Virus record (IMG/VR): IMGVR_UViG_3300045988_183127
Source: a virus
Reading direction: 5' to 3' (one strand)
Length of the DNA stretch: 64,000 bases
Each line of letters begins with the position of its first letter. Position 1 is the first letter of the stretch. A model generated the notes under the pieces. That model had not been told where the DNA came from. It saw only the letters and a program-made list of their open reading frames with translations, and ran no database searches. This document shows positions 1-64,000 of this stretch, one piece after another. A program made the translations under genes and the position numbers.

Positions 1-345
1 ATTTGTCTTATCCTGTGATACCGTTGCAGTAATATCGCTTTTACCTTCTGCATTTTTTATAGCAAAGCTTGTATCTGGTATTACTGTTACCTGCTCATTT
101 CCATATATATCTCCTGTTACTGAGACTGTATACTCTGCAGTTCCATTAGAACCTAATGTTATTGTTTTGGGAATAGATACACTAAATGTACTTGGTTTGT
201 CATAGTTTACTGTTGCTGTCTGCTCCCCAGTATTTGTTATTGACTGTGTAGTATCTTCGGCAAATGTGGTTACACTCATGCCTAATACAGCCGTCATACA
301 TGCTGTCCCAATTAATAATTTCTTAAGAATTGTTTTCTTAATCAT
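1..345 (-). CDS. secreted protein, N-terminal part (gene runs off the window start)
   Basis: ATG at 345-343 preceded by GGAGG SD; signal-peptide-like N-terminus MIKKTILKKLLIGTACMTAVLGMSVTTFAED; no stop before position 1. Confidence 0.55.
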   Translation of the reverse strand, partial: MIKKTILKKLLIGTACMTAVLGMSVTTFAEDTTQSITNTGEQTATVNYDKPSTFSVSIPKTITLGSNGTAEYTVSVTGDIYGNEQVTVIPDTSFAIKNAEGKSDITATVSQDKTN

Positions 346-375
346 ATTTGTTCCTCCTTCTAAATTACTTTAAAT

Positions 376-897
376 CTATTTTACAGTGCATATTATTGTC
401 TGCGTAGCACCATTGCAACTTTCATGTGTTTCTATGTCATAGGTATTAATTTTAATTGTTAAACTATGTTCTCCAGTACTTAAAATATCCTTCAAGTTAA
501 TATCTGTCATATTGCCAGGCTTAATCGCTTTAGTTGCTGCAATCTGTTCATTGTTCTCATATATTGTATATACAAGATATACAGTGTTTTCTTCTGGATT
601 AATAAGACTGAGATTCATATTTTTATCTGAAATTGTAATATCTGAATAGCCTGGGATTGAAATTGTGTCAGTATTTTTTCCTTTTTGATTATTAGAATCT
701 ATTTTCTTATCCTGTTCTATTTCAAGGTCGTTGTATTTTTTCTGCTGAGGAGATGTATTACAACTTTTAAATAGTAATAACAACATCATTAAAATTAAAA
801 TAATGATCAGCCCGATAATAATTCTATTCTTGTTACTTTCTTTTTCTTCGTATTTATTCTTTTTTGCTTTTTTATTTGTTCTATTTATTATTTGCAT
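376..897 (-). CDS. membrane-anchored hypothetical protein
   Basis: 173-aa ORF, basic N-terminus then hydrophobic segment IIGLIIILILMMLLLLF; SD-like AAAGGCGGA upstream. Confidence 0.5.
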   Translation of the reverse strand: MQIINRTNKKAKKNKYEEKESNKNRIIIGLIIILILMMLLLLFKSCNTSPQQKKYNDLEIEQDKKIDSNNQKGKNTDTISIPGYSDITISDKNMNLSLINPEENTVYLVYTIYENNEQIAATKAIKPGNMTDINLKDILSTGEHSLTIKINTYDIETHESCNGATQTIICTVK

Positions 898-937
898 TTT
901 TATAATCCGCCTTTCTAATTTTGTTAATTGTCATTAA

Positions 938-1207
938 TTAATTTTTTTCTTCTATAACCTGATATGAAATTAGTAATGTGTTATCATCTAATAAGGCTTC
1001 AGCTTTTTTATTATTTGTTACTGTTTTATTATATTTTTTATTATCAATCTGAGTTCGATTATTATCTAAAACAGTACTTTCCTCTGTAACTATATTAATT
1101 GGTTGTACACTATTATTAAATAATCCACATCCTGATAACAACAGGCAAATTGCCGGAAAACAATAAAACATTTTTTTGTTTCTTTTTAATAATTGTATTT
1201 TACTCAT
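938..1207 (-). CDS. putative small lipoprotein
   Basis: 89-aa ORF with lipobox-like LLLSGCG after hydrophobic N-terminus; TTCTGTCATA box 39 nt upstream. Confidence 0.5.
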   Translation of the reverse strand: MSKIQLLKRNKKMFYCFPAICLLLSGCGLFNNSVQPINIVTEESTVLDNNRTQIDNKKYNKTVTNNKKAEALLDDNTLLISYQVIEEKN

Positions 1208-1898
1208 TTTTATTTCCTTTCTTATTTATATTTTTCATTTATTAATATGACAGAATAAAAAAATATTTTAATTTTTTATTCAGAATTTTAAATCATTAAA
1301 ATTAATATGACAGAATTTCAAATTAAATTTTTGACATAAAAAGCATATATCATTAAATGTGCTGTTTATAATTTTAAGTAATATCAGTAATCCTGCCGAA
1401 GTTTTAAATTACTAATTTATGGTTTGATAGGAAATCTATATGTAAAAAAATAAGCATATGGTCTGATATCCAAACAGAAGTATCTGAATGTCAGAGAAAA
1501 ACATAAAATACCCTGTTAACATTAAGAGCTATACATGTGTTTAGCAGTTTAATGTAACAGGGTATGGATTCAATCATCTTCTATACAAAAATCAGATTAT
1601 ATTTAGTTTTAATGTGGTATGTCAGGATATAAATTCTAAAGTGCAAATTTAATACTATATTGGATAGCTGATAAAATTATGCTGAGTACAAGGTATAAGT
1701 GGATCTTCAAAGGTTTAGCTTCTTAATACATTCAATACAAATATCTAAAATTTCATTTTTAATAACTTTCCATTCTTCTTCAGTTTTAATGTCATATTCT
1801 TCAAAGCCATAAGTTTCAATATTTTCGATTGTTCTTTTCTTGCTTTCTTTGAGAAGAAATTCGTTCCTGCTCCTATGGTAGATTTTATTTTACTGTAA

Positions 1899-2243
1899 TT
1901 AATAATCCTCATCGTAATCAAAAATTTCTTCCTGCTCATAAATATTTGGATTAGGATTTAATAATTGATATACAAGTGTTTTCTCTTGTAGGTCACATAA
2001 TGCGTCAATAGGATCAACTCCTCTTAGAATATCTCGCTTAAATTCTAAATCAGCTATTGAATCTTCAAAACTATATCCATCAGAATCATCAGAATATCCT
2101 TTATGGAATTTTGCATTTGCCATTTCAACACTCATTTTTCCTATTTCTTTTTTATAATTATTCAAATCATGAAATTCTTTATCTGTCATAACGATCATCC
2201 TTTCTTTTAGAATTAAGAATAAAATCATTTGTTGCTTTTTCAA
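1899..2243 (-). CDS. hypothetical acidic protein
   Basis: 114-aa ORF, no recognisable motifs. Confidence 0.4.
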   Translation of the reverse strand: MKKQQMILFLILKERMIVMTDKEFHDLNNYKKEIGKMSVEMANAKFHKGYSDDSDGYSFEDSIADLEFKRDILRGVDPIDALCDLQEKTLVYQLLNPNPNIYEQEEIFDYDEDY

Positions 2244-2761
2244 TACATGTATTTTATAGGAACATACAAAATTATATTTAATGTATTTTTGTCATAAGTT
2301 AAATCAAAGTTATCTGATTCAGAATATGTTATTTCACTTAAAGGTAACTTATATTCAGAATATATGCTGCTATTTTTTTTAAAATAAAAAAGCTCTGTAA
2401 AATCTGATTGAAAATATACTTCTTTATTTATGTCTATTTCTTGAATAACCTTTTTTAAAGCTATTATTTTATCCCAATATTCTGAATTTTTAATACCTAT
2501 AACAGTGGAATCAATGTCTTTGCTGATACATATAAATAAACTTAAATATATAAAAACACTAAAACCTATTAATGCAATTATTGAAATAAATGTAAGTTTT
2601 ATAATCAAGCTTATAATTCTTAAAATAAAACATATAAGAATACCTGCTAAAACAATTTTAGTTATTCGTTTTTTTGATAAAGATTTATTAATATTTTCAT
2701 CAGTCGCATTATCAAAATTAATATTCAAATATTCGTTATGTGTTTTTAATTTTAAATTCAT
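2240..2761 (-). CDS. hypothetical membrane protein
   Basis: 173-aa ORF with two hydrophobic helices; start overlaps previous stop. Confidence 0.45.
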   Translation of the reverse strand: MNLKLKTHNEYLNINFDNATDENINKSLSKKRITKIVLAGILICFILRIISLIIKLTFISIIALIGFSVFIYLSLFICISKDIDSTVIGIKNSEYWDKIIALKKVIQEIDINKEVYFQSDFTELFYFKKNSSIYSEYKLPLSEITYSESDNFDLTYDKNTLNIILYVPIKYMY

Positions 2762-2854
2762 ACCTTATTCTCCTACTATTAATGATTCTTTATTAATTTT
2801 GTCTTTTTGATTTTTTATATCAGTATCATCAAATGTATCAAAATTTTTCCTTTT

Positions 2855-2968
2855 TCTTTATTTGATATTTTGAATTAAAGAACAACCATCAATATCAAAA
2901 ACAACTGTTTTATTTTTTTTCTCAACTGGCAAAATAAATCGTCTCTGTTATCCCCAAATTTATCCCTA
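2855..2968 (-). pseudogene. frameshifted remnant of a paralog of the C-terminus of the 3398..4072 gene
   Basis: reverse strand translates DKFGDNRDDLFCQLRKKIKQ / (frame change) KTVVFDIDGCSLIQNIK*, matching RFRDDRDDLFQLKKGKTVTFDIDKGSLIQDIK* of 3398..4072; ~110 nt nucleotide similarity to 3398-3510. Confidence 0.45.
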
Positions 2969-3382
2969 CTATAAATTAAGATTAATTTCCTTTTCTATTG
3001 TATTTTTAGGAACGTACAGCTTAATTTCTTTAATTCCTAATGAAGTCTTCTTTATCTCTGCATAAGCCTGTTCATCATTGTTTAATGTATCATAGATTGT
3101 TACTTTATCTCTGTTCATCTTGAAATACTTCTTACCATCGTCTTCTGTAATCCGATAAGCTGTTATGTATTCCTGTGAATCAATATTTCCCGAACCTAAT
3201 ACAAATGAGCCTTCATATTCTTTATCCGTGCTGATACTGTAAAGCTGGGCTTCTTCTGTGGTTTCTTTTGAAAATTTCTTAATTTCATATCTAAGCCCAA
3301 GCTGCAATGCTGTTATAATCGAAATAAGTGTAATACTAAATGTTAAACATATAACTAAATTAAAAATTTTATCTCTATTCAT
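2969..3382 (-). CDS. hypothetical protein with N-terminal signal anchor
   Basis: 137-aa ORF; hydrophobic N-terminus LVICLTFSITLISIITALQLGL. Confidence 0.5.
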   Translation of the reverse strand: MNRDKIFNLVICLTFSITLISIITALQLGLRYEIKKFSKETTEEAQLYSISTDKEYEGSFVLGSGNIDSQEYITAYRITEDDGKKYFKMNRDKVTIYDTLNNDEQAYAEIKKTSLGIKEIKLYVPKNTIEKEINLNL

Positions 3383-3397
3383 CTTATATGCTCCTTT

Positions 3398-4072
3398 TTA
3401 TTTGATATCCTGAATCAAAGAACCTTTATCTATATCAAAAGTTACTGTTTTGCCTTTCTTTAACTGAAATAAATCATCTCTGTCATCCCTAAATCTAAAT
3501 GGGAAATAATCATAACTTTCTATTTCATTCCTGATAAGATAATCTTTATTAAGCTTAAATGGCTTATCCCATATTTCCTTTACTGTTTTTATTATCATTT
3601 TCATATCATTTACTGAAAAGGTTATACTGCCATCAAAATACTTCATCTGTTTTGTAAGATAATCTGTATAGCTTTCAGGAGTATCTTTAAATAATCCTGC
3701 ATTTATAGCTTCTTTAACTTCATCTACTGTAAGAGGTAGATATGTATATCGTTTTACGGCTATTATATGTGTTATTCCGGTTACTATTGCTATTACAATT
3801 ACGCCTATAATAGCAAAAGCAATTAACAGCATGAAAATTACGCCAAATAGATACATGCCACCTATGGCTGTTTTTATCAAAAATATTGTAAACTTACTGC
3901 TTACATCTTCTATATACGGATTTATTTCTTCCCCATTATTTATGTATAGCAGTATCAGATTTCCTACAATTATAGATAAAGCAATGTATATCATAATTGC
4001 TCCGACTACTATTGCTCCTGTACATTCATCTAAAAAAACTTTCCAAAATGATTTCTTTTTCTTAAACTTCAT
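3398..4072 (-). CDS. hypothetical membrane protein
   Basis: 224-aa ORF, 3 predicted TM helices in N-terminal half. Confidence 0.5.
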   Translation of the reverse strand: MKFKKKKSFWKVFLDECTGAIVVGAIMIYIALSIIVGNLILLYINNGEEINPYIEDVSSKFTIFLIKTAIGGMYLFGVIFMLLIAFAIIGVIVIAIVTGITHIIAVKRYTYLPLTVDEVKEAINAGLFKDTPESYTDYLTKQMKYFDGSITFSVNDMKMIIKTVKEIWDKPFKLNKDYLIRNEIESYDYFPFRFRDDRDDLFQLKKGKTVTFDIDKGSLIQDIK

Positions 4073-4075
4073 AAC

Positions 4076-4381
4076 TTATCTCCTTTTTAGTATTGGTTTA
4101 TATACCTTAAAATCTGTCTCTTCTGTAATAAGAAATCCATCCTTATAAAATTCCTTATACTTAAGTGACTTTAAAAATGCCATCTGCTCTTCCCTTGATA
4201 ACTGCTTCTTAAAGGTAATAATCTCATCATGGCTGCAATCAGTACACTGCTCAATAAGACTATATAGAAATGACTTCTCTTTTACTCTGTCAATTAAATC
4301 AATAGTTGATTTAAACAGCATTATTACCATAAAAGTTACAACAAACGAAAGTATAATAATCTTCATAAATAGCCCCCTCAT
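4076..4381 (-). CDS. small membrane-anchored protein
   Basis: 101-aa ORF, N-terminal TM; 3-nt gap to upstream gene (operon). Confidence 0.4.
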   Translation of the reverse strand: MRGLFMKIIILSFVVTFMVIMLFKSTIDLIDRVKEKSFLYSLIEQCTDCSHDEIITFKKQLSREEQMAFLKSLKYKEFYKDGFLITEETDFKVYKPILKRR

Positions 4382-4517
4382 TTATTATCTTCTATCAAAA
4401 TAGTGTAAAATCCACACTATTTTATATTTAAGTAGTGTAAATGTATTAACTTAAATTAAAGAAAAATCATTATATATTATAATTTTTTTATCATATTTTT
4501 AATAACCGCCATGCTGT

Positions 4518-4763
4518 TCAATATATTTCATTAATTCGGGCGAAAATAAACACAGTCCTCTTATCCCGCTTCTTTTTTATCTTCTCATATTTTTGCATGT
4601 TAAGGATCTTACCGGCCTTATTTACATAGAATGAATTATCAGAAGTAAAATTATTACAGTCTGATGTAAACCATTCCCCGGATTTATCTTTAAAAATATA
4701 TCCCCAATATCCGGTTCGCTGTGCTATTTCTCTTGCCTCTTTCCTTGCTTCTTTAAATGTCAT
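4518..4763 (-). CDS. hypothetical protein
   Basis: 81-aa ORF; start overlaps stop of upstream small ORF (TAATG). Confidence 0.45.
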   Translation of the reverse strand: MTFKEARKEAREIAQRTGYWGYIFKDKSGEWFTSDCNNFTSDNSFYVNKAGKILNMQKYEKIKKKRDKRTVFIFARINEIY

Positions 4764-4936
4764 TATTTTTCTCCTAAAAAAGACATATCCAAATTCTTTA
4801 TATCAGCTTCATACCCATTAGGAATATTCCTTAAGGTTATATTCTTAGATATTTCTTTTAATTTTGTCTGCTGTTTTTCATCCGGATGTCGCATTGATTC
4901 AAGAAACCCAACAACATCATTTTCTGTAAGCTTCAT
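4763..4936 (-). CDS. small hypothetical protein (57 aa)
   Basis: ATG 4936 with SD-like GGAGAG; MKLTENDVVGFLESMRHPDEKQQTKLKEISKNITLRNIPNGYEADIKNLDMSFLGEK; translationally coupled to 4518..4763. Confidence 0.3.
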   Translation of the reverse strand: MKLTENDVVGFLESMRHPDEKQQTKLKEISKNITLRNIPNGYEADIKNLDMSFLGEK

Positions 4937-4987
4937 ATAAACTCTCCATAGTCAATTATCATATAAAATAGTCTTTATTGTCTTTTC

Positions 4988-5158
4988 TTAAAAAGCTGCC
5001 TTTTACCTTGTTAATATCAGCCATTTAGCCCATATTGGTATGTCAGAGCTACATATTATATAAACATAAAAAAATATAATAAGAGCTATAATAATGGTTA
5101 TTCCTAATGCTGGTAACATACTTTTAATTTTCTTTATTCTGTAATTTTTCTGTTTCAT
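4988..5158 (-). CDS. small membrane peptide (56 aa)
   Basis: ATG overlaps stop of 5155..5670 (ATGA); MKQKNYRIKKIKSMLPALGITIIIALIIFFYVYIICSSDIPIWAKWLILTR. Confidence 0.3.
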
Positions 5159-5670
5159 AGTTTTATCTCTTTTCTAAGGATTGGTTCATACTCTGCTAAT
5201 TCTTCATCATTCTCAATTAAAGGTACTTTCTGTATTACTGTCTTGGTTGTAATAACCTTATTACCGTTCTCATCAGTGGACTCTTCCTTTTCCGTTGATT
5301 CTACAGTTGTAATAACAGACTTTAGAAAAGCAATCTGTTCATTACGGCTCATATGTCTGAATTTCTTTAAATCATCCTGTGATATATCATCAAGCAAACA
5401 ATCATAAAGAATTTCTTTTTCATGTTCTTTCTCAAAAAATTTTGTAAAAGCTATCCATATAAGAGCCGTTACACTGACTAACAAGGTTATCACTGTAACT
5501 ATAGAATTTTTAAGACTTGCATTAACAACTACCGGTAATATTCCCATAAGCAAGGACATAAACGCCTTATCCATAAGAGTCATATCGTATATGTTTGCAG
5601 TCACAAAATAAAAACTAAGCATAATCAATGAAACAACAAAGACTACATTTATTAATATAGTTATAATCAT
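5155..5670 (-). CDS. hypothetical membrane protein
   Basis: 171-aa ORF; N-terminal ~80 aa hydrophobic. Confidence 0.5.
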   Translation of the reverse strand: MIITILINVVFVVSLIMLSFYFVTANIYDMTLMDKAFMSLLMGILPVVVNASLKNSIVTVITLLVSVTALIWIAFTKFFEKEHEKEILYDCLLDDISQDDLKKFRHMSRNEQIAFLKSVITTVESTEKEESTDENGNKVITTKTVIQKVPLIENDEELAEYEPILRKEIKL

Positions 5671-5708
5671 CTTTCTCTTTCCTTTCTGTTTTATATATAT
5701 TGTATTGT

Positions 5709-6644
5709 TTATTCTATTTTATTTAATTCACCTGATTCTTTGTTAAATATAAATATATCTGAACTCAGATAATCTTCTTCTTCCTGAATACCAAATATCT
5801 TTAATGCTATTTGAATTTCTTCAGGAGTAAATTCATCGTATTTACATATCAACAAAATATGTGCTGTAACAGGAACAATGTATAAATTTGTTTTCAGTTT
5901 CTCTGAAATATTCTTAAGCAAATTATTATTCAAAATTGCACTTGTATTATAAAAGTCAATTATATTTTGAATTGCATATATTCCTTTAATACATTTGCTC
6001 TCAAACCCGTCAGAATTACTTAGAAAATATAATTCTTTCTTTGTTTTTTCATAATTATCATCATCTGCCAGTTGTGTCAAAAAATAATCACCTAATACAC
6101 TGATAAAATATTTGTTGGAATATATTGAATGAATTGCAAGATTGTACAATTCGTTTTCATTAATTTTCAGTATGTTCCTCATATAGTTATTATCAATTAC
6201 AAACATTGTACCTTCTGAATTTTCTTTAGGTATGATCACATTATAAATTATTTCGAACTCATAAAATGGCCTATGAGGAATACCGCTTAAATTTTCCATA
6301 TTGTCCGGCTTTTGTATTAATTGAGGCATAATATAGTGTTTTATATCATTTAAATTAATTTCTGGAGTTAAATTATTAAGTTTATATTCACTACCATTAG
6401 AATTTTCGTTTCTATAAAATGCTTCAGATATTGACAATGCAATTTCTTCTATTGACGAATTATTTAAATATTGTTTATATAATTGATTTAATTTAAATTC
6501 TAAGGGACACATAAACTGATTTTTAGAATGAAAAATAAGCTTATCTGATGTGTAAACTATATCTGTTGGTGTAATATCTTCAATATTTTGAAGTAATTCG
6601 AATTTAAGATGTTTAAGAAAATCTTTATAATTCATTTTTTGCAT
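5709..6644 (-). CDS. hypothetical protein
   Basis: 311-aa ORF; TTCTGTCATA box 38 nt upstream. Confidence 0.5.
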   Translation of the reverse strand: MQKMNYKDFLKHLKFELLQNIEDITPTDIVYTSDKLIFHSKNQFMCPLEFKLNQLYKQYLNNSSIEEIALSISEAFYRNENSNGSEYKLNNLTPEINLNDIKHYIMPQLIQKPDNMENLSGIPHRPFYEFEIIYNVIIPKENSEGTMFVIDNNYMRNILKINENELYNLAIHSIYSNKYFISVLGDYFLTQLADDDNYEKTKKELYFLSNSDGFESKCIKGIYAIQNIIDFYNTSAILNNNLLKNISEKLKTNLYIVPVTAHILLICKYDEFTPEEIQIALKIFGIQEEEDYLSSDIFIFNKESGELNKIE

Positions 6645-6842
6645 ATAATTAGTTCTCCTTTTGTTTAGTTATATTTTTAATATGACAGAAAAAATGAATC
6701 ATTATTTTACATAAAATAATTGATGTGTGTTAAAATAAGACAGCAACTAAATGTAAATGCCTTTTATTTATTAAAATATCCCGTTTTTGTGTTCTTCTAA
6801 GCACTTTATTGGGTATACTATGCCTTCACTTGTAAAAAAATA

Positions 6843-7097
6843 ATAACAATATATTGTACGTTTATTGTTATATATTAGTTTAATATGTTAACTTTATTAA
6901 CAATATATAGTTATTTAAGATTTATTAAAATATAGCTAAGATACAAAAATAATAACAATATATAGATATAAAATATGGTTTAATATACATTAAAATTAAC
7001 ATCATTATGTTATAGAATAGAATAACTTGTGCAATAAAATTAACAATATATAGCTAAATATTTAATATATAAATGTAATAATAATAACAATATGTAG
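6843..7097. repeat. iteron-like direct repeat array, 5 copies of AATAACAATATATAG
   Basis: copies at 6843, 6896, 6951, 7039, 7083 inside a 1.3-kb non-coding AT-rich region. Confidence 0.6.
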
Positions 7098-7924
7098 TAA
7101 TGTATTATCCGTTGCATAGCCAATAAAATGCCTTATATGTGTCAGAATAATACCATGATGTAGTTATCATATGCTGATTTAAGAGATAAAAAATGTTAAT
7201 TTGATAACATATAATTGGTAATATTAGCAATTATATATGGATTAATTGGGTACAATAGACTGTATGATTAGTGAGGAAAATAAATATAACTGATTAATGG
7301 GATATAATTATTATTTACTAAAGTTAATTAATGGAATTACTGGAAACATATATAGGAATGATAGAGTAAAGGAAATAGATCTAAGAGCAAATAAGAAAGA
7401 ATTAGTGTATATGAATGCATCTATTGAGACAGAAATGGGATTATTGGGTTTACTAAGGCATTTGCAGGGCGAAGAATAGATTTACAGGAATCTAGTAATC
7501 ATAATTTTTGTAATTATCATATATTATATATGAGGGGATTATATTATTTATTAGTGTATTAAAGGCATTAATTGGGATAAATGAAGTGCTTGCTAGAGAC
7601 AGGTAAGGAATTGCCAGGGAAATAAACACAAGATGTATTAAGCTGATAAATGATATTGTATAAGGATATAACAATAATAGTTATACGCTTTTAATCCTTA
7701 ATAATATTCTGGCGGTTATCATATTAAGTCTTAAAACGCTATTAAGAAATAATCAAATGTATTATATAAGGCTCTAATTTTTATATTTTAATAATAAAAA
7801 GCGTATCAATGAAAAAGAAAATAATAGAAGGGCTTTGAAGAAGGTGTATGACATATTACACTTAAAGGAAGTGTAATCATAAAAAAATACAGCTACCTAT
7901 TGATAACTGCATTTTATTTATATA

Positions 7925-8953
7925 TTACATAAAAGATTGTATACTATATCCTTTCCGTCTGAAACGAACTCTAATCTTTTTTATTGCTTTTGATTCAATC
8001 TGTCTGATTCGTTCTCTGGAAACATTCCATTCAGTACCTATATCTTTTAAAGTTTTAACCTTTGAACCATATCCCATTCTACTCTTAATTACATATAATT
8101 CTCTAGGAGTGAGACAATCTTCAACTTCTTTCCAAAGCAGTTCATTCATTTCTTTTTGAATAATCGTATCTTCAACTTTAGGTTCAGGAGCTTCTATATA
8201 ATCAGCCAAACACGAATCGTCATGGCCTTCGTCACTTTGAATAGGTGCATCTAATGAAACCAATTCATTAAAGCTCTGAATATGTACAAGCATTTCTTTA
8301 GTTAAAAGAGGATATCTTTGTTTTACTACATCATATAATTCATCAATTGTAGGTTTTCTTTGAAGTTTATTAGTTAAATCCACAAATGTAGTCTTAACAA
8401 AAGAATCCTGCTCTCTTACATGTACAGGGAATCTAACTAATAAATCATAATTGGCTAATTCTCTATATATACTCTGTCTAATCCAATGAGTTGCATAAGT
8501 TGAAAATGCATATCCTAATTTATAATCAAACATTTGTATAGCTCTGTATAACCCGAAAATACCGGCCTGACATAAATCATCCATTTCAAAACTTTGCGTT
8601 TTAGCTGTAACAGCTTTAGCAATACTGATGACTAAACGCATATTAGATAAAATCAATTTTTCGGTTATTTCTTTTTTCTTTTTAGGATGTTTTTTTATCT
8701 CTTCAAATAATTTAAGAGTTTCATCTTTGGATAAAACCGGATAATCAGCGAATGATTTAATATAATAAGTTATATTATTTTCTAATAATAGTTTCTCTTT
8801 TTCATTTAAAATCTCTTTATCATTTAAAATATCGGTATAATTATCCTCTGATAAAATATTTATGTTTTCTATTGGTTTATTTGTATCAAATAATTCATCA
8901 ATATATTCATCTTTATTGTTTTTTTTATTTAATAATAAATTCTTATCTGCCAT
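7925..8953 (-). CDS. sigma-70 family RNA polymerase sigma factor
   Basis: region 2 LCQAGIFGLYRAIQMFDYKLGYAFSTYATHWIRQSI and region 4 HTH TLKDIGTEWNVSRERIRQIESKAIKKIR; acidic N-terminus; SD AAGAGGAG. Confidence 0.8.
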   Translation of the reverse strand: MADKNLLLNKKNNKDEYIDELFDTNKPIENINILSEDNYTDILNDKEILNEKEKLLLENNITYYIKSFADYPVLSKDETLKLFEEIKKHPKKKKEITEKLILSNMRLVISIAKAVTAKTQSFEMDDLCQAGIFGLYRAIQMFDYKLGYAFSTYATHWIRQSIYRELANYDLLVRFPVHVREQDSFVKTTFVDLTNKLQRKPTIDELYDVVKQRYPLLTKEMLVHIQSFNELVSLDAPIQSDEGHDDSCLADYIEAPEPKVEDTIIQKEMNELLWKEVEDCLTPRELYVIKSRMGYGSKVKTLKDIGTEWNVSRERIRQIESKAIKKIRVRFRRKGYSIQSFM

Positions 8954-8965
8954 AAAAATCTCCTC

Positions 8966-9361
8966 TTAACATTGATGTCCTAGCATTTTTAATTCATTAT
9001 TTGCTTCTATTTTCATTGTACATATTCTACTAATTGCATTATATGTAAATTTAGATTGCTCTTCAAAGGTTCCTAATATATCTCGTTTAATCATAAGCTC
9101 TTTACATTTATCTGAAGACTCTTTGTGTAATTTCATTTCTTTTACCATTGAATCTAAAATAGAATGCATTGAGGAAAAATAGGTAAAATAATTTCCTACT
9201 TCACTCAATAAATTTCCTATTTCCAATAAATCTATTTCATCTGATCTAGGAATTTCTTTCTTAAAATTAATTAAATACCATTCATATAAATCCGTTGAAG
9301 AAGCTTCAAGGATATCACTTATAGACTTATTTTTTAATTCATTATTCATATTTGTTTCCAT
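8966..9361 (-). CDS. hypothetical protein (operon mate of sigma factor)
   Basis: 131-aa ORF, 12-nt gap to sigma gene. Confidence 0.45.
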   Translation of the reverse strand: METNMNNELKNKSISDILEASSTDLYEWYLINFKKEIPRSDEIDLLEIGNLLSEVGNYFTYFSSMHSILDSMVKEMKLHKESSDKCKELMIKRDILGTFEEQSKFTYNAISRICTMKIEANNELKMLGHQC

Positions 9362-9364
9362 AAA

Positions 9365-10276
9365 TTATTGCTCCTTAATTTCTATATTGATATTTTCAAA
9401 ACACTTAATTACAAAATAAATTAAACTCATTATGCAGACTATTAAAATGCATACCTGTAAATATATATTTGTTATAAAAAACGTAAATGGTATTAATGCC
9501 ACACAGTTTATTAGAATATGATATAAGCTGCTAAGTTTAATACCATATTTATCTCTTACAGCACCTAACAAATATCCGCCAAAAGCATATATAGGGAATA
9601 AAATAAAATTAAAATGAATTATTCCAAATAAAACTGCTTGGATTATATTTGCACATAATTTATTGTTGCTTGCTTTATATGCATAGCCATAAATTATATA
9701 TCTAAAAGTCAATTCCTCAATAATAGGTGCCACAAAAGTTGCTATTATTGTAGATATAATTGTTTTTATTCCTAAACTTCCATAATCAATATCTGATACA
9801 TTTACAAAATGCATTTGAATTCCTGAAATAAGCTGCAATATTACAGAAGTTAATATGAAACAAAATACAAAATTCCAATTTACTACTAATTTATTTTTCA
9901 TAAACAAATCTTTTTTATAATTGTAAAATGAGCTTTTTATACAAATAATGCACATAACAAACATTAATGTATATGTTGATATTGTATAAATTAATCGAAA
10001 TCCTTCATAATCTATTTTAGTTGAAATTCCTCCTGCATCATTCATATACATATTTAATAGACTGTCTATAAATGTTGCAATAAACATTGAAAATAAAATT
10101 ATAAAAACAGAAATAATAAATGGAATAAAAATCTTTATATACTGTTTTGATTTTGAAAAGAAAGAATTACTTTTCATTTTGTTTTTTACCATAAAATCCA
10201 TATAAGAATTTAAATCATGCTTATTTTTTTTATTTCTTAATTCCTTAATATTACTGTTATTGTTACTAAGTATCAT
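9365..10276 (-). CDS. CPBP (CAAX/Abi) family intramembrane metalloprotease
   Basis: multi-TM; motifs EELTFRY, FGIIHF, HILIN. Confidence 0.7.
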   Translation of the reverse strand: MILSNNNSNIKELRNKKNKHDLNSYMDFMVKNKMKSNSFFSKSKQYIKIFIPFIISVFIILFSMFIATFIDSLLNMYMNDAGGISTKIDYEGFRLIYTISTYTLMFVMCIICIKSSFYNYKKDLFMKNKLVVNWNFVFCFILTSVILQLISGIQMHFVNVSDIDYGSLGIKTIISTIIATFVAPIIEELTFRYIIYGYAYKASNNKLCANIIQAVLFGIIHFNFILFPIYAFGGYLLGAVRDKYGIKLSSLYHILINCVALIPFTFFITNIYLQVCILIVCIMSLIYFVIKCFENINIEIKEQ

Positions 10277-10305
10277 ATATTTTCCTCCAACCTTTCTAAT
10301 ATATA

Positions 10306-10315
10306 TATGACAGAT
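10306..10315 (-). promoter_or_regulatory. TCTGTCATAT box (representative type B with second element TTTTTATGTAAA 16-17 nt upstream on the gene strand)
   Basis: 31 nt upstream of CPBP gene start; distal element at 10327-10340 preceded by hairpin TACCGCTG...CAGCGGTA. Confidence 0.6.
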
Positions 10316-10388
10316 ACAATTTTAAAAATCTTTACATAAAAAAATACCGCTGCAATAAACAGCGGTAAAACATAAAATAAATATTAAA

Positions 10389-12074
10389 TTAGCATTTGCG
10401 TACTATTGAAGGTGCTGACATATCAGGGTTAATGAATTTCTTGCATAAATGTTCAATTCCGGTTGTTGAATCAAGCCAATATAAATAATCCCCGTCATTA
10501 TCTACCAGATATTCATTAATAGAATCAAGAACATCGTTTACTTCGGAAACAGTACAAATAAATCTATATGAAGACTTATTTTTCTTTAAAGGTTTAACAG
10601 ATTTAGCAATAATCTGATATACAGTTTCGTCATCTGAAGATCTAAAATCATCTACTTGAATTTTTCCTGATAAACATAATTTAGCATCATTAACAAGTAA
10701 GTCTCTAATATTTGCATAATCTTTAGAAAAACATACACCATTAATAGAACCTGTTTTATCTTCTACCTCAAAAGTTACCCATTCGTATCCATTTCTATCC
10801 TTTCTTACAACAAGATTTTTAATTATACCAGATACATCGTTAACTTCTGTTGAAATATCAGAAATGGGATCTGTATAAATATTATACTCATCAATTGGAT
10901 GCCCTGTAATATAAACGCCTAACACTTCTTTTTCATCATTTAGAATCTGACCTAAATCATCTTCTACATAATCAATATCTATATTTTCAAGATCATCTTC
11001 TAAGCTTTCTATAACTGTCTTAGCTGAATTGATACGTTTAATTATGGAATCTTTAGTTGGCATCTTTTTTGAAGTAACTTGAAAGGAAATATTTTCTTCT
11101 GAAATTCTTTCCTTAAACTCATCAAGATCAATATAATCTTCCACAAATTCAATAACTTTACTTGCGTTTTCAATAAACTTACTCTTCTCTCTGATTTTCT
11201 TAATTGTATCCTGAATTTCTTTCATACAAATCATATCTAATGATATCATTGTTCTTGTATAACCAAGGCAATCGAAAGCACCTGCTTTAATTAAGGAACT
11301 TAATGCTTCTGCATTAATATTTGTTCGTTTGATAAAATCCTTAATATCAGAATATTCTCCATTAACATTTCTATCTTCAATAATTTTAGCTGCTTCTGCT
11401 CCAACATTCTTAATATTACTCAGACCATACAAAATGTTCCCATCTACAACATCACAATGTAAATTTGAAGCATTAATGTCCGGAGGCAATACCTTTACTC
11501 CAAAATCAAGGGCATCACTAATATCATCAGCGACTTCATCAATCTTATCAGTATGATTTATTACATTTGTAAGATAATAAGCCGGATAATAATACTTAAG
11601 AAAAGCTGTCCAATATGATGTAACAGCATAAGCAGTGGCATGTGACTTATTAAACGCATACTTAGCAAAGTCAACCATTGCATCCCAAATCTTATGAGCT
11701 ATAACTTCTGGAATTCCATTTGCAATACAACCTGGTACTAATGCTTCATTTTCTTTTTTAGTATCAGCATTACCATATACAAAAGTGTGTCTTTCAGCAT
11801 CAATCTCATCCTGATGTTTTTTTGACATAGCTCTACGGACTAAATCAGAACGCCCCCATGTATATCCTGCTAAATCACGAACAATCTGCATTACCTGTTC
11901 CTGATAAACTATCTGTCCATAAGTAGTTGACAAAATTGGCTCTAATTGAGGACATAAATATTTAATCTTAGATGCATCCTTTTTACCTTCTATGAAATCA
12001 GGTATAAACTTTTCAGGACCAGGACGATATAAAGCATTCATTGCTATTAAATCTTCAATACCTGTTTTATTCAT
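10389..12074 (-). CDS. DNA polymerase III alpha (DnaE-like) C-terminal half: fingers/OB, separately encoded
   Basis: begins IEDLIAMNALYRPGP, has YGQIVYQEQVMQI, FNKSHATAYAVTSYWTAFLKYYYPAYY and an OB-fold-like region. Confidence 0.85.
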   Translation of the reverse strand: MNKTGIEDLIAMNALYRPGPEKFIPDFIEGKKDASKIKYLCPQLEPILSTTYGQIVYQEQVMQIVRDLAGYTWGRSDLVRRAMSKKHQDEIDAERHTFVYGNADTKKENEALVPGCIANGIPEVIAHKIWDAMVDFAKYAFNKSHATAYAVTSYWTAFLKYYYPAYYLTNVINHTDKIDEVADDISDALDFGVKVLPPDINASNLHCDVVDGNILYGLSNIKNVGAEAAKIIEDRNVNGEYSDIKDFIKRTNINAEALSSLIKAGAFDCLGYTRTMISLDMICMKEIQDTIKKIREKSKFIENASKVIEFVEDYIDLDEFKERISEENISFQVTSKKMPTKDSIIKRINSAKTVIESLEDDLENIDIDYVEDDLGQILNDEKEVLGVYITGHPIDEYNIYTDPISDISTEVNDVSGIIKNLVVRKDRNGYEWVTFEVEDKTGSINGVCFSKDYANIRDLLVNDAKLCLSGKIQVDDFRSSDDETVYQIIAKSVKPLKKNKSSYRFICTVSEVNDVLDSINEYLVDNDGDYLYWLDSTTGIEHLCKKFINPDMSAPSIVRKC

Positions 12075-12110
12075 TTTAAATTTCTCCTTTCAATTCATAA
12101 CTATATAATT

Positions 12111-12120
12111 TATGACAGAA
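12111..12120 (-). promoter_or_regulatory. TTCTGTCATA box (representative type A: terminator hairpin + T-run + box)
   Basis: box 38 nt upstream of DnaE C-terminal gene ATG; hairpin AGCGTCCAA/TTGGACGCT at 12131-12150 abuts it. Confidence 0.6.
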
Positions 12121-12160
12121 AATTAAAAAAAGCGTCCAATTTTGGACGCTTGCATAAATA

Positions 12161-12466
12161 TTAAAAAGAATACTTGTTACATATATTTTCTTTTATATAA
12201 GTGATCAAATTTTTAGCATAATCTATTCTGTCTTTTAATTTATCAATATCATTAATATCATATGAAATATTACCAGTAATACTAATATAAAAATCATCTT
12301 TTATGGTTTTAATTTCAATATCATAATATGGAATCTTTGGAGTAAAAAAAAATCTTATGACTTTACCTGTTCTTGAATCTCTTCTTAATAGAATTTTATA
12401 TGTTTTATTATCGTATTCATCTATTATCCATGGACCGGATTCATATGTTCTAATAAAAGTTACCAT
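12161..12466 (-). CDS. hypothetical protein
   Basis: 101-aa ORF. Confidence 0.45.
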   Translation of the reverse strand: MVTFIRTYESGPWIIDEYDNKTYKILLRRDSRTGKVIRFFFTPKIPYYDIEIKTIKDDFYISITGNISYDINDIDKLKDRIDYAKNLITYIKENICNKYSF

Positions 12467-12849
12467 TATCTTATTTCTTCCTCTCTGTTATCTTTATTAA
12501 TTTTAGTATGAATTACATCTGGCATAATTTTATCTTCATCATCTTCTCCGCCTAAATCTAAATCAATATCTGATAGTTCATTTGTGTCAATATTGTTTGT
12601 TATATTACTAATATTAACACTTTTACAATTTTGAGTCATTGCCTTTATAACATCATCTATAGTTTTAGCATCTCTACCGATTCCGTCAAGATAAAAAGCA
12701 GCCGTTACCTGGGCGCAAAAATCTGCGATTATATGTCTATCAGTTGTTTCAGGGCAAAACTTAGGAACATTATAATATTCACAATCTCTATTGATTTGGG
12801 AACACGCAGCTATTGCAGCTTCATGTTTAATTCTCCGATTTTTATCCAT
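12466..12849 (-). CDS. hypothetical protein
   Basis: 127-aa ORF. Confidence 0.45.
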   Translation of the reverse strand: MDKNRRIKHEAAIAACSQINRDCEYYNVPKFCPETTDRHIIADFCAQVTAAFYLDGIGRDAKTIDDVIKAMTQNCKSVNISNITNNIDTNELSDIDLDLGGEDDEDKIMPDVIHTKINKDNREEEIR

Positions 12850-13046
12850 AGACTGAATAGCTTCTCGTAATTCTTCTCCCTCAAGTGTAGCATATTTAAT
12901 TGGAGTTGAATAGTTTTGATGATAAACAATCTGTACATATTCTCCAAATGCGCCATATTGTAATTTAACATATCTAAATCATTCTCTCTATATTCATTAT
13001 CTGGCGAATTTATTGCATTTACTAATTCCTTAAATTCTTTAATCAT
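12810..13046 (-). CDS. hypothetical protein
   Basis: 78-aa ORF overlapping next gene by 40 nt; box 41 nt upstream. Confidence 0.35.
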   Translation of the reverse strand: MIKEFKELVNAINSPDNEYRENDLDMLNYNMAHLENMYRLFIIKTIQLQLNMLHLREKNYEKLFSLWIKIGELNMKLQ

Positions 13047-13146
13047 ATTTTTTTACTCTCCTTCCATTTATTGTTATAATAAATAAATGACAGAAAAATA
13101 AAATAACAAGTACCCATTAATAGGTACTTGTTATTAAGCATTTGTT

Positions 13147-13593
13147 TTAATTTGAATTACTCTTATCATGTACAAAATATAATTTTTGTATTAATTCAGA
13201 TTTTCTTTTTTCATACTGAAATAAATCATTACATTCACATGATAAAAAACTTGCAGCAGAATCAATCTGTTTTACAATTTCCTTTACTATACAATCAATG
13301 ATTTCCTTTGGTGATTCCAATAGTTTAATTAGGCCTAAATGCTCCCCTTCATGAATTATGAAAGCTGTATCTGGTGTCAAAACTAGCGTTGCTGTAGAGC
13401 CTTCAGAATCAAAATAACAGGATGCCGTATTATTGTTATAATAATTAATGCACATATCTAATAAGTCATTTGGGACATCAGTTAAATATGAAGCGTTCAC
13501 TCTACAATTTGTCTTTTCGAATTTAATATTACACCAACCATTTGTTAAAATTTCAATTATCATGATTTTCTCCTTAAATATAATTATAGGCAA
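13147..13593 (-). CDS. hypothetical protein
   Basis: 148-aa ORF. Confidence 0.45.
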   Translation of the reverse strand: MPIIIFKEKIMIIEILTNGWCNIKFEKTNCRVNASYLTDVPNDLLDMCINYYNNNTASCYFDSEGSTATLVLTPDTAFIIHEGEHLGLIKLLESPKEIIDCIVKEIVKQIDSAASFLSCECNDLFQYEKRKSELIQKLYFVHDKSNSN

Positions 13594-14465
13594 ACAATGT
13601 TGCCATTTTTAAGTATACTTATAATACTGTTAAGTTCATACAAACCTAATATCTGCTCACTAATTTCATTTAACATATTATCTGATACATTAGCGTTATA
13701 AGCATCAAGTTCTACATCTGTTTTTATTGTTGCTAAAATTTTTGACAACAAAATATTATCTTCACTATTTATTAAACAAGTTGAAATACTTTTTCCTTTA
13801 GACATATTAGATTCAATATCTGAAATATTCATATATATGTTAAACAAATTTCCATACTTATGTATTAGTTTACTTGCAGTTTTAGGACCAATACCTGCAG
13901 CTCCAGGAATATTATCCGATTTATCTCCCATTAATGTTTTTACATCAATAAACTGTTTAGGAGTAACGGAATACTCATTCATAATTTCTACCGGAGTCCA
14001 AATATCTTCCGGATTGTTTGGAACAACTAATGATACTAAATCATTACATAATTGTAACAAATCATGATCTGCAGATATAATATTAACCTTATTTCCGGCT
14101 TTACTTTCAATGGTTGAAATTGTTCCTATAATATCATCTGCTTCATATCCTTCTTTTTCAATAACACATATATTCATTGTTTTAAGAATAGGAACAATAG
14201 CCTGTCTCTGAATCTTAAATTCTTCCGGTGCAGGATCTCTAGTTGCCTTATACCCGTTATACATTAAATGCCTGAAAGTTGGCTTTGCAGTATCAAACGC
14301 AACAATTAATTCATCAGGACTATACTTTTCTTTCATATATAGAATTGTATTTAAAGCTCCTTTAATTGCATTAGTCGGAAATCCCTTTGAGGTTTTTAAT
14401 TCTGGAACACCGTAAAAAGATCTTCTGAGAATATAATTCCCATCAAAAATCATAATATTTTTCAT
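13584..14465 (-). CDS. 5-3 exonuclease / flap endonuclease (PolA N-terminal-like)
   Basis: H3TH motif LMGDKSDNIPGAAGIGPKTASKL; start reassigned to MKNIMIFDG because SD AAAGGAGAAAA and the box lie just upstream (track start 14540 lacks both). Confidence 0.85.
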   Translation of the reverse strand: MKNIMIFDGNYILRRSFYGVPELKTSKGFPTNAIKGALNTILYMKEKYSPDELIVAFDTAKPTFRHLMYNGYKATRDPAPEEFKIQRQAIVPILKTMNICVIEKEGYEADDIIGTISTIESKAGNKVNIISADHDLLQLCNDLVSLVVPNNPEDIWTPVEIMNEYSVTPKQFIDVKTLMGDKSDNIPGAAGIGPKTASKLIHKYGNLFNIYMNISDIESNMSKGKSISTCLINSEDNILLSKILATIKTDVELDAYNANVSDNMLNEISEQILGLYELNSIISILKNGNIVCL

Positions 14466-14573
14466 TAATTTTTCTCCTTTATAATTTTTAATATATTTAT
14501 GACAGAAAAAAAGCAGGAAACATAAGTCTCCCGCTTTCAAAAAATCTTATTCAGTTATGAAAAATTAAGATAT

Positions 14574-14831
14574 TCAATTTCTTTCACTTAAGAATTTTTC
14601 CACAGCATCTTCAACAGCTTCATATTCAGTAAGACCGTTACCTTCTGCGTAAGTATCATAAGCTGCTTCACCAATATCAATATAATCATTCTCAGTAATA
14701 TCAGAATGATACTGAGGCTGAATAATCTCTTTAGCTGTATTAATCATCCATGTTGAAACAAATTCCTTATGAGCCTTATAAATCTCATCATCTGTTAATT
14801 TTATTTCCTTACCATTTCTTATTATTGCCAT
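14574..14831 (-). CDS. hypothetical protein
   Basis: 85-aa acidic ORF. Confidence 0.45.
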   Translation of the reverse strand: MAIIRNGKEIKLTDDEIYKAHKEFVSTWMINTAKEIIQPQYHSDITENDYIDIGEAAYDTYAEGNGLTEYEAVEDAVEKFLSERN

Positions 14832-14843
14832 TATTTATTCTCC

Positions 14844-15113
14844 TTAGTTGTTATTATTTTCATCAGAATTATCATATATGACGCTTTCAATTATATTAAC
14901 TGCTGTATCTACATAAATAACTTCCTCGCCATCATCGTTAGAATATCCATCGTCATCATATGTACTTTCAGTCAGCCAACTTGCCTCAGAAACTTCTTTA
15001 GAAGCTTCTGAAATCTCGCTTATTAAAGTATTTTTAATGATATTCAACATATTCTTTTCTGTTTCTGATTCTGAAGTTTTAATAAAGTCATTTATAATAT
15101 TTAAAGTTTTCAT
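14844..15113 (-). CDS. hypothetical acidic protein
   Basis: 89-aa ORF. Confidence 0.4.
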   Translation of the reverse strand: MKTLNIINDFIKTSESETEKNMLNIIKNTLISEISEASKEVSEASWLTESTYDDDGYSNDDGEEVIYVDTAVNIIESVIYDNSDENNNN

Positions 15114-15128
15114 AAAATTCCTTTCTTT

Positions 15129-15587
15129 TTACAATGTACTTTTTATAACCTTAACAGGTTCTAATCTGCCGTTTATAAATGAAGCAGTTCCTAATGTTTT
15201 ATCAGTATTTTTAGAAGATTCAAAGAAATCATTTGCCATATCCTCATTTGAAAAATATGAATATTCTCCTGAATTGTCTCCGCAATCTGACTCATATCCT
15301 ATCCAAACATAATAAAATGAAAATCTTTCAAGGCTATCACTGTTGTCAGGGATTTCTCCATCCCAATCATCATTTTCTTTTATATCTTCTTCTAATTCAT
15401 ATTTAAACTCGCTCATCATATTAGGATCGTCTAAATACACACATTTATGGTAATTATCAACTGCAATTGCGCATTTCTGTCCTAATGGATGCAGTAAATA
15501 ATTCTTAGGCACTTCCAATAATGCTCCTATCATATCATTTACTGTTTCTAAGTTATTTTCCTTAATTTCAAATGCATTAGTTTTCAT
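15129..15587 (-). CDS. hypothetical acidic protein
   Basis: 152-aa ORF. Confidence 0.45.
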   Translation of the reverse strand: MKTNAFEIKENNLETVNDMIGALLEVPKNYLLHPLGQKCAIAVDNYHKCVYLDDPNMMSEFKYELEEDIKENDDWDGEIPDNSDSLERFSFYYVWIGYESDCGDNSGEYSYFSNEDMANDFFESSKNTDKTLGTASFINGRLEPVKVIKSTL

Positions 15588-15671
15588 AATTTTATTCTCC
15601 TTTTTAAATTTTATAATAATACAATGACAGAAAAATAAAAAAACTGGCTACTAATAGTAACCAGTTTAATT

Positions 15672-16661
15672 TTATAACTTTACAATTTTCTCATTAACTT
15701 CCATTCTAAATGTATTGATTTTGTCTATATCCGGCTCATCTGGCAATACAGAGTTTTTACATGCATTTTCAAACTTATTCTTGTATTCATCTACTATTTC
15801 AAAGAAATGTTTATTAGGGATTCCATTTTCATCAAGATATACACCATTTCTAATATCCATCAACAAATCATGTTCTTTAATTCTTTTCGTTTGAATTTTC
15901 CCTTCAGAAACTAAATCAATTCCCATCATATACAATCTAAGTAAATGCATACTATGTTTTGCTATTTTACCATGATTTAATGCATGTTCATTCCTTTTAC
16001 TTGTTTTCCGATAATCTCTTAAAGTGTTATTAAATTCCGAAAGCATTCCTGACAAATCTTCTATTGAACACTGTGTTGCAATAATATTGCATTTGATTTT
16101 GCCATCAACCAAATAAAAAGACACATTATTTTCATCTAAATTGTACTTATCGTTCATTTTCTTGGACATATTATTAAGCACTCCAGAAATGTGTCTATTT
16201 AATTCTTCTTCCGTTAAAGCAGCGTTAGTCTTCTGCTGCATACGGTATAACTGTTGTAATGCATATTCACTAAATGTATTAATACATCTATTCGATAAAA
16301 AAATATCTTTATTTTTTAATAAAAGCTCCCCAATTTCATTTTTATAAATATAATCATCTGTATCTAATCCTAAAAGTTCAATAGTGTTTGGATTGCATTT
16401 TGTTAATAAATCAATAATTTTGTCAAAACTATAAATAGTTGTATCTGTATTAACGTCTACAAAATTTTCAAAATCATTACCTAACAAGATATCTTCTTTT
16501 CTTCTAACAGCAACTCCTCTTATATCAATATCGCTTTCTGGAAGATTTGTCCCATATGCTCTGCTACCACCTAATCCAAGTATACAAATATTCTTATCTA
16601 AATTTTGATTTTCCTTTAAAAATGAATACTCAGGCATATTTAATATATTTTTATTTATCAT
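15672..16661 (-). CDS. Pol-beta superfamily nucleotidyltransferase
   Basis: GLGGSRAYGTNLPESDIDIRGVAV (GS..SDxD) near N-terminus, second acidic cluster LDTDD ~55 aa later. Confidence 0.55.
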   Translation of the reverse strand: MINKNILNMPEYSFLKENQNLDKNICILGLGGSRAYGTNLPESDIDIRGVAVRRKEDILLGNDFENFVDVNTDTTIYSFDKIIDLLTKCNPNTIELLGLDTDDYIYKNEIGELLLKNKDIFLSNRCINTFSEYALQQLYRMQQKTNAALTEEELNRHISGVLNNMSKKMNDKYNLDENNVSFYLVDGKIKCNIIATQCSIEDLSGMLSEFNNTLRDYRKTSKRNEHALNHGKIAKHSMHLLRLYMMGIDLVSEGKIQTKRIKEHDLLMDIRNGVYLDENGIPNKHFFEIVDEYKNKFENACKNSVLPDEPDIDKINTFRMEVNEKIVKL

Positions 16662-16683
16662 ATTCTCTTTCCTATCCTTGTAA

Positions 16684-16740
16684 TTGAATTACCCACAACT
16701 GGCTATTGTCGGTTGTGGTTTTTTTGCTTAATTGCGATAA
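16684..16740 (-). repeat. divergent copy (c5) of 57-bp 5-prime UTR repeat family
   Basis: TTATCGCAATTAAGCAAAAAAACCACAACCGACAATAGCCAGTTGTGG on gene strand, directly upstream of the nucleotidyltransferase SD. Confidence 0.5.
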
Positions 16741-16750
16741 TATCATTCTT

Positions 16751-17383
16751 TTATTTTCTAACAATAGCAGAAAAATCTACTGACTGTAAAATCTTAATGA
16801 TATCTTCTACTTCAGGACTTCTCCATGCAGTCATAGCATAGGTATGAGCGTACTCATCGTAATGATAATGATTTGCCTTTAGATGTTCAGCGGCTGCCTT
16901 TTCTGTTAAAAACATTGTGTTTTCATAAATTTTATCTCTATATGCATAACAGGTGAAAGTATATCTGCCATAATTATGCTCATTCAACCAAGTCTTTAAA
17001 TCATCAAGATCAGCTAAACATTCCTCATAATCATTATCTTCTTTTGATGTAACATAATATCCATCATATTCTTTTGAAATAACCCAAGAATCACCGTTTT
17101 CTTCAAATTCCTTATTAAAAAATACAATTGCATCATCAATATTATCAGCAACTTCTTCTACAGCTTCATTATCGATTAGTGTTACACCGTCTTCATATCC
17201 TTCTGGAACAATACACTTTTCTTTTCCCATAATAACCCAAAATCGAGGATCAGCTTGTCCTACATGGTCCTGTGTATTTAATTCATGCTGCAAATCAGAC
17301 AAAAATTTAATTTCTTTATCTGTAATTTTATGTTTCTCTACTGTGTCTGGATGGTATTGTAAATGTTCATGAAATATTGCCAT
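16751..17383 (-). CDS. hypothetical acidic protein
   Basis: 210-aa ORF. Confidence 0.45.
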   Translation of the reverse strand: MAIFHEHLQYHPDTVEKHKITDKEIKFLSDLQHELNTQDHVGQADPRFWVIMGKEKCIVPEGYEDGVTLIDNEAVEEVADNIDDAIVFFNKEFEENGDSWVISKEYDGYYVTSKEDNDYEECLADLDDLKTWLNEHNYGRYTFTCYAYRDKIYENTMFLTEKAAAEHLKANHYHYDEYAHTYAMTAWRSPEVEDIIKILQSVDFSAIVRK

Positions 17384-17410
17384 ATTTTTCTCCTTAAACT
17401 TTATTTATTT

Positions 17411-17647
17411 TTATTCAGTATAGTATTGAAATGCACAATCATACATTTGTTTCCCAGTTATCTGATCTACAAATATAGGGCAATGCCAATCCTTATCAAA
17501 TTCTGTTTCCTTACACCATTCATTAATAACTCTAGTAGTAATTGGTGTGACAAATACATATAAATCTGATTCATGGTGAAATATATCTTTTGCAGAATAT
17601 CCAGCCTCAATAAACCGTTGCATAAGAGTTTTATTATTTTTCTCCAT
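17411..17647 (-). CDS. hypothetical protein
   Basis: 78-aa ORF. Confidence 0.4.
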   Translation of the reverse strand: MEKNNKTLMQRFIEAGYSAKDIFHHESDLYVFVTPITTRVINEWCKETEFDKDWHCPIFVDQITGKQMYDCAFQYYTE

Positions 17648-17696
17648 AATATTGTTCTCCTTTATTTATTATAATTTAAAAGAAATATGACAGAAA

Positions 17697-17725
17697 AAAC
17701 GCACATCATAATGACATGCGTTTTA
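17697..17725 (-). terminator. intrinsic terminator after the DnaE N-terminal gene
   Basis: stem AAAACGCA/TGCGTTTT followed by a T-run on the gene strand, fused to the TTCTGTCATAT box. Confidence 0.6.
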
Positions 17726-17751
17726 ATACAAAATATTCAATTAACTATTCA

Positions 17752-18507
17752 CTATGAGCATAACTTCTTAAGGTTATTCCTCATACCGGCTGACTCAAAC
17801 TGGAAAACATTCTTAGTTCTTCCTTTTGCATATACTTCTTTGTATACCTTATCAGCTTTAGGACCCTCTAATGGAATATTCATTACATCAATTACTTCTC
17901 CTGTATCTCTCTGAATCATTCTGAGTGTGTCAGTAATAATTGTAAGAGTTTTTAATCCAAGAAAATCCATTTTTAATAATCCATTAGCTTCGCACTGAAT
18001 CATGTCCATTTCTGTAGTTTTAATTCCCTTTTTTCCATCTCTAATAGGAATATAATCAGTAACATCATTACTATCATAAATAATAACACCTGCGGCATGT
18101 TGTCCGTATGTCGTAAGCATACCTTCACAATGAGCTGCAATATTAAGAATAGAAATAGCATCTGGATTACTATTATATTCATCCTTTAAGAAATCTAACA
18201 AAGAAATGCTGTCCTGAATATTAATGCCTAATTCATCAACCTTATTAGTATCTTTCATGCCAACAATATCTTCAAAATTAGTTGCTTTAGCAGGCACTTT
18301 CTTACGAATCTGATCTCCTAAAGATAAGAATTTCTTTTCATCATCATAAGCTTTCTTTCCATAATATCTTGCAGCATCTCTGATAGCACCTTTAGCCTGC
18401 TGTCTTGATTCTGTAATAATTCCAACAACAGCTTCACTACCATATTTAGCTCTTACATACTCAATTGTCTTTTCTCTTACTCCAAGAGCAAGATCGCTAT
18501 CGATATC
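17752..18507 (-). CDS. DnaE-like polymerase N-terminal gene, exon 2
   Basis: begins DIDSDLALGVREKTIEYVRAKYG...AKGAIRDAARYY, ends FQFESAGMRNNLKKLCS*; track start is a TTG inside the intron. Confidence 0.8.
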   Translation of the reverse strand, partial: DIDSDLALGVREKTIEYVRAKYGSEAVVGIITESRQQAKGAIRDAARYYGKKAYDDEKKFLSLGDQIRKKVPAKATNFEDIVGMKDTNKVDELGINIQDSISLLDFLKDEYNSNPDAISILNIAAHCEGMLTTYGQHAAGVIIYDSNDVTDYIPIRDGKKGIKTTEMDMIQCEANGLLKMDFLGLKTLTIITDTLRMIQRDTGEVIDVMNIPLEGPKADKVYKEVYAKGRTKNVFQFESAGMRNNLKKLCS

Positions 18508-18932
18508 CAAATATACCCCTACTTTCGTAGTACTTTAACACTTGTATAAGTGGGATTAGACTATATCTCAATATAATATTGTTAATATTATATTTCAACG
18601 CACTTCCAACTGTAACCATTCTCAGTTGTACTCCTTAAAAAGGATAGTCGTTACACTTTAAAATAAATAATATTATATACGAACAATTTTTTATTTATAT
18701 AATATTATTTATAATCTTAGCACGGTATCGCCTGCTATCCTTCAATATCTTTTATATAAAAATATTAGGACCGTAGGTTCTCTTACGAAGCTGCTTCGTC
18801 TATGGGTTAAGCTATATATCCTGTTGTGACACTTTATATAGCAGTCTTATTCAACTTCTACCGTTAGCACTTAATAATAAAATATTAAGCACACCTCTGA
18901 GTTAGAGTCCACGCTGAACGCCCAATATATTT
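18508..18932 (-). ncRNA. putative group I self-splicing intron (ORF-less, ~425 nt) in the DnaE gene
   Basis: interrupts the conserved ERVSMP|DIDxD motif; exon 1 ends with U, intron ends with G; GC-rich structured-looking sequence with stops in all frames. Confidence 0.6.
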
Positions 18933-20726
18933 AGGCATACTTACTCTTTCTGGATTTAAGAATCGTTCAAAAATCAGATTATACTTAAATGGATCAATTC
19001 CGGTAATACCAAGTAAATATGTAACCAATGAACCGGCACCTGAACCTCTTCCAATGCCTATTCCAATTCCGGTATTATAATTGTGAGCCTTAACATACTC
19101 TTTTGCACCTTCAATTGTTAAAGGTACTTCTGATAGTTTATCCATAGGTACTAATCCACAAATTCTTCCATATTCCAAGAAGTCCTTTACAATTAAATGA
19201 TAATCGGCAAAGCCCATCTGAATGATAATATTAAGTTCGTATTCCATTCGTTTCTGATGTTCTTCATCCCATCCTTTTCCGTTAGGATATCTCCAATTAA
19301 TTCCCTTAATTGCTTCAGATCTTAATAATTCGTTTGAGTCCTTATTCTTATCAAATACTGGATAATGATTAGATTTTTCTGGAATATAAGCACATCTTTT
19401 CCCAATTACATTTAAGTTATTAAGTGCTTCTGCAACCTGATCATCTGTTAATATAGCTGATAAAGCCTGAGCAAGTTCGTAAGGTGTCTTTACATATAAT
19501 TCTTTATCTGATTCCGACTCACTTATCTTAATAAATCTTAAAAATTTAGCTACATTACGCATATCAATACTTCTATCAGAATTATCTGCCATATGTGCAT
19601 CATTAGCAGCAACTAATGGGATATTATGCTTCCTTGCTAACTGAGCTAACACAGGATATGTCCTGCTTTCCATTTCAAGTCCATGATTCTGAACTTCAAT
19701 GTAATAATTACCTGCTCCAAAAATTTCCTGATAAAAAAGCATTGTCTTTTCTGCTTCAGACATTAATTCTATTGGACTTTTCTTTAATGATTCATAATGC
19801 TGTATCTTATTTTCATGATTAATGTATTCCTCTACCTTAAGACTTATATCCTTTAACTCGGCTTTCTTAGCATTAACTAATTTTCTGACATTAGGAATTT
19901 TATCTTTAGCTTCCAGAATTTTATTATTTATCTCCTCATATTCATTAATCAGTTTAATAAGCTCTGGATCATCATCATTTAAACACTTCCTTGCATCTCT
20001 TAATTTTCTTGAGATCTGTGTCCTTTCTGATTTAAGTTCCTTGGAATCACGAATATTAATCAATTCATCTAAATCTGCCGATACCCTTTCAAATTCATCT
20101 TTAGCTGAAAGATATTCTTTATCATCAGGACTTATACAATCACGTATCACTAGCTCGTCTTTTTCAGTAGTATGCTGCTGTGCTTTTCTTTCTCTGTTAA
20201 TCATTTTATCCAAAACATCATCTGATAATAATTGCAGAGCTGGTGCACCCGAAACGCAAGCAGAAGTTGCTATTATATCACCGTTAAAGTTATATTTCTT
20301 TAAATCTGATATTGTAATAACAGGCTTTCCCATTCTTTTTTCAGAAGCCTTAGAATTTAACTTATCAATAATATGCTTGCCTCTTTCTGAAGTGGCTAAC
20401 ATAATAATATGGCCAATCTGTTCATTTATCTTAAATGGTGGCACTTCAATATAAGCCTCTACGCCATAAATGATATTAAATGGATGTTCCTCAGTACTTA
20501 TTTTCTTAGCGTAATCAATACATGTTTGCATTGCTGAAAATGATGCATGGTCCGTAACAGCAAATTTAGTATATCCTGCATTAAATGCAGCATCTAAATA
20601 ACTTTTAGGTTCATCTACGGCATCAAACAAAGAGCCTCCTGGATGGTTATGTTCACACACTGTAACTCCTGATTCAATAACCTTTTTTGTTAATTCTCCA
20701 ATTTTTACATGTTCAAACATTGACAT
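18933..20726 (-). CDS. DnaE-like polymerase N-terminal gene, exon 1 (PHP domain, palm)
   Basis: ends [40 protein letters not shown]; track ORF then reads 14 intron codons ([15 protein letters not shown]) to a stop. Confidence 0.8.
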
Positions 20727-20837
20727 TAAATTTCCTCCTTTATAAATTTTATAATTAATACATGACAGAAAAAATACACCAGTTGACTAATCTCAACTGG
20801 TGTATAAATACACATTATTTAATTGTTAATTATTTTA

Positions 20838-21989
20838 TTATTCTACCTTAACAACGTCTCCTCTATCTGATGTTTCAGTAATAACAATATACTTGATTTC
20901 CATATTGTCGTTTGCAAGAGCAATTCTTGTTACATTATCTTCCTTACTTGTATCGACAATCCAATCATATCCTTCAACTGCAGACATTATCTTTGAATCA
21001 GTAATGATTTTATCAACATACTCTCCAATCATAATTCTGTCTTCAAGTCTGATAAAATCAGCACTATTCCAACCAATTGAAACAGATTTAATATGTGAAG
21101 GGATATTAATGCTATTGAGCCTCATTAATGTACCACCATTAAGAGCAATCATTTCTGCTTTAATATGATCCATTTCGATTAATTCCTTAGTATTAGTAAT
21201 TGTATCTAAATGATAATCACAATTATTGCATTCATCATAATCTCCACAATCATTTTCGCAGTCATAACCACAATCACAATCAGGATTATAATAATTATTA
21301 TCACATACCTGCTCTGTATATTCAATGACCCATGTAGGTACATTCATTGAATTTCTTACAGTAATGACATTATTTATTGGTGCGTCAAGCATTAAATAAC
21401 TTGAAATATAATTCTTTGCACCATCATAAACGATAATTTCAGCATTATCAAAATATTCAGCGAAAATATCTTTTCCATTAAAATCCTTCTTTGTTTCAAA
21501 GTGTGTATAGGAAGTCTTTAGTATCACATATTTGTCACATACACCTATAACTTCCGGCATTGGAATTGAAACTGGAATAAGTTTCTTAAACTTATCCTCA
21601 TCCGGCTTATAAGCAAATAAATCAATATAATCATCATGTTCTGTTGTGTTTTCTCTAGGCAATACAGATAATAAAAGCTTACCTGGAACAGATGTAACGA
21701 TACTCTTAATTACCAGTGAACCCTGCTGTGTAGCAGCAACACCATCCTTGAGTAAAATTCCGTCTTCAACTGAATATCCATCTGGAATATCTGGGACATT
21801 AGGATTGCTGATAAGTCTAAAAGCAATTGCGTTAGATGATGATATCATAACAGATATATCCTCGTTTACTTCACCATTTTCTAAAAGACAAGCCGTTCCT
21901 ACGCCATCGGTAACAGATGTAATTAAATACTGTCTGTTGTCAACCTTGTTTAATACTGTTACATTTTCTAAAATTTTGTTTTCTCTCAT
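20838..21989 (-). CDS. hypothetical protein, paralog A, with Cys/Asp-rich insert
   Basis: N-terminus ENVTVLNKVDNRQYL and C-terminus TRIALANDNMEIKYIVITETSDRGDVVKVE match 22122..23171; insert CDNNYYNPDCDCGYDCENDCGDYDECNNCDYH. Confidence 0.5.
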   Translation of the reverse strand: MRENKILENVTVLNKVDNRQYLITSVTDGVGTACLLENGEVNEDISVMISSSNAIAFRLISNPNVPDIPDGYSVEDGILLKDGVAATQQGSLVIKSIVTSVPGKLLLSVLPRENTTEHDDYIDLFAYKPDEDKFKKLIPVSIPMPEVIGVCDKYVILKTSYTHFETKKDFNGKDIFAEYFDNAEIIVYDGAKNYISSYLMLDAPINNVITVRNSMNVPTWVIEYTEQVCDNNYYNPDCDCGYDCENDCGDYDECNNCDYHLDTITNTKELIEMDHIKAEMIALNGGTLMRLNSINIPSHIKSVSIGWNSADFIRLEDRIMIGEYVDKIITDSKIMSAVEGYDWIVDTSKEDNVTRIALANDNMEIKYIVITETSDRGDVVKVE

Positions 21990-22121
21990 AATGAAAAATC
22001 TCCTTTTTTTATTTTATTCAAATAAAATATGACAGAAAAATTAAAACAAAATAGGATTAAAGCATATACATGCCTTAACCCTACTTTTTAAATTAATTAT
22101 AGAGAATTCTGTTAATATCAA

Positions 22122-23171
22122 TTACTCTATGGTTATGATGTCTCCTCTATCTCTTGTTTCAGAAATCACAAGAGTCTTTATCTCCATAGTATTTGTATTA
22201 GCAAGAGAAATTCTTGTAACATGATCCTTAGATGTAATATCAACAATCATATTGTAACCTGCAAGCTCAGCAACTATCTTATCTGGGATCTTATATGTGA
22301 TATCATTAATATACCACTTGCCTGAAGAAGCTTTAATCAGGCTTGCATTATATCCCTTTGAAATTGATTCTGGCACACTGTCAATTGCTGTTGTCTTATA
22401 AAGACTTAATGAATGGCCTTCAGAAGCAACAAATCTTAATGTAATATAATCATCTTCCTTAATAACTCCATCAGAATCGACTACTGTATCTGCTTCAATT
22501 GCGAAAATTGTTTCATTAGGTGCCTTAACAGAATCTACAGCCTTAATTGGCTCCGCAAAAGAAACATGATCAACAACTGCATCAGACATTACATCATATA
22601 ACATGATTGCTGCAGCATCAAAAATATTATCTGTTTCAATAGTTCCATCTTCAAGCTTCTTATCCTTAGTATAAGTTCTTGAATATGTTATATATAACTG
22701 CATCTTATTCTCAGAAGAAGCAATGATTGTAACTTCTGGAATAGATCTTCTGATAAGCTTATTAAACTTATCTGACTCAACTGTATATGACATAATATCG
22801 AAATAACCTTCTCTTGGTTCTCTTGGTTCAACAGATAAAATAAGTCTTCCTGCAACACCTACAATAATACTATTAATTACAAGTGAACCCTGTTCTGTAG
22901 CAGGGACTCCATTCTTAAGCAAAATTCCGTTTTCTACAGTATATCCAGTTGGAACATCTGGAATATTAGGATCATCAATCAGCTTGTAAGCTATTGCATT
23001 ATTAGCTGTAATTACTGCAGTAACCGAATCATCAAGTGAACCATCCTCCTTGATTAACTTGGCTGTTCCTTTAATGGAATCACCCGAACCATCAACATTA
23101 ATTACCTGGTAATTCTTACGGTCTACCTTGTTTAATACTGTTACATTAGTCTTAATCTTGTTTATTCTCAT
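22122..23171 (-). CDS. hypothetical protein, paralog B
   Basis: TNVTVLNKVDRKNYQ ... TRISLANTNTMEIKTLVISETRDRGDIITIE; own box at 22028. Confidence 0.5.
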   Translation of the reverse strand: MRINKIKTNVTVLNKVDRKNYQVINVDGSGDSIKGTAKLIKEDGSLDDSVTAVITANNAIAYKLIDDPNIPDVPTGYTVENGILLKNGVPATEQGSLVINSIIVGVAGRLILSVEPREPREGYFDIMSYTVESDKFNKLIRRSIPEVTIIASSENKMQLYITYSRTYTKDKKLEDGTIETDNIFDAAAIMLYDVMSDAVVDHVSFAEPIKAVDSVKAPNETIFAIEADTVVDSDGVIKEDDYITLRFVASEGHSLSLYKTTAIDSVPESISKGYNASLIKASSGKWYINDITYKIPDKIVAELAGYNMIVDITSKDHVTRISLANTNTMEIKTLVISETRDRGDIITIE

Positions 23172-23281
23172 GATTAAGTCCTCCTTTTATTTTTTATTTA
23201 ATACAAATTACATATGACAGAAAAATAAAAATAAACAAAAAATAGGACTTGTTTTTTTGTAAATCCTATTTTTATTAATTA

Positions 23282-23899
23282 TTAAAATTTATTTAAATTA
23301 ATTGATTGCTGATATTTACTTCTTTTATCATTTATTTTATATGATTTTTGCTTTTCTGTATCATACTTTTTTGCCAAAGAATCTACATATTCATCAAAAT
23401 CAGTTCTTAAATTCTGAGAATTATTATTAGCATAATCAGCTTTTTCTAATTCTTCATTTACAAGATCTGATAGTGATGTCTTAAGAACATGCTCCATTTT
23501 TTCCTTTTCAGTTTTTCTTTTTTCATTATTCTTACGAATTATATTACCGATAACTATTATCGCAATAACAATAACTATAAAAATACCTATACAAATTAAT
23601 ATACCCTTAATCGGAATATTAGTTAAAACATCTGATATGCTATTTCCAATATTTTCTGTAGCTTCTGTAGTACTTTCCGAATCTGTTTGTGAAGTATTAT
23701 ATTCGGTTCTTAAAATTGAAATTAAAATAGAAAATATATATCTTGAAAAAATCAAGATTGTCCCCACTATACAGTTACCAACTCCAATAGATACTCCTGA
23801 CTCATCATCATTTAAAACTGATCCAAGTATATTAGAAAAACCTGTAGCAACAATGATAACCCCTAAGCAGCCTAAACATGTGCTTATTACATTTAACAT
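23282..23899 (-). CDS. hypothetical membrane protein
   Basis: 205-aa, two TM segments, charged C-terminal half. Confidence 0.45.
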   Translation of the reverse strand: MLNVISTCLGCLGVIIVATGFSNILGSVLNDDESGVSIGVGNCIVGTILIFSRYIFSILISILRTEYNTSQTDSESTTEATENIGNSISDVLTNIPIKGILICIGIFIVIVIAIIVIGNIIRKNNEKRKTEKEKMEHVLKTSLSDLVNEELEKADYANNNSQNLRTDFDEYVDSLAKKYDTEKQKSYKINDKRSKYQQSINLNKF

Positions 23900-24162
23900 A
23901 AAAACTCCTTACATTTAAATATACTCTAAAACTATAATTTAAAAATTAACTTAGAGTTTTAAAATAGCATTTTTAATACTTCAATATCATCATATACAAA
24001 TAAACATCGACTGAAATCCCATCTTCAGATATTTCACTGGCAACGGCATGTATTCCATCGATGAGCGTCTTATTTACTTCATTTTATTGCTCAAAATACC
24101 AGCTATAGTCATATGCCTTTATTATCAATTAACACTATCCCAAACACATTACACATCAATTA

Positions 24163-24330
24163 TTATTCATTTGCATAGTTCTCTACTGCAGCTTCTGTCT
24201 GCTGTGTTTCAACATTCGTATTCTTAGCTGTATTTATAACACTATAGCCTACCACAAACATTATTGTACTAATCCAAATAACAGCTATAATAACAACATA
24301 AATACCATAATCATGCAAAAAATCTAACAT
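24163..24330 (-). CDS. small membrane peptide (55 aa)
   Basis: SD AAGGGGGA then ATG; MLDFLHDYGIYVVIIAVIWISTIMFVVGYSVINTAKNTNVETQQTEAAVENYANE. Confidence 0.3.
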   Translation of the reverse strand: MLDFLHDYGIYVVIIAVIWISTIMFVVGYSVINTAKNTNVETQQTEAAVENYANE

Positions 24331-24478
24331 AACCTGTCCCCCTTTATTTTATTTCTTTTTCTCTAATCTTTATTATTAAAATCCTGCCTTTTACAGGTAA
24401 GCAATATGCTTAGGTTGAGTTTCACTATTTACTTTTATTGAAAAACAATAAAGGAAAATGTTAAAGCTGAATAATAAA

Positions 24479-24592
24479 TTATTCTGCCTTATTATTTTTC
24501 TTCTTGTTTTCTTCCTTTTCCTTTAAAAGACTATTCTCCATCTTTACAAAAATTGATTTCTTCTTGCCAAAAGGCTTTGCTGTAATTCCCAT
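24479..24592 (-). CDS. small lysine-rich peptide (37 aa)
   Basis: SD AAAGGA then ATG; MGITAKPFGKKKSIFVKMENSLLKEKEENKKKNNKAE; box variant 49 nt upstream. Confidence 0.3.
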   Translation of the reverse strand: MGITAKPFGKKKSIFVKMENSLLKEKEENKKKNNKAE

Positions 24593-24714
24593 TTGTTAAA
24601 TCCTTTCTTAATTAAAATATTTTTTAAAGACATTTAATATATGACAGATTTAATTACTCATTTTTTTACATAAAAAAAAAGAGGTGTTTTTTGCCACCTC
24701 TTTTTTAAAATAAT

Positions 24715-25278
24715 TCAAAAATATCTCGAATAAAATAAATCAATCTGATGATACAAATATTGCAAATCCTTATCGTTAGTTATTAAAAAATCATATTCTT
24801 TTGAATTTTTATATGCATCAAATTCCTCTCTTTCACTCTCTAAGCGTATTCGCAAAGTATCAGGATTATCTCCTCTTAGAAGTCCTCTTTTAATTATTTT
24901 ATCCTCAGCCAAATCAACATATACGCAAATTAAATTAAACAAATTATGCTTATTATGCTCTTTTAACCATTTAACGCCATCTGGATTTATAATGTATACA
25001 CATGTATTTGATGGCAAAGCTTCTAATGCAGCACAATATTCTATTCCAGTTTTATTATTTTTTGTATAAGCTATGATTGTTTTTTCTTTTAAAACATTGC
25101 TCATTTCTTCCTTTGAAATAAATATATGTTCTACACCATTTGTCTCATATTCTCTTTTTGGTCTGGTTGTCATTGAAACAACTGAAGGAATTCCATATTT
25201 TTCATTTAATACTTTTGCGACTGTATCTTTGCCACTTGATGTCTTTCCTATAACTGCAATTATTGTCTTTTTATCCAT
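24715..25278 (-). CDS. P-loop kinase, probably phage-type dNMP kinase
   Basis: P-loop IIAVIGKTSSGKDTVAKVL (GKxxSGKDT as in T4 gp1-like dNMP kinases); 187 aa. Confidence 0.5.
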   Translation of the reverse strand: MDKKTIIAVIGKTSSGKDTVAKVLNEKYGIPSVVSMTTRPKREYETNGVEHIFISKEEMSNVLKEKTIIAYTKNNKTGIEYCAALEALPSNTCVYIINPDGVKWLKEHNKHNLFNLICVYVDLAEDKIIKRGLLRGDNPDTLRIRLESEREEFDAYKNSKEYDFLITNDKDLQYLYHQIDLFYSRYF

Positions 25279-25293
25279 ATTAAAAATCTCCTA

Positions 25294-25350
25294 ATGAACT
25301 ACTCACAACCGACATTAGTCGGATGGAGTTTTCTTGCAATTCTTCGATAA
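25294..25350 (-). repeat. copy c1 of 57-bp 5-prime UTR repeat family
   Basis: gene strand TTATCGAAGAATTGCAAGAAAACTCCATCCGACTAATGTCGGTTGTGAGTAGTTCAT, ends 8 nt before the SD of the kinase gene. Confidence 0.6.
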
Positions 25351-25500
25351 CTAATGCCATAAGCAATTATATAATTCATCAATGCGATTCTGGCATCTGT
25401 CAGCTTCTAATTCATTACCGGATTCTGAATACTGGTCCCTTTTAATTTCCCAATTTTGAATTTCTTTTTTTATTCTTGTATATTTACCATTTTCTTTCAT
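25351..25500 (-). CDS. small hypothetical protein (49 aa)
   Basis: SD GGAG then ATG 25500; MKENGKYTRIKKEIQNWEIKRDQYSESGNELEADRCQNRIDELYNCLWH; box 37 nt upstream. Confidence 0.3.
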   Translation of the reverse strand: MKENGKYTRIKKEIQNWEIKRDQYSESGNELEADRCQNRIDELYNCLWH

Positions 25501-25597
25501 ATATTAACTCCTTTTATCTTAAAATTTATTAAATATATGACAGAAAAAAAGTCCCATTTAATTAAATGGGACTAAAAATTATTTTTATGAATTAATG

Positions 25598-25891
25598 CTA
25601 TTTATCATCCATATTTTCATTAATATTATCAATATTAATGACATCATTTTTATCAGCTATTATTATATAAGATGATATTATTTTTGCAATAAATAAAGCG
25701 TTAACTACAATTAAAATAACTCCTGGGATTATGTTATTAAAGTGCTTAATAACATCAAAAGCAATATCAGGAATGAACATAAAAGCTTCAATTATACAAG
25801 AAAATATTACACTATCTATTCCTTTTCTTATGCCTACTATATATTTATCCATGATGTTCTCCTTTTCTTTCCATACTAAATTACTGCACAT
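25598..25891 (-). CDS. small membrane protein
   Basis: 97-aa ORF with two TM helices. Confidence 0.4.
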   Translation of the reverse strand: MCSNLVWKEKENIMDKYIVGIRKGIDSVIFSCIIEAFMFIPDIAFDVIKHFNNIIPGVILIVVNALFIAKIISSYIIIADKNDVINIDNINENMDDK

Positions 25892-26772
25892 TGCAAATTT
25901 AACCGGTTTATTATACTTACTACATGCTCCTTACATTTTTCAATTAAAATACATTTTCTTTTTTTATTAAGACATGCTTCTCCTGTAACACCACTACCCG
26001 CAAATTGATCTAAAACTAATTCACCAGGTAAAGTAAAATATTCTAACAACTGTTCAAATAAAGCAACTGGTTTTTCTGTCTGGACATTCTTTAATTTATT
26101 AGGAATGGCCTGCACATTAAATTCAGTAGGCAGCATTCCATTAGCTCCACTCATAAATCTGGTAGGTACTCCATTTATAACGCCTCTTTGCTTATCTGGT
26201 CTTAATGCTCTTGGCTTACCTTTACTAAAAATCATTATGTCTTCTGTATTTTTAGCTTTTCTGCCTGTATTACTTACAAATGTACCTTTTTTCCATGCAA
26301 CTTTTGCATAATACTTAAACCCTGCCTGTTCTGCCATCTTCTTAATCTCATACAAATAATCAAAATTATTTTCATTTTCTGCAGGTAAAATTTCTACTAA
26401 GAAACTGCCTTCCTTTAATACCCTAGCTTTTTCCATAAAATCTGATAAGGTATATTTAAAACAATCATACTGGGCTAAATGTCTTGTACCACCATTATTA
26501 GATTTCTTATCATCCCATGGATGATCAGTAATTATGCAATCCATAGATTCACTTTCAAAAACAGATAAATCTCTTCCATCGCCTTCAATAAGAACTACAT
26601 CATCTGTTACATATAGTCCTTTTGATAGTTTCTTAAATTCTTTACCTAAATTTTCATAAATTCTTGCTCTGACTGACTCTTTTTGATATGAAAGATTGAC
26701 AGCATATGCTTCTTTTAATGTAAACTGCTTTCCTGGTTTAAAAGCCGCTAACAGATTTGATAAAATACTCAT
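25876..26772 (-). CDS. DNA methyltransferase (amino-MTase, beta-class order)
   Basis: catalytic-type tetrad TDHPW (DPPY variant) precedes AdoMet motif LVLDQFAGSGVTGEA; 298 aa. Confidence 0.65.
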   Translation of the reverse strand: MSILSNLLAAFKPGKQFTLKEAYAVNLSYQKESVRARIYENLGKEFKKLSKGLYVTDDVVLIEGDGRDLSVFESESMDCIITDHPWDDKKSNNGGTRHLAQYDCFKYTLSDFMEKARVLKEGSFLVEILPAENENNFDYLYEIKKMAEQAGFKYYAKVAWKKGTFVSNTGRKAKNTEDIMIFSKGKPRALRPDKQRGVINGVPTRFMSGANGMLPTEFNVQAIPNKLKNVQTEKPVALFEQLLEYFTLPGELVLDQFAGSGVTGEACLNKKRKCILIEKCKEHVVSIINRLNLQCAVI

Positions 26773-26785
26773 AATATATTCTCCT

Positions 26786-27670
26786 TTATTTTGTTTGATA
26801 AAGAAGATATGACAGAAAATTATTTACATTAGAATTTAAATTGTTATTTCTTATTACTAAAATATTTCTGATAACAATTATGAAAAATATAATGCTCATT
26901 ATGATCAGACAAATATTTTGTAACATAACAGGCATAAAAGAGTACAATACACTACTTGCATTAACTCCAATATGAATTAAAATAGAGGGCAATAAATTAT
27001 CTGTTTTTATATATACATAGGCTAATATAATACCGAAAATAAATGCATAAGTGCTTTGAATAATATTAAAATGCACTAATCCAAAAACGAAAGCTGATAT
27101 ATAAATTGAGCTTACATCTGGTTTCTTAAAGAATTTGTTTTGCTTTATTATTTTTGTAATACCGTATCTAAATATTAATTCTTCAACAACTGGCGTAATA
27201 ACACCTGTTATTAAGAGTACTTGAAGCCAATTTCCGGTTACAGCAACATTCATTAAAGAATTATATGAGTTAGAAACTAAATTATTAGGTAAGGAATCTA
27301 TTACCACAGAAGCTAAAAAATTCATAATAATGCCTGTTAAAATAAATGTCTTGACATCTTTTAATGATAATTTTGAAATAAATATGATTGATTTATTAAC
27401 TTTATATTCTTTAAGCACAACAAACCCAAGTATTATAATGTCAGAAACAAATAATGCAGGCATAATTAATTTACTAAGCATACTAAGATAACTATATGAA
27501 AGTAAATTACCTGTTTCTATATATACATATAAATTATCATACCATTGTGAATCAGAAAACAATTTAAAAATAAATACACCCAATGTACATACAGTCTGAG
27601 TAATAAGAAAAGCAAATATTATTCCAATAATCTTTGTAATTTGTTTAATCATTATTTTGTTGACCTCCAT
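26786..27670 (-). CDS. CPBP (CAAX/Abi) family intramembrane metalloprotease, second copy
   Basis: multi-TM; EELIFRYG, FGLVHFNI, HIGVNAS. Confidence 0.7.
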   Translation of the reverse strand: MEVNKIMIKQITKIIGIIFAFLITQTVCTLGVFIFKLFSDSQWYDNLYVYIETGNLLSYSYLSMLSKLIMPALFVSDIIILGFVVLKEYKVNKSIIFISKLSLKDVKTFILTGIIMNFLASVVIDSLPNNLVSNSYNSLMNVAVTGNWLQVLLITGVITPVVEELIFRYGITKIIKQNKFFKKPDVSSIYISAFVFGLVHFNIIQSTYAFIFGIILAYVYIKTDNLLPSILIHIGVNASSVLYSFMPVMLQNICLIIMSIIFFIIVIRNILVIRNNNLNSNVNNFLSYLLYQTK

Positions 27671-27939
27671 TTTGCCTTATTTTTATTTTGATATGATTTT
27701 TCAATTTCCAAATGGTCTTTTATTTGCTGCATACAATCTTCTAATGAAGCTTTTGTTTTTGCTGTATTAATATCCTTTTGTGTTATTTGTTTTACATGCT
27801 CTTTAGCTAAATTTTCATCCGAATAATAAGTTTGTGTTGATTCACTATATTTTATTACCGCAATATTCTTTTCTTCATTTCTTGTATTAAAAGCTTTGTT
27901 TAATTGTATTGCAATATTAAATTTTTGATTCAAGTCCAT
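27652..27939 (-). CDS. hypothetical protein
   Basis: 95-aa ORF; box variant ATGACGGAG 40 nt upstream. Confidence 0.4.
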   Translation of the reverse strand: MDLNQKFNIAIQLNKAFNTRNEEKNIAVIKYSESTQTYYSDENLAKEHVKQITQKDINTAKTKASLEDCMQQIKDHLEIEKSYQNKNKAKWRSTK

Positions 27940-28055
27940 TATTATAATTCCTTCCTAAAAAAAGTTTATATATATTAATATGACGGAGTGAAACAAAAAA
28001 AATAGCAGGAATTAACCTGCTATTTTTTATTATATTCAATTGTATTAAATATTGA

Positions 28056-30977
28056 TTAAGATACTGACTTCTTATTTTTAGGCTTAGTACTATATGCAGC
28101 AGCAATTTTTTTTGTATCAATTTTTGCAAGTGCTGATGAATTCTTCTTAGCTTTGGCAGGAGAAGATGCATGAGAATTAGCTCTTACCTTTTTAATCTTA
28201 GCATCCTGTTCTCTTAACTTAGCTGCTTCCTTTAATGCCTTGTTTGGATCAATAGGAACATAATTAGTATTAGTTACATCAAATACTTCCTTAAGGAATG
28301 TGTTATATATTTCTCCATGTTCCTTATCTGAATAACAAACATATTGACCTGTTATAAATAATTCATCCTTTGCTCTGGTTAAGGAAACAAATAATAATCT
28401 TCTCATTTCCTCAATTTCTTTTTCATGATTAACTTTATTACGAATGCTATGCAAATGCTTGCTATCATACTTTGTGACACTGTTAAATATAACCGGCCAT
28501 TCAAGTCCTTTTGATGAGTGAGCTGTTGTAAGTACAACACCTTCGTAAGTCTGCTCCATTTTCTTACAGCAATTAGTTCCAAATACTTTAAAATCCTGAA
28601 TATATTCCAATTCAGACTGTAAATCCTCATTTGCATATACCAAATCTAAGAAATATTCATAGATTTCATCTCCTTCATCTCCCTTAAGTGCGTCAAGCAT
28701 ATTATGGAAAATTTGTCTCTGAGACGGAATCGCTATCATATCCATATTCATAAACTGCTGCTTTAGTTTAGAGATTTCATCATTAATATCATTAAATGAT
28801 AAAAGATTTAATATTTCTCCATTATATTTCGCAGCCAGATAATCTAAATAAAGCTTATCTGCTTCAGGCTGATAAAATGCATCAGCTAAAGATAATGCAG
28901 CTTTAACCTTTCCATTTTCAGCTAATGGCATTGGATTCATCATAACCCAAGGAATATTTGCTTTTGATAATGCGGCCCCAATAGAAACAAGTTCAGCCTT
29001 TGTATATGTAAGCACTGCAATGTCTTCTGGAATATGTTCGTTTAAATCCAACATCTCTTTAATTGTATCTACAATATACTCAATTTCTTCATCTTTGCTA
29101 TAAAAGCCCTTTACTGTTACAGGTGCACCATGATCCTTACATGGATTCATAGCTTTAATAAGTCTTTCCTTATTAAGTGCTTCTATATCAGTTGCAACCT
29201 TAAGTATTTCAGGAGTACTTCTTCTATTAACTGATAAATTAATATCTATACCTTTTATGCCTAACTTATCGAAGAAATGAATCATGTTTTCCGGAGATGT
29301 ATGTCTGAACCCATAAATACTCTGAGAATCATCACCTACAACCATTAAAGACTCAAAACATTTACAATTACATAGCTCCTTTATTGTATCCATCTGAATA
29401 TCATTAGAATCCTGAAACTCATCTACTATAATATGCTTAAAACCTAATCTTTCTAAATAACCCGGATGCGCATTGATAATGTTAAACATCATTGGTTCCT
29501 GATCAGCAAATGTAATAAGTGAATCTTCAAGTAGCTGTTTCTGGTATTCAGAATATAAATCTATTAACTGTGTAACAGCAATACCAGTGCCCATAAATCT
29601 TGAATAACCTTTATCTCTTAACAGTTCTGTAAGCTGATTATTTGCATCTGGAAGTGTAATATCAACATGTTCAGTTTTAATCAACTCAAAGCATTTTTCA
29701 GCACAAGCTAATGCACCTCTTAAGTTCGGTGTATCTGTCATAAAGTTCAAGTAATCGATTCCGTTAATATGATTATCAGTTAATAATTGAGTAATAATCT
29801 TACGATTTCTTACATCATCAATTACAACAGGAGGATTTGTAAATCCCAATTCCTTATACTCAAATTTAACAATATTATAAGCAAAACTATTAAAAGTCAT
29901 TGCCTGAATATCGTCAGGACTTACAGAAAGTCCATAAGTTAAACACTTACTTGCGATCCTTGTTTTCATTTCTGCTGCACCTGCGTCTGTAAATGTTATA
30001 AATAACATTTCTTCCGGCTTGACACCTTCAACAAACATTTGTGCTCCTCTTTCAGTAACACATTCTGTTTTACCTGCACCGGCTGTAGCAATTACCCTTG
30101 CAATTCCTTTTCTAAAATCAACTATCTGCTGCTGTTCGTCTGATAAAATAATTTTGTCTCTCTTCTTAAGCGTTTTCTTTTCGAAATGTGCAGGAGTTTT
30201 TGTATAATGGCAAAGCATATTATAAGAACATGTTTTACAATCATCTTCTGTACACTGAATATGCCCCTGCTCAGATAAATTGATCTGCTTAATATAATCT
30301 AATTCTTCTCCACAAAGACTATCTTTACCCCATTCAACTTCTTTTTCAAATGAAACAACATTACCGCCGTAGCCTGAAAAGAAATCAGCATCAGTCATAC
30401 TTTTAGAAGTATCTGTGCTTTTTCTTAAGTAATAATAAGATCCTTTAATAATCTTTTTTTCACCTGGTTTAAGTAATGATTTTGCATATAAATATAATGC
30501 ATATATTTCCGGACACTTTAAAACAGATAAATCCTGTTTCTTGCCTGAGACAGTTACCACGGGCTTTGAAGCAAAAAACTTGATTGCTTCAATTTCATTT
30601 TTATTAACAGAAACAGCATCAGGTCTAATATGAATTGCGTAATCCTGACTTACAGGAATATCCTTAGCATCAACTTCAACTTCAAGTTTTCTTTTTTCGC
30701 AAGACGCATATCTTGTAAGAATTTCTGTAAGACGCTTAATTCTTCCTTCATTAGTTTCCGCAGGTAAATTATTCTCTTCAACACCTTCAGACACTAAATC
30801 ATGAAATTCATTAATCTGAAACTCACCTTTTAAATAACCCATAATAATCTGCTTAATAATAATAGCATTATCATAATTGTCATTTTTCTTTGTAGTAACT
30901 TCAATTTCCTTTTTTAAGTTCTTCATAAGACGACAATGATATTTGCCTCTTAACTCTTCTGATTTTAATACTTTCAT
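28056..30977 (-). CDS. UvrD/PcrA-like SF1 helicase with ~280-aa N-terminal Cys-cluster domain and basic tail
   Basis: motifs IATAGAGKT, IIVDEFQDSN, VVGDDSQSIYGFRH, TAHSSKGLEWPVIF; N-terminal CTEDDCKTCSYNMLCH (Cx2Cx5C); Lys-rich C-terminus. Confidence 0.8.
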   Translation of the reverse strand: MKVLKSEELRGKYHCRLMKNLKKEIEVTTKKNDNYDNAIIIKQIIMGYLKGEFQINEFHDLVSEGVEENNLPAETNEGRIKRLTEILTRYASCEKRKLEVEVDAKDIPVSQDYAIHIRPDAVSVNKNEIEAIKFFASKPVVTVSGKKQDLSVLKCPEIYALYLYAKSLLKPGEKKIIKGSYYYLRKSTDTSKSMTDADFFSGYGGNVVSFEKEVEWGKDSLCGEELDYIKQINLSEQGHIQCTEDDCKTCSYNMLCHYTKTPAHFEKKTLKKRDKIILSDEQQQIVDFRKGIARVIATAGAGKTECVTERGAQMFVEGVKPEEMLFITFTDAGAAEMKTRIASKCLTYGLSVSPDDIQAMTFNSFAYNIVKFEYKELGFTNPPVVIDDVRNRKIITQLLTDNHINGIDYLNFMTDTPNLRGALACAEKCFELIKTEHVDITLPDANNQLTELLRDKGYSRFMGTGIAVTQLIDLYSEYQKQLLEDSLITFADQEPMMFNIINAHPGYLERLGFKHIIVDEFQDSNDIQMDTIKELCNCKCFESLMVVGDDSQSIYGFRHTSPENMIHFFDKLGIKGIDINLSVNRRSTPEILKVATDIEALNKERLIKAMNPCKDHGAPVTVKGFYSKDEEIEYIVDTIKEMLDLNEHIPEDIAVLTYTKAELVSIGAALSKANIPWVMMNPMPLAENGKVKAALSLADAFYQPEADKLYLDYLAAKYNGEILNLLSFNDINDEISKLKQQFMNMDMIAIPSQRQIFHNMLDALKGDEGDEIYEYFLDLVYANEDLQSELEYIQDFKVFGTNCCKKMEQTYEGVVLTTAHSSKGLEWPVIFNSVTKYDSKHLHSIRNKVNHEKEIEEMRRLLFVSLTRAKDELFITGQYVCYSDKEHGEIYNTFLKEVFDVTNTNYVPIDPNKALKEAAKLREQDAKIKKVRANSHASSPAKAKKNSSALAKIDTKKIAAAYSTKPKNKKSVS

Positions 30978-31202
30978 AAAATATCTCCTTTATTATTTTG
31001 ATAAAGAAAATATGACAGAAAAAATATTCAAGAGTAACAATAATTCCATCTTGGAATTTAATATCAATATTCACAGCGCTTCTTATTTAATTAACTTAGC
31101 TTTAAATTAGTTTCTTTATGCGATATTGCTTTATTTTCAAGGCCTTTATTATAAAAATGACAGGCTGATTATACTTCAACCTGTCCTTAAAATTATATAT
31201 TT

Positions 31203-32777
31203 TTACTTAGTAGAATTCTTTTCTGACTTAGACACTTTCTCAGGAACATTCTTTACAGTTACCTTAATCTCCGGGTCAACATCTTCTGGAATGCCTGTAA
31301 AGTTCACATTCTTTGTTGTCTTGGCATCATATGTATTAGCCTTCATTACTTCTGTAAGGTCAAAACCAGTTGTTTCCTTAACAGATTCAATTGTCTTTGC
31401 AAGTACTGATGGTACATTACTGCTAAATGAACCTACTCCGGTTTCACCATTACCACTGTCAATAATAGTTACCTTATCAATGGCTTCTAATGGCTTTGCA
31501 ATAGCTCCTGCCATCTCTGGAAGTACTTTGATAATCATTTCAGTCATGGCAGCCTTACCATACTTAGCCATTGCATCTGCTTTCTTCTCCATAGCTTCAG
31601 CTTCAGCTAATCCTTTTGCCTTAATACTTTCAGCATCAGCAACACCTTTTGCCTTAATACTCTCTGCTTCTGCAAAGCCCTGTGCCTTTACTGCTTCAGC
31701 TTCCTGTTCCTTAGCAAATCTGTCTGCTTCTGCCTGTGATTTCTTAGCTTCAGCCTGCTTCTGAATTTCAAACTGCTTTGCTTCTGCTTCCTTCTGTCTC
31801 TGATAAAGTTCTGCATCTGCCTTTTGCTGTGCTGCATACTTTTCAGCTTCGGCCTGCTTACGGATATCAGCATCAAGTGTTTTTTCCTTAACAGTGATTT
31901 CCTTTTCTCTTAATTCAATTTCCTTTTCCTGCTTTGCAATATTAGCATTGGCAGTAGTGATTTCAATTGTCTTTCTCTGTTCCTGCTGCTGGATTTCATA
32001 TGCCGCATCAGCTTCAGCCTTCTTAACATCTGCTGCTCTCTTTAATTCCTGCTTCTTAATCTCAAGTTCATTATTTCTTTCTGCAATAGCTGTCTCAGCT
32101 TCAATTCTTGCATCATTAGCCTGCTTTTCAGCATTAGCCTTTGCAACTGCAATATCTCTTTCTGATTCTGCTCTTGATATCTGTGCTGACTTACTGATAC
32201 TTACAACCCTGTCAATACCAAGGTTTTCAATAACATTACCTTCATCTGTAACATTCTGAACATTAAAGCTTACAATTTCAAGACCCATTCTTTCCATATC
32301 AGGAGCAGCATTCTCCTGTACCTTTTCAGCAAATAACTTTCTGTCCTGTACAATATCCTCAAGCTTCATCTGTCCTATAATTTCACGGACATTACCTTCA
32401 AGTACATCTACAACTGATTCTCTGATATAATCTGAATTTTTATTAAGGAAGTTACTTGCAGCCTTTCCAAGCATTTCAGGTGATGAACCAATCTTAATCT
32501 TTACAGCAGAATCAATATTAACATTAATATACTCATTTGTTGGTACTGATTCCTTTGTCTTTACATCAACAGAAATCATCTTTAAATCAAGCTTATCTAC
32601 TCTCTGTAAAAATGGTATCTTAAGTGATGACCTTCCGATAACATACTTAGGTGTCTTTCTAAGTCCTGATACAATAAGTGCCTTGTCTGTCGGAGCCTTA
32701 ATATAACTTGCAAATAATAATGCAATTAATACTACAACCACCGCTACTACAATTCCAATCGTTACTTCAATTCCCAT
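31203..32777 (-). CDS. SPFH/band-7 flotillin-like protein
   Basis: N-terminal TM, SPFH region, long Ala/Glu/Lys-rich coiled-coil tail; 524 aa. Confidence 0.75.
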   Translation of the reverse strand: MGIEVTIGIVVAVVVVLIALLFASYIKAPTDKALIVSGLRKTPKYVIGRSSLKIPFLQRVDKLDLKMISVDVKTKESVPTNEYINVNIDSAVKIKIGSSPEMLGKAASNFLNKNSDYIRESVVDVLEGNVREIIGQMKLEDIVQDRKLFAEKVQENAAPDMERMGLEIVSFNVQNVTDEGNVIENLGIDRVVSISKSAQISRAESERDIAVAKANAEKQANDARIEAETAIAERNNELEIKKQELKRAADVKKAEADAAYEIQQQEQRKTIEITTANANIAKQEKEIELREKEITVKEKTLDADIRKQAEAEKYAAQQKADAELYQRQKEAEAKQFEIQKQAEAKKSQAEADRFAKEQEAEAVKAQGFAEAESIKAKGVADAESIKAKGLAEAEAMEKKADAMAKYGKAAMTEMIIKVLPEMAGAIAKPLEAIDKVTIIDSGNGETGVGSFSSNVPSVLAKTIESVKETTGFDLTEVMKANTYDAKTTKNVNFTGIPEDVDPEIKVTVKNVPEKVSKSEKNSTK

Positions 32778-32811
32778 AAATTTTATTCCTTTCTTTTAGT
32801 AAAAATAAGCA

Positions 32812-32868
32812 TGAACTACTCACAAACGACATTAGTCGGATGGAGCTTTCTTGCTTGATTGCGATAAA
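32812..32868 (-). repeat. copy c2 of 57-bp 5-prime UTR repeat family
   Basis: between type-B box (32908) and the flotillin start. Confidence 0.6.
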
Positions 32869-32994
32869 CATCTTTTAAATTATTTTGTTTACGCCAGTCA
32901 TTAGTAATATGACAGATATTTAATTTATTTTTTTTACATAAAAAATGGCTATGTTTTCACATAGCCATTCAGGAGGGAGGTTTAAAATTTATTG

Positions 32995-33440
32995 TCAAGC
33001 ATACAGTGCAAACGTATGCTTATGAGTCAAACTTTTTGCTGCCGCAATATCTCTTTGAATAAATTCTTTGTTAATTCTTTTTTCGTAAGACTTAACAATA
33101 TTCTGGAAATTATGTAAACAGCTTTCAATTGATGACTGCAATTCTGAATATACGCAGTCATTTTTCATGTCAATATTATCAGAATTAATAAAAATACTAA
33201 CAACATTGCAATCTGGTTCAGGCATTCCGTCATCTGTATAATAGCAATCGCTACCCATAAAAAGCACATATTTACCTTCACCAAACACTAATTTTTTATC
33301 CATATAAATGTAAGATTCATCTTCATCTATATAGACCTCTGTTTCTCCAATTGATTCATCAAACATATTATTTTCAAATATATCAATGTCTTCTTCTTTT
33401 ATATCAAATAAATCTAACATACTGTATGTCCTCCTTTTAA
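32995..33440 (-). CDS. hypothetical acidic protein
   Basis: start reassigned to MLDLFDIKEED: SD AAAAGGAGG directly upstream and box variant TATGACTGAA 38 nt upstream. Confidence 0.45.
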
Positions 33441-33530
33441 ATTGATTTATCTTATATATGACTGAAAAATAAAATAAGATAAACAAAAAATGCATTTCTA
33501 TTTATTAATATAGAAATGCATTTAACACAA

Positions 33531-34469
33531 TTAAATATATTCAATTTTTAATTCTTCAGTTTTGAGCCATGCATTCATGATTTTGTTATATAATTCTTTA
33601 AGTCTCTTTATTTCTTTTTTCGTTAAATGAACAACATTAACTAACATTTTATTTGAAGAACCTGCTAATTTATTCAAGATAACCTGTTTATCTTTAATTA
33701 GATAAACAATTCGTGTACAAGCCAAATTTACTGCACAATCTGGATTTTCCTGAATCAAATCATTGAATGTAAATCTTGAGTTAATGCCATTTTTTTTAAT
33801 TAACCAAACGGCTTCAAGAGTTTCATCAAATTTTACATTTAAAGCTTTCTTATCTGTACTATAAACATAATCCTTTTCTGCAACACAATTATCCGGTATA
33901 TCAATTATAGACGGTTCATATTGCAAACAATCTATTATAGAACCATTTTTATCAAATATATTTAATGGATAATCCTGAATTCCTATTAATTTTAAGTCTT
34001 CAGATGTAAATATATTTTTGATAGGATTGTCAATGGCTTTAGATTTTTCTTCATTAGAATTATTATTTTTAACAGATAACTTTCCTGAAGAATCTATAGA
34101 AACAATACCCCAAGATGATTTATTATCTGCTTCTTCTAATGCGTAGTTTGACTTATCTCCAGGACATAACTCAGCAAGCCAATTTAATGTCTGTCCATAA
34201 TTTAGCCCTGTTTTTAATTGGACCAGTTTAATTACATTCCAACTTTCTCCACAAGCAAAGCAATGGATTCCCTTAAAATGCTTTTTTGAATCCACATATA
34301 TACTTGCTGAACCAAAATGTTTATCATTATGAAACGGACATAAAATTTCTCGTTTATTCCCAGTAACTATATCCGTTCCTGCAGTAGCATTTGAAATTTT
34401 AATATTAAGCTTGTTTATAACATCTAGCATATTAATGCTATCTACAATAGCTTGTCTATCATATCTCAT
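33531..34469 (-). CDS. CHC2 zinc-finger (DnaG primase-type) protein without evident TOPRIM
   Basis: CPFHNDKHFGSASIYVDSKKHFKGIHCFACGESWNVIKLVQLKTGLNYGQTLNWLAE matches the DnaG N-terminal zinc-ribbon pattern. Confidence 0.6.
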   Translation of the reverse strand: MRYDRQAIVDSINMLDVINKLNIKISNATAGTDIVTGNKREILCPFHNDKHFGSASIYVDSKKHFKGIHCFACGESWNVIKLVQLKTGLNYGQTLNWLAELCPGDKSNYALEEADNKSSWGIVSIDSSGKLSVKNNNSNEEKSKAIDNPIKNIFTSEDLKLIGIQDYPLNIFDKNGSIIDCLQYEPSIIDIPDNCVAEKDYVYSTDKKALNVKFDETLEAVWLIKKNGINSRFTFNDLIQENPDCAVNLACTRIVYLIKDKQVILNKLAGSSNKMLVNVVHLTKKEIKRLKELYNKIMNAWLKTEELKIEYI

Positions 34470-34738
34470 GCAACTGCCTCCACAACAACTTCATTACCTT
34501 CAATATGCGCATTGCTGCAATATCCGCCAATTGCTTTAAGGGATTCGACAACCAGATCCTTTGTAGCATATAAATGATCTCCAGGAGCTAAATAAAAAAC
34601 ATTTTCTTCACTGTTTATTAATTCAATGCCTTCTGATGAAGAAACATTTTTGCATACATATGGATAATTATCCTCCTTATTTTTGTTAACTTCTACTGCT
34701 AAAGCCTTTCTCCATGGCGTAAAATCGAATTTATTCAT
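34466..34738 (-). CDS. hypothetical protein
   Basis: 90-aa ORF; box 37 nt upstream. Confidence 0.4.
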   Translation of the reverse strand: MNKFDFTPWRKALAVEVNKNKEDNYPYVCKNVSSSEGIELINSEENVFYLAPGDHLYATKDLVVESLKAIGGYCSNAHIEGNEVVVEAVA

Positions 34739-34885
34739 AACAAATTCCTCCTTTAAATTTTTGATATAAAGGATATGACAGAAAAAAAATCATTAATGAA
34801 AGGAGATTCTAAATTCATGATGATATAACAAAAGCAGGAGATGCTTGCTTATCTCCTGCTAAAATATTAATTTCTAAATTATTTT

Positions 34886-34942
34886 ATGAACTATTCACAA
34901 CCGACTATTGTCGAATAGAGTTTTCCTGCTATTCTTCGATAA
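34886..34942 (-). repeat. copy c3 of 57-bp repeat, stand-alone between a box variant (34975) and a terminator hairpin (34835-34862)
   Basis: TTATCGAAGAATAGCAGGAAAACTCTATTCGACAATAGTCGGTTGTGAATAGTTCAT; no ORF downstream before the hairpin AGCAGGAGATAAGCAAGCATCTCCTGCT. Confidence 0.5.
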
Positions 34943-34988
34943 TTGATTTTTCTTTTTTAATTGAATGTTTTATATATGACATAAAATA

Positions 34989-35423
34989 TCATTTAATCAA
35001 AATTCTAATCAAATTAGAATCTGCATCTGCTACAAAGTTTTCTATTAAGACTATTTTTATAATGTTGCTTTTGTTATCCACGAATGTATATGTTAATACT
35101 GGATTTTCTAATACCGACTTATCTAAATCATAATATTTAATTAGTAAATTTCTTAACTTATCATAAATCATTATGAATTTATCTTTGTGATCATTTTGAA
35201 CGATATGAACCTTCTTATCTTTAGCGTTAAATTTTATTCTGTCTTCCGAAATTGTAAATGCAGAAATTCCATTGTATATATTAAAATTATAACTAAAAAT
35301 ATATTCATAATTAATTTCTGAAATGAAATTATTGATTATCTGGTTTAATTCATATCTAATTTTTTGTCTTGACACTTGTTTTTGTTTTGTTTTTCTCATA
35401 ATTTTAAACATAAAGTCCTCCAT
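34989..35423 (-). CDS. hypothetical protein
   Basis: 144-aa basic ORF. Confidence 0.4.
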   Translation of the reverse strand: MEDFMFKIMRKTKQKQVSRQKIRYELNQIINNFISEINYEYIFSYNFNIYNGISAFTISEDRIKFNAKDKKVHIVQNDHKDKFIMIYDKLRNLLIKYYDLDKSVLENPVLTYTFVDNKSNIIKIVLIENFVADADSNLIRILIK

Positions 35424-35513
35424 AATTAAAAAATATATTATATTTTTAATATGACAGAGGAAATAAAAAAACTGTCAGGAATCGTCCTGACAGTTTAATT
35501 ATAAAATAATAAA

Positions 35514-38047
35514 CTATAATTCTAATTCGTCATCAAATATTCTATTTTCCTTATGTTCTACTTTAGATAAATTCTTTAAATCTAATTCATCTGCTGCCTT
35601 TACTGTTACTTTTTCTAATTCCTTATTTGCAACAGGATTATCTAATTTTTCAGATTTACCGCAAAATTCATTAGAAATATAATCAAGGTCATACGATGAT
35701 ACTACCTTTGCATTCTCTTTTAGACCTTCTTTTTGAACATCTAGTGGATATAATGAGAACACTGTATCAGCCTCTTTTATATCAGTTGTAAGCTCTCCGC
35801 AGCCTTCGGCATATAAATCAAATAATTGTTTCATATCTGGAATAGCGTTATTTAATATATATCCTAATTCAACTGATGTCTGTTTATTTAAATCATTTGA
35901 AACAACATTCTGCCCTAAATTTAAACTGCCTACATGGTCAATCCAATATGTCACATCGTTTTCTACATCATAAACACATGGAGTTGCCATGGTTGATGCT
36001 GCATTTATTTTAATTGGATACTCAATCTGTGATATTTCGAACTGTTTTCCAAGGAAAATAACAGATCGTTCATCTTTAGTAAAATCAATAACCTCATCAT
36101 AATCATCATATTCAGCATCATGATCCCTATGACATGCTTTTCTTGTATCCATATACTCACCTAAAGAACCCTCTTTTTCCATTTCAATAAATTTAAGTCC
36201 TTCAGCTTTATTAAATGGCACTGAGAATCCATGAATTTCTACAACAGCATATTTAATACCGGCATCTTTCATAGCTTTTTTATCTAATAAAACCATTTCA
36301 GTAGCACCATTTGGGGCATCTGTATAATCGCCACTATGTACACCAAATTTTCCGGATTTTAAATTATAATAATACAGGGTATCAACTGCTATGTTTTTAT
36401 CATTATAAAACTTAACACTTAAATCAATGTCACCTCTTACTTCATGTCCATTATTATCCTTATAATTTTTCCAGTATATTCCATAAGCTAATAAGTTTTT
36501 ATTCTGATCACCTGATAATCTACTATATGGAGTAATAATATTACCTGCAGAACAATCTCTCATATCTCTTAAAGGAATTTTAATATCTTCTAATTTAGGG
36601 TCAATATATACTTTACCCAACTGTTTTGTATCTGAAATGTTATGAACAATAGTCTGTCTAATAATATTTCTTATATTATTCATTTGAGCATCTGAAAGAT
36701 GTAACGGTTTATTGTCTGAAACTAATAATTTTCCATTTTTATTCTTATAAATTCTATTCTCATGTTCTTTATTTCTTAATTCAAACGAATTATACATAGT
36801 AAGCATTGATTGCACAGGAACATTACAATACATAATTTTGTTTGCAATTGAAGTTAAAGCTAAAGCATTGCCTTTTTTTGCTGCTTCATCAACATACTGA
36901 ATATAATGCTGAACAAAATACCCAGGGAAATTATCCGCAAGCTTATTAAATTTTTGTACATTTTCAAATGATGAAACTTTAATAAGATTATCTATCGCTT
37001 TTTCAAACTGTCTTGGCACTGGAATAATATCCTTACCATTTTCATCTTTTTTTATTTTATTAGCAAGATTATCAAATGCTTTTACTACTCTTTCAGGGCC
37101 AGTATGTGAATCAATTCTATTCATTAATCTCTTATATAATCCTTCATCCTTCCAGATATCATAGTAAAGATTTGGACAGTTATTTAACATATCCTTTATT
37201 AACCTTTTGTCTGAATTGGTTAACTTATATTTAACTTTGCCGTTCTTATTTGAAACTGTTTTCTTAGTATTTAATGATATATCATTAACTTTGCTTCCAA
37301 AATTCTGATTTGAAAGTTCTGCTGCAAATCTTAATACATCTTTAGAATCCTTTATCATATTAACTGCTGAATTTCTTGCACCCAGTTTATATAATAGACT
37401 AGCTGTTTTAACTAAATTTTCTTTACTCTGATAAGGTATCTCGGTTGAAACAATTTGGTCAATTTTAAATGGATATTCACGAAAATATGTTTCAACATCT
37501 TTCAAGTTTTCTTCATTCATACCTTTTGGCGCATGAATTCTATTTACCATTAATTCATCTAATTCTTTTATATTTGTATTATTAATTACCTTTAATTTGT
37601 CAGGGAAGTTTTCCAATAATGGAAGTCTGTCAATTTTTTCTTCAGTTACAGAATCTCTTATCATCTGTGCTATTGTTTTGCATCTTTCATCATCTGTCTG
37701 GGAAAATGTATAATATAATAACGAATTAATATATAATGCTTCCTCAGATTTATCCATGACTTCTTCCGGGAAATTAGGATAGAATAACTCAACAGAATTA
37801 AATTCATCAATCCCTTTATATTCTTTAATAATATCTGTCAAATCATTATATACCCCACATATTTCCTGTGCAGGCAATTTAGCTAATGCGGATATAGCAT
37901 CCGTGCTTAATGTGTAACCATAACTTTCCAAATTTCTATTAACTGATAAAGCCATATTAATGTTTTCATATTCAATATCAATGGAATTTTGTGGGATTGA
38001 AAACTTAGATAGATTGTTAAATAAAATAGAATTAATAGATTTGTTCA
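35514..38047 (-). CDS. large hypothetical protein (844 aa)
   Basis: start reassigned to MNKSINS because GGAGG lies inside the track N-terminal extension; preceded by a 455-nt leader. Confidence 0.5.
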
Positions 38048-38091
38048 TAATATAACCTCCAAAAAATAAACACAATAGTTCTTACAAAAAA

Positions 38092-38131
38092 AGTCTTAAT
38101 ATCATAGTTTATTTACTATGACATTAAGACT
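38092..38131 (-). terminator. leader hairpin + T-run immediately upstream of the 844-aa gene (attenuator candidate)
   Basis: stem AGTCTTAAT/ATTAAGACT, then TTTTTTT on the gene strand, then SD. Confidence 0.45.
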
Positions 38132-38186
38132 CAAATAATATAATAATCAGCGTTAAACAAAAAAAATAATTTTTCATAATTTAGAA

Positions 38187-38451
38187 TAAAAGTAGGATGT
38201 TTAGCATAAATATTATTATATATTTTTTTATATTTTAATACATCAGCATATAGCAAAAGGATTTATGATTATAACAAGTTTATTCTTTATTTAATCCCGC
38301 AGGATATCTTAAAAGAAAACCTGATATAATCATACTTACTATTTGAGTATTAAAAAGTAGGATGCTATATATATTATGCCTTAAAATATAAATCTGAGTC
38401 AGCTTACAACAAATATAATAACCAAATTGTTTTTTATTTTAAAAAGTAGGA
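38187..38451 (-). repeat. three direct copies of AAAAGTAGGATG (CATCCTACTTTT on gene strand) in the leader
   Basis: copies at 38187, 38351, 38440 between the box at 38501 and the leader hairpin. Confidence 0.55.
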
Positions 38452-38532
38452 TGTTGTAAATAATACTCAAAATACTCCATTAATTTGAAAGCATATATAA
38501 TATGACAGAAATAAAAAATAATATGATGATTT

Positions 38533-39627
38533 TTACTCATCAATTACATTTTTTATATTTTTTTCGGTAAAGGATGTAATATTTTCTTCTCCCTTAAGTC
38601 TTTTTCTGATTAAAGTTTCTAATTTATCTTTATATTCCGAGTGCTCTTCTATATATAATTTAGCATTTGCTCTGCCCTGCCATCTTAAACTAGAATCTTC
38701 TGCATCTGTAAACCAAGCTCCAGTTTTATTGATAAATCCATGTTCAACAGCTAAATCAATTATTTCACCATTCTTGTCTATACCTTTACCAAATGAAATT
38801 TCAAATGTTGCCTCCTTAAATGGAGGAGCTATTTTATTTTTAACTACCTTTGCTTTTGTTCTGTTAGCAACAATAGCTCCGCCTTCCTTAATTGACTCAA
38901 TTCTTCGTACATCAATTCTTACAGAAGAGTAAAACTTTAATGCTCGTCCCCCAGTTGTTGTTTCTGGGTTGCCAAACATAATTCCAACCTTTTCTCTTAA
39001 CTGATTAATAAAAATAACTGAACAATTACTTTTACTTACAACGGGAGTCAGTTTCCTTAAAGCCTGCGACATAAGTCTTGCTTGTAATCCAACATGTGAA
39101 TCCCCCATTTCTCCATCAATTTCTGCCTTAGGTACAAGAGCTGCTACAGAATCTATTACAACCAAATCTAAAGCTCCGGATCTTACCATTGTTTCTGCTA
39201 TTTCTAAAGCCTGTTCTCCGCTGTCTGGCTGTGAAATATATAAATTATTTATATCCACACCTAAATTAGAAGCATAAACAGGGTCTAATGCATGTTCAGC
39301 ATCAATAAACCCGGCAATTCCACCATTTTTTTGTATTTCTGCAATCATATGCAAGGTTAAAGTTGTTTTACCACTTGATTCCGGGCCAAATACTTCTATA
39401 ATTCTTCCTTTTGGAATTCCTCCGCCTAAAGCCTGATCCAGTGCTAAGGAACCTGATGAAAATGTTTCAACATTTAATTTCTTTGTATCACCTAATTTAA
39501 AGACAGAACCTTTGCCATAGGTCTTTTCAATTTCTAACATTGCAGCATCAAGTGCTTTTAATTTGTCATTTGAAATTGATTCGTTACCCTGTGTTTCGGT
39601 ATTAATATTCTTTGGTGGTCTTCCCAT
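38533..39627 (-). CDS. recA: RecA recombinase
   Basis: [13 protein letters not shown] Walker [27 protein letters not shown]; 364 aa. Confidence 0.9.
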
Positions 39628-39717
39628 ATTTAATTCCTCCTAAAAAATAATTTATACATTGATATATATGACAGTTTTTGTTGAACAATTTTTTACATAA
39701 ATTAATTTAATTTATAT

Positions 39718-40209
39718 TTAAGAGACATTTTGTTTAAGCAACTCTTCTCTCTTTTTATCTAAATAGACTACACCAACAGCATATGAAGCCCAGATATCTT
39801 TTTTAAAGCCATAAAACCATCCCGGATTCTTTTTAGTTCCTACAATTCCAAATCTATCTATTAATGCTTGCCTTATATTCGCATCCTTTGCTCTTGAATC
39901 ATGGCAAATAAATTGTTTTTCTTCTATTCTGTATATTTGCGTCCATTTAATATTTCTGCTTTCAGTTACTTGAATGAATCTGCCAATCCATACACATGTA
40001 TCAAATACAGTTTTTCCTACTGCCATACCATATGAAGCTATCATTTCTATTGCTAAAATATCAAAATCAATTTTATTCATTAATTTTAATAATTCATTAT
40101 TATCTAATAATCCTTTGTCCAATATATGATAATTACTATCTAATAATGAATAAGCCGATTTAACATCTCCTGGATCTATTGCTAATATAATCTGTCTATT
40201 ATTTTCCAT
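39718..40209 (-). CDS. RuvC-like Holliday junction resolvase
   Basis: ILAIDPGDVKSAYSLL N-terminal catalytic Asp and AIEMIAS Glu, RNase H-like spacing; 163 aa. Confidence 0.55.
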   Translation of the reverse strand: MENNRQIILAIDPGDVKSAYSLLDSNYHILDKGLLDNNELLKLMNKIDFDILAIEMIASYGMAVGKTVFDTCVWIGRFIQVTESRNIKWTQIYRIEEKQFICHDSRAKDANIRQALIDRFGIVGTKKNPGWFYGFKKDIWASYAVGVVYLDKKREELLKQNVS

Positions 40210-40339
40210 ATTTTTCCTCCAATATATAAAACTTTATATTAAAAATATGACAGCTTAAAAAGAAAAATAAGACAATCTCAAATCAATGAAATTGCCTTAT
40301 TTATTAAAATATTTAGTTGTTGTGTTGTGTATTCAGATA

Positions 40340-42091
40340 TTAATAATCAATATCATCGAAAATAATCTGTGGAGTTGTTACGCCATTCCATGTATTTTCA
40401 CTTAATCTTCCATATAAAGTTAAAACAGTTGGTTCTCCAAGCTTTTCAAATTTTTCAACTAACCCGCCAAAATTAATTGCGTTAGCCTGATTATTAAAGA
40501 GTTTTAAAACCTTTTTTTCAGCACCCAAAAGCTGATAATATACACCTTTTCTTAGTTCTGTCATATAAGAAATTTTATATCTTGGCTCTTCAAATCCTTT
40601 GCCAAAGATATAATTATGAAAGGCTTCCTGCTCTTCCTTTACCTGCTCTACTGTAATATCGTAATCATAATACTTGTAATTGAACTCTTTTGGCTTTTCT
40701 CCTGCAGCTTCATGTATAGTTTCAATAAACTTATCCATATTTTCAGCTTTAACTTCTGAAATACCTGCTGCATACGGATGTCCTCCATAATTACCCATAT
40801 ACTGCTTAACCTGATCTAATAATAACTTCATATTAACATTTGCCCCTTCAATTTCTGGTGCTCTTGCAGAACCTTTATAGGCGGTACCATTATTTATTGG
40901 AGCAAATACAATAACAGAAGTATTGTATTCTTCCTGTAACTTACCGGCAATTAAGCCAATAACTCCCGGATGTATTTCTCCTTCCTTACCACATATAACA
41001 ATAGGATAGTCATTTTCCATATGAGCTTCCTCTATACGCTGTTTTAAAACAGGTAAAAGGTCATTAGTATATGCCTTTCTTCTTTCGTTTGCTTCTACTA
41101 GAACCTTTGCTTTTGCAATTGCTGTAACAAAGTCGTTGTCATTCTGAAGGAAAAGGTCTACTACCTGATTAGAACCAAAAGTTTCCAGTCTTGAAATAGC
41201 GTTAATGGTAGGACTTATTAAATAAGCTAAATCATCAGTTGTTACAACAGTTTCAAGATCAGGTTTAAGGCCTACAAGTAAGCAGAACATTCCGGTTGTA
41301 CGTCCAGAATTCTGTGTTAATGTAAATAACCCGTTCTTGAGTATTAAATAATTATCATATCCATATACTCCATTAATATTTTCAATTAAATTAACACTAT
41401 CACCAACAGTTGCGATAGCAGCAAGACCATTTATCTTATCTATTGTTTCATCTTTGATATACCATTCTGGCAAATTTAATTGCTTAATATGCTGAGCAAA
41501 TTTATATACAAGCCCTGCACCACAATAATCTGAGAATTTTGCACCACAATCAACTGCATGAGGATCAATAATTACATCTGCAGGTGGCAATATTTTTTTA
41601 TTGGTTTCGTCAGTAACTGGAAGGTGATGATCTAAAATAAGAACACTCCAACCTAATTCTTTTGCCTTTGTTATTGCGTCAAGAGCTGCGATACCATTAT
41701 CTACAGTTATTAACAATCCTGTATCATAATTTTTTATAACTGGTAAACCATGAATTGATATTTCATTACATAAATATTCTACAATATTTGCAGAAGCTCC
41801 ATATCCATCTAATTCTCTATCTGGTATATACCATTTTACATCTGAGAATTTAAGGTCTAACAACATAAGATTTAATTCAGATGTTGAACATATTCCATCG
41901 GTATCATAATCTCCTATTATTCTAACTGGCTTATATTTAAATAAACTAAGTAAATTAAACGCCTTGTCAAAATCGGAAATTTTGTAATATTCAGATGTTT
42001 CTCTACCATTATTAAAATCAGCAAAATATTTATTTGCTTTTTCAATAAAATTTACCTCATCAGTATTTTTCTTCTTCCATGTTATACACAT
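40340..42091 (-). CDS. RecJ-like DHH/DHHA1 phosphoesterase
   Basis: DYDTDGICST, ILDHHLP, GGHPYAAG; start reassigned to MCITWKKK (SD AAAAGGAGA; track start is TTG). Confidence 0.7.
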   Translation of the reverse strand: MCITWKKKNTDEVNFIEKANKYFADFNNGRETSEYYKISDFDKAFNLLSLFKYKPVRIIGDYDTDGICSTSELNLMLLDLKFSDVKWYIPDRELDGYGASANIVEYLCNEISIHGLPVIKNYDTGLLITVDNGIAALDAITKAKELGWSVLILDHHLPVTDETNKKILPPADVIIDPHAVDCGAKFSDYCGAGLVYKFAQHIKQLNLPEWYIKDETIDKINGLAAIATVGDSVNLIENINGVYGYDNYLILKNGLFTLTQNSGRTTGMFCLLVGLKPDLETVVTTDDLAYLISPTINAISRLETFGSNQVVDLFLQNDNDFVTAIAKAKVLVEANERRKAYTNDLLPVLKQRIEEAHMENDYPIVICGKEGEIHPGVIGLIAGKLQEEYNTSVIVFAPINNGTAYKGSARAPEIEGANVNMKLLLDQVKQYMGNYGGHPYAAGISEVKAENMDKFIETIHEAAGEKPKEFNYKYYDYDITVEQVKEEQEAFHNYIFGKGFEEPRYKISYMTELRKGVYYQLLGAEKKVLKLFNNQANAINFGGLVEKFEKLGEPTVLTLYGRLSENTWNGVTTPQIIFDDIDY

Positions 42092-42196
42092 ATAATTTGT
42101 TCTCCTTTTCAATATTATTTAACAAATTAATGACAGAAAAATAAAATAAAAAGCATACATTATATTGTTTTATGCAATACAATGTATGCTTCTGAA

Positions 42197-42583
42197 TCAT
42201 AAATAGAAAAACAACCCTGAATAATAATACTTAGGAAGTTTATCTATCTCTTTACAAATTTGAATAATTCTTTCATCCACTAAGAAAGAATATTGTTTTA
42301 CTCTTCTTACATCAGATTTAAAATAATGTACATCATTTATAAATCCTATAAGAATAGTAAAGAATATAACATAAGACAAAATACTTATTATACTTAATAT
42401 AATATGTATTAAACCTGTAGTTAATAAATTCAAATTTGTAAAAATAGAAATTAACAAAGTTACACATAACTTTGTCTGCTGCATAGCTGTATATTTTTCA
42501 ATATCACGCCAATAAGTTGTATAACCTGCAGCAACAGAGTTATATTTCTTTAAGAAAAAATGATTTAATATATTTTTATTCAT
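42197..42583 (-). CDS. hypothetical membrane protein
   Basis: 128-aa, two TM helices. Confidence 0.4.
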   Translation of the reverse strand: MNKNILNHFFLKKYNSVAAGYTTYWRDIEKYTAMQQTKLCVTLLISIFTNLNLLTTGLIHIILSIISILSYVIFFTILIGFINDVHYFKSDVRRVKQYSFLVDERIIQICKEIDKLPKYYYSGLFFYL

Positions 42584-42989
42584 TATTTCTTCTCCTTTAT
42601 TAATTATATTCTGATAGATATATGACAGAAAAATTAATAGGAGTATGTATATAATTTTTATTCCCTTATTACAATAAATGATAAAGTAATTTTTAGACTT
42701 AATTTAATTAATATGAAAATATCAAATTTATTAATAATAGAGTATGGAGTTTTACTATAATTTTTGTAAAATTACATTTTAGAAAACAAATAATTACTAA
42801 AATATAAATCAGCTTATTAATAGATTAATTTATATATCAAAAATATTCAAAAATATAATTCTGGGTGCTGTTGATATTTTTAAAATTTATAAAAATAATA
42901 TATGAAATGATTCATTTGATTTTAGGGTAACTTTAATAAGAATACCGTGTATACGCCATTCCAAATTCTAAAATATTGATATTATTTTT

Positions 42990-44756
42990 TTATAAATCAA
43001 ATACTAGCCTGTAATTTGGATTAAGAGCAATACTTACGTCATTATGACTTAAGCTATGTTTATCCATAAATCCGCAGGCATCAAGTTTAAAGATGATATC
43101 GTCAACATCATCTTTCCATAATCCCCATTTTTTGTCCTGATAATATATTTTTTCAAATGAATTAAAAAAGCTTGAATTTAAAATAAATTCCTTTATCTTC
43201 TTTCTAAGTATTCTATATTTGTTTGTATGTTTTTTTATTGTATCTAACTTTTCTTTATATTTTTTTACAAGCTTTTGTTTGTCTATTATGGGATTCCTCC
43301 GTGTAGCGCCAACAATTTTTCTTTTATTAATTTCTTTGATATTATTTTTTATCTGTTCAAGTCTGTCAGCATCTTCAGTAAGCTTTCGTGAAATTACATT
43401 TGAAGATACATGCAATTCTTTCATTATTTCCTTATATGTTTTACCCATTGCATATAATTCTACAATTTTATTATATTTAAATTCTCTTCGTTTTTTGTTT
43501 CTTTCTACCTGTTCTTTTTTCTTTAACTTTTCTTCCATTCTATAGCCTTCAAGATTTTTAAGACCATATTCTCTTCTTGCTGTAAGTGGATCCAACCCTA
43601 ACCCTTTTATGAAGGTCGTTGTTTTAAATTTACACCAATTCACATTATTAACATTATTAAAATCTTTGAATGTAAATAGTTCTAATTCATCAATTGATAA
43701 TGGCTCTGAAGTTTTCTTTGTCAGCTTCAGCATTTCCTTTTTTGCAGTTTCATCATCATATGCTGCTCTCAAAGTATTGTATGCGTAATATGCAAAATCT
43801 AATTTATCAACATACTTAGGAACAGCATCCTTAGCAAAATTATTAAGGAATTCTATTCTGTTTATTAAATTATCCTGTAAATATGAAGGAAGGTTTAATT
43901 TATTGCTGCTTTTGCTGTCTGAATCTTCATAGTTTACAATATCATGCAATCTGTCATTATTCTTTATAAAATATAAAGGGTGTAATGTGTTATATAAATC
44001 ATGTACAGTTGTTTTATTCTTATTAATAAATAATAATGTTGGAGTCTCAAAATTTATTGCATCATAAGTTCCAGGTACACGAATTAAAGAGTCACATTTT
44101 ACTGACTCTTTGTCTACTTCAGGGAAACCTAATGAAATTCCATTCATGTCTATTTGTTTATTTATAACCTGTAATAATACCTTTCCTACCAGATTATATT
44201 TCCACAAGAGATCCTTTGATAATTCTTCAATGCCATATATTAATTCAACTTCATTATATATAGCGTTAATAATATTAGGCTTTGGGGCATCTCCTAAAAT
44301 ATAATCATAGTTATTGAGGAAATATTGAATATTGTTTTTATAATCTTCTTCTGGCCATATTATTCTTACACATATAGCTTTTAGACAGAATATGTTCTTT
44401 TCACACCTAGCCATTCGCTTTTGTATTCTACTATGTGGTGTTTTACCAGTACTATACCCTGAAGTAGAAAAACCTATTTCAATTTTGTCATAGAATTCTT
44501 TATCTGAAACAACAGATGTCTTTAATGGGTTAATGCACATATATCTATTATATTCTTCGTTTAAATAATCTTTATTGAGATTAGAAAGCACATCTTTTGC
44601 ATTAGACCTAAAAACTGCTGTCTTAGATGAATCATTAACATTTAATGCAACAAATTGATAATGGCATTGATACTGCTCATTTTCTTGTTCTGTTATAAAT
44701 TTAATAGCCCTCTTCTCATTTTTATCTGCACAATTTAAAAATTTCTGTTTTGTCAT
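42990..44756 (-). CDS. hypothetical protein with C-terminal HTH
   Basis: 588 aa; HTH-like YAMGKTYKEIMKELHVSSNVISRKL, basic C-terminus. Confidence 0.45.
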   Translation of the reverse strand: MTKQKFLNCADKNEKRAIKFITEQENEQYQCHYQFVALNVNDSSKTAVFRSNAKDVLSNLNKDYLNEEYNRYMCINPLKTSVVSDKEFYDKIEIGFSTSGYSTGKTPHSRIQKRMARCEKNIFCLKAICVRIIWPEEDYKNNIQYFLNNYDYILGDAPKPNIINAIYNEVELIYGIEELSKDLLWKYNLVGKVLLQVINKQIDMNGISLGFPEVDKESVKCDSLIRVPGTYDAINFETPTLLFINKNKTTVHDLYNTLHPLYFIKNNDRLHDIVNYEDSDSKSSNKLNLPSYLQDNLINRIEFLNNFAKDAVPKYVDKLDFAYYAYNTLRAAYDDETAKKEMLKLTKKTSEPLSIDELELFTFKDFNNVNNVNWCKFKTTTFIKGLGLDPLTARREYGLKNLEGYRMEEKLKKKEQVERNKKRREFKYNKIVELYAMGKTYKEIMKELHVSSNVISRKLTEDADRLEQIKNNIKEINKRKIVGATRRNPIIDKQKLVKKYKEKLDTIKKHTNKYRILRKKIKEFILNSSFFNSFEKIYYQDKKWGLWKDDVDDIIFKLDACGFMDKHSLSHNDVSIALNPNYRLVFDL

Positions 44757-44926
44757 AAAATACCTCGTAGTGAAAATTCTTATATTATATTTATGACAGA
44801 CAAAAAAAAATTTTTTCTTGCATAAAAAAATAGTGCCATTTTTGGCACTATTAGACTGTAGACAAAATCCGAGGCAAAAACCTCAGATTTTTCTCATTTG
44901 TTCCTATTTTTATCATTAACGCATTA

Positions 44927-45736
44927 TCAATTATCGCCCATAACTATCAGCTCATAACAATCTTCCTCTGTTTTTGACTGATATATATTAAACATGTTGC
45001 AAATAGGATAATACTCTGAATTAAATTTATCAAAGTTGGTAATAAGTTCATTACATGTGATGAAATTATAGTTATTATTTATTCTGCTTGTCTTCGTTAG
45101 AGAATAAATACTATCTTTTATCTGCTTATCGTAGTCCAAAAGAGAACCTTTTCCAAAATCAACTATACACATGGTATTTATTATATGATTAGATTCATTA
45201 GCAGCATTTCCAAAAGCCAAAACATAGTCTTTTATCTCATCAATCTCTTTTGTTTCTTCTCTTTTCCATGAATCATGTCTCTCAGCGTTACAGAACACAA
45301 TCACATCTATGCCATGATTATGCGCTATACCCGCTAGATTTTTTAGCATTAATGTATTTTTATCCGCATTTTCACTGTCTAAAATTACATTTCTCAAAAT
45401 CATGTCATTCTTTTGTTTATTTTTTAACATAGCATTATTAAATATATCCATACTGAGATACTTAAGATAACAGGAATCATTTATGGCTTTAGCTACAGAA
45501 TCCATAGATATTGAACTCTTTTCTTCAAGTGAAAGAGTATCTTCCTCTAATTCTGAACTTGAAGAATTATCAGCACATTCATATCTTTTGCAGAAATCAT
45601 TATACTCATTTATCCATTCAATCGGAATTTCTTTTCCAGCGGCAATAAATCGTCTAATCGCCGATTTAAGTTCCTTTATTCTTTTTAATTCCCATATATA
45701 GCGTGGTATTATCCCTATTGGTGGTTTCTTTGTCAT
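44927..45736 (-). CDS. hypothetical protein
   Basis: 269-aa ORF. Confidence 0.45.
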   Translation of the reverse strand: MTKKPPIGIIPRYIWELKRIKELKSAIRRFIAAGKEIPIEWINEYNDFCKRYECADNSSSSELEEDTLSLEEKSSISMDSVAKAINDSCYLKYLSMDIFNNAMLKNKQKNDMILRNVILDSENADKNTLMLKNLAGIAHNHGIDVIVFCNAERHDSWKREETKEIDEIKDYVLAFGNAANESNHIINTMCIVDFGKGSLLDYDKQIKDSIYSLTKTSRINNNYNFITCNELITNFDKFNSEYYPICNMFNIYQSKTEEDCYELIVMGDN

Positions 45737-45857
45737 ATATTCCTCCTGATTAATATTTTATTAATATCATTGCCATCACTGAATTGTTCGACACAAATTT
45801 CTGTTTTTTTCTTCCCTCTCATAGTGCTATTTCTGGTACTATTAAGTTTTAAATATA

Positions 45858-47783
45858 TCAGCGATTATTTGAAAACGACATATGATTGTTCAAATGTTTT
45901 AAATATGGAGTAAGATATACTTTACGTTCATGATATATTTCTGGGACACATAAGTACATTTGTTTTTTTGCTCTTGTAATAGCAACATAGAATACTCTTA
46001 GATTTTCCTGTCTTTCTTCTTCAGCCATGCTCATAGCATTAAATCCTGGGTAAACTCCTGTAACACAATCAAGTACAAATACATATTCCCATTCCAAACC
46101 TTTTGCTGAATGTACTGTTGAAATAACCAAGCCCTTTTCTTCATCTTTGTTATCCATCCCTAAAGTTAAATTATCAAGAAAAGCGTTTAAAGATTTGTGA
46201 TGATTAAACACTGTACATAATTCATACAATTGTTTTAAAATATTTTTATCATCATCTAATTTATCCTGTTCATTTATTTTTTGCTCTTCATTTAATTTAG
46301 CATTTTCCAATAATTCTTTTCTTTGTTCAATATAATATTCATTTATTTTTAGCACAAGATCAGGGATACTTAACTTGTTCCTATAATACTTGATTCTAAA
46401 ATTCAAAATTGTATTATGCAATTTTTCCATGTCTTGATGAAATTTTTTTGTTGGATATTCATGCAGCAAGAAATCTTTTTCTGTTACATGTTCTACAATA
46501 TTTCTTGCATATGTATCACCAATTCCATATATTAATTGTAATATTCTAAACCACGCTAATGTGTCAATTGGATTAGCAATAACTCTTAAATAGGCTAAGA
46601 TATCCTGGACAGCTTCTCTTTCAAAAAATTTAGGTCCTCCAACTTTTTTGTACGGAATATTATTATTCATTAACAATGTTTCCAATATAGCTGAATCTCT
46701 GGAATACTTCTCTAGCACTGCTATATCCTTATATGGGACATTTTTATTATGCAGCTTAATTATTCTATTTAAAATGCAGGTTGCCTCTTCTGCCTGATTT
46801 TGAAGGCTTATGACTTCAGGCATAGTTCCTTGTTTATTATTACTTATCATATTCTTAGGATATCCAAAATTAGCATACCGGTTCATAACTGAATTTGCTA
46901 AATTAAGTATTTCTGTAGTGGAACGATAATTCTTTTCAAGTTTTATTACTTTGCAATTTTTATGCTTTTTAGGGAAATTAATAAAGTTAGACACATTGCT
47001 TCCTCTGAAAGCATAGATGCTTTGATAATCATCTCCTACAACTGCTAGATTCTCATATTTCTGAGCCATTTTAAATATAATTCTTTCCTGCAGATTATTG
47101 GTATCTTGATACTCATCTACCATAATATATTTATAACTGCTTGAAATTTGATTTCTGACAGCTTTATTATCTAATAATTCGTTAAAGTATATTAACAAAT
47201 CATCATAATCTACCAGATTATTTTCCTTTTTATAATTTTTGTATTTTTCAAACAGCTCCGTATATATATATGATAAAAATGCCAAGTTACTATCTTTAAG
47301 CCCAATAACTGTTTCTAATGGTAAATCTTGATTAATTGACATGCTAAATATTTTGGCAATTTCAGATACAGAGAAGCCGCTTTTTATTTTATATTTTTCT
47401 GGATTTTCAGCTATAAGAAGTTTAATTGTATTTACAACATCGCTCTCAGAAAGTATAGTAAAGTTTTTTCTTAGACCAACTAAAACCCCATATATCCTTA
47501 ACATTTTGGCACAAAAAGAATGATATGTACATGCAGTAATTTTATTGCATCTTTCATCTAATATTTGTGCAGCTCTTTCACTCATTTCATTAGCTGCCTT
47601 ATTAGTGAATGTTAAAAGCAGAATACTCTGAGGTGGAATTCCATTTTCTATCATATATGCAACTCTATGTATTAATGTTGCTGTTTTGCCTGTACCTGCT
47701 CCTGCAATAATAAGTAATGGTCCATCAATTGTTGTAGCAGCTTCATATTGCTGCTCATTTAAAACAGCTTTATAATCAATCAT
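45858..47783 (-). CDS. UvrD/Rep-family SF1 helicase
   Basis: GPLLIIAGAGTGKT, MVDEYQDTN, VGDDYQSIYAFRG, STVHSAKGLEWEYVF. Confidence 0.85.
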   Translation of the reverse strand: MIDYKAVLNEQQYEAATTIDGPLLIIAGAGTGKTATLIHRVAYMIENGIPPQSILLLTFTNKAANEMSERAAQILDERCNKITACTYHSFCAKMLRIYGVLVGLRKNFTILSESDVVNTIKLLIAENPEKYKIKSGFSVSEIAKIFSMSINQDLPLETVIGLKDSNLAFLSYIYTELFEKYKNYKKENNLVDYDDLLIYFNELLDNKAVRNQISSSYKYIMVDEYQDTNNLQERIIFKMAQKYENLAVVGDDYQSIYAFRGSNVSNFINFPKKHKNCKVIKLEKNYRSTTEILNLANSVMNRYANFGYPKNMISNNKQGTMPEVISLQNQAEEATCILNRIIKLHNKNVPYKDIAVLEKYSRDSAILETLLMNNNIPYKKVGGPKFFEREAVQDILAYLRVIANPIDTLAWFRILQLIYGIGDTYARNIVEHVTEKDFLLHEYPTKKFHQDMEKLHNTILNFRIKYYRNKLSIPDLVLKINEYYIEQRKELLENAKLNEEQKINEQDKLDDDKNILKQLYELCTVFNHHKSLNAFLDNLTLGMDNKDEEKGLVISTVHSAKGLEWEYVFVLDCVTGVYPGFNAMSMAEEERQENLRVFYVAITRAKKQMYLCVPEIYHERKVYLTPYLKHLNNHMSFSNNR

Positions 47784-47815
47784 AAATTATTACAATCCTT
47801 TCCATTATTAAATTT

Positions 47816-47872
47816 ATGAACTACTCACAACCGACTATTGTCGGATGGAGTTTTCTTACTATTTTTCAATAA
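47816..47872 (-). repeat. copy c4 of 57-bp 5-prime UTR repeat family
   Basis: between type-B box (47890) and the UvrD start. Confidence 0.6.
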
Positions 47873-47935
47873 AAATCTTTTATTTAAAATATGACAGATT
47901 TATAGTGGATTTTTCTTACATAAAAAAAGAGAAGC

Positions 47936-48679
47936 TTATTGCTCCTCTTTTTCAACTCTTATTTCAACAATCTCACCTTTGAAATAATCATTAACAGATT
48001 CAATATTACCTGAATGGATTACTCTATTATCCAATAATGGAGTATCTACAATAAATTCTATTACAGATCCATTTGGATTCTGCCTATGCGTCAGTTTATC
48101 TGTATGTTCATCAGATTTAGCTTCAGCAAAAATACAGGGGATAATAGTTCCGTTTTCTAAAACCACATCAATTTTTTTACCTATAGTCTTTGTATAAAAT
48201 GAACCTACTGCTATACAATATCTATCATTTACCATTCTAAGACCGGTATTAACATCTGTATAAGCTTCATTATCCTGCATATCAAATTGCTTAGATGTTT
48301 TATCTGTAATTGTTCTATAATCCATAAAGGATTTGAAATGGCAATTATCAGGAGTATCATATAATTCATATTCAGATAAATAAATATTAGGAATATCGTT
48401 TTTATCCGAATCGGATTCTAAATCTGAATTATCTTCATTAACTTCAACTTCTTCAATTGTTTGACAATTAATATCATCATCTAATGAATTATCTGATATT
48501 TTCTTTTGAATTGTTGTAAAAAAAGCTGATTGATTAGGCTTTATTGTATGGTTTGTAAAATTAGAACATTTTTTGTTTTCAGCCGCATACACATATGGCT
48601 TAAAATTACATAAGCAAATACACAGTGAAAATAAAAATAAACTTAAAGTAACATTGAATTGTTTTAAAAATTTTTTCAT
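47936..48679 (-). CDS. secreted hypothetical protein
   Basis: signal peptide MKKFLKQFNVTLSLFLFSLCICLCNFKPYVYAAE; acidic middle. Confidence 0.5.
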   Translation of the reverse strand: MKKFLKQFNVTLSLFLFSLCICLCNFKPYVYAAENKKCSNFTNHTIKPNQSAFFTTIQKKISDNSLDDDINCQTIEEVEVNEDNSDLESDSDKNDIPNIYLSEYELYDTPDNCHFKSFMDYRTITDKTSKQFDMQDNEAYTDVNTGLRMVNDRYCIAVGSFYTKTIGKKIDVVLENGTIIPCIFAEAKSDEHTDKLTHRQNPNGSVIEFIVDTPLLDNRVIHSGNIESVNDYFKGEIVEIRVEKEEQ

Positions 48680-48784
48680 AATGTTTCTCCATTAATATAT
48701 TGTTCATTATATATATGACAGAGAAAAAAAGTCTTTATGCGATTAAACATAAAGACTTTTACAATAGTTTGATAAAGTAAAGTA

Positions 48785-49405
48785 TTATCTGGATATATCT
48801 TCTTCCATATTTTTTATATTTAATTGTTTATTTTGTGTCTTTTGAATAGATTTAATAATTTTAATTCTATCATCTGGGGACAGGCTTTGTGATAATTCAG
48901 CAAGCTTTTTAAAAGAACAATACTCCTGACCGTTAATTATCATAATATCTCCTTTTTCAATATATCCTTCATCCTCTTTTAATAAATCGAATACATTACT
49001 GTTTATATTTTGTTTTATTTCAGATTTATTATTATTTAAATTATCATCTTTATTAACAACTTCAGAATCAATTTTATTATTCCATTGTGAAATTATATTG
49101 ATTTCATCATCATTAATTGTATAGATCACAGTACCTTCATTATCTTCAAATATTACTTTTTCCCAAAATAATCCACAATCAAAATCATTTACTATAATAT
49201 TCAGTTCTTCATCTAAAAATCTTGTGTCGCTATCATATTCATCTGCTGCATCTCCTAAAATTTCAGCTTCTGAACATTCAAAGTATTCTTCATCTTGAGT
49301 TTCAGAATCACTAATATTTATTAAAACAGATTGATTATTTTTAAGTTTTATTTCCATATATTCAGGAATATTCATATAGTTATTTGCATAACATTTTATT
49401 TTCAT
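48785..49405 (-). CDS. hypothetical acidic protein
   Basis: 206-aa ORF. Confidence 0.45.
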   Translation of the reverse strand: MKIKCYANNYMNIPEYMEIKLKNNQSVLINISDSETQDEEYFECSEAEILGDAADEYDSDTRFLDEELNIIVNDFDCGLFWEKVIFEDNEGTVIYTINDDEINIISQWNNKIDSEVVNKDDNLNNNKSEIKQNINSNVFDLLKEDEGYIEKGDIMIINGQEYCSFKKLAELSQSLSPDDRIKIIKSIQKTQNKQLNIKNMEEDISR

Positions 49406-49427
49406 ACGGCCTCCTAAAAAATTGGTT

Positions 49428-50747
49428 TTAATGAGTAATAATATTAGATAATGCAGTCATAATTTCTTCATTATTTTCTATTATTTGGTTTTTATCAAAG
49501 CCAATTATATACTGAACATAAAAATTATAAAGGACATCATAACTGATTTTGTAATCTAAAATTGACTTATCATTAATAACAGGGGCAAAATTATATTCTA
49601 TGCATAATTGCAATGACTTTAAATTTGCATATTTACCTTTAATAGCCTTTGAAATATCATTAATCCATAAAACATTATGTCCTGCTTCAAATTGATTCAT
49701 ACGCAAAGCTGTATATTCAATTTGGAATAATGACTTCTGTTCTTCAGCGGTAAATAATCTTTCAGGCTCAGCATACAATTTTTTAATATTTATAATATTA
49801 TTTGACATAAATTCAAGAATATTACAAATAATTCCACTACCAGTTATTGCTGTTACATTATCAATAGACGATGCTAAAATAGCGTGTTCCTTTAATTTTC
49901 CCTCTGGAATATCAATCAAAAGATTATTTGCTACAGAATTCATTTCTTTTGTTAATGTTTTTTTTATCTGTTTAATAATTTTTGCCTCAAAATATGTCGC
50001 TTTTATCATACTAAGTTCCTTAATATGATATTTTTCATATAATTCCACACCTAATATTTTTTGTAAATTATGTTTTGCTTCTATATCAGGGACAATAATG
50101 GTTTTGTTTTCATCAGTCTTTATATATAAAGAATATCTGAACACAGAAAAAGGGATACTTTTTATTGAACTGTAATTTTTATATATATTTATTCTTTCAT
50201 TTAAAAAATTTGTTATATTATTTAATTCATCTTCTGTAAGATTTGATTTTTTCTCATTAACACTATAATGAGCTAAGAAATCTCTTATTGTATTTCCTCC
50301 ATAAATTTCAGTGCCGTTATGATTTTTTATGACATTACCGGCATTAATAATTTTGTCAGGAGTCATAAAATAATTTAAATCTAATCCTTTTAATTTAAAT
50401 ACCAAACCCTTATAAATCATTCCATAAGCTAAATCGGCTAATTCGATAATAGAGCGTGTAGCTAAATTTTCAATATTTAATTTAACAACATCATCATATT
50501 TAAATAAATTAATAAGTGCATTCTTTTTTGCATTATATCCATTTTGTAAATTATAAATATGTAATGGTGATAATTCTAATATATGCCTGCCGCACATATA
50601 TCCATACATTGTTTTATAAAAAATATCACATTTGTTATAATCATATTTAAATGCTTTTAAAATTTCTTTAGGATATTTCCTATTTGCTCTTTTTTTTACA
50701 TTATTGTTTTTATTACTATTTTCTTTAAATTCAACTTTTGTTATCAT
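49428..50747 (-). CDS. hypothetical protein
   Basis: 439-aa ORF. Confidence 0.45.
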   Translation of the reverse strand: MITKVEFKENSNKNNNVKKRANRKYPKEILKAFKYDYNKCDIFYKTMYGYMCGRHILELSPLHIYNLQNGYNAKKNALINLFKYDDVVKLNIENLATRSIIELADLAYGMIYKGLVFKLKGLDLNYFMTPDKIINAGNVIKNHNGTEIYGGNTIRDFLAHYSVNEKKSNLTEDELNNITNFLNERINIYKNYSSIKSIPFSVFRYSLYIKTDENKTIIVPDIEAKHNLQKILGVELYEKYHIKELSMIKATYFEAKIIKQIKKTLTKEMNSVANNLLIDIPEGKLKEHAILASSIDNVTAITGSGIICNILEFMSNNIINIKKLYAEPERLFTAEEQKSLFQIEYTALRMNQFEAGHNVLWINDISKAIKGKYANLKSLQLCIEYNFAPVINDKSILDYKISYDVLYNFYVQYIIGFDKNQIIENNEEIMTALSNIITH

Positions 50748-50810
50748 ATAAATCCTCCAAAATATATTAATCTTATATTGTTTGATAGAAAATTAATTCT
50801 ATATAATATA

Positions 50811-50820
50811 TATGACAGAA
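50811..50820 (-). promoter_or_regulatory. TTCTGTCATA box next to the terminator hairpin disrupted by the IS
   Basis: 65 nt upstream of 49428..50747 start; reconstructed pre-insertion hairpin AAAACAGGG-caatatata-CCCTGTTTT. Confidence 0.55.
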
Positions 50821-50904
50821 CAAAATAAAAAACAGGGCAATATTGATATGATACCTCTTAAGTAGACATGGTAAATAACCAAAATCTATTTAAGGGGTAT
50901 TTTT

Positions 50905-51588
50905 ATGTCCAGAAAATCTAAGTATTCTATAGAACAGCGAGTACAAGCATGTGAAGACTATCACAATGGAACTCGTAGTTTAGAAGAAATATGTATAGCT
51001 CTCGGAACTACCAGAAAGAAAACTATCCGTGAGTGGTTAAAAAAATATGAGAAGTACGGAGTATCTGCTTTTCAGGAAAAGTCATATAACAAAAGTTATA
51101 CAAAAGAATTTAAAATTCAAGTAGTGGAAGAATATATAAGTGGTTATGGTTCACTAGAGGAACTGATTGTAAAATATGATATTTCTTCTACAACCCAACT
51201 ACGAAAATGGATTTCAGTGTATAATGCCAATAGAGAACTTAGGGACTATTGTCCAAAACCGGAGGTCTATATGGCAGAAGCAAGAAGAAAAACAAGCATT
51301 GAAGAACGCAAAGAAATCGTAAAGTATTGTATCGGACATAATCGTAATTATAAAGAAACTGCAAGTGCTTATGATGTCTCATACAATCAAGTCTATTCTT
51401 GGGTAAAAAAGTATGATGCACTAGGTGAAGAAGGATTAACAGATAAGCGTGGATGTCATAAAACGGATGAAGAGGTAGACGAATTGGAACGTCTTCGTCG
51501 GGAAAATGTACGTTTAAAGAAGCAACTCAAAGAAAAGGATATGTTAACGGAACTGTTAAAAAAAGTACAGGAATTCGAAAGGATGTGA
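50905..51588 (+). CDS. IS3-family transposase OrfA (HTH, leucine zipper)
   Basis: 227 aa; slippery A AAA AAG at 51558-51564 near its end. Confidence 0.8.
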   Translation: MSRKSKYSIEQRVQACEDYHNGTRSLEEICIALGTTRKKTIREWLKKYEKYGVSAFQEKSYNKSYTKEFKIQVVEEYISGYGSLEELIVKYDISSTTQLRKWISVYNANRELRDYCPKPEVYMAEARRKTSIEERKEIVKYCIGHNRNYKETASAYDVSYNQVYSWVKKYDALGEEGLTDKRGCHKTDEEVDELERLRRENVRLKKQLKEKDMLTELLKKVQEFERM

Positions 51589-52550
51589 GGCTCGGAAAAC
51601 TTCGCTATAATTCGGAATTTATAGCAATAAAGTTTTTCTATGAAACAAAGAACTGGAGTATTAATTGGATGTGTAAACAGCTCGAAATATCAAGAGCTGC
51701 CTATTATAAGTGGTTGAATCGTGAGATACCTGAACAGGAAGCAGAAAATATGAAGTTGGCAGAACTTATAAAGGAGTACGATGAGCGCTTTAATCACATC
51801 CTGGGTTATAGAAGAATGACCTCTTGGATTAATCACTTTAACCATACTGATTATAAACCGAAGAGAGTACATCGAATTATGAAGAAGTTGGGTATTCATT
51901 CAGTCATTAGACGAAAGCAGAAAAAATATACTTCTTCGACACCGGAAGCAGTAGCTGAAAATAGATTAGGCAGAGACTTTTATGCAACTGCACCAAATGA
52001 GAAGTGGACAACTGATGTAACAGAGTTTAAGATTCCAGGTGAGAAAAAGAAACTTTATTTAAGTGCCATTCTTGACTTATATGATAGATACCCTGTTGCG
52101 TATGTTATCAGCACGAGAAATAATAATGAGCTCGTATTTAAAACCTTTGATAAAGCTATTGCCGCAAATCCTGAAGCTAAACCATTATTTCATAGTGATA
52201 GAGGTTTTCAGTATACAAGTAAGGTATTTCAAATGAAACTTAAGGAACATAAGATAGAACAATCTATGTCCAGAGTTGGACATTGTATAGATAATGGACC
52301 TACTGAAGGATTCTGGGGTATCATAAAATCAGAAATGTATCAGATGTACGATATAACAGATGAATCTTCATTAAGATTTGCAATAAAAGATTATATTAGA
52401 TTCTACAGTGAAGAACGACCACAAGACAGGTATCATTGCAAAACGCCACTAGAGGTAAGAGCTGAAGCATTATCTACAGCAACACCACAACAGTATCTTA
52501 TTCCTAAAAATAAACGAATTGAAAAATATAAAGAGAAATGGTGTGCATAG
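51585..52550 (+). CDS. IS3-family transposase OrfB (DDE/rve integrase core)
   Basis: 321 aa with conserved DDE context (WTTDVTEF, HSDRGFQYTS, DNGPTEGFWGIIKSE). Confidence 0.85.
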   Translation: MRLGKLRYNSEFIAIKFFYETKNWSINWMCKQLEISRAAYYKWLNREIPEQEAENMKLAELIKEYDERFNHILGYRRMTSWINHFNHTDYKPKRVHRIMKKLGIHSVIRRKQKKYTSSTPEAVAENRLGRDFYATAPNEKWTTDVTEFKIPGEKKKLYLSAILDLYDRYPVAYVISTRNNNELVFKTFDKAIAANPEAKPLFHSDRGFQYTSKVFQMKLKEHKIEQSMSRVGHCIDNGPTEGFWGIIKSEMYQMYDITDESSLRFAIKDYIRFYSEERPQDRYHCKTPLEVRAEALSTATPQQYLIPKNKRIEKYKEKWCA

Positions 52551-52667
52551 AAAAACGACCGTACACTTTATACGGTCGTTTAGCAACACTTCATTTTAGA
52601 TATTTAACCTGTCTACTTGACAGGGGGCATATCATATATACCCTGTTTTAAATCATTAATTTGCATC

Positions 52668-53027
52668 CTAAATATTCATTTCTAAATATTTTTCTTGTTC
52701 ATCATTTAATGCATCATATATTTCCGTAGAAGGAATTACTTCACAATTCATTAAACTATTATGATATGATTTTTCAGAAACATCATGACGTAAATGATCA
52801 ATAGGAACTCTTAGATTCCACATTTTTATTGCTTCATCTTTAGTCTTACCCATTCCACCGCTGGCTCCACAGCCTCCTTTTGCGTAATCGCAAGTAATCT
52901 TAAAGCCATTAGTTTTAATAGGGATAATACTCATTGAGTCCCACTTTCTACAAAATGGACATCTTTTGAGTCCTACCTTATTTGTTTTATTTATTGCATT
53001 TGTTGACACTGTTGCTGTTGTTACCAT
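52668..53027 (-). CDS. Lar-family restriction-alleviation (anti-restriction) protein with extensions
   Basis: LKRCPFCRKWD...CDYAKGGCGASGGMGKTKDEAIKMWNLR matches the Lar pattern CPFCG...C..C...EAI..WNRR. Confidence 0.6.
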   Translation of the reverse strand: MVTTATVSTNAINKTNKVGLKRCPFCRKWDSMSIIPIKTNGFKITCDYAKGGCGASGGMGKTKDEAIKMWNLRVPIDHLRHDVSEKSYHNSLMNCEVIPSTEIYDALNDEQEKYLEMNI

Positions 53028-53057
53028 TATTGTATTCTCCTTTTTTCTAGTTGTTTT

Positions 53058-53570
53058 TTAAATTGATGAATTCGAAGAAGTAATTGTATGTTCAATATTT
53101 TCAATTCTTATATTATCATCAAATAATTTTTCTATTGGTGATTTGTCCTTATCGGAAATCAAATTATATTTATTAGCAATTCTTGGCATCATTCTATGTA
53201 AATCTTCAAGTTTAAAACTTCCGTAAAAACTCAGAAAATTCTCACGATTCATACTATAATTGCTATCAGAGTTTTTATAAAATTGATTTATTTCTCTTCT
53301 TAAAGCTTCTTGTATTATACTTGGAAGCTCTGATACACATGTATGACGGTCTACTATACCTGCATCATACCAGTTATACTTTTCTAAATCAGCCTTAGAA
53401 ATAATAGTTTTGGATAATAAAAATCCAAATGCAGTTATTCTTTCTGACTTTTCAGATTCATGCTTCTTTATAATGATATCTTTAGCTTCATTAAAATTTT
53501 GAAAAGCTATTGGCTCAATTGAATCCGGGATTTCCTCTATCGTATCTTTTAAAGCATAATATTTATACAT
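53058..53570 (-). CDS. hypothetical protein
   Basis: 170-aa ORF. Confidence 0.45.
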   Translation of the reverse strand: MYKYYALKDTIEEIPDSIEPIAFQNFNEAKDIIIKKHESEKSERITAFGFLLSKTIISKADLEKYNWYDAGIVDRHTCVSELPSIIQEALRREINQFYKNSDSNYSMNRENFLSFYGSFKLEDLHRMMPRIANKYNLISDKDKSPIEKLFDDNIRIENIEHTITSSNSSI

Positions 53571-53582
53571 AAAATTACCTCC

Positions 53583-53798
53583 TTAAGATGCCAATACAGT
53601 TGCATCAATAATATCGATTACTTTTCTCAATCCATCATTATATGTTTTGCTTCCGCAAATAATATTAATAATAGAATCCTGAGTTCTGTTATCATTTAAT
53701 ACACAAAAATCATCTGCTATTACCATTAATTGTTGTGCATCTGTAATTGGCATTAATATTTTTCTGTCACCTATCATTTTTTGATATCTCTTCTTCAT
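53583..53798 (-). CDS. small hypothetical protein
   Basis: 71-aa ORF, 12-nt gap to next gene; box 38 nt upstream. Confidence 0.35.
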   Translation of the reverse strand: MKKRYQKMIGDRKILMPITDAQQLMVIADDFCVLNDNRTQDSIINIICGSKTYNDGLRKVIDIIDATVLAS

Positions 53799-53913
53799 AA
53801 TTTTTCTCCTTTGGCTTTGTTATCATATATATTGAATGACAGAAATATAAAATAAGATAAAAAATATGATACTGTTTCTTAAATTAAAATCTTAAATGCT
53901 GTGATTGTTTAAA

Positions 53914-54528
53914 TTAGTGTTTAGAAAACCATTCTATCCATTTACTTGTGTCTTGTAATTCTATGAATTTACTAGAATATTTTACGCAATCATAGTGTCC
54001 TATTGTGATTAGCGCATAAATAATAAAATTATTTTCATCGTTATTAATTTTGCAATTATAAGATATATTTCTTTTATTCTTTTCTAAGCAAAAGAATTTA
54101 TTGTATATTTTTGTTTCATGATTAATTGACTGTAATACAACAACAATAATTTTATTATTTTTTTTAATACACATAAGATTTTTATTAAATAATTTTGATT
54201 CATATAATGAATAGACATTTTCTCCATCTCTAATTGTTCTATAGAAATATTTTTTTCGTTCATAATAACTTTCTTCCTGATCAATAATATAAAAATCACT
54301 TGATTGAAAATTAAAAACGAATAATCTGTTTTTATCTGAAAATAAATTATAATAATTATTGTTATATGCAAGTGTTCCACTTAAATCAATTTTGTTATTT
54401 TCAGAAAGTCTTGAATTTTGTATTATATGCTTTTTGTTTTCTTGTATGATATCTGGGAATTTTAATTCATATGAATACAGTCCATTTTCTTTTTTGGTAT
54501 TTTCAATACATGGTACATTAATAAACAT
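53914..54528 (-). CDS. hypothetical protein
   Basis: 204-aa ORF. Confidence 0.45.
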   Translation of the reverse strand: MFINVPCIENTKKENGLYSYELKFPDIIQENKKHIIQNSRLSENNKIDLSGTLAYNNNYYNLFSDKNRLFVFNFQSSDFYIIDQEESYYERKKYFYRTIRDGENVYSLYESKLFNKNLMCIKKNNKIIVVVLQSINHETKIYNKFFCLEKNKRNISYNCKINNDENNFIIYALITIGHYDCVKYSSKFIELQDTSKWIEWFSKH

Positions 54529-54641
54529 AATATCTATTTAACTCCTTAAATTAAAATCTTAATTAATAAATATATGACAGTTAAAAAATATTTTTTGAAA
54601 AACAATATAAAAAACAGCCATCAAATGATGACTGTTTTTGC

Positions 54642-55391
54642 TTAAGATTTTTTATTTTTAGCTTTTTTAATTATGCTCCAATCCTCTTCTGTGAAATATG
54701 GATACATATCATAGACTGCAAATTCTCCATCTTTTTTAGAAATTGTATATTCTAAAACAATATGAAGTCCATGACAGTCAAAAGGAATATCATAATTTGT
54801 ACCTTTTACAATTCCTTTTCCTATAACCGTATTAGATACTATATCTATAACTAAACGATTATGTCTTCTGTCGTTGTAATAAATATCTCTATCCTCACAC
54901 CAGTTCTGAATTTTAGAAATAATAGAGGTATTATTTGAAGCAATTAAAACTCTCTCTAATGCTTCAGATGCACTTTCTAATGAATCAAACCATGTAGGAT
55001 GGAAGGTACCATTCTTAGCGCCTTTAATTCCTTTCTTTTCTTTTGTAGCTTCAGAAATTTTATTTATAGCCCATGAAATTTCTGGAGCTATATGTTGTAG
55101 CACATGAGGAGTATGTTCCTCAACATAATCATTTGCTCCTGATCTGGTTTCAACCAAATCATTAGCTTCGAAATTGAAAAGATATTCTTCTGCATCATAA
55201 AATTTTTCGATATATGATGCTACATTAAAAAAATCCTTTTTATATGTGCCAGCCTTTTTGTCTGACATAATTTCATTTAATTCTGCCATAGTGCAGCGTT
55301 CCTTTCTTCGCAATGTGCGAACAAAAAAAGCTACCCTAAAAAGTCTATAAAGACATTTTAAGGTAGCTAAACAAATAGTTCTAATTTTCAA
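54642..55391 (-). CDS. hypothetical protein
   Basis: 249-aa ORF. Confidence 0.45.
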   Translation of the reverse strand: MKIRTICLATLKCLYRLFRVAFFVRTLRRKERCTMAELNEIMSDKKAGTYKKDFFNVASYIEKFYDAEEYLFNFEANDLVETRSGANDYVEEHTPHVLQHIAPEISWAINKISEATKEKKGIKGAKNGTFHPTWFDSLESASEALERVLIASNNTSIISKIQNWCEDRDIYYNDRRHNRLVIDIVSNTVIGKGIVKGTNYDIPFDCHGLHIVLEYTISKKDGEFAVYDMYPYFTEEDWSIIKKAKNKKS

Positions 55392-55397
55392 AATTAT

Positions 55398-55685
55398 TTA
55401 ATCTGGATTATATGGATATTCTATAAAGAATTCATATTCCGGATTGTCGCTCATTAAGCGGGCAATATTTTCTGCTTTGGATACATAATATGTATGTCTG
55501 TTATCCAACCCATCCTTTTCATTAAGCATTTCGCACTTAGCTCGTGTAACAATCTTATGAAACTGATTCCCGGATAAATCTACAATTATTTCGTTATCTC
55601 TATAGAAATAATCAATATTCTTTTTTTCAAGAATTTTGTTAATATAAGGAATTAATTCTTCTTTTGCCTTCTTAAAATGTCTCAT
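55398..55685 (-). CDS. hypothetical protein
   Basis: start reassigned to MRHFKKAKEEL (SD AAGGGAG); the track N-terminus would contain the promoter box at 55740. Confidence 0.4.
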   Translation of the reverse strand: MRHFKKAKEELIPYINKILEKKNIDYFYRDNEIIVDLSGNQFHKIVTRAKCEMLNEKDGLDNRHTYYVSKAENIARLMSDNPEYEFFIEYPYNPD

Positions 55686-55770
55686 ATATAAGACTCCCTT
55701 CTTGGAGTTATTCTCCATTAAATTTATTGATAAAAAATATATGACAGAAAAAACAGTATATGTTAAAGAT

Positions 55771-58104
55771 TTATCCAAACTGTTGTCTTTTTATTAAAAT
55801 ATTATTATATATTTCATCCCAGTATTTATTTATAGCATCAATTTCTTGTTGATCAGTTAATGCGTTCTTATCGATAATAACATCATCAAGACTTTTTATA
55901 ACAGTATTAGCAGTTTTATAATCTGAAATATTAGCATTCTCAGCTTCTTTTAAAGCATCATATGCTTTTTTGTAACAAAAACTGGCATTTTCATAATTAG
56001 GAAAATCGATTTGAAAAAAATCTTTTTTACCAGAATTATAATTACATTTTTTCCCTTCCCAGTCAATATAATGCTCATAAATAGTTTCAGGTTTCTCAAA
56101 TTCCTTATTATCTAAATTCTGGTGCAAATATTCATTAAACTGCTTCCATATTTCTCCACATATTGCTGAACCATTATCAAAATTTTTAGGAATATCATAT
56201 CCGGTCCATATACATGTTGTGTAATATGGTGTATATGCACATAGCCAAGAGTCCTTGTTATCATTCGTTGTTCCAGTTTTTCCTGCACAAATCTGATTAT
56301 CTATTTGATAATTTTTGACGTATCCTTCTGTAAAATTTGAAATTAAACAATCTGTCATCATATAAGCGGTGCCTTTTTTATATACTTGAATATCTTCTTT
56401 ATTTTGATATATTTCTTCATTTTGACGCAACATATGTTTGATACATGTATTATTATTGTATTTACCATTATTAGCTAATACATTGTATGCTTTAGTCATG
56501 TTTTCTACTGTCACCCCATTTGTAAAACCACCTATGGCAATTGCAGCATTATTATTATCTTCATATGAAATATTATAAAAGTGCATTTTATTTAAATACT
56601 CTAAACAATTATTTATTCCAACATTCATTAATGTTTTAACAGCCGTTGTATTGACTGATTGTAATAAAGCTGTTCTTACTGAAATATTGCCTCTGTAATA
56701 TCCATCATGATTTTTAGGCTGGTATTTACCCTCAAGTGGAGAATCCAAAATCATAGATGATGGATGATAGTCTAAAATATCAAAAGCCGGAGCATAATCT
56801 AATATTGGTTTAATGGAAGAGCCTGGTTGTCTAGGAGATTGATATGCTCTATTTATATATTCATTATCTTCTTGTCCACCTATAATTGCTCTAACATATC
56901 CAGTTTCATTATCAATACACATGGATGATGTTTGAAGAAGATGCCGCCCATCCTCGGATAAGCTGTTATCATATTGTGATAAAACATTTTTTGAAATTTG
57001 TAATAGCTCAAGCTGCTTATCTTTATCTATTGAAGTATATATCCTGTATCCTCCAGTTAATATTTCTTCTTTGTACTTAGAGTATATTCTATTATATTGA
57101 TTAATATAATCTTGCTCATCTTCTGAAGAATCAAAAAGGTATTTAAAATTAAATCCATTCATTTCCATAAGATATTCAATAGAACATTTAAGTGCATATG
57201 AAAATTCATAAGATGTTGGTAAATCAGATGTTTCTTTATATAAAATTAAATCAAGAGGATCTTCTAATGCTTCATTGTATTGTTTTTCTGTAATTATTTT
57301 CTGATTATACATTGTATTAAGGACTTGATTTCTTTTACATATTGCTAATTCATAATTTGTTTCAGGATTATATTTTGTAGGGGCATTTGAAATACCTATT
57401 AACATTGCGGCCTGAGATATTGTTACATCAGATGCATCACATCCAAAATAATATTTACAAGCTGCCTGAATTCCGTAACAATTGCTGCCATAGAAATTAG
57501 AGTTTAAATACATTTCAAGTATTTGTTCTTTAGAATATGATTTTTCCATTTCAAGTGATGCTATTATTTCAGTAAGTTTTCTATCTATTGTTTTGTCTGA
57601 ATTTTTTATAACAATATTTTTTACAACTTGTTGTGTGATTGTACTGCCGCCCTGAGTTATTTTCCCTTTATTCTTTATATAAGCCAAAGAAGCTCGTAAC
57701 AATGCTTTAGCATCAATACCTTTATGAGTATAGAAATTCTTATCTTCCACAGCAATATATCCTTGTATTATATAATCACTGACATCGCTGATATTAACAT
57801 ATTCATAAGAACCGTTAATATTAGCTGCCATTAATGTGCCATCATCATAATAAAAATATGTATTCAGTTCTTTATTAAATTCATCTTGGTTCATATTTTG
57901 TAATGACTCATATGCATTTTCCTGTGCCAATTTGAATTTACTGTAAAATTTAATATAAAATACTGATAATGATATTAAGGATAATAATATGACTATCATA
58001 ATAATCAATATAAAAATTTTAAATATGATTAAAAGATGATTTTTCCTTTTTTTTAGTGGAATATTTTTATCATCATTATAAAGTGGTTGTTTTTTAGAAC
58101 TCAT
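55771..58104 (-). CDS. class A penicillin-binding protein (GT51 transglycosylase + transpeptidase)
   Basis: N-terminal TM; GT51 motifs AVEDKNFYTHKGID, GGSTITQQVVKN; transpeptidase SSIKP (SxxK), SVN, KTGT. Confidence 0.8.
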   Translation of the reverse strand: MSSKKQPLYNDDKNIPLKKRKNHLLIIFKIFILIIMIVILLSLISLSVFYIKFYSKFKLAQENAYESLQNMNQDEFNKELNTYFYYDDGTLMAANINGSYEYVNISDVSDYIIQGYIAVEDKNFYTHKGIDAKALLRASLAYIKNKGKITQGGSTITQQVVKNIVIKNSDKTIDRKLTEIIASLEMEKSYSKEQILEMYLNSNFYGSNCYGIQAACKYYFGCDASDVTISQAAMLIGISNAPTKYNPETNYELAICKRNQVLNTMYNQKIITEKQYNEALEDPLDLILYKETSDLPTSYEFSYALKCSIEYLMEMNGFNFKYLFDSSEDEQDYINQYNRIYSKYKEEILTGGYRIYTSIDKDKQLELLQISKNVLSQYDNSLSEDGRHLLQTSSMCIDNETGYVRAIIGGQEDNEYINRAYQSPRQPGSSIKPILDYAPAFDILDYHPSSMILDSPLEGKYQPKNHDGYYRGNISVRTALLQSVNTTAVKTLMNVGINNCLEYLNKMHFYNISYEDNNNAAIAIGGFTNGVTVENMTKAYNVLANNGKYNNNTCIKHMLRQNEEIYQNKEDIQVYKKGTAYMMTDCLISNFTEGYVKNYQIDNQICAGKTGTTNDNKDSWLCAYTPYYTTCIWTGYDIPKNFDNGSAICGEIWKQFNEYLHQNLDNKEFEKPETIYEHYIDWEGKKCNYNSGKKDFFQIDFPNYENASFCYKKAYDALKEAENANISDYKTANTVIKSLDDVIIDKNALTDQQEIDAINKYWDEIYNNILIKRQQFG

Positions 58105-58382
58105 AATTATTCTCCTTTATATTTATTTACACAATAAATATGACAGAGAATAACAAAAAGCTCCCACCATTAAGGTGAGAGCTATAATCAAAGTTGCTAG
58201 TAGAATTGTAAAATTCTATTAAAGTGTATTTTTACGACAAAATTACCGGCTTTAACAAAAGTGCTAGTCTTTGAGGAGACATATATGTATGCCTAATATA
58301 TACCGACAATATTTTATCACATTGTAAATTATAATACAATATTGATTTAATCATTATATGACAGATTTTTGACTGCAAATTT

Positions 58383-59516
58383 TTACATAATTTTATTTTT
58401 GCCTGTTCTTTTAGCTTTATACAAATTTTTATCTGCTGCATCAAATAAATCGTGAACGGTATTATTTTTCTTATATTCTGTTATTCCTCCAGAGAAAGTA
58501 AATTGCTGCGGAATATTCTCATATTTAATATTGTTGAATTTAATTCTGATATCGTTAATTATATTATATGCCTCAGTATATTCATAATCTGCAAATAATA
58601 TTCCGAATTCTTCGCCTCCATATCTGGCGACAAAAATATTTGATTGGTTAATATTTTGAAGTTCCTTAGCTAAATTAATTAAAACAGTATTTCCAAATTC
58701 ATGTCCATATGTATCGTTAACTGATTTAAAATCATCTATATCTATTATACAAAAATAAAGTTTCTTCTTATATGATATCCATTTCTTTGTTGTATTAAAA
58801 AGAGACCTATAATTATCTAATCGAGTTAATCCATCTTGTGAAATTTCTTTTAATAATTGCGCATTTCTATTTTCAGATAAAACCAGTTTAAGTTCTTTTT
58901 CTTTCTCATATTTAATAACAAGTCTCGAATAAATATATGCAAATATTGTTATGATACATGATAAAAACATATATATTAAATAATTTGGTGGTAACTTATT
59001 TAATTCAGAGATTGATGATAATGAGATTGTAATTATTTCAAATTGACTTATCAAAAATAATTGCCAATTAACCTTGTTACTCCCATATACAATACACATA
59101 AAAATTGGGCAGGCTATTAATGTATATAATACCGGATAATTATAATGAATGATAATTGAAACCACTATAATTAAAGTTAAAATATACAAAGGCATGGCTT
59201 CATATATTTCTGGTATAATATTATCTTGATATTTTCTTATGATTTGTCTACCGGTAAACCATATTATTAAATTAGATGTAGTAGGTGTAAATACATTCAA
59301 TATAATATAAGATAATATATTTATTGTTTGTTTTTCTATTATTATATGTATTGGTATAAATAATAATTCAAAAACAAATATTGTGATTATTATAAGAAGG
59401 TTAATAGCCATTATTTTATTTTGAAATTTATTATACAAATATGCGTATAAACTGGTTTGTTTTTCTGTATGCTCTATTGTATTATCTTGTATTTTAATTT
59501 TTTCTATTGTTTTCAT
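58383..59516 (-). CDS. membrane-bound diguanylate cyclase (GGDEF domain)
   Basis: ~6 TM N-terminal domain; DDFKSVNDTYGHEFGN and RYGGEEFGILF (GGEEF active site). Confidence 0.85.
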   Translation of the reverse strand: MKTIEKIKIQDNTIEHTEKQTSLYAYLYNKFQNKIMAINLLIIITIFVFELLFIPIHIIIEKQTINILSYIILNVFTPTTSNLIIWFTGRQIIRKYQDNIIPEIYEAMPLYILTLIIVVSIIIHYNYPVLYTLIACPIFMCIVYGSNKVNWQLFLISQFEIITISLSSISELNKLPPNYLIYMFLSCIITIFAYIYSRLVIKYEKEKELKLVLSENRNAQLLKEISQDGLTRLDNYRSLFNTTKKWISYKKKLYFCIIDIDDFKSVNDTYGHEFGNTVLINLAKELQNINQSNIFVARYGGEEFGILFADYEYTEAYNIINDIRIKFNNIKYENIPQQFTFSGGITEYKKNNTVHDLFDAADKNLYKAKRTGKNKIM

Positions 59517-59655
59517 AATAATATTTATTAATCACTGAATCCCTTATCTTCAGATAAGGGAAGAAGTAATTCTCCTTCCTGCTATATTGCATCTTTTTGT
59601 TTCTAATATATGAGCATTTTACAAAGTTATTATCATTTTTTTATTAAATCTAACA

Positions 59656-60870
59656 TTACTCTGTTGCATCATAAAATTCTTTCTCCGGATACAATTCGTT
59701 CAAATTTTCTGCTAAATCAATTTCTTCAAGTAAAGCATTATAGTTCATTTTAATTTTCTCAGATTTAATTAAACTTAACATAGCATCTGCAATTACCGGA
59801 TCAAATTGAGTACTTTTACCTTTTTCAAGCTCATTGATTACAATTATTGAATCTAAATGTTTTCTATACACTCTGTCACTTGTCATTGCGTCAAAGGCAT
59901 CTGCCACAGAAATAATCCTTGCAATATAAGGTATTTGTTCTCCCTTTAAGCCATCTGGGTATCCTTTTCCATCATATCTTTCATGATGATATTTTGCTCC
60001 CAAATCAATGTCCTTAAGCATTGACATATCTTTTAAGATATTTCCGCCTATTACTGTGTGGTTCTTCATTACTTGGTACTCTTCATTTGTTAATTTCCCT
60101 GGTTTATTTAATATGCTATCCGGAATTCCTAGTTTTCCTATATCATGCAATAGTGCTATTGAATGAATATCTTCAATTTCATTTTTATTCATTCCTAATT
60201 TATATGCTAATAAGGCTGTATAATCTGCTACTCTGGTTGAATGGCCTTTGGTGTAATTATCTCTGGCATCGATAATATTTGCTATAGTTGTAACTGTTTG
60301 GAGAGACATTTTATTAATTTGTTCTATTTGATTTATTATTGTTTGTGTATTTTGCAAATTTAGGTCTGTATTTCTTTTATAAAACTTTGAAACAATATAT
60401 GCTGCTGCAAAGCATAAAATAATTATTGCAAGTTGTATCTCCATGTCTTTGCCACCTGATTTATCAATTTTATTATATGTCTTAATAAATATTGCCGTAA
60501 TATTCAACACTGTTGAAAATAAACCGGTTACTATAATTAAAGTTGGGTCATAATATAAAATTAAAAGCAGGATAATTGGGAATATATAAGTAAAACATAA
60601 AACAGTATTTCCTGTAAATAAGGTGAATGTATACATTATTAAAAACGAGAATGTTACAAAATATTTTAAAAATAGCCAGTTTTTATTATAAATAAAAACC
60701 AACCACCCTGTTAAATTCGGGATACTGATTAATATAGCAAATATTGCAAAATATGGTGGTGATATAGCATGTTTTAACATTTCACCAAAATAAATGCCTA
60801 ATAGTGTTATTGTTATTACTGACCAACCACATAAAAGTGATGTATTTAATCTTTCTTGTTCTCTATCCAT
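59656..60870 (-). CDS. membrane-bound HD-GYP c-di-GMP phosphodiesterase
   Basis: N-terminal TM domain; ALLHDIGKLGIP (HD) and HHERYDGKGYPDGLKG (HD-GYP). Confidence 0.85.
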   Translation of the reverse strand: MDREQERLNTSLLCGWSVITITLLGIYFGEMLKHAISPPYFAIFAILISIPNLTGWLVFIYNKNWLFLKYFVTFSFLIMYTFTLFTGNTVLCFTYIFPIILLLILYYDPTLIIVTGLFSTVLNITAIFIKTYNKIDKSGGKDMEIQLAIIILCFAAAYIVSKFYKRNTDLNLQNTQTIINQIEQINKMSLQTVTTIANIIDARDNYTKGHSTRVADYTALLAYKLGMNKNEIEDIHSIALLHDIGKLGIPDSILNKPGKLTNEEYQVMKNHTVIGGNILKDMSMLKDIDLGAKYHHERYDGKGYPDGLKGEQIPYIARIISVADAFDAMTSDRVYRKHLDSIIVINELEKGKSTQFDPVIADAMLSLIKSEKIKMNYNALLEEIDLAENLNELYPEKEFYDATE

Positions 60871-61093
60871 AGGTCCTCCTTATAGTCAAAAAAAGTTATA
60901 TTAATATATATATGACAGATAATATTAAAAAAAGAGTTCAACGTGACTAAGTAAGATCATGCTTACCGTTACCGCTGAACCCTTTTTATAAAAAATATAA
61001 TTAGCTCCTTTATTTTTAGCTAATAATAATATGACAGAATTAAAATAATTTTAACAAAAAAATCAGTGCCATAAAGACACTGATTTTAATTAT

Positions 61094-61672
61094 TTATGCT
61101 ATTTTTCTTTTATATATTGTAGAAAAATATCTTGGTATAATAGAATAATTTTCTATGATCTGATTATGAACATATTCTTCAGTTCTATTATCATTAAAAT
61201 TATTCTCCCAATTTTCCAAATACGACTCTCCTTTTGAAGTAAGCTTTTTTATCTCATACATATTAGTTCCATCGTGATGAGAACATGTAATATATAAATG
61301 GCCATTTGCATCATGTATACGAAAATAGTCACAATCCTTTGTTGCTTTACAGAATGCATCATCAAAATCTGAAAAAACATACGCTGTCTGATATTTTCCA
61401 TTCCATCTCTGAGTGAATCCAAAAATAATCCACTTTCCTTTATAATTAAAGAAATTCTTTAGATTTGAATGTTCATCTTCCCAATTAATGCGATCATTAA
61501 AGTATATTCTATCCCAAATTTCATCATCAGAAGGAATACAGCCATTTTCTTCAATTAAATCTTCTTTGGTAAAATCGTAGTTATCAGATAAATCATAATT
61601 GTCATAAATGATGTTCTTTTCCTTTTCTATAACAACAATATCTTTTTTCATAGTTTCCCTTTCTAAATCCAT
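61094..61672 (-). CDS. hypothetical protein
   Basis: 192-aa ORF overlapping upstream gene by 10 nt. Confidence 0.45.
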   Translation of the reverse strand: MDLERETMKKDIVVIEKEKNIIYDNYDLSDNYDFTKEDLIEENGCIPSDDEIWDRIYFNDRINWEDEHSNLKNFFNYKGKWIIFGFTQRWNGKYQTAYVFSDFDDAFCKATKDCDYFRIHDANGHLYITCSHHDGTNMYEIKKLTSKGESYLENWENNFNDNRTEEYVHNQIIENYSIIPRYFSTIYKRKIA

Positions 61673-62400
61673 GCAGGAGTTACCTTTGTTTCAGGCAAAT
61701 TATTAAGCCATTCAATTACATCCTGAGGCACTTCTTCTATTTTCCATGAAGATCCATATTTATAACCACATACAGGGCATGGTCTGCCAATGAATCCAAG
61801 CTTATGATCTTGATATGAAATCCAGTTTCTTGTCTTATATTCTGTGTTTGTATAGCCTAAACAATCTTTTTCCTTTAATTCATAAGCATTCTTATAAGGA
61901 ATTTCTTCATCATCATAAATCTCAATGGAATATTTCATATTTGTATATGCGGTTTCTTCCATTGTTGGTTCAAATGTTTCTCCATTTTTTAAACAATTCA
62001 AAGCTCTCTTTTCAGCATCTTCCTTTTTTTGATAAGCTTCCTTTGTTAATACCCATTTTTCAATTTTAACTTTATCCTGAATATGTTCTATCCATCCAAG
62101 TTCTTTCATATGTTCACAATAAGGACGCATATCATTTAAATGCCACTTATTCCAGATATCACAAAACTTTTTAAGCATTTTGGTGGTCCATTCATCAGTT
62201 GGAATGCCTTCTCTAATTTCATCAACACACTGGCCAGCAGAACCAAGGCAGTTACCATTTGCTAATGGAGCAATTACACCAGAAATACTTAAACATTTCC
62301 CATCATATTCAATTTTAGCAAAAGCATTTTTACTTACTTTATTTCCGGTAGTTGTATATACCTTACATTTACATGGATTAATAATTTTATTAATAGTCAT
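61663..62400 (-). CDS. hypothetical Cys-rich protein
   Basis: 245-aa ORF; CPVCGY and other Cys pairs; box 35 nt upstream. Confidence 0.45.
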   Translation of the reverse strand: MTINKIINPCKCKVYTTTGNKVSKNAFAKIEYDGKCLSISGVIAPLANGNCLGSAGQCVDEIREGIPTDEWTTKMLKKFCDIWNKWHLNDMRPYCEHMKELGWIEHIQDKVKIEKWVLTKEAYQKKEDAEKRALNCLKNGETFEPTMEETAYTNMKYSIEIYDDEEIPYKNAYELKEKDCLGYTNTEYKTRNWISYQDHKLGFIGRPCPVCGYKYGSSWKIEEVPQDVIEWLNNLPETKVTPAWI

Positions 62401-62448
62401 ATCTTTTTCTCCTTTAAATTTTTGTTATTTAAAATATGACAGAAAAAA

Positions 62449-62468
62449 AGCAGGAGATATCTCCTGCT
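62449..62468 (-). terminator. intrinsic terminator fused to promoter box
   Basis: AGCAGGAGATATCTCCTGCT then a T-run on the gene strand, abutting CTGTCATAT. Confidence 0.6.
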
Positions 62469-62818
62469 TTTTATGTATAAATTTAAAAATACTAAATATG
62501 ACCATTAAGTGCTGATAATAATTCAGCCTTATCATCTTCTGTAAGCATATTAACCATCTGTTTTAATACATGTTCTTTTTTTATTCCTTTAAGGTGCATA
62601 TTCCAAGCCTTGTCAAGTATGATTTTAAACAGCGGTGATGGATTAAGTCCAAGTTCAATTAAATCATCAGCCGTGATATGTGGTTCAGATGTTTGCTAAT
62701 AAGATATTTCTTTGTCTTTCCATAGTCGGTAAATAATTCCTGCTTTCTTCATTATTCTTATCTATATTATCACAAAGCTCATCATCCAAGCAATCATACA
62801 AATCCATATACTCTCTCC

Positions 62819-64000
62819 TTACAGGTCTAAATCAAAATCATCATCTTTAATATCATTATGTATTTCTACCTGTCTTACATAATCTTTATCATCCTTTGCT
62901 TTAAAATTATATACTGGCTTAATTATATTAACTATTTCTACTGTATCTTTAATATTTTCAATTATTTCATCCATAGGTTTATATACAAACGGAGATTCAT
63001 CTATAGTACTTAAAGCAACACTGGTGGTATATATTCCTTTCATACTATCTTCAAAATCTTTAAGATTTATTACATCTTTTGCTTTACTTCTACTAAGTAT
63101 TCTTCCTGCTCCATGTGGGGCGGAATAATTCCAGTCAGGATTACCTTTACCGATACATATTAAAGAGCCATCACGCATATTCATAGGGATAATAACTTCT
63201 TCCCCTTTAAGTGCTGATATAGCTCCTTTTCTTAATATCATTACTTTTAAGTCTATATAATTATGAGTTGTATTAAAACTGTGGTCTATTGTTAAATTCA
63301 TATGTTCTATAATTTCAGATGCTATTGCACATCTATTTCTTTTTGCATATTCCTGAGCAATCTTCATATCATGTAGGTAATCTTTCATATCCTGTCCTTC
63401 AAGATACGCTAATTCTTTGTTTACAGAAGGTATTGTATTATTGAATTTATCCTTAAGAGCCTGTAATGCTTTAGAAATCTCTTTTTCTTTACCGGCACTT
63501 TTATATTCTGTTATGAGTTTTTTGCTTAAATCTTTAAACTTACCACCAATATTTTTCTCTTTTAATCTTTCATAAGCTAGATTCTGATAATAGTTACAAA
63601 TTTCAATCCCTAAGTGTCTGCTTCCTGTGTGTATTACAAGCCATAAATTATCATCCTTATCTTTATCAACCTCTATAAAATGGTTTCCCCCGCCCAATGT
63701 GCCTATAGATTTATTAGCATTATCTATGTTTATAGGGGCAATTATATCTTCTAATTCCGAATAAATATTTTTAGCTTCTTTATGAATATTACAACCACTT
63801 GGTACATATTTGGTAATTACTTCATCTAATTTTTTATAATCTATTTTTTTTTCTTTTAACTTAATAGCAAGCATTCCACAGCCAATATCTACTCCTACCA
63901 GATTAGGTACTATCTTATTATTAATAGTCATAGTAGTACCTATAACACACCCTTTTCCTGCATGTGTATCCGGCATTATTCTAATTGTATTATCCTTAGC
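62819..64000 (-). CDS. rtcB: RtcB RNA ligase (N-terminus beyond window end)
   Basis: MPDTHAGKGCVIGTTM, GGGNHFIEVD, PHGAGR; reading frame open to position 64000. Confidence 0.85.
   Translation of the reverse strand, partial: AKDNTIRIMPDTHAGKGCVIGTTMTINNKIVPNLVGVDIGCGMLAIKLKEKKIDYKKLDEVITKYVPSGCNIHKEAKNIYSELEDIIAPINIDNANKSIGTLGGGNHFIEVDKDKDDNLWLVIHTGSRHLGIEICNYYQNLAYERLKEKNIGGKFKDLSKKLITEYKSAGKEKEISKALQALKDKFNNTIPSVNKELAYLEGQDMKDYLHDMKIAQEYAKRNRCAIASEIIEHMNLTIDHSFNTTHNYIDLKVMILRKGAISALKGEEVIIPMNMRDGSLICIGKGNPDWNYSAPHGAGRILSRSKAKDVINLKDFEDSMKGIYTTSVALSTIDESPFVYKPMDEIIENIKDTVEIVNIIKPVYNFKAKDDKDYVRQVEIHNDIKDDDFDLDL

Follow-up and report, generated by a model that had tools for sequence, protein, structure and literature searches.

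The stretch of DNA analysed here (the window, 64 kb) comes from a 322 kb contig whose G+C content is about 28% and whose genes lie nearly all on one strand, and its source is an uncultivated giant or jumbo gut phage. A short box, which on the gene strand (minus) consists of a T-run followed by CTGTCATAT, lies in front of most transcription units. It was found that TATGACAGAW occurs 24 times on the plus strand and 4 times on the minus strand (28 in total against 0.64 expected), and there are 38 copies of CTGTCAT on the gene strand of the window. The 11.7 kb of intergenic DNA contain 32 copies of TCTGTCAT as compared to one in 52.3 kb of coding DNA; this is the most enriched intergenic 8-mer, and the SD ranks behind it. 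In the logo of the box CTGTCAT is invariant, A7 and T8 are each kept in 31/38 copies, and offsets 9-14 are nearly devoid of G or C. A T is found at 15 nt after the C of CTGTCAT in 35/38 copies and a purine at 16 nt in 36/38. This T/purine pair is a detail missed in the earlier note on this DNA, which had counted 39 copies of the box.

That total is fair, since two exact copies of CTGTCAT are to be discounted and three one-base variants occur in box-like contexts (CCGTCATAT at 27986, CAGTCATAT at 33464 and ATGTCATAT at 34981). One of the discounted copies, CTGTCATGG at 54761..54785 (CTGTCAT at 54777), lies within an ORF without a T-run; it is probably a chance occurrence and is not counted as a promoter. 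The other, CTGTCATTT at 31147..31171 (CTGTCAT at 31163), has no T-run either, is placed 186 nt before the ATG at 30977 and appears to be of doubtful function. About 39 copies, including the three variants, thus look functional. The positions listed earlier were right to within 1 nt except for two copies, as the one given as 33477 is really at 33458-33465 (off by 19 nt) and the one given as 58347 is at 58357-58366. Nine boxes, termed class 2, carry a near-palindromic T-run/ATGTAAA/A-run element, with a spacing between TATGTAAR and CTGTCAT of exactly 17 nt in 9/9, so that the second element reported before in nine copies is borne out in all of them. Exact matches to TTTATGTAAR number six on the gene strand, each upstream of a box.

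The boxes are all on the minus strand and are described from the highest coordinate downwards; they are of class 1 unless stated otherwise. The box at 62426..62450 (CTTTTTTT CTGTCATAT TTTAAA TA) has a hairpin directly upstream and 42 nt to the ATG of 61663..62400. Next comes a tandem pair, of which the upstream box (61021..61045) has a hairpin upstream and 167 nt to the ATG at 60870, and the box at 60902..60926 has 48 nt to the ATG of the HD-domain gene 59656..60870. The class 2 box at 58348..58391 carries TTATGTAAA 17 nt upstream and is followed by a 218-nt non-coding stretch up to the next box, 58130..58154, which has a strong hairpin upstream and 42 nt to the ATG of a PBP1A-like gene (55771..58104). 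The boxes at 55731..55755 (62 nt to ATG 55685), 54564..54588 (AACTGTCATAT; 52 nt to ATG 54528, hairpin 29 nt upstream) and 53826..53850 (CTGTCATTC; 44 nt to ATG 53798) follow. Then 71 nt separate the box at 50802..50826 from the ATG of 49428..50747, the first gene past an IS3 insertion, and the box at 48705..48729 has 42 nt to ATG 48679 and a hairpin directly upstream. Of class 2 are the box at 47881..47924, with an TTTATGTAAG element and a 114-nt leader that contains a repeated UTR hairpin element and leads to a UvrD-like gene (45858..47783), and that at 44783..44826 (CTGTCATAA, with TTTATGCAAG upstream; hairpin upstream, 43 nt to ATG 44756). The box at 42612..42636 has no hairpin and 45 nt to ATG 42583, that at 42120..42144 (CTGTCATTA) has 45 nt to the ATG of a RecJ-like gene (40340..42091), and that at 40237..40261 (AAGCTGTCATAT) has a hairpin upstream and 44 nt to ATG 40209. 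The class 2 box at 39658..39701 (TTTATGTAAA) stands 47 nt from the ATG of a UvsX/RecA-like gene (38533..39627), and behind the box at 38492..38516 lie about 460 nt of non-coding DNA with three CATCCTACTTTT repeats and a hairpin, then an 844-aa gene. A strong hairpin directly precedes the box at 35441..35465 (46 nt to ATG 35411). The variant ATGTCATAT (34965..34989) is followed by a copy of the UTR element and a terminator-like hairpin, with no ORF; the box at 34765..34789 has 43 nt to ATG 34738 and heads an operon with a primase-like gene (33531..34469), and the variant CAGTCATAT (33448..33472) has a hairpin upstream and 44 nt to ATG 33420. The class 2 box at 32899..32942 (TTTATGTAAA) has a 138-nt leader with the UTR element before a flotillin-like gene (31203..32777), and the box at 31002..31026, without a hairpin, has 41 nt to the ATG of a 973-aa UvrD-like helicase gene (28056..30977).

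In the remaining part of the window, the variant CCGTCATAT at 27970..27994 has a hairpin upstream and 47 nt to ATG 27939. The box at 26799..26823, which overlaps the 3' end of the upstream ORF and has no hairpin, lies 43 nt from the ATG of a DNA methylase gene (25876..26772), and the box at 25527..25551 has a hairpin directly upstream and 43 nt to ATG 25500. The class 2 box at 24631..24674 (TTTATGTAAA) has a hairpin 27 nt upstream and a short ORF about 57 nt downstream. The boxes at 23204..23228 (49 nt to ATG 23171) and 22019..22043 (hairpin upstream, 46 nt to ATG 21989) precede that of dnaE part 1 (18885..20726), which is at 20752..20776 (CTGTCATGT), 42 nt from the ATG. A hairpin lies directly upstream of this box and also of those at 17677..17701 (46 nt to ATG 17647), 15614..15638 (CTGTCATTG; 43 nt to ATG 15587), 14489..14513 (CTGTCATAA; 40 nt to the ATG of a 5'-3' exonuclease gene, 13584..14465) and 13077..13101 (CTGTCATTT; 47 nt to ATG 13046). 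The box of dnaE part 3 (10389..12074) is at 12102..12126 (CTGTCATAA; hairpin upstream, 44 nt to the ATG). Two class 2 boxes with TTTATGTAAA follow, of which that at 10297..10340 has a hairpin upstream and 37 nt to the ATG of an operon comprising an Rce1-like protease (9365..10276), a 131-aa ORF (8966..9361) and a sigma factor (7925..8953), and that at 6672..6715 has 44 nt to the ATG of 5709..6644 and heads a run of small, close-packed, box-less genes down to about 1899. The last two boxes form a tandem pair, the upstream one (1297..1340) of class 2 with TTTATGTCAA upstream and the other (1237..1261) 46 nt from ATG 1207.

In 27/30 boxed genes CTGTCAT starts 37-52 nt before the ATG, and the 30-43 nt reported earlier equals this once measured from the box end. 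Boxes are present before 30 of the 41 SD-bearing genes with an upstream gap of more than 60 nt; all 15 genes whose gap does not exceed 25 nt lack one. The earlier claim that the box-less genes are exactly the operon mates within 25 nt of their neighbour therefore holds for all 15 such genes but is overstated, as a box is also missing from 4 genes whose gaps are 26-60 nt and from 11/41 with gaps above 60 nt. Some of these 11 are preceded by a long leader that begins at a box 114-260 nt upstream. Given the 11, there must also be read-through or start signals of another kind.

The box core shows 0 changes at 288 positions between the window and two strains that are about 97% identical to it, as against about 2% elsewhere. 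In a relative phage with a sigma factor 51% identical (L023), the same box is present upstream of the orthologous dnaE parts (at 2561 for part 1 and 6822 for part 3) and of the protease/sigma operon (at 8638); the class 2 element is present there too, and by eye the intergenic DNA of the two phages could not be aligned. The box was also found outside the window in the same phage.

The box is most likely a phage-specific promoter that is read by the phage's own sigma factor. Its logo agrees with a TGn-type extended -10 promoter that lacks a -35 element and has C in place of T at -12. The proposed alignment would be T-tract(-24..-17) C(-16) T(-15) G(-14) T(-13) C(-12) A(-11) T(-10) A(-9) T(-8) w(-7), followed by a discriminator rich in A and T and by T(-1) R(+1). 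Setting the TG at -15/-14 puts the conserved T-purine step exactly at -1/+1, with a six-nt spacer after CATAT(-12..-8). Of 23 further boxes at other loci, 21 have a pyrimidine at -1 and all 23 have a purine at +1. The start of transcription would accordingly be the conserved purine that follows the first C by 16 nt, giving a leader of 21-36 nt that contains the SD. A point against the promoter reading is that -7, normally a conserved T, is variable here, with A in 19 copies and T in 16. The box was also considered as a -35 element and this was rejected because, with a box-to-ATG distance of 37-52 nt, the start site would land at or after the SD.

The candidate reader is an RpoD-like sigma-70-family factor of 342 aa (7925..8953, minus strand), which is full-length and group-1/2-like. 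It retains PVH..E in region 3.0 and RERIRQIE in region 4.2, and its region 2.3/2.4 reads HWIRQSIYR as compared to the canonical WWIRQAITR. Among the 120 best homologues, WW...T at E. coli positions 433/434/440 is found in 107, and HW..Y or NW..I at these positions is limited to the phage clade. In E. coli, T440I and Q437H are published suppressors of a change from T:A to C:G at -12 (PMC2613000). As proposed here, host core RNA polymerase with this sigma would bind the box, region 3.0 reading TG via the retained H455/E458 equivalents and the altered region 2.3/2.4 (H/N for W at 433, Y/I for T at 440) reading C(-12)ATAT. Against this sigma as the reader, its region 4.2 still has the residues that read a -35 element, which the box lacks. 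The sigma gene is itself downstream of a class 2 box (at 10313), so its first expression needs another route, such as host sigma, read-through or virion-delivered protein. A further regulator most likely binds the class 2 element, which is centred near -38, and class 2 may be a separately controlled, perhaps earlier, subclass to which the sigma operon belongs.

A hairpin with dG of -6 or lower followed by a T-run was found within 85 nt upstream in 28/39 boxes as against 27/300 (9%) random positions, in agreement with the earlier observation that hairpins precede most boxes. In 16/30 class 1 copies, 3-13 nt lie between the end of the stem and the box. The preceding gene would thus end in a putative intrinsic terminator in about 70% of cases, and in about half of the class 1 copies the terminator U-tract may double as the upstream T-tract of the promoter. 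Such a shared T-run would place termination and re-initiation within about 30 bp and make each gene or short operon an insulated unit.

The RNA-processing site that could be seen in the box instead is less likely. With predicted terminators upstream, transcription must restart within the ~45 nt that separate terminator and SD, a stretch whose sole conserved sequence is the box. The earlier proposal, in which T-tract and box form an extended -10-like promoter specific to the phage and the encoded sigma is the probable reader, is favoured by every computational test made: the boxes are strand-specific, intergenic, at a fixed distance from SD and ATG and conserved along with a 51%-identical sigma, and the sigma is changed at the residues specifying -12 and keeps those reading TG. 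The best explanation overall, in which we have moderate confidence, is a terminator-coupled core promoter of a jumbo phage, used by host core RNA polymerase with the phage sigma.

A phage RNA polymerase encoded elsewhere in the genome may read the box instead. The DNA covered is the window of about 64 kb and pieces of flanks of about 40 kb, out of at least 322 kb, which leaves room for such an enzyme; against it, a search through the proteins of the 64-kb window yielded no RNA polymerase subunit. The promoter device described here is itself familiar in kind and the phage is new. The late promoters of the AR9 non-virion RNA polymerase likewise consist of an element, six nucleotides, T and then A/G at +1 (PMC5312081), a geometry that the box shares.

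The box, a T-run followed by a CTGTCAT-containing motif on the minus (gene) strand, is strongly over-represented in the window. TATGACAGAW occurs 28 times against 0.64 expected; 24 of these copies lie on the plus strand, reading TCTGTCATA on the gene strand, and CTGTCAT has 38 copies on the gene strand. The top over-represented intergenic 8-mer was TCTGTCAT, found 32 times in 11.7 kb of intergenic DNA as compared to once in 52.3 kb of coding DNA, an enrichment that outranks the Shine-Dalgarno (SD) sequence. The figure of about 39 copies in the earlier note is a fair one; the one-base variants at 27986, 33464 and 34981 are all in box-like contexts. Its coordinates hold to within 1 nt, except that the copies placed at 33477 and 58347 are actually at 33458 and 58357. 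Exact CTGTCAT copies at 54777 and 31163 look like chance occurrences. Counting from the C of CTGTCAT as offset 0, offsets -8 to -1 are T-rich, the core C-T-G-T-C-A-T is invariant (38/38) and the next two bases are A (31/38) and T (31/38). Hardly any G or C is present in the six positions after these two, offset 15 is T in 35/38 copies and offset 16 is a purine in 36/38 (29 A, 7 G). The gap analysis was based on 60 SD-bearing genes. A box precedes none of the 15 genes with an upstream gap of 25 nt or less and none of the four with a gap of 26-60 nt, while it precedes 30 of the 41 with a gap of more than 60 nt, and 27 of those 30 boxes lie 37-52 nt before the ATG. The claim that genes without a box are exactly the operon mates was too strong, because eleven genes with a gap of more than 60 nt are also without one.

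The interpretation of the box as a promoter is supported by its TGn, A-11, T(-1)R(+1) geometry, by its terminator context, by its conservation and by residues of the phage sigma. All 38 copies have TG one base before CATAT. When this TG is set at -15/-14, CATATw occupies -12..-7 and the conserved T-purine step falls exactly at -1/+1, which is the canonical start distance. With the start predicted in this way, C-12, A-11 and T-10 are found in 38/38 copies and A-9 in 31/38, and position -7 has A in 19 copies and T in 16, making CATATw a putative variant -10 hexamer. The region -35..-30 (offsets -19..-14) has zero information content and is taken up by hairpin stems or T-runs. The signature recurs in 23 more boxes, which come from beyond the window or from a relative phage: 21 have a pyrimidine at -1 and all 23 a purine at +1. 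The predicted leaders are 21-36 nt long, SD included. A subset of boxes has one common whole leader (…TATCAAAAnTnTAAAGGAGG), which suggests a strong-expression cassette. We propose that the phage sigma, a 342-aa RpoD-like factor of the sigma-70 family encoded at 7925..8953 (-), would act on the host core enzyme and read the box as a dedicated extended -10 promoter that has no -35 element. It is highly likely that the box is a promoter of some kind, and we regard this phage-sigma model of it as moderately probable.

Other placements of the promoter elements were tried and rejected. If the box served as a -35 (CTGTCA resembling TTGACA), a -10 located 17 bp downstream would put the start at or beyond the SD, for which reason this reading is excluded, and there is no conserved hexamer at that place. 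A -10 hexamer at offsets 10-15, with T15 as T-7, leaves A-11 unconserved. A sporulation-sigma promoter does not agree with the spacing of the conserved positions, and by its score the phage sigma is RpoD-like. A scan for canonical sigma-70 -35/-10 pairs found no enrichment (131 against 153 expected from shuffles) and was of no help toward an 'early' gene class. In Rfam there was no match at gathering thresholds and only two sub-threshold matches of chance level (E <= 1), and a motif literature search returned Pho-box and eukaryotic matches only.

The fusion of a hairpin, a T-run and the box was borne out, since 28 of the 39 boxes have a hairpin (dG <= -6) followed by a T-run in the 85 nt upstream, as compared to 27 of 300 random positions (9%). 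At these 28 boxes the hairpin is G+C-rich, stands directly before the U-tract and lies downstream of a stop codon, as in an intrinsic terminator, and some of these putative terminators were also detected by a pattern scan. The other eleven boxes lack a hairpin. In 16 of the 30 class-1 copies (box alone) only 3-13 nt separate the end of the stem from the box, and thus the T-run of the terminator and that of the box are the same bases. The upstream transcript would end at the hairpin and T-run, before the box. A predicted terminator at this place means that the next gene needs a start signal in the ~45 nt before its SD, and the only conserved sequence between the terminator-like hairpin and the SD is the box.

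The second conserved element described for nine of the boxes (class 2) proved to be real, as all six exact TTTATGTAAR matches on the gene strand are upstream of boxes. The distance from TATGTAAR to CTGTCAT is exactly 17 nt in 9/9 class-2 copies. The element is near-palindromic (T-run, ATGTAAA, A-run; TTTTTATGTAAAAA) with its centre near -38, a typical place for a dimeric activator or repressor. Judging from this arrangement, class 2 is possibly a regulated, and possibly an earlier, subclass. A reading of the element as a -35 hexamer was rejected, as it would have a spacer of 21-22 bp to CATAT, and at a 17-bp spacer the '-10' would be CTGTCA, with neither A-11 nor T-7. Tandem pairs of boxes, with one gene behind each, are present at 1237-1340 (60 nt apart) and 60902-61045 (119 nt apart), both on the minus strand; the upstream member of the first pair belongs to class 2.

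The phage sigma matches Sigma70_r2 and r4 and aligns with primary sigmas across regions 1.2-4.2 (E 3e-43 against solved SigA structures). Its score is far below the RpoD family cut-offs, and family scoring places it as RpoD-like and not SigE/K/F/G-like. Both PVH..E of region 3.0, with the TG-reading equivalents of H455/E458, and RERIRQIE of region 4.2 are kept. Region 2.3/2.4 reads HWIRQSIYR in the phage sigma and NWIRQYIIR in that of the relative, as against WWIRQ..T.R in 107 of the 120 best database homologues. The changed residues are E. coli W433 and T440, and H/N at 433 and Y/I at 440 occur only in the phage clade. T440I and Q437H are the classic E. coli mutations that suppress a T:A to C:G change at promoter position -12 (PMC2613000). 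The sigma of the relative has exactly I at 440, and C stands at -12 in every copy of the box. That an altered -12 reader and a -12C promoter are conserved side by side in two diverged phages is the chief reason for proposing that the box is read by the phage sigma and not by that of the host. This assignment is complicated by the unconserved -7 and by the conservation of region 4.2 though the box has no -35 element. In addition, a class-2 box stands before the sigma operon, so the first expression of the sigma needs another route. The sigma is the last gene of a conserved three-gene operon (7925-10276, minus strand, in the window; 8674-11035 in L023, a contig of the relative), where it follows an Rce1-like/CPBP intramembrane protease and a 128-131-aa ORF without family match. 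This layout recalls protease/anti-sigma/sigma modules, and by analogy the phage sigma may be under post-translational control.

Conservation of the box was seen at two levels of divergence. In two strains of ~97% identity there were no changes in 288 covered box-core positions against ~2% elsewhere, which is modest support. Stronger support comes from the diverged relative, which is found in Hadza and other gut metagenomes, with contigs of up to 295 kb, and whose sigma (P0003) is 51% identical. Its intergenic DNA is not alignable by eye (a visual comparison only), and the same T-run with CTGTCATAT, followed by the N6-TA step, is present upstream of the orthologous dnaE parts and of the orthologous protease/small-ORF/sigma operon. 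The relative carries TTTTATGTAAAAAA elements as well, 17 nt upstream of a box. In the window phage itself, boxes continue beyond the window on both sides. The motif and the phage sigma co-occur in the one diverged relative examined. Among the matches listed for IMG/VR, multiple box copies occur only in two near-identical contigs, and pattern scans for diverged relatives gave, again among the matches listed, only two contigs of ~97% identity and chance matches. A sigma-based scan of viral contigs returned the same two contigs, and a metagenome scan returned the source contig and an unrelated bacterial locus of 47% G+C. As the relatives found in the scans are few, covariation of box and sigma can be examined in one diverged relative only.

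The strongest rival explanation is that the host primary sigma (sigma-A) reads the box as an extended -10 promoter, perhaps once -35 recognition has been disabled by a phage factor, the situation in Thermus phage P23-45; in that event another gene class would be served by the phage sigma. TGn extended -10 promoters without a -35 are a known class, and P23-45's middle and late genes have such promoters, used by host sigma-A together with gp39 (PMC3950348). The box has A-11 and TG, and a box before the sigma operon itself would be explained. However, an invariant C-12 (38/38) and an unconserved -7 are poor features for canonical primary sigmas, and all 107 canonical homologues have WW...T where the phage sigma is altered exactly at the -12-reading position. 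A near-invariant 9-mer at about 40 sites in two diverged phages is also typical of dedicated phage promoters and not of host-type ones, and we consider a host-sigma reading unlikely. It is a still less likely possibility that the box is the promoter of a phage RNAP, multisubunit and phiKZ/AR9-like or single-subunit, encoded elsewhere in the genome of at least 322 kb. The jumbo size of the genome and the great uniformity of the motif, as in phage-RNAP promoters, would agree with this, as would the element-(6N)-T-A/G geometry, which is that of the AR9 late promoters AACA-(6N)-TA/G and has a spacing resembling the 6 nt of phiKZ-type early promoters (PMC5312081). On the other hand no RNAP-like proteins, including split beta/beta'-like subunits, were found in the 64-kb window (large unannotated ORFs included) or in the flanks seen, a complete phage-encoded sigma-70-family factor implies use of the host core enzyme, and the TGn plus A-11 layout belongs to sigma-70 promoters and not to AACA or TATG.

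The box could also work at the RNA level, as an endonuclease site at which polycistronic transcripts are cut just downstream of protective 3' hairpins. Strand specificity and the fixed position before the SD would fit this too, the upstream hairpins could stabilise processed 3' ends, and the eleven boxes without a hairpin would be transcribed through. Nevertheless we find it very improbable: a hairpin with a T-run is the signature of an intrinsic terminator, so that the RNA would mostly end before the box, the box itself is in no RNA structure, the TGn, A-11, T(-1)R(+1) geometry would have no rationale and the co-varying sigma substitutions would be a coincidence. Equally slim is the chance that the box is an operator for a DNA-binding regulator, for example a winged-helix protein, with the real promoter being a nearby A/T-rich host-type one. 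This would make sense of CTGTCATA being the half-site or repeat unit of the E. coli Pho box and of the many weak -10-like hexamers in the A/T-rich flanks. But each site has a single repeat, with no conserved second CTGTCA 11 bp off (offsets 11-17), and a Pho box stands in place of the -35, for which the nearby SD leaves no room here. Moreover, sigma-70-type -35/-10 matches are unenriched (131 against 153 expected) and no other conserved element lies between terminator and SD. A different kind of departure is that hairpin, T-run and box form a single functional unit and not two adjacent signals, which, with its versions taken jointly, we rate as doubtful, slightly more so than the host-sigma reading. 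Polymerase terminating in the T-run may be passed straight to the abutting promoter, with coupled termination and re-initiation and sigma recycling, or the hairpin and T-tract may themselves take part in promoter recognition by a non-canonical enzyme; this may be a phage RNAP encoded elsewhere, or the mechanism may be hairpin-dependent and N4-like. In a milder variant the phage sigma may be a natural -12C-specific, -7-independent relative of sigma-70, and W433H/N with T440Y/I may define a new mode of -10 recognition.

The window has a G+C content of 26-33%, genes almost all on the minus strand and strong SDs of the AAAGGAGG type. Its genes for replication, repair and nucleic-acid functions include a split Pol III alpha, two UvrD-like helicases, RecJ, a UvsX/RecA-like recombinase, a DnaG-type primase, a 5'-3' exonuclease, a methylase, RtcB and a nucleotidyltransferase; further products are a PBP1A-like protein, a flotillin-like protein and the RpoD-like sigma factor. 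Two IMG/VR viral contigs, of 95 and 103 kb, are ~97% identical to the window, and the phage sigma gene is present at 100% identity on the 322-kb metagenome contig OCHC01000010.1. No close cultured phage was found. The source is probably a jumbo phage with a genome of at least 322 kb, and as its host we infer a low-G+C, SD-using gut bacterium, probably a Firmicute. The bifunctional PBP1A-like transglycosylase/transpeptidase (55771-58104, -) and the flotillin/SPFH protein (31203-32777, -), each with its own box, are unusual phage cargo. The sole plus-strand genes, at 50905-52550 (+), belong to an IS3-family insertion sequence (HTH_Tnp_1 orfA and rve integrase-core orfB), which accounts for the local change in GC skew and the missing box. 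Between strains with 97-100% identity over most of the window, the gene cassettes at one and the same place differ (1-5598 of contig L139 against 61049-64000 of the window; 11200-21158 of contig L147), with genes such as those for a PARP-domain protein, an HTH protein and an HNH/RRXRR nuclease. The boundaries of these cassettes coincide with box/terminator junctions, and the cassettes may be sites at which accessory genes are exchanged.

The coding sequence of Pol III alpha (DnaE) is divided into three pieces, at 10389-12074, 17752-18510 and 18885-20726 (-). The second split is inside the finger domain. The pieces at this split are ~5.6 kb apart in the window phage, with about ten genes between them, several having their own box and terminator; the same pieces in L023 are only a 90-aa ORF apart. 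The arrangement suggests a polymerase that is truly split, and not an intron. A 425-bp insertion without an ORF at 18508-18932 (-) lies exactly between PF07733 positions 102 and 103 and is missing from the otherwise 99-100% identical IMG/VR contig 3300029581_000240. The homologous insertion in L023 holds an HNH endonuclease ORF. The dnaE insertion has no Rfam match, and it is probably a mobile group I intron.

Other repeated elements were also observed. A 5'-UTR/intercistronic element of ~55-60 nt is present on the minus strand at 47813-47872, 32811-32870, 34886-34942, 25294-25350 and 16672-16748, and in L023 at ~6190-6260 and ~6380-6420. It lies just upstream of the SD/ATG, has the approximate consensus TTATCGAAGAAT.GCAAGAAAACTCCATCCGACwAwwGTCGGTTGTGAGTAGTTCAT and folds into a hairpin with compensatory changes in 3 of 11 pairs. 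The genes behind it encode the UvrD-like, flotillin-like and nucleotidyltransferase proteins and a 187-aa ORF. The element has no Rfam match; its possible roles are those of translational operator, processing signal or stability element. Directly downstream of the sigma gene is a non-coding stretch of 1.2 kb (6690-7925) with stop codons in all frames, in which five direct repeats of ATATATTGTTAWTA, 44-88 bp apart, occupy 6841-7095 (-); in L023 the corresponding place is likewise non-coding, over ~1.3 kb. The repeat region could be an iteron-type origin or a regulatory region. As every frame of the 'empty' regions has stops of all three kinds, an alternative genetic code was rejected for them. 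CATCCTACTTTT is repeated exactly at 38188-38199, 38353-38364 and 38442-38453 (-), three copies against 0.02 expected, in a non-coding stretch of ~460 nt that runs from the box at 38508 to the hairpin preceding an 844-aa gene. That gene has no box of its own, and the stretch could be a non-coding RNA or a long regulated leader.

A dedicated promoter in a jumbo phage that encodes a sigma would not surprise a specialist. What is clean and directly testable here is the pairing of natural 433/440 variants with a -12C promoter, and the compact terminator-promoter cassette. A promoter with -12C and no fixed -7, together with natural sigma changes at residues to which E. coli genetics assigns -12 specificity, is a compact natural experiment on -10 recognition. 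The predicted promoters, starts, leaders and terminators add up to a near-complete, testable transcription map for an uncultivated human-gut jumbo phage. The motif offers a means of identifying contigs from this phage clade and of orienting and annotating the genes on them, and the ~60-bp terminator-promoter cassette with an orthogonal sigma/promoter pair could serve synthetic biology in low-G+C Gram-positive bacteria.

The Bacillus sporulation sigmas E, K and G use a -10 that begins with CATA, need a specific -35 and have no TG or T-tract in their promoters. The box shares with these promoters a -10 starting with C-A-T-A instead of T-A-T-A, but the phage sigma is RpoD-like and not SigE/K/F/G-like. 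With the E. coli Pho box (CTGTCATAWAWCTGTCAY) it shares the heptamer CTGTCAT; here, however, there is one copy per site, located at -16..-10 and not replacing a -35, and the resemblance is judged to be coincidental. The late promoters of the AR9 non-virion RNAP, which recognises the template strand of uracil-containing DNA, also have a short element ending at -8, six unconserved nucleotides, a T and a start at A/G, and the setting is likewise a jumbo phage (PMC5312081). The motif here is CTGTCATAT-(6N)-T-A/G and not the AACA-(6N)-TA/G or TATG of AR9/phiKZ, so that the spacing alone is common; a sigma-70-family factor is present, with no phage RNAP genes in the window and flanks seen. The box matches none of the three, be it Pho box, AR9-/phiKZ-type motif or sporulation-sigma promoter. 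It resembles the middle and late extended -10 promoters of P23-45 (PMC3950348), which have TG one base upstream of the -10, no -35 and a start ~7 nt past the hexamer (here predicted), and form the class used for the bulk of phage genes. The box differs in its hexamer CATATw, where -12 is C and -7 has no conserved T, and in the added T-tract and fixed C at -16; moreover, the phage has a sigma of its own, in place of or in addition to a factor remodelling the host sigma. As with the E. coli T440I/Q437H mutants (PMC2613000), a substitution at position 440 (Y in the window phage, I in the relative) goes with C at -12, but these are natural proteins with an extra change of W433 to H/N. The link of the sigma to -12C would follow here from their co-occurrence.

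SPO1 gp28 and gp33/34 and T4 gp55 (TATAAATA) are phage-encoded sigmas with their own promoters. phiEco32 gp36 and the predicted promoters of 7-11 are likewise cases of phage-sigma promoters (PMC4331800). The strategy proposed here is the same as in SPO1, T4 late transcription, phiEco32 and 7-11, where a phage sigma redirects the host core to a uniform motif that only the phage uses, and here too the motif is repeated before many genes and is detectable by its intergenic over-representation. In contrast to these systems, the sigma here is full-length and RpoD-like (regions 1.2-4.2), not minimal or highly diverged, the sequence of the motif is unrelated to theirs, its -12 is C and its -7 is not fixed, and the box is systematically fused to the preceding terminator through a common T-run.

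Follow-up and report, generated by a model that had tools for sequence, protein, structure and literature searches.

A DnaE-type DNA polymerase is encoded as two separate genes, 5.7 kb apart and both on the minus strand, in the 64,000-nucleotide stretch of IMG/VR viral DNA analysed here (the window). DnaE, or PolIII alpha, serves bacteria as their replicative polymerase and is a drug target; to our knowledge the forms known so far are either one continuous polypeptide or, in cyanobacteria, two parts that a split intein ligates back together. No description of an intein-free, two-gene, full-length DnaE was found in the literature. We consider it probable, on the sequence evidence below, that the polymerase is a heterodimeric family-C enzyme built from two separately transcribed and translated polypeptides, most likely in non-covalent association, because purifying selection maintains the split throughout an entire clade of relatives.

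Gene layout and domain content

The N-half gene consists of two exons (18933..20726 and 17752..18507, minus strand) that join in frame to encode 849 aa, while the C-half gene (10389..12074, minus strand) encodes 561 aa, giving a total of 1410 aa. Pfam coverage of the two products is complementary and without overlap, the fingers family PF17657 being shared out between the N gene (1-59) and the C gene (63-162) with the break at 59/63. Every domain tested for membership of the DnaE type (PHP, palm, fingers, HhH and OB) is present across the two halves, and the departure from DnaE-type C-family polymerases is that these domains are carried by two cistrons and not by a single polypeptide. A first-pass annotation of the window had given the same ORFs, coordinates and end sequences for both genes and had read them as a two-subunit family-C polymerase without an intein, a reading with which all the sequence-level tests run agree. 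The profile comparison it had called for found no overlap of the halves in DnaE coordinates, by Pfam or by colinear alignment.

Exon 1 encodes an N-terminal PHP domain (PF02811, E = 6e-19) with an insertion of roughly 150 aa, followed by the start of the palm (PF07733 1-102), and exon 2 encodes the remaining palm (PF07733 103-260, so that the two exons together cover 1-260), the thumb and the first finger helices. All three catalytic aspartates of the palm (E. coli D401, D403 and D555) lie in the N half: the catalytic DxD is found in PDIDSD, which straddles the exon junction, and GLLKMDFLGL in exon 2 aligns to E. coli 550-559, D555 included, which places the third Asp there too. D401 and D403 are the E. 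coli numbers of the first two. The product ends in FQFESAGMRNNLKKLCS, with exon 2 closing on LKKLCS-TAG and a TGA directly after it, as previously annotated; this tail is conserved in at least 17 N-half protein clusters.

The exons are separated by a 425-nt intron (18508..18932, minus strand) that is assigned to group I and has no ORF in the window copy. A contig 98.5% identical to the window (L002) lacks exactly this segment, its junction reading AGTATGCCT followed directly by GATATCGAT, and this intronless allele confirms that exon 1 ends in ERVSMP; in another contig (L001) the intron is present and holds a 172-aa HNH ORF. The assignment is based on these exact, ORF-restoring boundaries, on the intronless and endonuclease-bearing alleles, on a gcct/gggc P1 helix in which U.G is the pair at the 5' splice site, and on a terminal G, the last two read from the sequence. 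With Rfam RF00028 no match reached the gathering score of 50, and the 3' core gave a partial match at 23 bits (E = 1e-3). The N subunit would be made after self-splicing of the intron.

The C-half product starts with MNKTGIEDLIAMNALYRPGP, at a point common to about 30 C-half homolog clusters, and comprises the rest of the fingers, the HhH domain, the OB fold and a C-terminal tail. PF14579 (HHH_6) and PF01336 (tRNA_anti-codon, OB) match the C gene only. Its finger motifs YQEQVMQI, RRAMSKK and FNKSHA were aligned to the structures 2hpi, 2hnh and 5lew; the fingers motifs and OB region earlier ascribed to this gene are hence present. The NCBI label of the C half is 'OB-fold nucleic acid binding domain-containing protein'.

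The DNA comes from a large phage-like element of gut Lachnospiraceae. A further polymerase may sit elsewhere in its genome, outside the 64 kb visible here.

Position of the break

Alignment to solved structures showed that the fused junction is colinear with the Taq, Mtb and E. coli DnaE proteins and that the break falls between L623 and Q624 of E. coli and between L682 and K683 of Taq. The first-pass annotation had estimated that about four residues were missing at this point; none is missing, and the fused junction is in fact three residues longer than in E. coli or Taq. Its placement of the break in a short loop was borne out by an AF2 single-chain model of exon 2 fused to C-half residues 1-274 (pLDDT 91; TM 0.69-0.78 against DnaE structures), in which the break (between residues 252 and 253) lies in a loop between helices 241-251 and 258-268. 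The break site is thus predicted to be a six-residue surface loop joining two finger helices. The cyanobacterial DnaE break (FAEY/CFNKS) is about 130 residues downstream of this position.

Regulatory signals and intervening genes

Both halves are independent cistrons, each with its own terminator, a promoter-like box of the form TCTGTCAT(A/G), a ribosome binding site and an ATG start; all features below are on the minus strand. Upstream of the N-half gene are a terminator-like hairpin (20774..20805, a 13-bp stem then a T-run; RNA fold z = -4.3 for 20727-20815) and the box variant TCTGTCATG (20761..20769), which differs by one mismatch from a box present in 32 copies, TCTGTCATA, and is followed by the RBS AAAGGAGG and the ATG of the gene. 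Just past the N-half stop codons a hairpin with a 13-bp stem and a U-run (-13.9 kcal/mol) occupies 17696..17724; the terminator previously annotated here is therefore present, though one position away from the 17697-17725 then given. It is followed by the TCTGTCATA box of the first intervening gene (17686..17694). The C-half gene is preceded by the terminator hairpin of the gene before it (12130..12151, from the hairpin search and RNA fold), by its own TCTGTCATA box (12111..12119), in accord with the upstream terminator and the box at 12111 noted earlier, and by the RBS AAAGGAG and an ATG at 12074, and a further terminator hairpin lies 3' of it (10345..10367). A promoter role for the TCTGTCATA box is suggested by its position.

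The intervening region (12161..17647) was searched by Pfam and PHROGs scans and holds a FEN-type 5'-3' exonuclease (13584..14540), an RlaP-like nucleotidyltransferase (15672..16661), a phrog_3205 gene (16751..17383) and otherwise small unknowns. The FEN and nucleotidyltransferase genes had been recognised before among a stated eleven; the count is better given as 10-11, because two small ORFs overlap. These scans found no recombinase, homing endonuclease or intein among the gap genes of the window, and the only repeats in the gap are the box and RBS modules.

Conservation in relatives

The layout is identical in three independent assemblies, namely the window and the IMG/VR contigs L001 and L002, which are 98.3-98.9% identical at the nucleotide level. 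The assembly or sequencing error that might have explained the split is ruled out, because two independent contigs repeat it. A search of related genomes, as the first-pass annotation had advised, recovered the same split: the break falls at the same loop, within a few residues, in about 30 C-half and at least 17 N-half protein clusters, the identity of homologs sharing it reaching down to about 41%. Both halves co-occur in six of the six lineages with enough context. Gap length and content vary among these relatives, from 93 bp in L090, where the whole gap is hairpin, box and RBS, through 2.0 kb in L085, 2.25 kb in L089, 3.9 kb in L087 and 5.7 kb in the window to 18.4 kb in scaffold_3127. Both DnaE halves are under strong purifying selection, with pN/pS of 0.01-0.03 for exon 1 and 0.07-0.09 for the C half.

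Some relatives have a second break, one loop further downstream, and one full-length form (P0247) falls within the group of split ones, probably through one re-fusion. Contiguous sister forms also exist in the clade.

Alternative explanations

The ends of the two proteins leave no room for intein halves, because the N half ends 1-4 residues past LKxL and the C half begins 4-12 residues before IEDLIAM. No Hint/intein Pfam domain occurs in about 50 half-proteins passed through the same pipeline that flags an intein in the homolog P0319, and the Cys/Ser plus N-intein and HN-Cys/Ser/Thr motifs are absent even from C halves with extensions of 45-85 aa, so the earlier statement that neither an N-intein nor a C-intein is present stands. 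We hence regard post-translational joining of the halves, through a split intein that is cryptic or atypical, or through other protein ligation as in cyanobacterial DnaE, as largely refuted and very improbable, even though DnaE is the textbook example of a protein with split inteins, such inteins occupy other positions in metagenomic DnaE loci (PMC2677866) and P0319 was found in the same search space; its intein lies at TYGI/C..HN/CVYQEQ, which is neither break site. With both intein parts lacking, the locus does not belong to the split-intein class of DnaE (cyanobacterial or 'fractured' genes). Very little credence can likewise be given to joining at the RNA or DNA level, whether the mechanism were intron halves splicing in trans, ribosomal bypass or a programmed loss of the 5.7-kb segment. 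The group I intron inside the N-half gene and the abundance of mobile elements in the genome speak in its favour, but Rfam places intron-like RNA at neither edge of the break, tandem stops and a terminator close the N gene, and the C gene has its own RBS and its own ATG. The gap has no recombinase and no direct repeats capable of in-frame fusion, and both its inconstancy among relatives and the 93-bp gap of L090, filled by the regulatory module, argue against any such joining.

That assembly or sequencing produced the split as an artefact, or that dnaE was recently inactivated and is a decaying pseudogene, is scarcely credible given an architecture that is equal base for base in three assemblies, a break point that stays constant as protein identity falls to about 41%, and intact catalytic and finger motifs under purifying selection in both halves. 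It is nonetheless the case that DnaE calls in metagenomes are commonly fragmented, that many of the homolog matches are contig-end fragments and that bacterial DnaE fragments starting MKNFMKELKP resemble ORF-calling artefacts. The halves might instead have separate roles and form no joint polymerase, for instance those of a PHP nuclease (N half) and of an OB/HhH factor that binds DNA (C half), perhaps in partnership with host proteins; their separation by up to 18 kb and the bare OB-fold name of the C half at NCBI would fit. This is unlikely in view of the co-occurrence of the halves in every lineage with adequate context and of the polymerase-specific motifs conserved on either side of the break. 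The full-length P0247 among split forms, together with the second break one loop away, further argues that the same enzyme works fused or split.

Relation to known split enzymes

A two-subunit DnaE would have its analogues in family B, in the split polymerases of T4-like phages and of PhiKZ. The gp43A and gp43B proteins of Aeromonas phage 25 purify together and show activity (Petrov et al. 2006, reviewed in PMC2988022). As that review describes phages 25 and 44RR, theirs is likewise a phage replicative polymerase in two cistrons without an intein; only untranslated intercistronic sequence separates the cistrons of 44RR, comparable to the 93-bp gap in L090, while phage 25 has additional DNA between them. 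According to the same source, gp43A/gp43B belong to family B and are broken in a different fold, whereas the window polymerase is of family C; the gaps measure 2-3 kb, whereas those in the clade of the window reach 18 kb; and in one case a seg homing endonuclease lies between the cistrons, with none found in the gaps of the window, L085, L087, L089 and L090 (PMC2988022). In PhiKZ, a chimallivirus, the distantly encoded DNAP-N and DNAP-C resemble the window in layout and form a stable 1:1 complex in which the active site comes from both chains and one domain is built from segments of both polypeptides; this polymerase is of family B and split in a lineage-specific palm insertion domain, the window polymerase in a canonical fingers loop (bioRxiv 10.64898/2026.09.30.755723).

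Within family C, a minimal split DNA polymerase III alpha was described from group 2.2 jumbo phages, a homolog whose two genes lie far apart and whose products are predicted to come together as one enzyme (Iyer, Anantharaman, Krishnan, Burroughs and Aravind 2021, PMC7824862). It is a minimal catalytic module without PHP, HhH or OB, split between the NTP-binding and Mg/DNA-binding palm subdomains, and it accompanies a family-B replicase, whereas the window encodes a full-length DnaE broken in the fingers domain (PMC7824862). The window genes were not placed in this class, since they encode PHP, thumb, fingers, HhH and OB alike and are broken within PF17657. Cyanobacterial DnaE and the metagenomic 'fractured' DnaE are likewise encoded by two separate genes, but their halves bear N- and C-intein parts, and protein trans-splicing ligates them, unlike those of the window (PMC3919608; PMC2677866); the 'fractured' genes combine a split intein with a homing endonuclease (PMC2677866). 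The NrdA ribonucleotide reductase of phage Aeh1 is, as related in two papers, an essential enzyme split without an intein, as in the window, whose pieces reassemble non-covalently and are active (Friedrich et al. 2007, via PMC2988022, PMC2677866). It is a different enzyme, and by these accounts its split was created by the mobE homing endonuclease, which is still present (PMC2988022, PMC2677866). No match to HNH, GIY-YIG or LAGLIDADG was found in the gap genes of the window, L085, L087, L089 and L090, and fracture into 'genes in pieces' by a homing endonuclease was rejected, as the gaps examined hold no free-standing endonuclease gene.

Proposed assembly and origin

Under the two-subunit reading, PHP, palm (with the three catalytic aspartates), thumb and the first three fingers helices would come from the N polypeptide, and the remaining finger helices (YQEQ, RRAMxKK, FNKSH), the duplex-binding HhH domain and the OB fold from the C polypeptide. 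Neither alone would be able to act as a polymerase; the helical fingers domain would most likely be completed in trans by non-covalent binding of N to C, and the pair would be active as a polymerase. The same class of promoter-like box before both genes would keep the halves co-expressed.

The split presumably arose when a stop codon and a terminator-promoter-RBS module of roughly 90 bp entered the fingers loop, a state that one relative still shows, and gene cassettes with the same regulatory modules would later have piled up in the new intergenic site. It is possible, although we put it forward tentatively, that gene fission in these elements is driven by their own module of about 90 bp (terminator hairpin, TCTGTCATA box and RBS), in the manner of T4-type PeSL cassettes. 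The hairpins differ in sequence among the modules, and 'cassette' mobility is a proposal. If true, module insertion would account for the two independent break sites, for gaps of 93 bp to 18 kb and for occasional re-fusion; a single insertion would have yielded a replicase viable as two subunits and, with it, a fresh site where gene cassettes could land, and independent regulation or exchange of the polymerase subunits might be possible.

A conserved, intein-free, two-chain DnaE suggests that assembly of the fingers domain in trans is possible. With a gene broken at either of two sites, probably re-fused in one case and contiguous in sister forms, the clade offers a natural set of related forms and, should the proposed origin hold, a natural series on the splitting of an essential multidomain enzyme, of use for split-polymerase engineering and for work on fingers-domain dynamics and on the fragmentation of essential genes by phages. 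Annotation pipelines overlook split DnaE, and surveys of viral replicases therefore under-count or mis-score such genomes.

Structure of the two dnaE genes

The G+C content of the window is about 28% and its genes lie nearly all on the minus strand. Two ORFs on this strand, 18885..20726 and 17752..18510, are exons of a single gene; joining 18933..20726 to 17752..18507 gives, in frame, an 849-aa product (the N half) that terminates in ...FQFESAGMRNNLKKLCS and is followed by TAG, TGA and a hairpin with a U-run at 17696..17724. Upstream of the C gene (10389..12074), which encodes the C half and begins with MNKTGIEDLIAMNALYRPGP, lie a hairpin, a TCTGTCATA box and an AAAGGAG ribosome-binding site (RBS).

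Searches against Pfam assigned the PHP domain and positions 1-102 of PF07733 to exon 1, positions 103-260 of PF07733 and 1-59 of the fingers family PF17657 to exon 2, and positions 63-162 of PF17657, HHH_6 and the OB fold to the C gene. When the N tail is fused to the C head, the resulting peptide is colinear with the DnaE proteins of Taq, M. tuberculosis and E. coli, hence the halves are complementary and do not overlap in DnaE coordinates. In these alignments the split maps to the point between L623 and Q624 of E. coli, or L682 and K683 of Taq. About four residues had been thought to be missing here in the first-pass annotation; the junction is instead 3 residues longer than in these three proteins.

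The fused junction was modelled with AlphaFold2 as exon 2 plus C-half residues 1-274. A single-sequence run gave a pLDDT of 36, and the model used is a rerun based on a 70-sequence alignment (pLDDT 91, pTM 0.78; TM 0.69-0.78 against solved DnaE structures), which places the break within a six-residue loop flanked by helices 241-251 and 258-268. All catalytic aspartates reside in the N half. The C half contributes the HhH domain, the OB fold and the finger motifs YQEQ, RRAMSKK and FNKSHA, and an active enzyme would therefore need both chains.

The PHP domain also contains an insertion of about 150 aa (window ~19770-20230; N-half residues ~167-320) that resembles a coiled coil and is rich in Lys, Glu and Leu. 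It is absent from bacterial DnaE, for which tblastn matches span only N-half residues 26-166 and 321-597. Directly upstream of the N gene are two tandem paralogs (20838-21989 and 22122-23171; 383 and 349 aa) that resemble each other at both termini; neither matched Pfam or PHROG. A CPBP/Rce1-like membrane protease gene directly follows the C gene in the window (9365-10276) and in the related loci L081 (11788-12696) and L085 (11828-12736), and lies one gene further on in L089 (13666-14778); a second copy is present in the window at 26786..27670.

A polymorphic intron in the N gene

Judged from sequence, the 425-nt stretch separating the exons (18508..18932) has the properties of a group I intron. 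The 5' exon end, ...GCCU, is pairable with GGGC located 9 nt inside the intron so that the splice site bears a U.G pair, and the last intron nucleotide is G. The Rfam group I model matched the 3' core weakly (23 bits, E = 1e-3, below the gathering score), and at the gathering threshold Rfam returned no match in the whole window. Beside this sub-threshold match, the decisive basis for the assignment is comparative: the IMG/VR contig L002, 98.5% identical to the window, is without exactly these 425 nt and reads ...SMP|DID.... Another IMG/VR contig, L001, has the same intron with 514 extra nt encoding a 172-aa HNH endonuclease. Three allelic states are observed, namely absent (L002, 3566|3567), ORF-less (window) and HNH-bearing (L001, 2869-3382). 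Relatives also have introns at or near the same site, including one in locus L091 that carries a LAGLIDADG gene.

Synonymous divergence in exon 2, next to the intron, is 3-9 times lower than in exon 1 or the C half: pS is 0.0065-0.0195 in exon 2 (17752-18507) and about 0.06-0.08 elsewhere in the two genes, from small counts in three strains. This could reflect co-conversion during intron homing, or chance given the small counts.

Conservation of the split and alternative explanations

L001 and L002, which derive from different metagenomes, have the same layout as the window; apart from the intron polymorphism they are colinear with positions 10300-20800 at 98.3-98.9% identity and share the 5.7-kb gap between the halves. 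Comparison of the three gives pN/pS values of 0.01-0.03 in exon 1 and 0.07-0.09 in the C half. In a collection of 5.8 billion proteins, about 30 clusters of C-half homologs, which are 540-660 aa long at 41-99% identity and lack PF07733, start 11-84 residues ahead of LYRPGP, and at least 17 N-half clusters, of 808-893 aa and without HhH or OB, end 1-4 residues past ...FQFESxGMRxxLKxL; a search with exon 2 alone retrieved mostly short fragments. The same break recurs across both sets of clusters, and the concordant contigs, the low pN/pS and the conserved break together dismiss artefact or gene decay. We found no direct repeats able to excise the gap, which in the window contains no repeats except the regulatory box and RBS modules, and no tRNAs or suppressors pointing to stop-codon recoding. 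An association of the break with a site of intein insertion was also considered and rejected, as the intein of the homolog P0319 sits elsewhere.

Wherever the flanking DNA of a lineage suffices, it shows both halves in one orientation with the N gene upstream, across gaps of very different length. The gap is 93 bp in L090 (a hairpin, a TGTCATA box and an RBS only), 2.0 kb in L085 (FEN, DUF3232 and one small ORF), 2.25 kb in L089 (four small ORFs), 3.9 kb in L087 (AAA_5 and a CobT/vWA protein), 5.7 kb in the window (FEN, an RlaP-like nucleotidyltransferase, phrog_3205 and small unknowns) and 18.4 kb in scaffold_3127. No homing endonuclease, recombinase or intein was found in any gap, that of scaffold_3127 being covered in part.

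The split clade is absent from the reference collections (GenBank phages, plasmids and GTDB): megablast of the 11-kb region against GenBank phages gave no match, and tblastn against phages, plasmids and GTDB genomes returned only contiguous DnaE at ≤41% identity. Two MAG loci with 49-55% identity over the C head (L121 and L146), considered as split relatives, proved to be contiguous bacterial DnaE. A subclade of C halves (P0012, P0016-18, P0021, P0022, P0025, P0030) has an N-terminal extension of 45-85 aa before IEDLIAM with a loosely conserved motif, ...FL...GL....L.I, and this extension might be an added docking element.

Regulatory modules flanking the halves

The window contains 32 copies of the 9-mer TCTGTCATA, where 0.8 would be expected, and 28 of them are on the coding strand. 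A typical copy (examples at 62435-62443, 22028-22036, 17686-17694, 12111-12119 and 10306-10314) directly follows a hairpin and T-run, with an AAGGAG RBS and start codon (ATG) 25-45 nt further on, and a subset has TTATGTAAAAA about 20 nt upstream. The box is probably an element-specific promoter, judging from its placement, and a sigma-70-family gene is present at 7925..8953. The C gene has a perfect box at 12111..12119 and the N gene a one-mismatch box at 20761..20769 after its own hairpin, an arrangement that would place the two halves in a single promoter class. Related boxes, TGTCATA and TCTTTCATA, occur in the gaps of about 90 bp in L090 and L092, and hairpin sequences are not conserved from module to module. 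These terminator-promoter-RBS modules, if mobile, would have created the split, and would also have opened the new intergenic site to additional cassettes.

A second break site and a probable re-fusion

In neighbour-joining (distance) trees built separately for the C and N regions, the split forms fall in one clade, with the contiguous phage-type DnaEs P0029, P0259/P0265 and P0267-70 as sister and bacterial Lachnospiraceae DnaE further out. Some relatives (L092; N halves P0261 and P0263; C halves P0032-35) are broken at a second site, where the N gene continues through LYRPGP..EYIEG and the C gene begins about 17 residues ahead of TYGxIVYQEQ. This corresponds to the next inter-helix loop in the model (285-293). 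The L092 halves (7314-9911 and 10001-11611) are adjacent, with a gap of 89 bp.

One homolog, P0247 (L094, 6001-10212), is a genuine full-length gene of 1403 aa. It is nested among the forms split at the first site in 92.5% of 200 neighbour-joining bootstraps, and its non-canonical junction, LKELLHDGKGSIEDII, resembles an N tail plus a C head without the usual L-x-P-x-x-IED linker. The nesting and the junction suggest a secondary re-fusion of the two genes. The clade of first-site split forms, P0247 and P0261 has 100% bootstrap, a value for the clade as a whole and not for the order inside it.

Comparison with known split polymerases

Split polymerases without inteins are already established among family B enzymes. 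The gp43A and 43B proteins of Aeromonas phages 25 and 44RR are active and are purified together, with nothing but untranslated intercistronic sequence between the two cistrons in 44RR (PMC2988022); DNAP-N and DNAP-C of PhiKZ form a stable 1:1 complex in which both chains build the active site (bioRxiv 10.64898/2026.09.30.755723). For family C, a split PolIII alpha of T4-like and Lak-type jumbo phages was predicted by Iyer et al. (2021), but it consists of a minimal catalytic module interrupted within the palm, without PHP, HhH or OB (PMC7824862), whereas the window encodes a full-length DnaE broken in the fingers domain. DnaE split by split inteins is known from cyanobacteria and three metagenomic 'fractured' loci (PMC3919608, PMC2677866). 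No account of an intein-free, full-length DnaE interrupted in its fingers was found in the full-text literature outside subscription journals.

The proposal that a DnaE-like polymerase is encoded here by two genes without an intein is confirmed, and the sequence-level evidence supports its reading as a two-subunit family-C polymerase. Non-covalent assembly of a two-subunit DnaE is the most likely mechanism, and we hold it with considerable confidence. The principle of split polymerases is already known; the novelty lies in its extension to a replicase of bacterial type, in a natural series of varying break site and gap length, and in a probable re-fusion.

Nature of the element

Near-identical contigs of 95 and 103 kb are listed as viral in IMG/VR, and at NCBI the C half was found in a 157-kb contig of a Lachnospira pectinoschiza MAG. 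The window encodes RecA, RecJ, two UvrD-like helicases, a DnaG-type zinc ribbon and FEN, together with a methylase and a sigma factor; no other DNA polymerase was seen within the 64 kb. Cargo unusual for a viral contig comprises a class-A PBP (PBP1-type transglycosylase/transpeptidase), a GGDEF cyclase, an HD-GYP-like HD_5 protein, flotillin/SPFH and RtcB, the coordinates of this group being 55771-58104, 58383-59516, 59656-60870, 31203-32777 and 62819-63976. No virion genes were recognised among the window ORFs scanned and relatives carry ParA and Rep3; together with the unusual cargo, this indicates that the element may be a large phage or phage-plasmid.

The zinc ribbon belongs to a 312-aa protein (33531-34469) that has only the DnaG-type CHC2 domain and no recognised Toprim domain, and its gene might likewise be a shortened or split replication gene. 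A transposase gene (51585-52550; phrog_157, E = 3e-87) is the sole large gene on the plus strand, and the GC skew is locally reversed there, at 50-52 kb.

Follow-up and report, generated by a model that had tools for sequence, protein, structure and literature searches.

Five intergenic 57-bp repeats in a large gut phage genome resemble single-hairpin derivatives of IS200/IS605-family transposon ends

Introduction

REP elements are short extragenic hairpins that are evolutionarily linked to the ends of IS200/IS605 elements and affect mRNA stability in some operons. REP elements and REPINs are moved by RAYT (TnpA-REP) transposases. The HUH superfamily has been covered elsewhere (PMC6006769), and a published framework for tnpB-only IS605 elements describes TAM and TEM motifs, omega-RNA and PATEs (PMC10055086, PMC7290912). 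IS200/IS605 elements with TnpB include IS605 and IS608 of Helicobacter, ISDra2 of Deinococcus and ISGst1-5 of Geobacillus (PMC8612924, PMC10055086). PATEs, or palindrome-associated transposable elements, are protein-less derivatives of IS200/IS605/IS1341 (PMC3119063, PMC7290912, PMC10055086).

The element to which we trace the repeats described here shares its overall organisation with IS200/IS605 elements that carry TnpB. It has subterminal hairpins in place of terminal inverted repeats, inserts 3' of a short motif (here TTAT) that is not duplicated, and has a separate motif (TTCAT) at its right end (RE). A structured RNA that follows tnpB shares sequence with the 3' end of the gene and extends as far as the RE boundary. 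Copies with tnpB only are commoner than those bearing tnpA, and in autonomous copies a Y1 tnpA is divergent from tnpB. Unlike the named IS200/IS605 elements, this lineage has no name and is found in large gut phages of 28-32% GC and in Lachnospiraceae MAGs. Its 462-aa TnpB lacks the CxxC...CxxC zinc-finger cysteines, whereas a second TnpB in one relative (L055) has them. The window, the 64-kb stretch of phage DNA analysed here, differs from such elements in holding end relics only, without a complete copy.

The repeats in the window, which we call solos, resemble PATEs in being short, non-coding, intergenic and composed purely of transposon-end sequence, and they presumably depend on a transposase in trans. 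However, described PATEs have both left-end (LE) and RE palindromes and often an omega-RNA, whereas each unit in the window has one hybrid hairpin and no omega-RNA scaffold within 53 nt plus TTAT. Like REPs, the solos are small, co-transcribed hairpins between genes and are tied to IS200/IS605 ends. Unlike REPs, they number five in 64 kb of a phage rather than a bacterial chromosome, and they are LE/RE hybrids of a tnpB element rather than a self-standing REP family. For their proposed origin alone, solo LTRs offer an analogy, in which recombination between direct-repeat ends removes everything between them, so that a single hybrid end remains where the element had inserted. LTRs belong to another transposon class with another chemistry and span several hundred base pairs, compared with hairpin segments of ~35 nt here, where the collapse is itself inferred.

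Results

Five copies of a 57-bp repeat

All five copies lie on the (-) strand, which is the gene strand.

16684..16740, (-) strand: solo copy 1 (divergent), a TTAT target (16737-16740) and a 53-nt mini-element (16684-16736); flanked 10 nt upstream by the stop of ORF 16751-17383 and 22 nt downstream by the start of the RlaP-type nucleotidyltransferase gene (15672-16661)
25294..25350, (-) strand: solo copy 2; the guanylate/dNMP kinase gene (24715-25278) has its ATG 15 nt downstream
32811..32867, (-) strand: solo copy 3; the SPFH/flotillin gene (31203-32777) begins 33 nt downstream
34886..34942, (-) strand: solo copy 4 ('stand-alone'), 46 nt past the stop of ORF 34989-35423
47816..47872, (-) strand: solo copy 5; the UvrD/PcrA helicase gene (45858-47783) begins 32 nt downstream

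These are the five copies claimed by a first-pass annotation of the same DNA. The nhmmer self-search that it had suggested recovered every one, at the same coordinates for four and one base away for the third (32812-32868 claimed); its gene-strand consensus was also correct. A 44-nt core pattern with <=3 mismatches matched three copies in the window, against 0.00 expected from shuffles. The self-search (nhmmer --max) returned exactly five copies at E values of 1e-16 to 1e-19 in a single orientation, and beyond these it gave only noise, with no further 57-mer-like sequence in the window. The edges of the repeats are sharp and their flanks unrelated among copies. The paralogues have 39-50 of 57 positions in common (68-88% identical).

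The annotation's placement of the repeat in the 5' UTRs of five transcription units is overstated. Only copies 3 and 5 lie shortly downstream of a promoter-like box, at distances of 39 nt (box 32907-32915) and 16 nt (box 47889-47897). No promoter box separates copy 1 from the preceding stop codon, and the nearest CTGTCATAT box to copy 2 (25535-25543) is 184 nt upstream. Copy 4 lies 31 nt past a variant box, ATGTCATAT (34974-34982). What comes after this copy is a terminator, not a gene, the intrinsic-terminator hairpin (about 34834-34861) beginning 24 nt further on.

The CCGAC-N4-GTCGG stem, which the first-pass annotation called perfect in its consensus, is so in copies 2 and 5 only. The other three of the five copies have GTCGT (copy 3), TCGAC with a G.U pair (copy 4) and GCCAG (copy 1); in the last the upper stem is lost and a 7-bp stem, CCACAAC/GTTGTGG, stands in its place. 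On the + strand, copy 1 is predicted to fold into an 11-bp stem followed by U7. The hairpin is thermodynamically more stable than shuffles, with z scores of -2.4 to -4.4 in four window copies and -1.1 in copy 4. Across members, 91.8% of stem cells pair and 21 distinct loops occur; the TAAT loop of copy 2 is replaced by AAAA or AAAT in sibling strains, its stem unchanged. In predicted leader folds the hairpin stays a separate module, with no consistent SD occlusion or interaction with the downstream ribosome-binding site.

The repeat matches both ends of a TnpB element

Both ends of a 1.58-kb IS200/IS605-family element, present in sibling strains and in related large gut phages, are formed by the 57-mer sequence. 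This parent consists of an LE hairpin, a gene for the RNA-guided nuclease TnpB (462 aa), an omega-RNA scaffold overlapping the 3' end of tnpB, and an RE hairpin. Its left end reads TTAT, then CG...hairpin...GTTGTGAG-ATGAATTG, and its right end ...hairpin...GTTGTGAG-TAGTTCAT, terminating in ...GTTGTGAGTAGTTCAT. At least 10 loci have LE-type and RE-type copies on the same strand, 1,574-1,580 nt apart, around the 462-aa ORF. This ORF scores 136.8 bits against NCBIfam guided_TnpB (curated cut-off 100) and has Pfam matches to OrfB_IS605 and Cas12f1-like_TNB. Its named homologues are Butyrivibrio/Lachnospiraceae proteins labelled 'RNA-guided endonuclease InsQ/TnpB'; a phmmer search of solved structures (E<=1e-3) gave no match. 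The RE tail is structured, with compensatory changes in 10 of 36 pairs, and contains the tnpB stop codon. Of 39 left ends, 37 have TTAT, and of 71 right ends, 70 have TTCAT, a figure that the search pattern partly imposed.

Autonomous copies, with a Y1_Tnp gene divergent from tnpB, occur in L130/L131, and autonomous left ends were also found among the relatives. TnpA matches were obtained by tblastn in L124, L013, L094, L096 and L014. L130 also carries a 229-nt PATE (4516-4744) composed of LE, omega-RNA tail and RE.

Each 57-mer in the window comprises the TTAT target, the LE flank, one hairpin and the terminal 8 nt of the RE. In every window copy, the match to the LE model starts at its first base and runs to about model position 51, and that to the RE model begins near position 91 and reaches the final base; the divergent copy 1 matches at both extremes too. 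Different copies carry different LE subtypes that are also present in full or PATE copies; the 5' part of copy 3 (CGCAATCAAGCAAG), for example, is a subtype shared with PATE copies of L085/L021. These several subtypes, together with the 68-88% identity of the paralogues, point to old, independent events, several in number, rather than to a single recent burst. No other element remnant or tnpB was found in the 64-kb window, nor was a tnpA of the element's family, although this last negative is weak because the probe was an approximate IS200 TnpA sequence. The 57-mers are almost certainly IS605 debris, that is, protein-less, single-hairpin derivatives of IS200/IS605-family ends. The suggestion of a miniature mobile element was thus right in kind, the repeat being an LE/RE hybrid of a TnpB transposon of this family.

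Filled and vacant sites in sibling strains

Comparison with sibling strains revealed three further sites in the window.

2129..2157, (-) strand: vacant site of a full-length 1,576-bp tnpB element, with the TAM TTAT at 2154-2157 and the insertion point between 2153 and 2154
61134..61158, (-) strand: counterpart of the site of a second full-length insertion (in L046), in the 3' end of ORF 61094-61672
15082..15097, (-) strand: vacant site of a polymorphic solo, within ORF 14844-15113

In L048, L014 and L128 the full element lies exactly between window positions 2153 and 2154, with a gap of 0, the TTAT kept and no duplication; L048 and the window are 95-96% identical on both sides. The 25 nt at 2129-2153, which follow the right end in these three strains, are the predicted omega-RNA guide. 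In L046 the full element maps between 61154 and 61155, where the window has TCAT (61155-61158) and L046 TTAT, and the next ~20 nt have diverged. As read from the aligned junctions, these comparisons show that the parent inserts 3' of TTAT without target duplication.

A 53-nt solo is present at 15082..15097 in L026 and L055 and absent from the window, L115 and L036. TTAT occurs twice at the site (15094-15097 and 15082-15085), and the 3' junction falls exactly between 15081 and 15082, in a comparison that is not fully clean, with a 12-nt TTAT-bounded difference and an adjacent 176-bp deletion in L055. This solo disrupts the homologue of ORF 14844-15113, and full-length copies are also located in the 3' ends of ORFs. 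Copies therefore do occur in coding regions, which the first-pass annotation had listed as evidence against its regulatory candidates.

Every sibling strain sampled retains the five window solos in place, and no full-length or PATE copy was found at any of these sites in the sampled strains. At the left junction of copy 4, siblings L001, L005 and L061 have a 13-nt TTAT-bounded insertion. With TTAT sites drawn at random, intergenic placement of all five would have a p of about 1.4e-4, a value in keeping with survivorship. Orthologous solos diverge by 6.5% compared with 1.8% in the flanks, values that are indicative only, as the flanks are partly coding and the strains not independent. The copy 5 orthologue in two IMG/VR strains shows 5-7 changes over its 57 nt, among them a stem-breaking GTCGG to GTCAG.

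Discussion

We propose that parent or PATE copies would have entered TTAT sites through TnpA-catalysed single-strand 'peel-and-paste' transposition. Deletion between the hairpin segments of LE and RE, which are direct repeats of ~35 nt, would then have left a fossil without tnpB or omega-RNA and with one hairpin only. Such a fossil is probably not excisable, so fossils would accumulate, surviving only where tolerated, in TTAT-rich intergenic leaders and spacers. Their common orientation would mirror the strand specificity of the transposon family, and they would be transcribed passively along with downstream genes. To this reading as a whole (IS605-derived, collapsed, and without a dedicated regulatory role) we assign a probability of roughly 0.6. 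Once derivation from IS605 ends is granted, collapse in situ is the favoured route, and movement as mini-units a possible but distinctly less probable one.

Such movement would make the 53-nt single-hairpin units REP-like mini-transposons in their own right, served in trans by the Y1 TnpA of an autonomous IS605 copy in phage or host, which would cut 3' of TTAT and of TTCAT around one hairpin and move the unit to new TTAT sites. The unit keeps all known cis features (TAM, an A-rich segment 5' of the hairpin foot, hairpin and TEM), TnpA genes are present in sibling and related phages, and trans-mobilised protein-less IS605 derivatives are on record (PMC10055086). The polymorphic solo near 15082, for which no tnpB-bearing allele was found among the sampled strains, fits this route equally well. 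Distinct solo contexts exceed LE-type contexts by 25 to 14, but in a sample biased towards matches to the search pattern. The TnpA mechanism, moreover, involves two hairpins, one for each monomer, and both ends are retained in described PATEs. The divergence of the window copies and their differing LE subtypes are unlike a recent burst, and orthologous copies decay, stem-breaking changes included. Taken as a complete account, independent mobility therefore seems to us rather unlikely.

The regulatory candidates of the first-pass annotation, a cis-regulatory RNA or an operator for a phage regulator, are unsupported. As exapted relics, the repeats might act as mRNA-stabilising 5' or intercistronic stem-loops, as phage-protein sites co-regulating the kinase, flotillin, helicase and nucleotidyltransferase genes, or as antisense terminators on the + strand. 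Four of the five do lie on the sense strand 15-33 nt upstream of a start codon, their persistence in every sampled sibling and the hairpin z scores would suit a function, and the order promoter box, element, terminator occurs independently at copy 4 and in the L020 group. Yet transposon ends explain the sequence fully, the 57-mer has no Rfam match, and orthologues diverge faster than their flanks, with a broken stem tolerated in two strains. Between 15 and 51 nt separate the copies from start codons, a terminator follows one copy, another lies in an ORF, and the downstream genes have no common function. Predicted leader folds leave the SD without consistent occlusion, and the U7 run of copy 1 on the + strand falls to 3 U in RE-type members. 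Exaptation is thus very improbable. The + strand also offers an 18-codon mini-ORF per copy (MNYSQPTLVGWSFLAILR and a stop), as a small peptide or antisense sRNA, that begins with ATG or TTG and ends with TAA in all five copies. We rejected it as having next to no likelihood, given internal stop codons in three of the five, no SD upstream, and an ATG and TAA that are the reverse complements of the transposon end TTCAT and the TTAT target.

We therefore favour collapsed transposon ends as the source of the solos. Because they are leftover ends, the 57-mers are probably not a regulatory RNA, and they may have incidental effects on mRNA stability or translation. In sister strains of this large gut phage the TnpB element has remained active. 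As a by-product, the comparison provides a natural population of phages in which a TnpB element is polymorphic, with matching vacant sites.

The 57-mer repeat is debris of an IS200/IS605-family element

Five copies of the 57-mer repeat lie in the window (c16684, c25294, c32811, c34886 and c47816, named by their start coordinates). They are present where the first-pass annotation had placed them, apart from a shift of one base in c32811, which occupies 32811-32867. The 44-nt core pattern, with up to three mismatches, finds three copies in the window versus 0.00 expected, and the recommended self-search, carried out over the window with a five-copy profile (nhmmer --max), returned exactly the same five (E 1e-16 to 1e-19), all in a single orientation, the remaining matches being noise. 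Aligning the copies with 100-nt flanks revealed sharp block edges on the gene strand (TTATCG...GTTCAT) and unrelated flanking sequences. Nearly all genes of the window are located on this strand, the - strand, and the neighbours of the repeat had been correctly called as an RlaP-type nucleotidyltransferase, a guanylate/dNMP kinase, an SPFH/flotillin protein and a UvrD helicase. The CCGAC/GTCGG stem, previously described as perfect, is so in two of the five copies and imperfect in the other three; c16684 has a different 7-bp stem.

The GenBank phage collection contains no close relative. IMG/VR holds two contigs of the same species (95–103 kb, 97–98% identical), other matches being due to chance; OCHC01000010.1, ULTP01026055.1 and ERZ28564510 scaffolds 458/727 are further examples of public contigs of the species. 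Both contigs carry the window's copies and a sixth outside it (L004:756-811). The search of related genomes that had been proposed thus yielded further copies, and a scan of metagenome contigs with a degenerate pattern, followed by profile filtering, gave more than 100 among the matches listed, on contigs (human-gut and others) measuring up to 458 kb. The sample is biased towards copies with the 3' half of the element, which the search pattern demanded. The right-end pattern was also found in Lachnospiraceae and Clostridiales metagenome-assembled genomes. With their flanks, the copies sort into three classes, namely solos (TTAT plus a 53-nt protein-less single-hairpin unit), RE-type and LE-type copies. 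In the RE type, resemblance to the others is confined to the hairpin and 3' end, which close a longer stretch of conserved sequence rich in hairpins. The LE type has the 5' part and hairpin in common with them and then continues as ...GTTGTGAG ATGAATTG... into an ORF.

The LE and RE types are the left and right ends of one element. They occur in pairs 1,574–1,580 nt apart on a single strand and enclose a 462-aa ORF, and in full-length copies each end has a ACTCCATCCGAC-N4-GTCGGTTGTGAGT hairpin. Across 58 distinct copies, 91.8% of the stem cells are paired, with 21 different loops. TTAT forms the left boundary in 37 of 39 distinct contexts and TTCAT the right end in 70 of 71, although the search pattern partly enforced the second figure. 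Profiles of the two ends account wholly for the 53 nt plus TTAT of the window copies, which hold no protein-coding gene: the LE profile matches each copy from the first base through the hairpin and the RE profile from the hairpin to the last base, with no further match of either in the window. The 57-mer is therefore built of TTAT, LE-flank sequence, a single hairpin and the terminal 8 nt of the RE. A miniature mobile element, the third candidate of the first-pass annotation, was thus right in kind, the repeat being an LE/RE hybrid of a tnpB element and hence IS200/IS605 debris of an already known kind. A MITE with terminal inverted repeats was rejected, since TTATCG and GTTCAT, the two ends of the 57-mer, do not form an inverted repeat.

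The parent element and its relatives

The 462-aa ORF encodes the RNA-guided nuclease TnpB (NCBIfam guided_TnpB NF040570, 136.8 bits versus a cut-off of 100) and also matches Pfam OrfB_IS605 and Cas12f1-like_TNB (PF01385, PF07282). Sibling strains and relatives carry the gene; tblastn found no tnpB in the window. A database search at E≤1e-30 yielded 5,749 homologues of TnpB; those with names are 'RNA-guided endonuclease InsQ/TnpB' of Butyrivibrio and other Lachnospiraceae. Its translation contains GIDPG, EESYTS and NADINGAANI, which we take to be the RuvC-like motifs. No cysteines are found at the place of the classical CxxC...CxxC zinc finger (L028:4567-5955, L048:4205-5590), and phmmer against the PDB retrieved no solved structure at E≤1e-3.

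The stop codon of tnpB falls within a conserved tail, in its first hairpin loop. This tail adopts a several-hairpin fold with compensatory changes at 10 of 36 pairs and ends exactly at ...GTTGTGAGTAGTTCAT. Published omega-RNAs are arranged in this way, with a stop codon inside a structured tail that itself ends at the RE (PMC10055086). Up to E=1, Rfam offers no family that matches the region of the tnpB element in L028 (4400-6150). The 3' end of a group I or II intron, a candidate prompted by the multi-hairpin upstream extension and its GNRA-like loops, was discarded, given that the ORF is TnpB and stops in the first hairpin.

The overall architecture agrees with that of the IS200/IS605 family, whose members have subterminal imperfect palindromes in place of terminal inverted repeats and insert 3' of a tetra- or pentanucleotide without target-site duplication. 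The TnpB (OrfB) gene that lies between the ends in this family is seen in the sibling and relative copies rather than in the window, and the Y1 (HUH) tyrosine transposase TnpA of autonomous members is represented in L130 and L131, two large, AT-rich contigs that share the promoter-like boxes of the window. In this autonomous form, a PF01797 Y1_Tnp gene, located at 2345-2869 in L130, is divergent from tnpB, with the same LE and RE. Further tnpA matches were obtained by tblastn in L124, L013, L094, L096 and L014, and GC-rich Lachnospiraceae copies likewise contain tnpA and tnpB. The family's omega-RNA overlaps the 3' end of tnpB and takes its guide from flanking DNA; its counterpart here is the candidate tail. 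TnpA excises and integrates members of the family via circular single-stranded DNA. Insertion is also strand-specific in this family, the top strand being that of the lagging-strand template. Here, the gene strand carries all five solos of the window, the copy in L004, the full-length copies found at two sites of the window and L055's unrelated tnpB element; the - strand is G-rich (skew of –0.18 on the + strand).

Palindrome-associated transposable elements (PATEs), which are protein-less and have both ends, contain only IS-end sequence and no protein gene, in agreement with the window 57-mers. The window copies differ from them in having a single hybrid hairpin, whereas a two-ended PATE of this family, 229 nt long and composed of LE, omega-RNA tail and RE, lies directly downstream of the autonomous copy (L130:4516-4744). 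REP/REPIN systems are accompanied by a RAYT (TnpA-REP) gene in the same genome. An IS200 TnpA probe gave no tblastn match in the window, which is a weak negative.

Filled and vacant sites in sibling strains

The comparison of filled and vacant sites in siblings proves that the element is mobile in this phage. In L048, a sibling locus 95–96% identical to window 1-6752, an element of 1,576 bp is inserted precisely between 2154 and 2153 of the window. The vacant site of the window reads ...gaataaTTAT|aaaaaagaaatagg... and the filled site of L048 reads ...gaataaTTAT|CGAAAAATAG...GAGTAATTCAT|aaaaaagaaatagg.... Two further loci, L014 and L128, have a full-length element at the same site, and in comparison with all three, the gap at 2153|2154 is 0, the empty site of the window retains TTAT and nothing is duplicated. 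The target (TAM) is therefore TTAT, which lies outside the element. The L048 sequence directly after the RE, the predicted omega-RNA guide, is the vacant site of the window, and window 2129-2157 matches this predicted guide exactly.

2134-2157: vacant TTAT+AAAAAAGAAATAGGAAAAAT site

A full-length element occupies a second site, window 61154|61155, in L046 (91% identical), and identical TnpB proteins were found at two different loci within one sample. The solos also show presence/absence polymorphism: L026 and L055 have one inside the homologue of ORF 14844-15113, which the window, L115 and L036 are without.

At the second site (L046:7198-8800 versus window 61134-61158), the window has TCAT where the TTAT TAM would be expected and about seven mismatches in the 20-nt stretch expected to match the omega-RNA guide; on the diverged guide side identity is 77.6%, versus 91% on the other. 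In this single case, TCAT and the diverged guide could be a signature of TnpB escape or of co-conversion.

Short TTAT-bounded indels were observed exactly at left-end junctions, namely 12 nt at window 15082-15093 (AAATGACTTTAT) and 13 nt beside the c34886 orthologue in L005, L001 and L061 (TTATATTTCTATA). At L055:1076/1077, a 176-bp deletion extends from the right end of a solo to just after ...TTATTTAT. These events suggest slippage or aberrant cleavage at TTAT-like sites.

L055 also carries a second tnpB-only IS605-type element (11760-13125, 1,364 bp), unrelated to the 462-aa family, whose 374-aa TnpB contains HTH_OrfB_IS605 and retains an intact CxxC zinc finger. The element is cleanly inserted (...AATTGAA|...GTGTCAA|GCTTTTATG), and the window is vacant at 25786|25787, inside ORF 25598-25891. 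A TnpB 39% identical to it is encoded at L004:9093-10202, and L014 has a tnpA-tnpB pair of that type.

Regulatory readings of the repeat

The repeat had also been proposed to act as a leader RNA or as an operator for a phage regulator, and neither reading is supported. A search of the whole window against Rfam 15 at gathering thresholds was negative, as was one of window 25230-25420 extended to E=1, which also disposes of a known ribozyme or riboswitch; a tRNA/tmRNA search found none. Orthologous solos diverge quickly across strains, differing at 61 of 938 positions (6.5%) versus 110 of 6277 (1.8%) in their 200-nt flanks, and a broken stem is tolerated, as in c47816, where GTCGG has become GTCAG in two strains. 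The spacing from solo to ATG varies (15, 22, 32, 33 and ~51 nt), as does placement, with one solo before a terminator, one 10 nt after a stop codon and one inside an ORF. In leader folds, the hairpin forms a separate module without consistent SD occlusion, and SD sequestration by the element's CUCC was supported by neither MFE nor centroid folds.

On the + strand, each copy reads ATG/TTG...TAA. As a mini-ORF (MNYSQPTLVGWSFLAILR*), this was rejected, with internal stops in three of five copies, no SD in any, and an ATG and a TAA that reverse-complement the right end (TTCAT) and the target (TTAT). An intrinsic terminator on the + strand is convincing for c16684 alone, and the U-run, short in most of the family, falls to 3 in RE-type members. 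The c16684 fold (16684-16740) comprises an 11-bp stem with two G.U pairs followed by U7 (–20.9 kcal/mol, z=–5.1) and faces antisense to all neighbouring genes. Assigning the folding strand from G.U versus A.C pairs was not significant (36 versus 26 cells, p=0.25, cells non-independent).

Origin of the solos

The parent element would have arrived by TnpA-mediated single-strand transposition, after which a collapse between the directly repeated hairpin segments of LE and RE would have left an immobile solo. We favour such a collapse, with a probability of about 0.6, because the window copies are only 68–88% identical to each other and fall into two LE subtypes that both also occur in full-length or PATE copies, and because their orthologues decay and an unexcisable fossil would accumulate. 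Among ~130 sampled loci, a full-length or PATE copy was found at none of the five solo sites. All five window solos are intergenic (p ~1.4e-4 if TTAT sites were hit at random), a bias that is what survivorship predicts in an 85%-coding genome. Alternatively, and with a lower probability, single-hairpin units may move as such. One polymorphic solo is without a known parent, and distinct solo contexts exceed LE-type contexts in the sample (25 versus 14). PATEs are mobilised in trans by a family transposase, and the presence/absence polymorphism of one solo bears indirectly on whether this extends to the window solos.

Far less probable, in our estimate, is that the solos are selected 'immunised' alleles rather than neutral debris, conferring drive resistance in a gene-drive-like conflict among co-infecting phages. 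A sibling's TnpB-omegaRNA is predicted to cut the vacant TTAT+guide site. Since a solo splits the TAM from the guide match, its site would resist cutting and homing without the 1.6-kb cargo. If this were true, populations would accumulate solos together with TAM and seed mutations as resistance alleles.

The replicon and its other features

The replicon is probably that of a large phage, with genes for a UvsX-like recombinase, primase, exonuclease, helicases, RecJ, RtcB and a sigma-70-family sigma factor. IMG/VR lists its relatives as viral, with one contig of 322 kb. The 'Hodor' gut megaplasmid was excluded as the replicon by its GC content (44–47% versus 28% here). A Bacillota host is suggested by strong SD sequences and by the transposon's relatives in Lachnospiraceae.

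Selected features of the window

1245-1253, 22027-22035, 32907-32915, 47889-47897 and 62434-62442, - strand: examples of CTGTCATAT sites from the motif count
7925-8953, - strand: sigma-70-family sigma factor, 342 aa (Sigma70_r2 and r4; phrog_351)
18885-20726, - strand: N-terminal ORF of split DNA polymerase phrog_405 (profile positions 48-443)
10389-12074, - strand: C-terminal ORF of the same polymerase (profile positions 661-1101)
15672-16661, - strand: RlaP-type 'RNA repair pathway' nucleotidyltransferase
~50844-52634, + strand: IS3-family insertion sequence, with the sole + strand genes in the window
50905-51588, + strand: IS3 OrfA (HTH_Tnp_1), overlapping OrfB
51585-52550, + strand: IS3 OrfB (rve DDE integrase core)
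62819-63976, - strand: RtcB RNA ligase (phrog_1075)

The motif CTGTCATAT occurs 30 times in the window versus 0.89 expected, 28 times on the - strand and twice on the +, mostly in the form TTTTTCTGTCATAT and ~25 nt upstream of the SD. The 'type-B box' of the first-pass annotation is a two-part TTTATGTAAAAA-N~18-ATCTGTCATATT found after terminators. CTGTCATAT boxes are also present in the related contigs L014, L020, L085 and L130 and look like a phage-specific promoter class, for which the 342-aa sigma factor is a candidate reader. The promoter-like boxes end in TTAT or have TTAT next to them, for example CTGTCATAT-TAT|CG in L130.

The two halves of the DNA polymerase lie ~6.8 kb apart, with ~12 ORFs between them, including those for an exonuclease and the nucleotidyltransferase, as well as solo c16684. 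The IS3 element has the terminal inverted repeats TGATATG...AAGTAGACA. The combination of RtcB and an RlaP-type nucleotidyltransferase in one replicon hints at a phage RNA-repair module.

Implications

A repeat that resembled leader RNA in its hairpin, variable loop, sense-strand position and proximity to the RBS proved to be transposon-end debris, and repeats found in scans for phage riboregulators need to be screened against IS200/IS605 ends. The ends (TTAT as TAM, TTCAT on the right), a candidate omega-RNA tail and four stages of decay (autonomous, tnpB-only, PATE and solo) are now defined for a previously undescribed lineage of TnpB. Its TAM is AT-rich, it lacks the zinc-finger cysteines, and it may interest miners of compact nucleases. 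The window and its siblings represent a natural population of a large gut phage of 28% GC, probably of a Bacillota host, that is polymorphic for the TnpB element. TnpB 'homing' between co-infecting phages would be analogous to the spread of homing endonucleases in T-even phages and, with vacant sites that exactly match the predicted guide, becomes directly testable.

Follow-up and report, generated by a model that had tools for sequence, protein, structure and literature searches.

A probable phage IA-type group I intron without its homing-endonuclease gene at the catalytic motif of a viral dnaE gene

Group I introns of subgroup IA2 have been characterised in the gene orf142 of phage Twort and in the genes rec, pol, and lysK of Kayvirus (G1/K/MSA6). 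The DNA polymerase genes of the Bacillus phages SPO1 and SP82, which code for a family A polymerase, contain introns carrying the HNH endonucleases I-HmuI and I-HmuII. For dnaE, interruption by inteins and split inteins is known, e.g., in the cyanobacterial split DnaE, and these elements lie in frame and act at the protein level (PMC2677866).

Here, a dnaE gene was analyzed which is located on the minus strand of a stretch of 64,000 nucleotides of virus DNA (IMG/VR record IMGVR_UViG_3300045988_183127), called the window in the following. An original prediction, made from the sequence without database searches, had placed an ORF-less group I intron of 425 nt at the conserved SMP|DIDxD motif of this gene, and all of its coordinates were correct. 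The upstream ORF (20726..18885, minus strand) codes for 613 amino acids and contains the Pfam domains PHP and DNA_pol3_alpha, the latter covering the profile positions 55-102. Its homologous part ends with the codons ATG CCT (M, P), CCT being located at 18935-18933, and 15 non-homologous codons (14 in the original count) lie between SMP and the stop. The downstream ORF (18510..17752, minus strand) starts with a TTG, which is followed by DIDSDLALGV... and by the profile positions 103-260 of DNA_pol3_alpha. The first base of exon 2 is 18507, and the exon opens with GAT ATC GAT AGC GAT (DIDSD). The insert between both parts has the 5′ end AAAUAUAUUGGGCG and the 3′ end ...GGGGUAUAUUUG.

The protein obtained by joining CCT (18935-18933) to GAT (18507-18505) aligns without gaps to DnaE of Thermus aquaticus through the junction, which, together with an empty site in a close relative described below, bears out the predicted in-frame split. 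The break sits immediately before the catalytic aspartates and splicing would restore SMP-DID, so that the gene would depend on splicing. For annotation, the two ORFs should be merged, giving join(20726..18933,18507..17752) for the minus strand, and the replicative polymerase of this phage would accordingly be neither a pseudogene at 18933/18507 nor a pair of fragments. Stop codons were found in all three frames of the insert, as had been predicted. The insert had also been described as richer in GC and more structured than its surroundings. The former does not hold, as its GC content is 0.306 vs. 0.34 and 0.35 in the flanking 300 nt of exon (0.284 in the whole window). The latter does: its minimum free energy is −102.1 kcal/mol, compared to −81.8 ± 5.6 kcal/mol for shuffled sequences (z = −3.6), none of 100 shuffles being equally stable. 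The features of the locus are listed in Table 1.

Table 1. Position of the dnaE exons, the probable intron and its modelled RNA elements in the window (numbers in brackets are intron positions).
Feature	Position	Strand	Description
dnaE exon 1	18933..20726	-	PHP domain and first portion of the Pol III alpha catalytic domain (Pfam); C-terminus ...ERVSMP
Probable group I intron	18508..18932	-	425 nt without intact ORF; preceded by exon U 18933; final nucleotide G 18508 (omega-G)
P1	18918..18938	-	Exon AUGCCU and intron A1A2 paired with 8-15 (UUGGGCGU); 8 bp; loop AUAUA; RNAalifold
P3, 5′ strand	18910..18916	-	(17-23), 1-2 nt after P1, no P2; 7 bp with (331-337)
P3.1 and P3.2	18867..18907	-	P3.1 (26-38), P3.2 (41-66); hairpins between P3 and J3/4
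P4, P5, P5a/P5b arm, P5d	18722..18864	-	P4 (69-74/206-211), P5 (75-78/143-146), P5a/P5b arm (91-122), P5d (163-195)
P6 and P6a	18655..18721	-	P6 (212-214/276-278), with covariation; long AT-only hairpin P6a (221-270), loop 18680-18695
P7, 5′ strand	18644..18649	-	GACUAU (284-289); preceded by J6/7 GUAAC
P7.1 and P7.2	18607..18643	-	P7.1 (290-300), P7.2 (305-326); extra hairpins typical of subgroup IA
P3, 3′ strand	18596..18602	-	(331-337), between P7.2 and P8; P3/P7 pseudoknot
P8	18570..18594	-	Hairpin (339-363); present in 15/15 members, sequences unrelated
P7, 3′ strand	18559..18564	-	AUAGUC (369-374), inside the conserved J8/7-P7 element GAGAUAUAGUCU
P9, P9a, P9b	18516..18554	-	Three-way element; P9 (379-381/415-417) encloses P9a (382-393) and P9b (403-414, GAAA tetraloop)
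dnaE exon 2	17752..18507	-	Begins with DIDSD (catalytic aspartates), ends with ...FQFESAGMRNNLKKLCS-stop; Pfam DNA_pol3_alpha 103-260, finger 1-59
C-terminal part of DnaE	10389..12074	-	561 aa (rest of finger, HhH, OB); separate gene, not joined by intron

Two close relatives, the contigs L003 and L004, were found by searching IMG/VR with the joined DnaE protein. L003 shows 97.6-98.4% identity to the window across 17 kb. It aligns to the window positions 27224-18933 and then directly to 18507-9756, so that exactly the nucleotides 18932-18508 are missing, which is far beyond chance. The junction of L003 reads AGT ATG CCT GAT ATC GAT within the intron-less site AGTATGCCT|GATATCGAT, and its protein runs unbroken through ...SMP|DIDSD.... 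As this empty site lacks exactly the 425 nt, the intron boundaries are fixed independently, and the U at 18933 and the G at 18508, named by the original prediction as hallmarks of group I splice sites, stand at exactly these boundaries. A relative with 36% identity is also uninterrupted at this place (...SRVSMPDIDSD...).

The second contig, L004, contains the same intron with additional sequence. Both introns are identical up to a 515-nt difference (242 nt, 5′ side) and again after it (184 nt, 3′ side). The 515 extra nucleotides of L004 are inserted at intron position 242 in the loop of P6a, which corresponds to 18680-18695 of the window, and comprise a Shine-Dalgarno sequence (AAGGAGGTG), an ATG and an ORF of 172 amino acids (L004 7317-7835) with the Pfam domains HNH_3 (E = 5.9e-9) and NUMOD4. 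The window copy has no sense-frame ORF of more than 40 amino acids and encodes no homing endonuclease within the intron. Its P6a still contains the final codons of the HNH ORF, AAA ATT GTT CGT ATA TAA (K I V R I stop), and the endonuclease was therefore most likely lost by deletion. The sequence comparison thus identifies the window copy most likely as a deletion derivative of an endonuclease-carrying intron. The window and L004 show no substitution in the intron, the 246 nt before it and the 404 nt after it, while the flanks differ by about 1%.

Accordingly, three states of the site exist among phages of about 98% identity: an empty site (L003), an ORF-less intron (window) and an intron with an HNH gene (L004). 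These three alleles would represent three stages of a proposed homing cycle, consisting of invasion, loss of the endonuclease and eventual loss of the intron. The window copy would now be mobile only with an endonuclease supplied in trans, e.g., during co-infection. L004 also carries an insertion of 1.67 kb (L004 1040-2708, corresponding to window position ~23280), which is missing from the window and encodes a protein of 449 amino acids on the opposite strand. The Pfam matches of this protein to OrfB_IS605 (22.9 bits, cut-off 30.5) and to Cas12f1-like TNB are weak and below the threshold; the insertion is possibly a mobile element of the TnpB type.

The fold of the intron was drawn from an alignment of 15 sequences, from RNAalifold runs on sub-blocks and by inspection. 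In P1, the U at 18933 (U-1) forms a wobble pair with G 18923 (G10) at the 5′ splice site, and this U·G was found in 12 of 14 aligned members. The internal guide GGGCGU corresponds to the intron positions 10-15 and pairs with the exon end AUGCCU, as anticipated by the original prediction; exon and guide covary in the relatives (GC, AU or CG). P3 is paired in 95.9% of the cells with two to four pair types per column. Hairpins with differing sequences are present at the place of P3.1 and P3.2 in 14-15 of the 15 members, and J3/4 reads UAA. The P4-P5 region holds the family signature GUUGAAUAAGAC...GACGAAGC. P4, P5, P5b, and P5d are 93-100% paired and show compensatory changes. Both strands of P5 are altered jointly in the window (GAAG/CUUC vs. 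the consensus UCAG/CUGA) and the pairing is kept.

P7, the other element named for verification, is present as GACUAU/AUAGUC. It is invariant in all 15 members and agrees with the Rfam consensus AGACUA and with Twort. Since P7 never varies, its support comes from the sequence and not from covariation. In the alignment to the RF00028 consensus, AACGACUA and GAGAUAUAGUCU are placed with high posterior probability, and both are the same as in Twort. P7.2 shows compensatory changes at all six pairs, with 100% of the cells paired. The intron ends with UAUAUUU, followed by G425. This terminal G is present in all eight dnaE-site relatives, and the two bases before it vary (UUG, AUG, UAG, AAG). As only the G is conserved before exon 2, there is no conserved start codon.

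The support for the fold was counted over 56 pairs in 12 helices, using a MAFFT alignment of 15 members whose sequences had been trimmed in P6a. The fraction of paired cells is 94.4%, compared to 74.8 ± 0.9% in shuffles and 35-39% when the partners are slid by one to three columns. Compensatory changes on both sides were found at 36 of the 56 pairs, and the covariation score is 0.505 vs. 0.07-0.12 for slid partners. None of 500 shuffles attained the observed pairing or covariation values. Variation occurs at all or almost all pairs of P3, P5b, P7.2, P9, and P9b. The helices P3.1, P3.2, P5a/b, P8, and P9a, which MAFFT did not bring into register, fold at the same place from unrelated sequences in 13-15 of the 15 members. 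Two other pairings were rejected. A 5′ strand of P3 placed canonically, beside J3/4 (intron 62-66), is paired in 65.7% of the cells, compared to 95.9% for the strand chosen, and fails in phage G and phi127. The hairpin ACGAAGC/GCUUCGU (intron 134-148), which belongs to the minimum-free-energy fold of the window copy, is unconserved; its 3′ half pairs with 75-78 as P5 instead.

A profile HMM was built from 21 relatives, leaving out the window sequence, and applied with nhmmer. It matches the window at 18943-18497 on the minus strand with E = 8.2e-68 and 223 bits, this being the sole copy in the window, which agrees with 100 of the 102 columns that are near-invariant among the other family members. 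The covarying core, this profile match and the intron-less and endonuclease-bearing alleles in 98%-identical phages corroborate the proposed ORF-less group I intron. The nucleotides 18932-18508 on the minus strand are thus very probably a phage IA-type group I intron which has lost its homing-endonuclease gene, with splicing itself being predicted.

According to the model, the exon end AUGCCU of the dnaE pre-mRNA and the guide GGGCGU would form P1 with the U·G wobble at the splice site. The core, consisting of P3-P8 with the P3/P7 pseudoknot, P4-P6, P7.1/P7.2, and P9, would bind a guanosine in P7, which would attack after U 18933. The freed exon would then attack after the terminal G 18508, and ligation of the exons would give ...ERVSMP-DIDSD..., so that the Pol III alpha motif with the catalytic aspartates would be restored. 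From this modelled fold, the window intron would be expected to be self-splicing.

By blastn against GenBank phages, the insert was located in three further genomes: in a Staphylococcus phage SPbeta-like (KT429160) between dnaE_2 and dnaE_1, in Mammaliicoccus phage phi127 (PV389080) at a locus annotated as DNA polymerase and homing endonuclease, and in Bacillus phage G at gp329 (DnaE-like) and gp330 (homing endonuclease). In all three, the insert is located at the same codon boundary (..LP|DIDID..), starts with AAA/AAG...UUGGG and has a final G. The intron is unannotated there, and dnaE of the SPbeta-like phages, phi127, and phage G needs the same join correction. Twort-like phages, in their annotated introns, and Streptococcus thermophilus phages, in the interrupted region, match only the 3′ part of the insert. 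Further members at the dnaE site were found in the contigs L008, L009, L016, L023, L024, L028, L029, and L040, the one in L016 being compact with about 355 nt.

A signature pattern of the P5 region was detected in 37 IMG/VR contigs, nearly all with the P7 motifs at the expected distance, and relatives were confirmed in about 30 IMG/VR contigs and a few Firmicute genomes. The pattern scan of bacterial genomes gave 22 matches, where about 30 are expected by chance (20 specified bases, 596 Gb); five of them were confirmed by the profile. Furthermore, the P4-P5 domain was found in 31 GenBank phage records, none of which is annotated there, including Lak megaphages, Fusobacterium phage Fnu1, and Enterocloster, Clostridium, and Enterococcus phages. 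Such matches of the P5 region are located, e.g., in Prevotella phage Lak-B1 (MK250020, 290972-291037) and in Fusobacterium phage Fnu1 (MK554696, 52661-52724). The conserved P5 region at unannotated places of phage genomes suggests that there are more unannotated introns of the same type.

Besides the dnaE site, two other insertion sites of the family were observed. One interrupts DnaE-like genes within the finger domain (exon end ..SYMFG or ..FGMSFGY; Pfam DNA_pol3_finger E = 1e-19 and 8e-11), the other in a Toprim-domain gene (exon end ..FMADADVD; Pfam Toprim E = 1e-7). Introns at other sites are present in the contigs L034 (~5400-5800), L013, L015, L012, L010, and L037 (~2600-3000). The class of endonuclease differs between introns with the same dnaE site and the same P6a loop: L004 has HNH_3 and NUMOD4, phi127 has GIY-YIG and NUMOD3 (Pfam), and gp330 of Bacillus phage G resembles GIY-YIG by eye. 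Endonuclease genes in same-site introns are located at 7317-7835 in L004, at 4240-4848 in L002 and at 3260-4057 in L006.

Detection by RF00028, which had been proposed as a check, did not succeed. At the gathering threshold Rfam gave no match anywhere in the window, and a joint search over L001, L002, and L004 at E <= 1 gave no intron match. When a narrow region of 651 nt was scanned, the window copy reached 23.2 bits (E = 0.0011; cut-off 50); a compact relative scored 15.8 bits, compared to 63.6-100.9 bits for the three introns of Twort orf142 used as control. Such sub-threshold matches were obtained only from scans of narrow regions, with clearly wrong alignments of the 5′ half, whereas P7 and J8/7 align to the consensus. 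The original prediction was to be given up if a P3-P7-P9 core could be neither folded nor detected by covariance models: the core is foldable with covariation, and the match to the Rfam covariance model stayed below the threshold. The low score is probably caused by the atypical 5′ half, in which, unlike the textbook order, P2 is lacking, P3 is followed by two hairpins before J3/4 and the P4/P5 junction has a third helix. As to subgroup IA, P7.1/P7.2 are present, but P2 and a 5′ strand of P3 adjacent to J3/4 are absent. The 3′ half belongs with the IA2 introns of phages, its J6/7-P7, P7.1/P7.2, J8/7-P7, and P9 being like those of Twort and Kayvirus.

A pairing P3.1 is recognised as an optional element of group I introns (PMC3873408). 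In a literature search of incomplete coverage, no description of a group I intron in a phage dnaE gene or of architectures with P3.1/P3.2 was found. It is therefore conceivable, though rather doubtful, that the window intron and its relatives form an undescribed structural subclass of group I introns, specialised on replication genes and consistently overlooked by the group I model of Rfam, so that the host genes are annotated as split. The traits of this candidate subclass are the lack of P2, the 5′ strand of P3 straight after P1, the pair of hairpins separating P3 from J3/4, and a three-way P4/P5 junction with the invariant single-stranded motifs GUUGAAUAAGAC, GACGAAGC, and CUAAGAGA. The family may also simply be a known subgroup, the order of elements being unusual as judged against RF00028 and the Twort introns. 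The standard Rfam model detects the Twort introns yet misses the window family, and for this reason phage and metagenome pipelines will go on reporting such genes as broken.

An alternative to the functional intron would be a splicing-dead relic, with DnaE made as two polypeptides which assemble non-covalently: the 613-aa ORF and a fragment translated from TTG 18510 with the RBS GGGG (18516-18519). The same dnaE gene is indeed split into separately translated pieces further downstream, a TTG and a purine run are present before exon 2, and the annotators of the Staphylococcus SPbeta-like phage also treated dnaE_2 and dnaE_1 as separate genes. However, the break would then lie between SMP and DID within the catalytic motif, and 15 junk residues would be added to the product of the upstream ORF. 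Among the relatives, no start codon is conserved ahead of exon 2, the triplet being UUG, AUG, UAG or AAG, and the GGG of the purine run is the covarying 3′ strand of P9. In addition, 100 of the 102 conserved positions of the ribozyme core are intact, the core is equal to that of the endonuclease-bearing copy, and the strands of P5 have changed jointly in the lineage of the window. A relic of this kind is therefore highly unlikely.

Even less probable, and hardly to be expected at all, is an element of another type, i.e., a group II intron, an intein, a transposon or MITE, translational bypassing or an assembly artefact. Nothing specific speaks in favour of these except that the Rfam scan of the window at the gathering threshold is empty. 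The stops in all frames exclude an intein, and no group II model matched 18400-19050 even at E <= 10, nor was an ORF for a reverse transcriptase found. The junctions show neither a target-site duplication nor a terminal inverted repeat, and 425 nt are well past the known lengths of bypassing. The identical element in the independent assembly L004 and the same site in the genomes of cultured phages argue against an assembly artefact.

The DnaE polymerase of the window is broken a second time within the Pfam finger domain (profile positions 59/63). The spliced N-terminal gene has its stop at 17752 (...FQFESAGMRNNLKKLCS), which is followed by a terminator-like hairpin at ~17693-17724. The gene for the C-terminal part has its own AAGGAG and ATG (12074), and its N-terminus reads MNKTGIEDLIAMNALYRPGP. 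A second intron or a split intein was considered for this break and rejected, given the terminator-like hairpin after the stop and the separate Shine-Dalgarno sequence and ATG; moreover, the extra residues are only CS and MNKTG, none of them intein-like, and the window has no second copy of the profile. Between both DnaE pieces (12075-17751) lie about 5.7 kb with roughly 12 ORFs, among them genes for a 5′-3′ exonuclease (13584-14540) and an RlaP-like nucleotidyltransferase (15672-16661). L003 and L004 share this split into two genes, and the 36%-identical relative L045 (2282-6412) has a single unbroken DnaE of 1376 amino acids.

Other replication proteins of phage type encoded in the window are two helicases, a RecJ-like exonuclease and a sigma factor. 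The closest relatives of the window in GenBank are phage scaffolds from the human gut, with a DnaE identity of at most 36%. Just upstream of dnaE, two adjacent ORFs (20838-21989, 383 aa, and 22122-23171, 349 aa) resemble paralogues, having similar N-termini (M..NKI..NVTVLNKVD) and C-termini (..TRI(A/S)LAN...I.ET.DRGD..); neither was assigned to a family.

The loci of the SPbeta-like phage KT429160, phi127, and phage G are among the known systems close to the window intron. They agree with it in the insertion point (P|D-I/V-D), the fold and the signatures, with 69-76% nucleotide identity, and share the exon-final U, the intron-final G and a P1 guide covarying with the exon. The differences concern the content of P6a, which is a GIY-YIG gene in phi127 and phage G and a short ORF remnant in the SPbeta-like phage, compared to the HNH gene of L004 or the scar of the window, and the host phages, whose DnaE identity to the window phage is only about 30-36% or less.

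The IA2 introns of Twort and Kayvirus share J6/7-P7 (GCAACGACUAU), P7.1/P7.2, and J8/7-P7 (GAUAUAGUCU) with the window family, and the annotated rec intron of Kayvirus shows 86-88% identity to the last ~55 nt of the window intron, i.e., the P9 region. However, the Twort introns have a P2 and a 5′ strand of P3 next to J3/4 and score 64-101 bits with RF00028. In the window family, P2 is missing, P3 and J3/4 are separated by two hairpins and the P4-P5 domain is enlarged, the score being 16-23 bits.

The introns of SPO1 and SP82, which were likened by description, resemble the window family as group I introns in a phage replicative polymerase gene with an HNH endonuclease, as in L004, but the host polymerase belongs to family A there and is DnaE in the window. 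Finally, the DnaE inteins have in common with the window element that a selfish element interrupts dnaE at a conserved site; the window element differs from them in being an RNA fold with stops in every frame.
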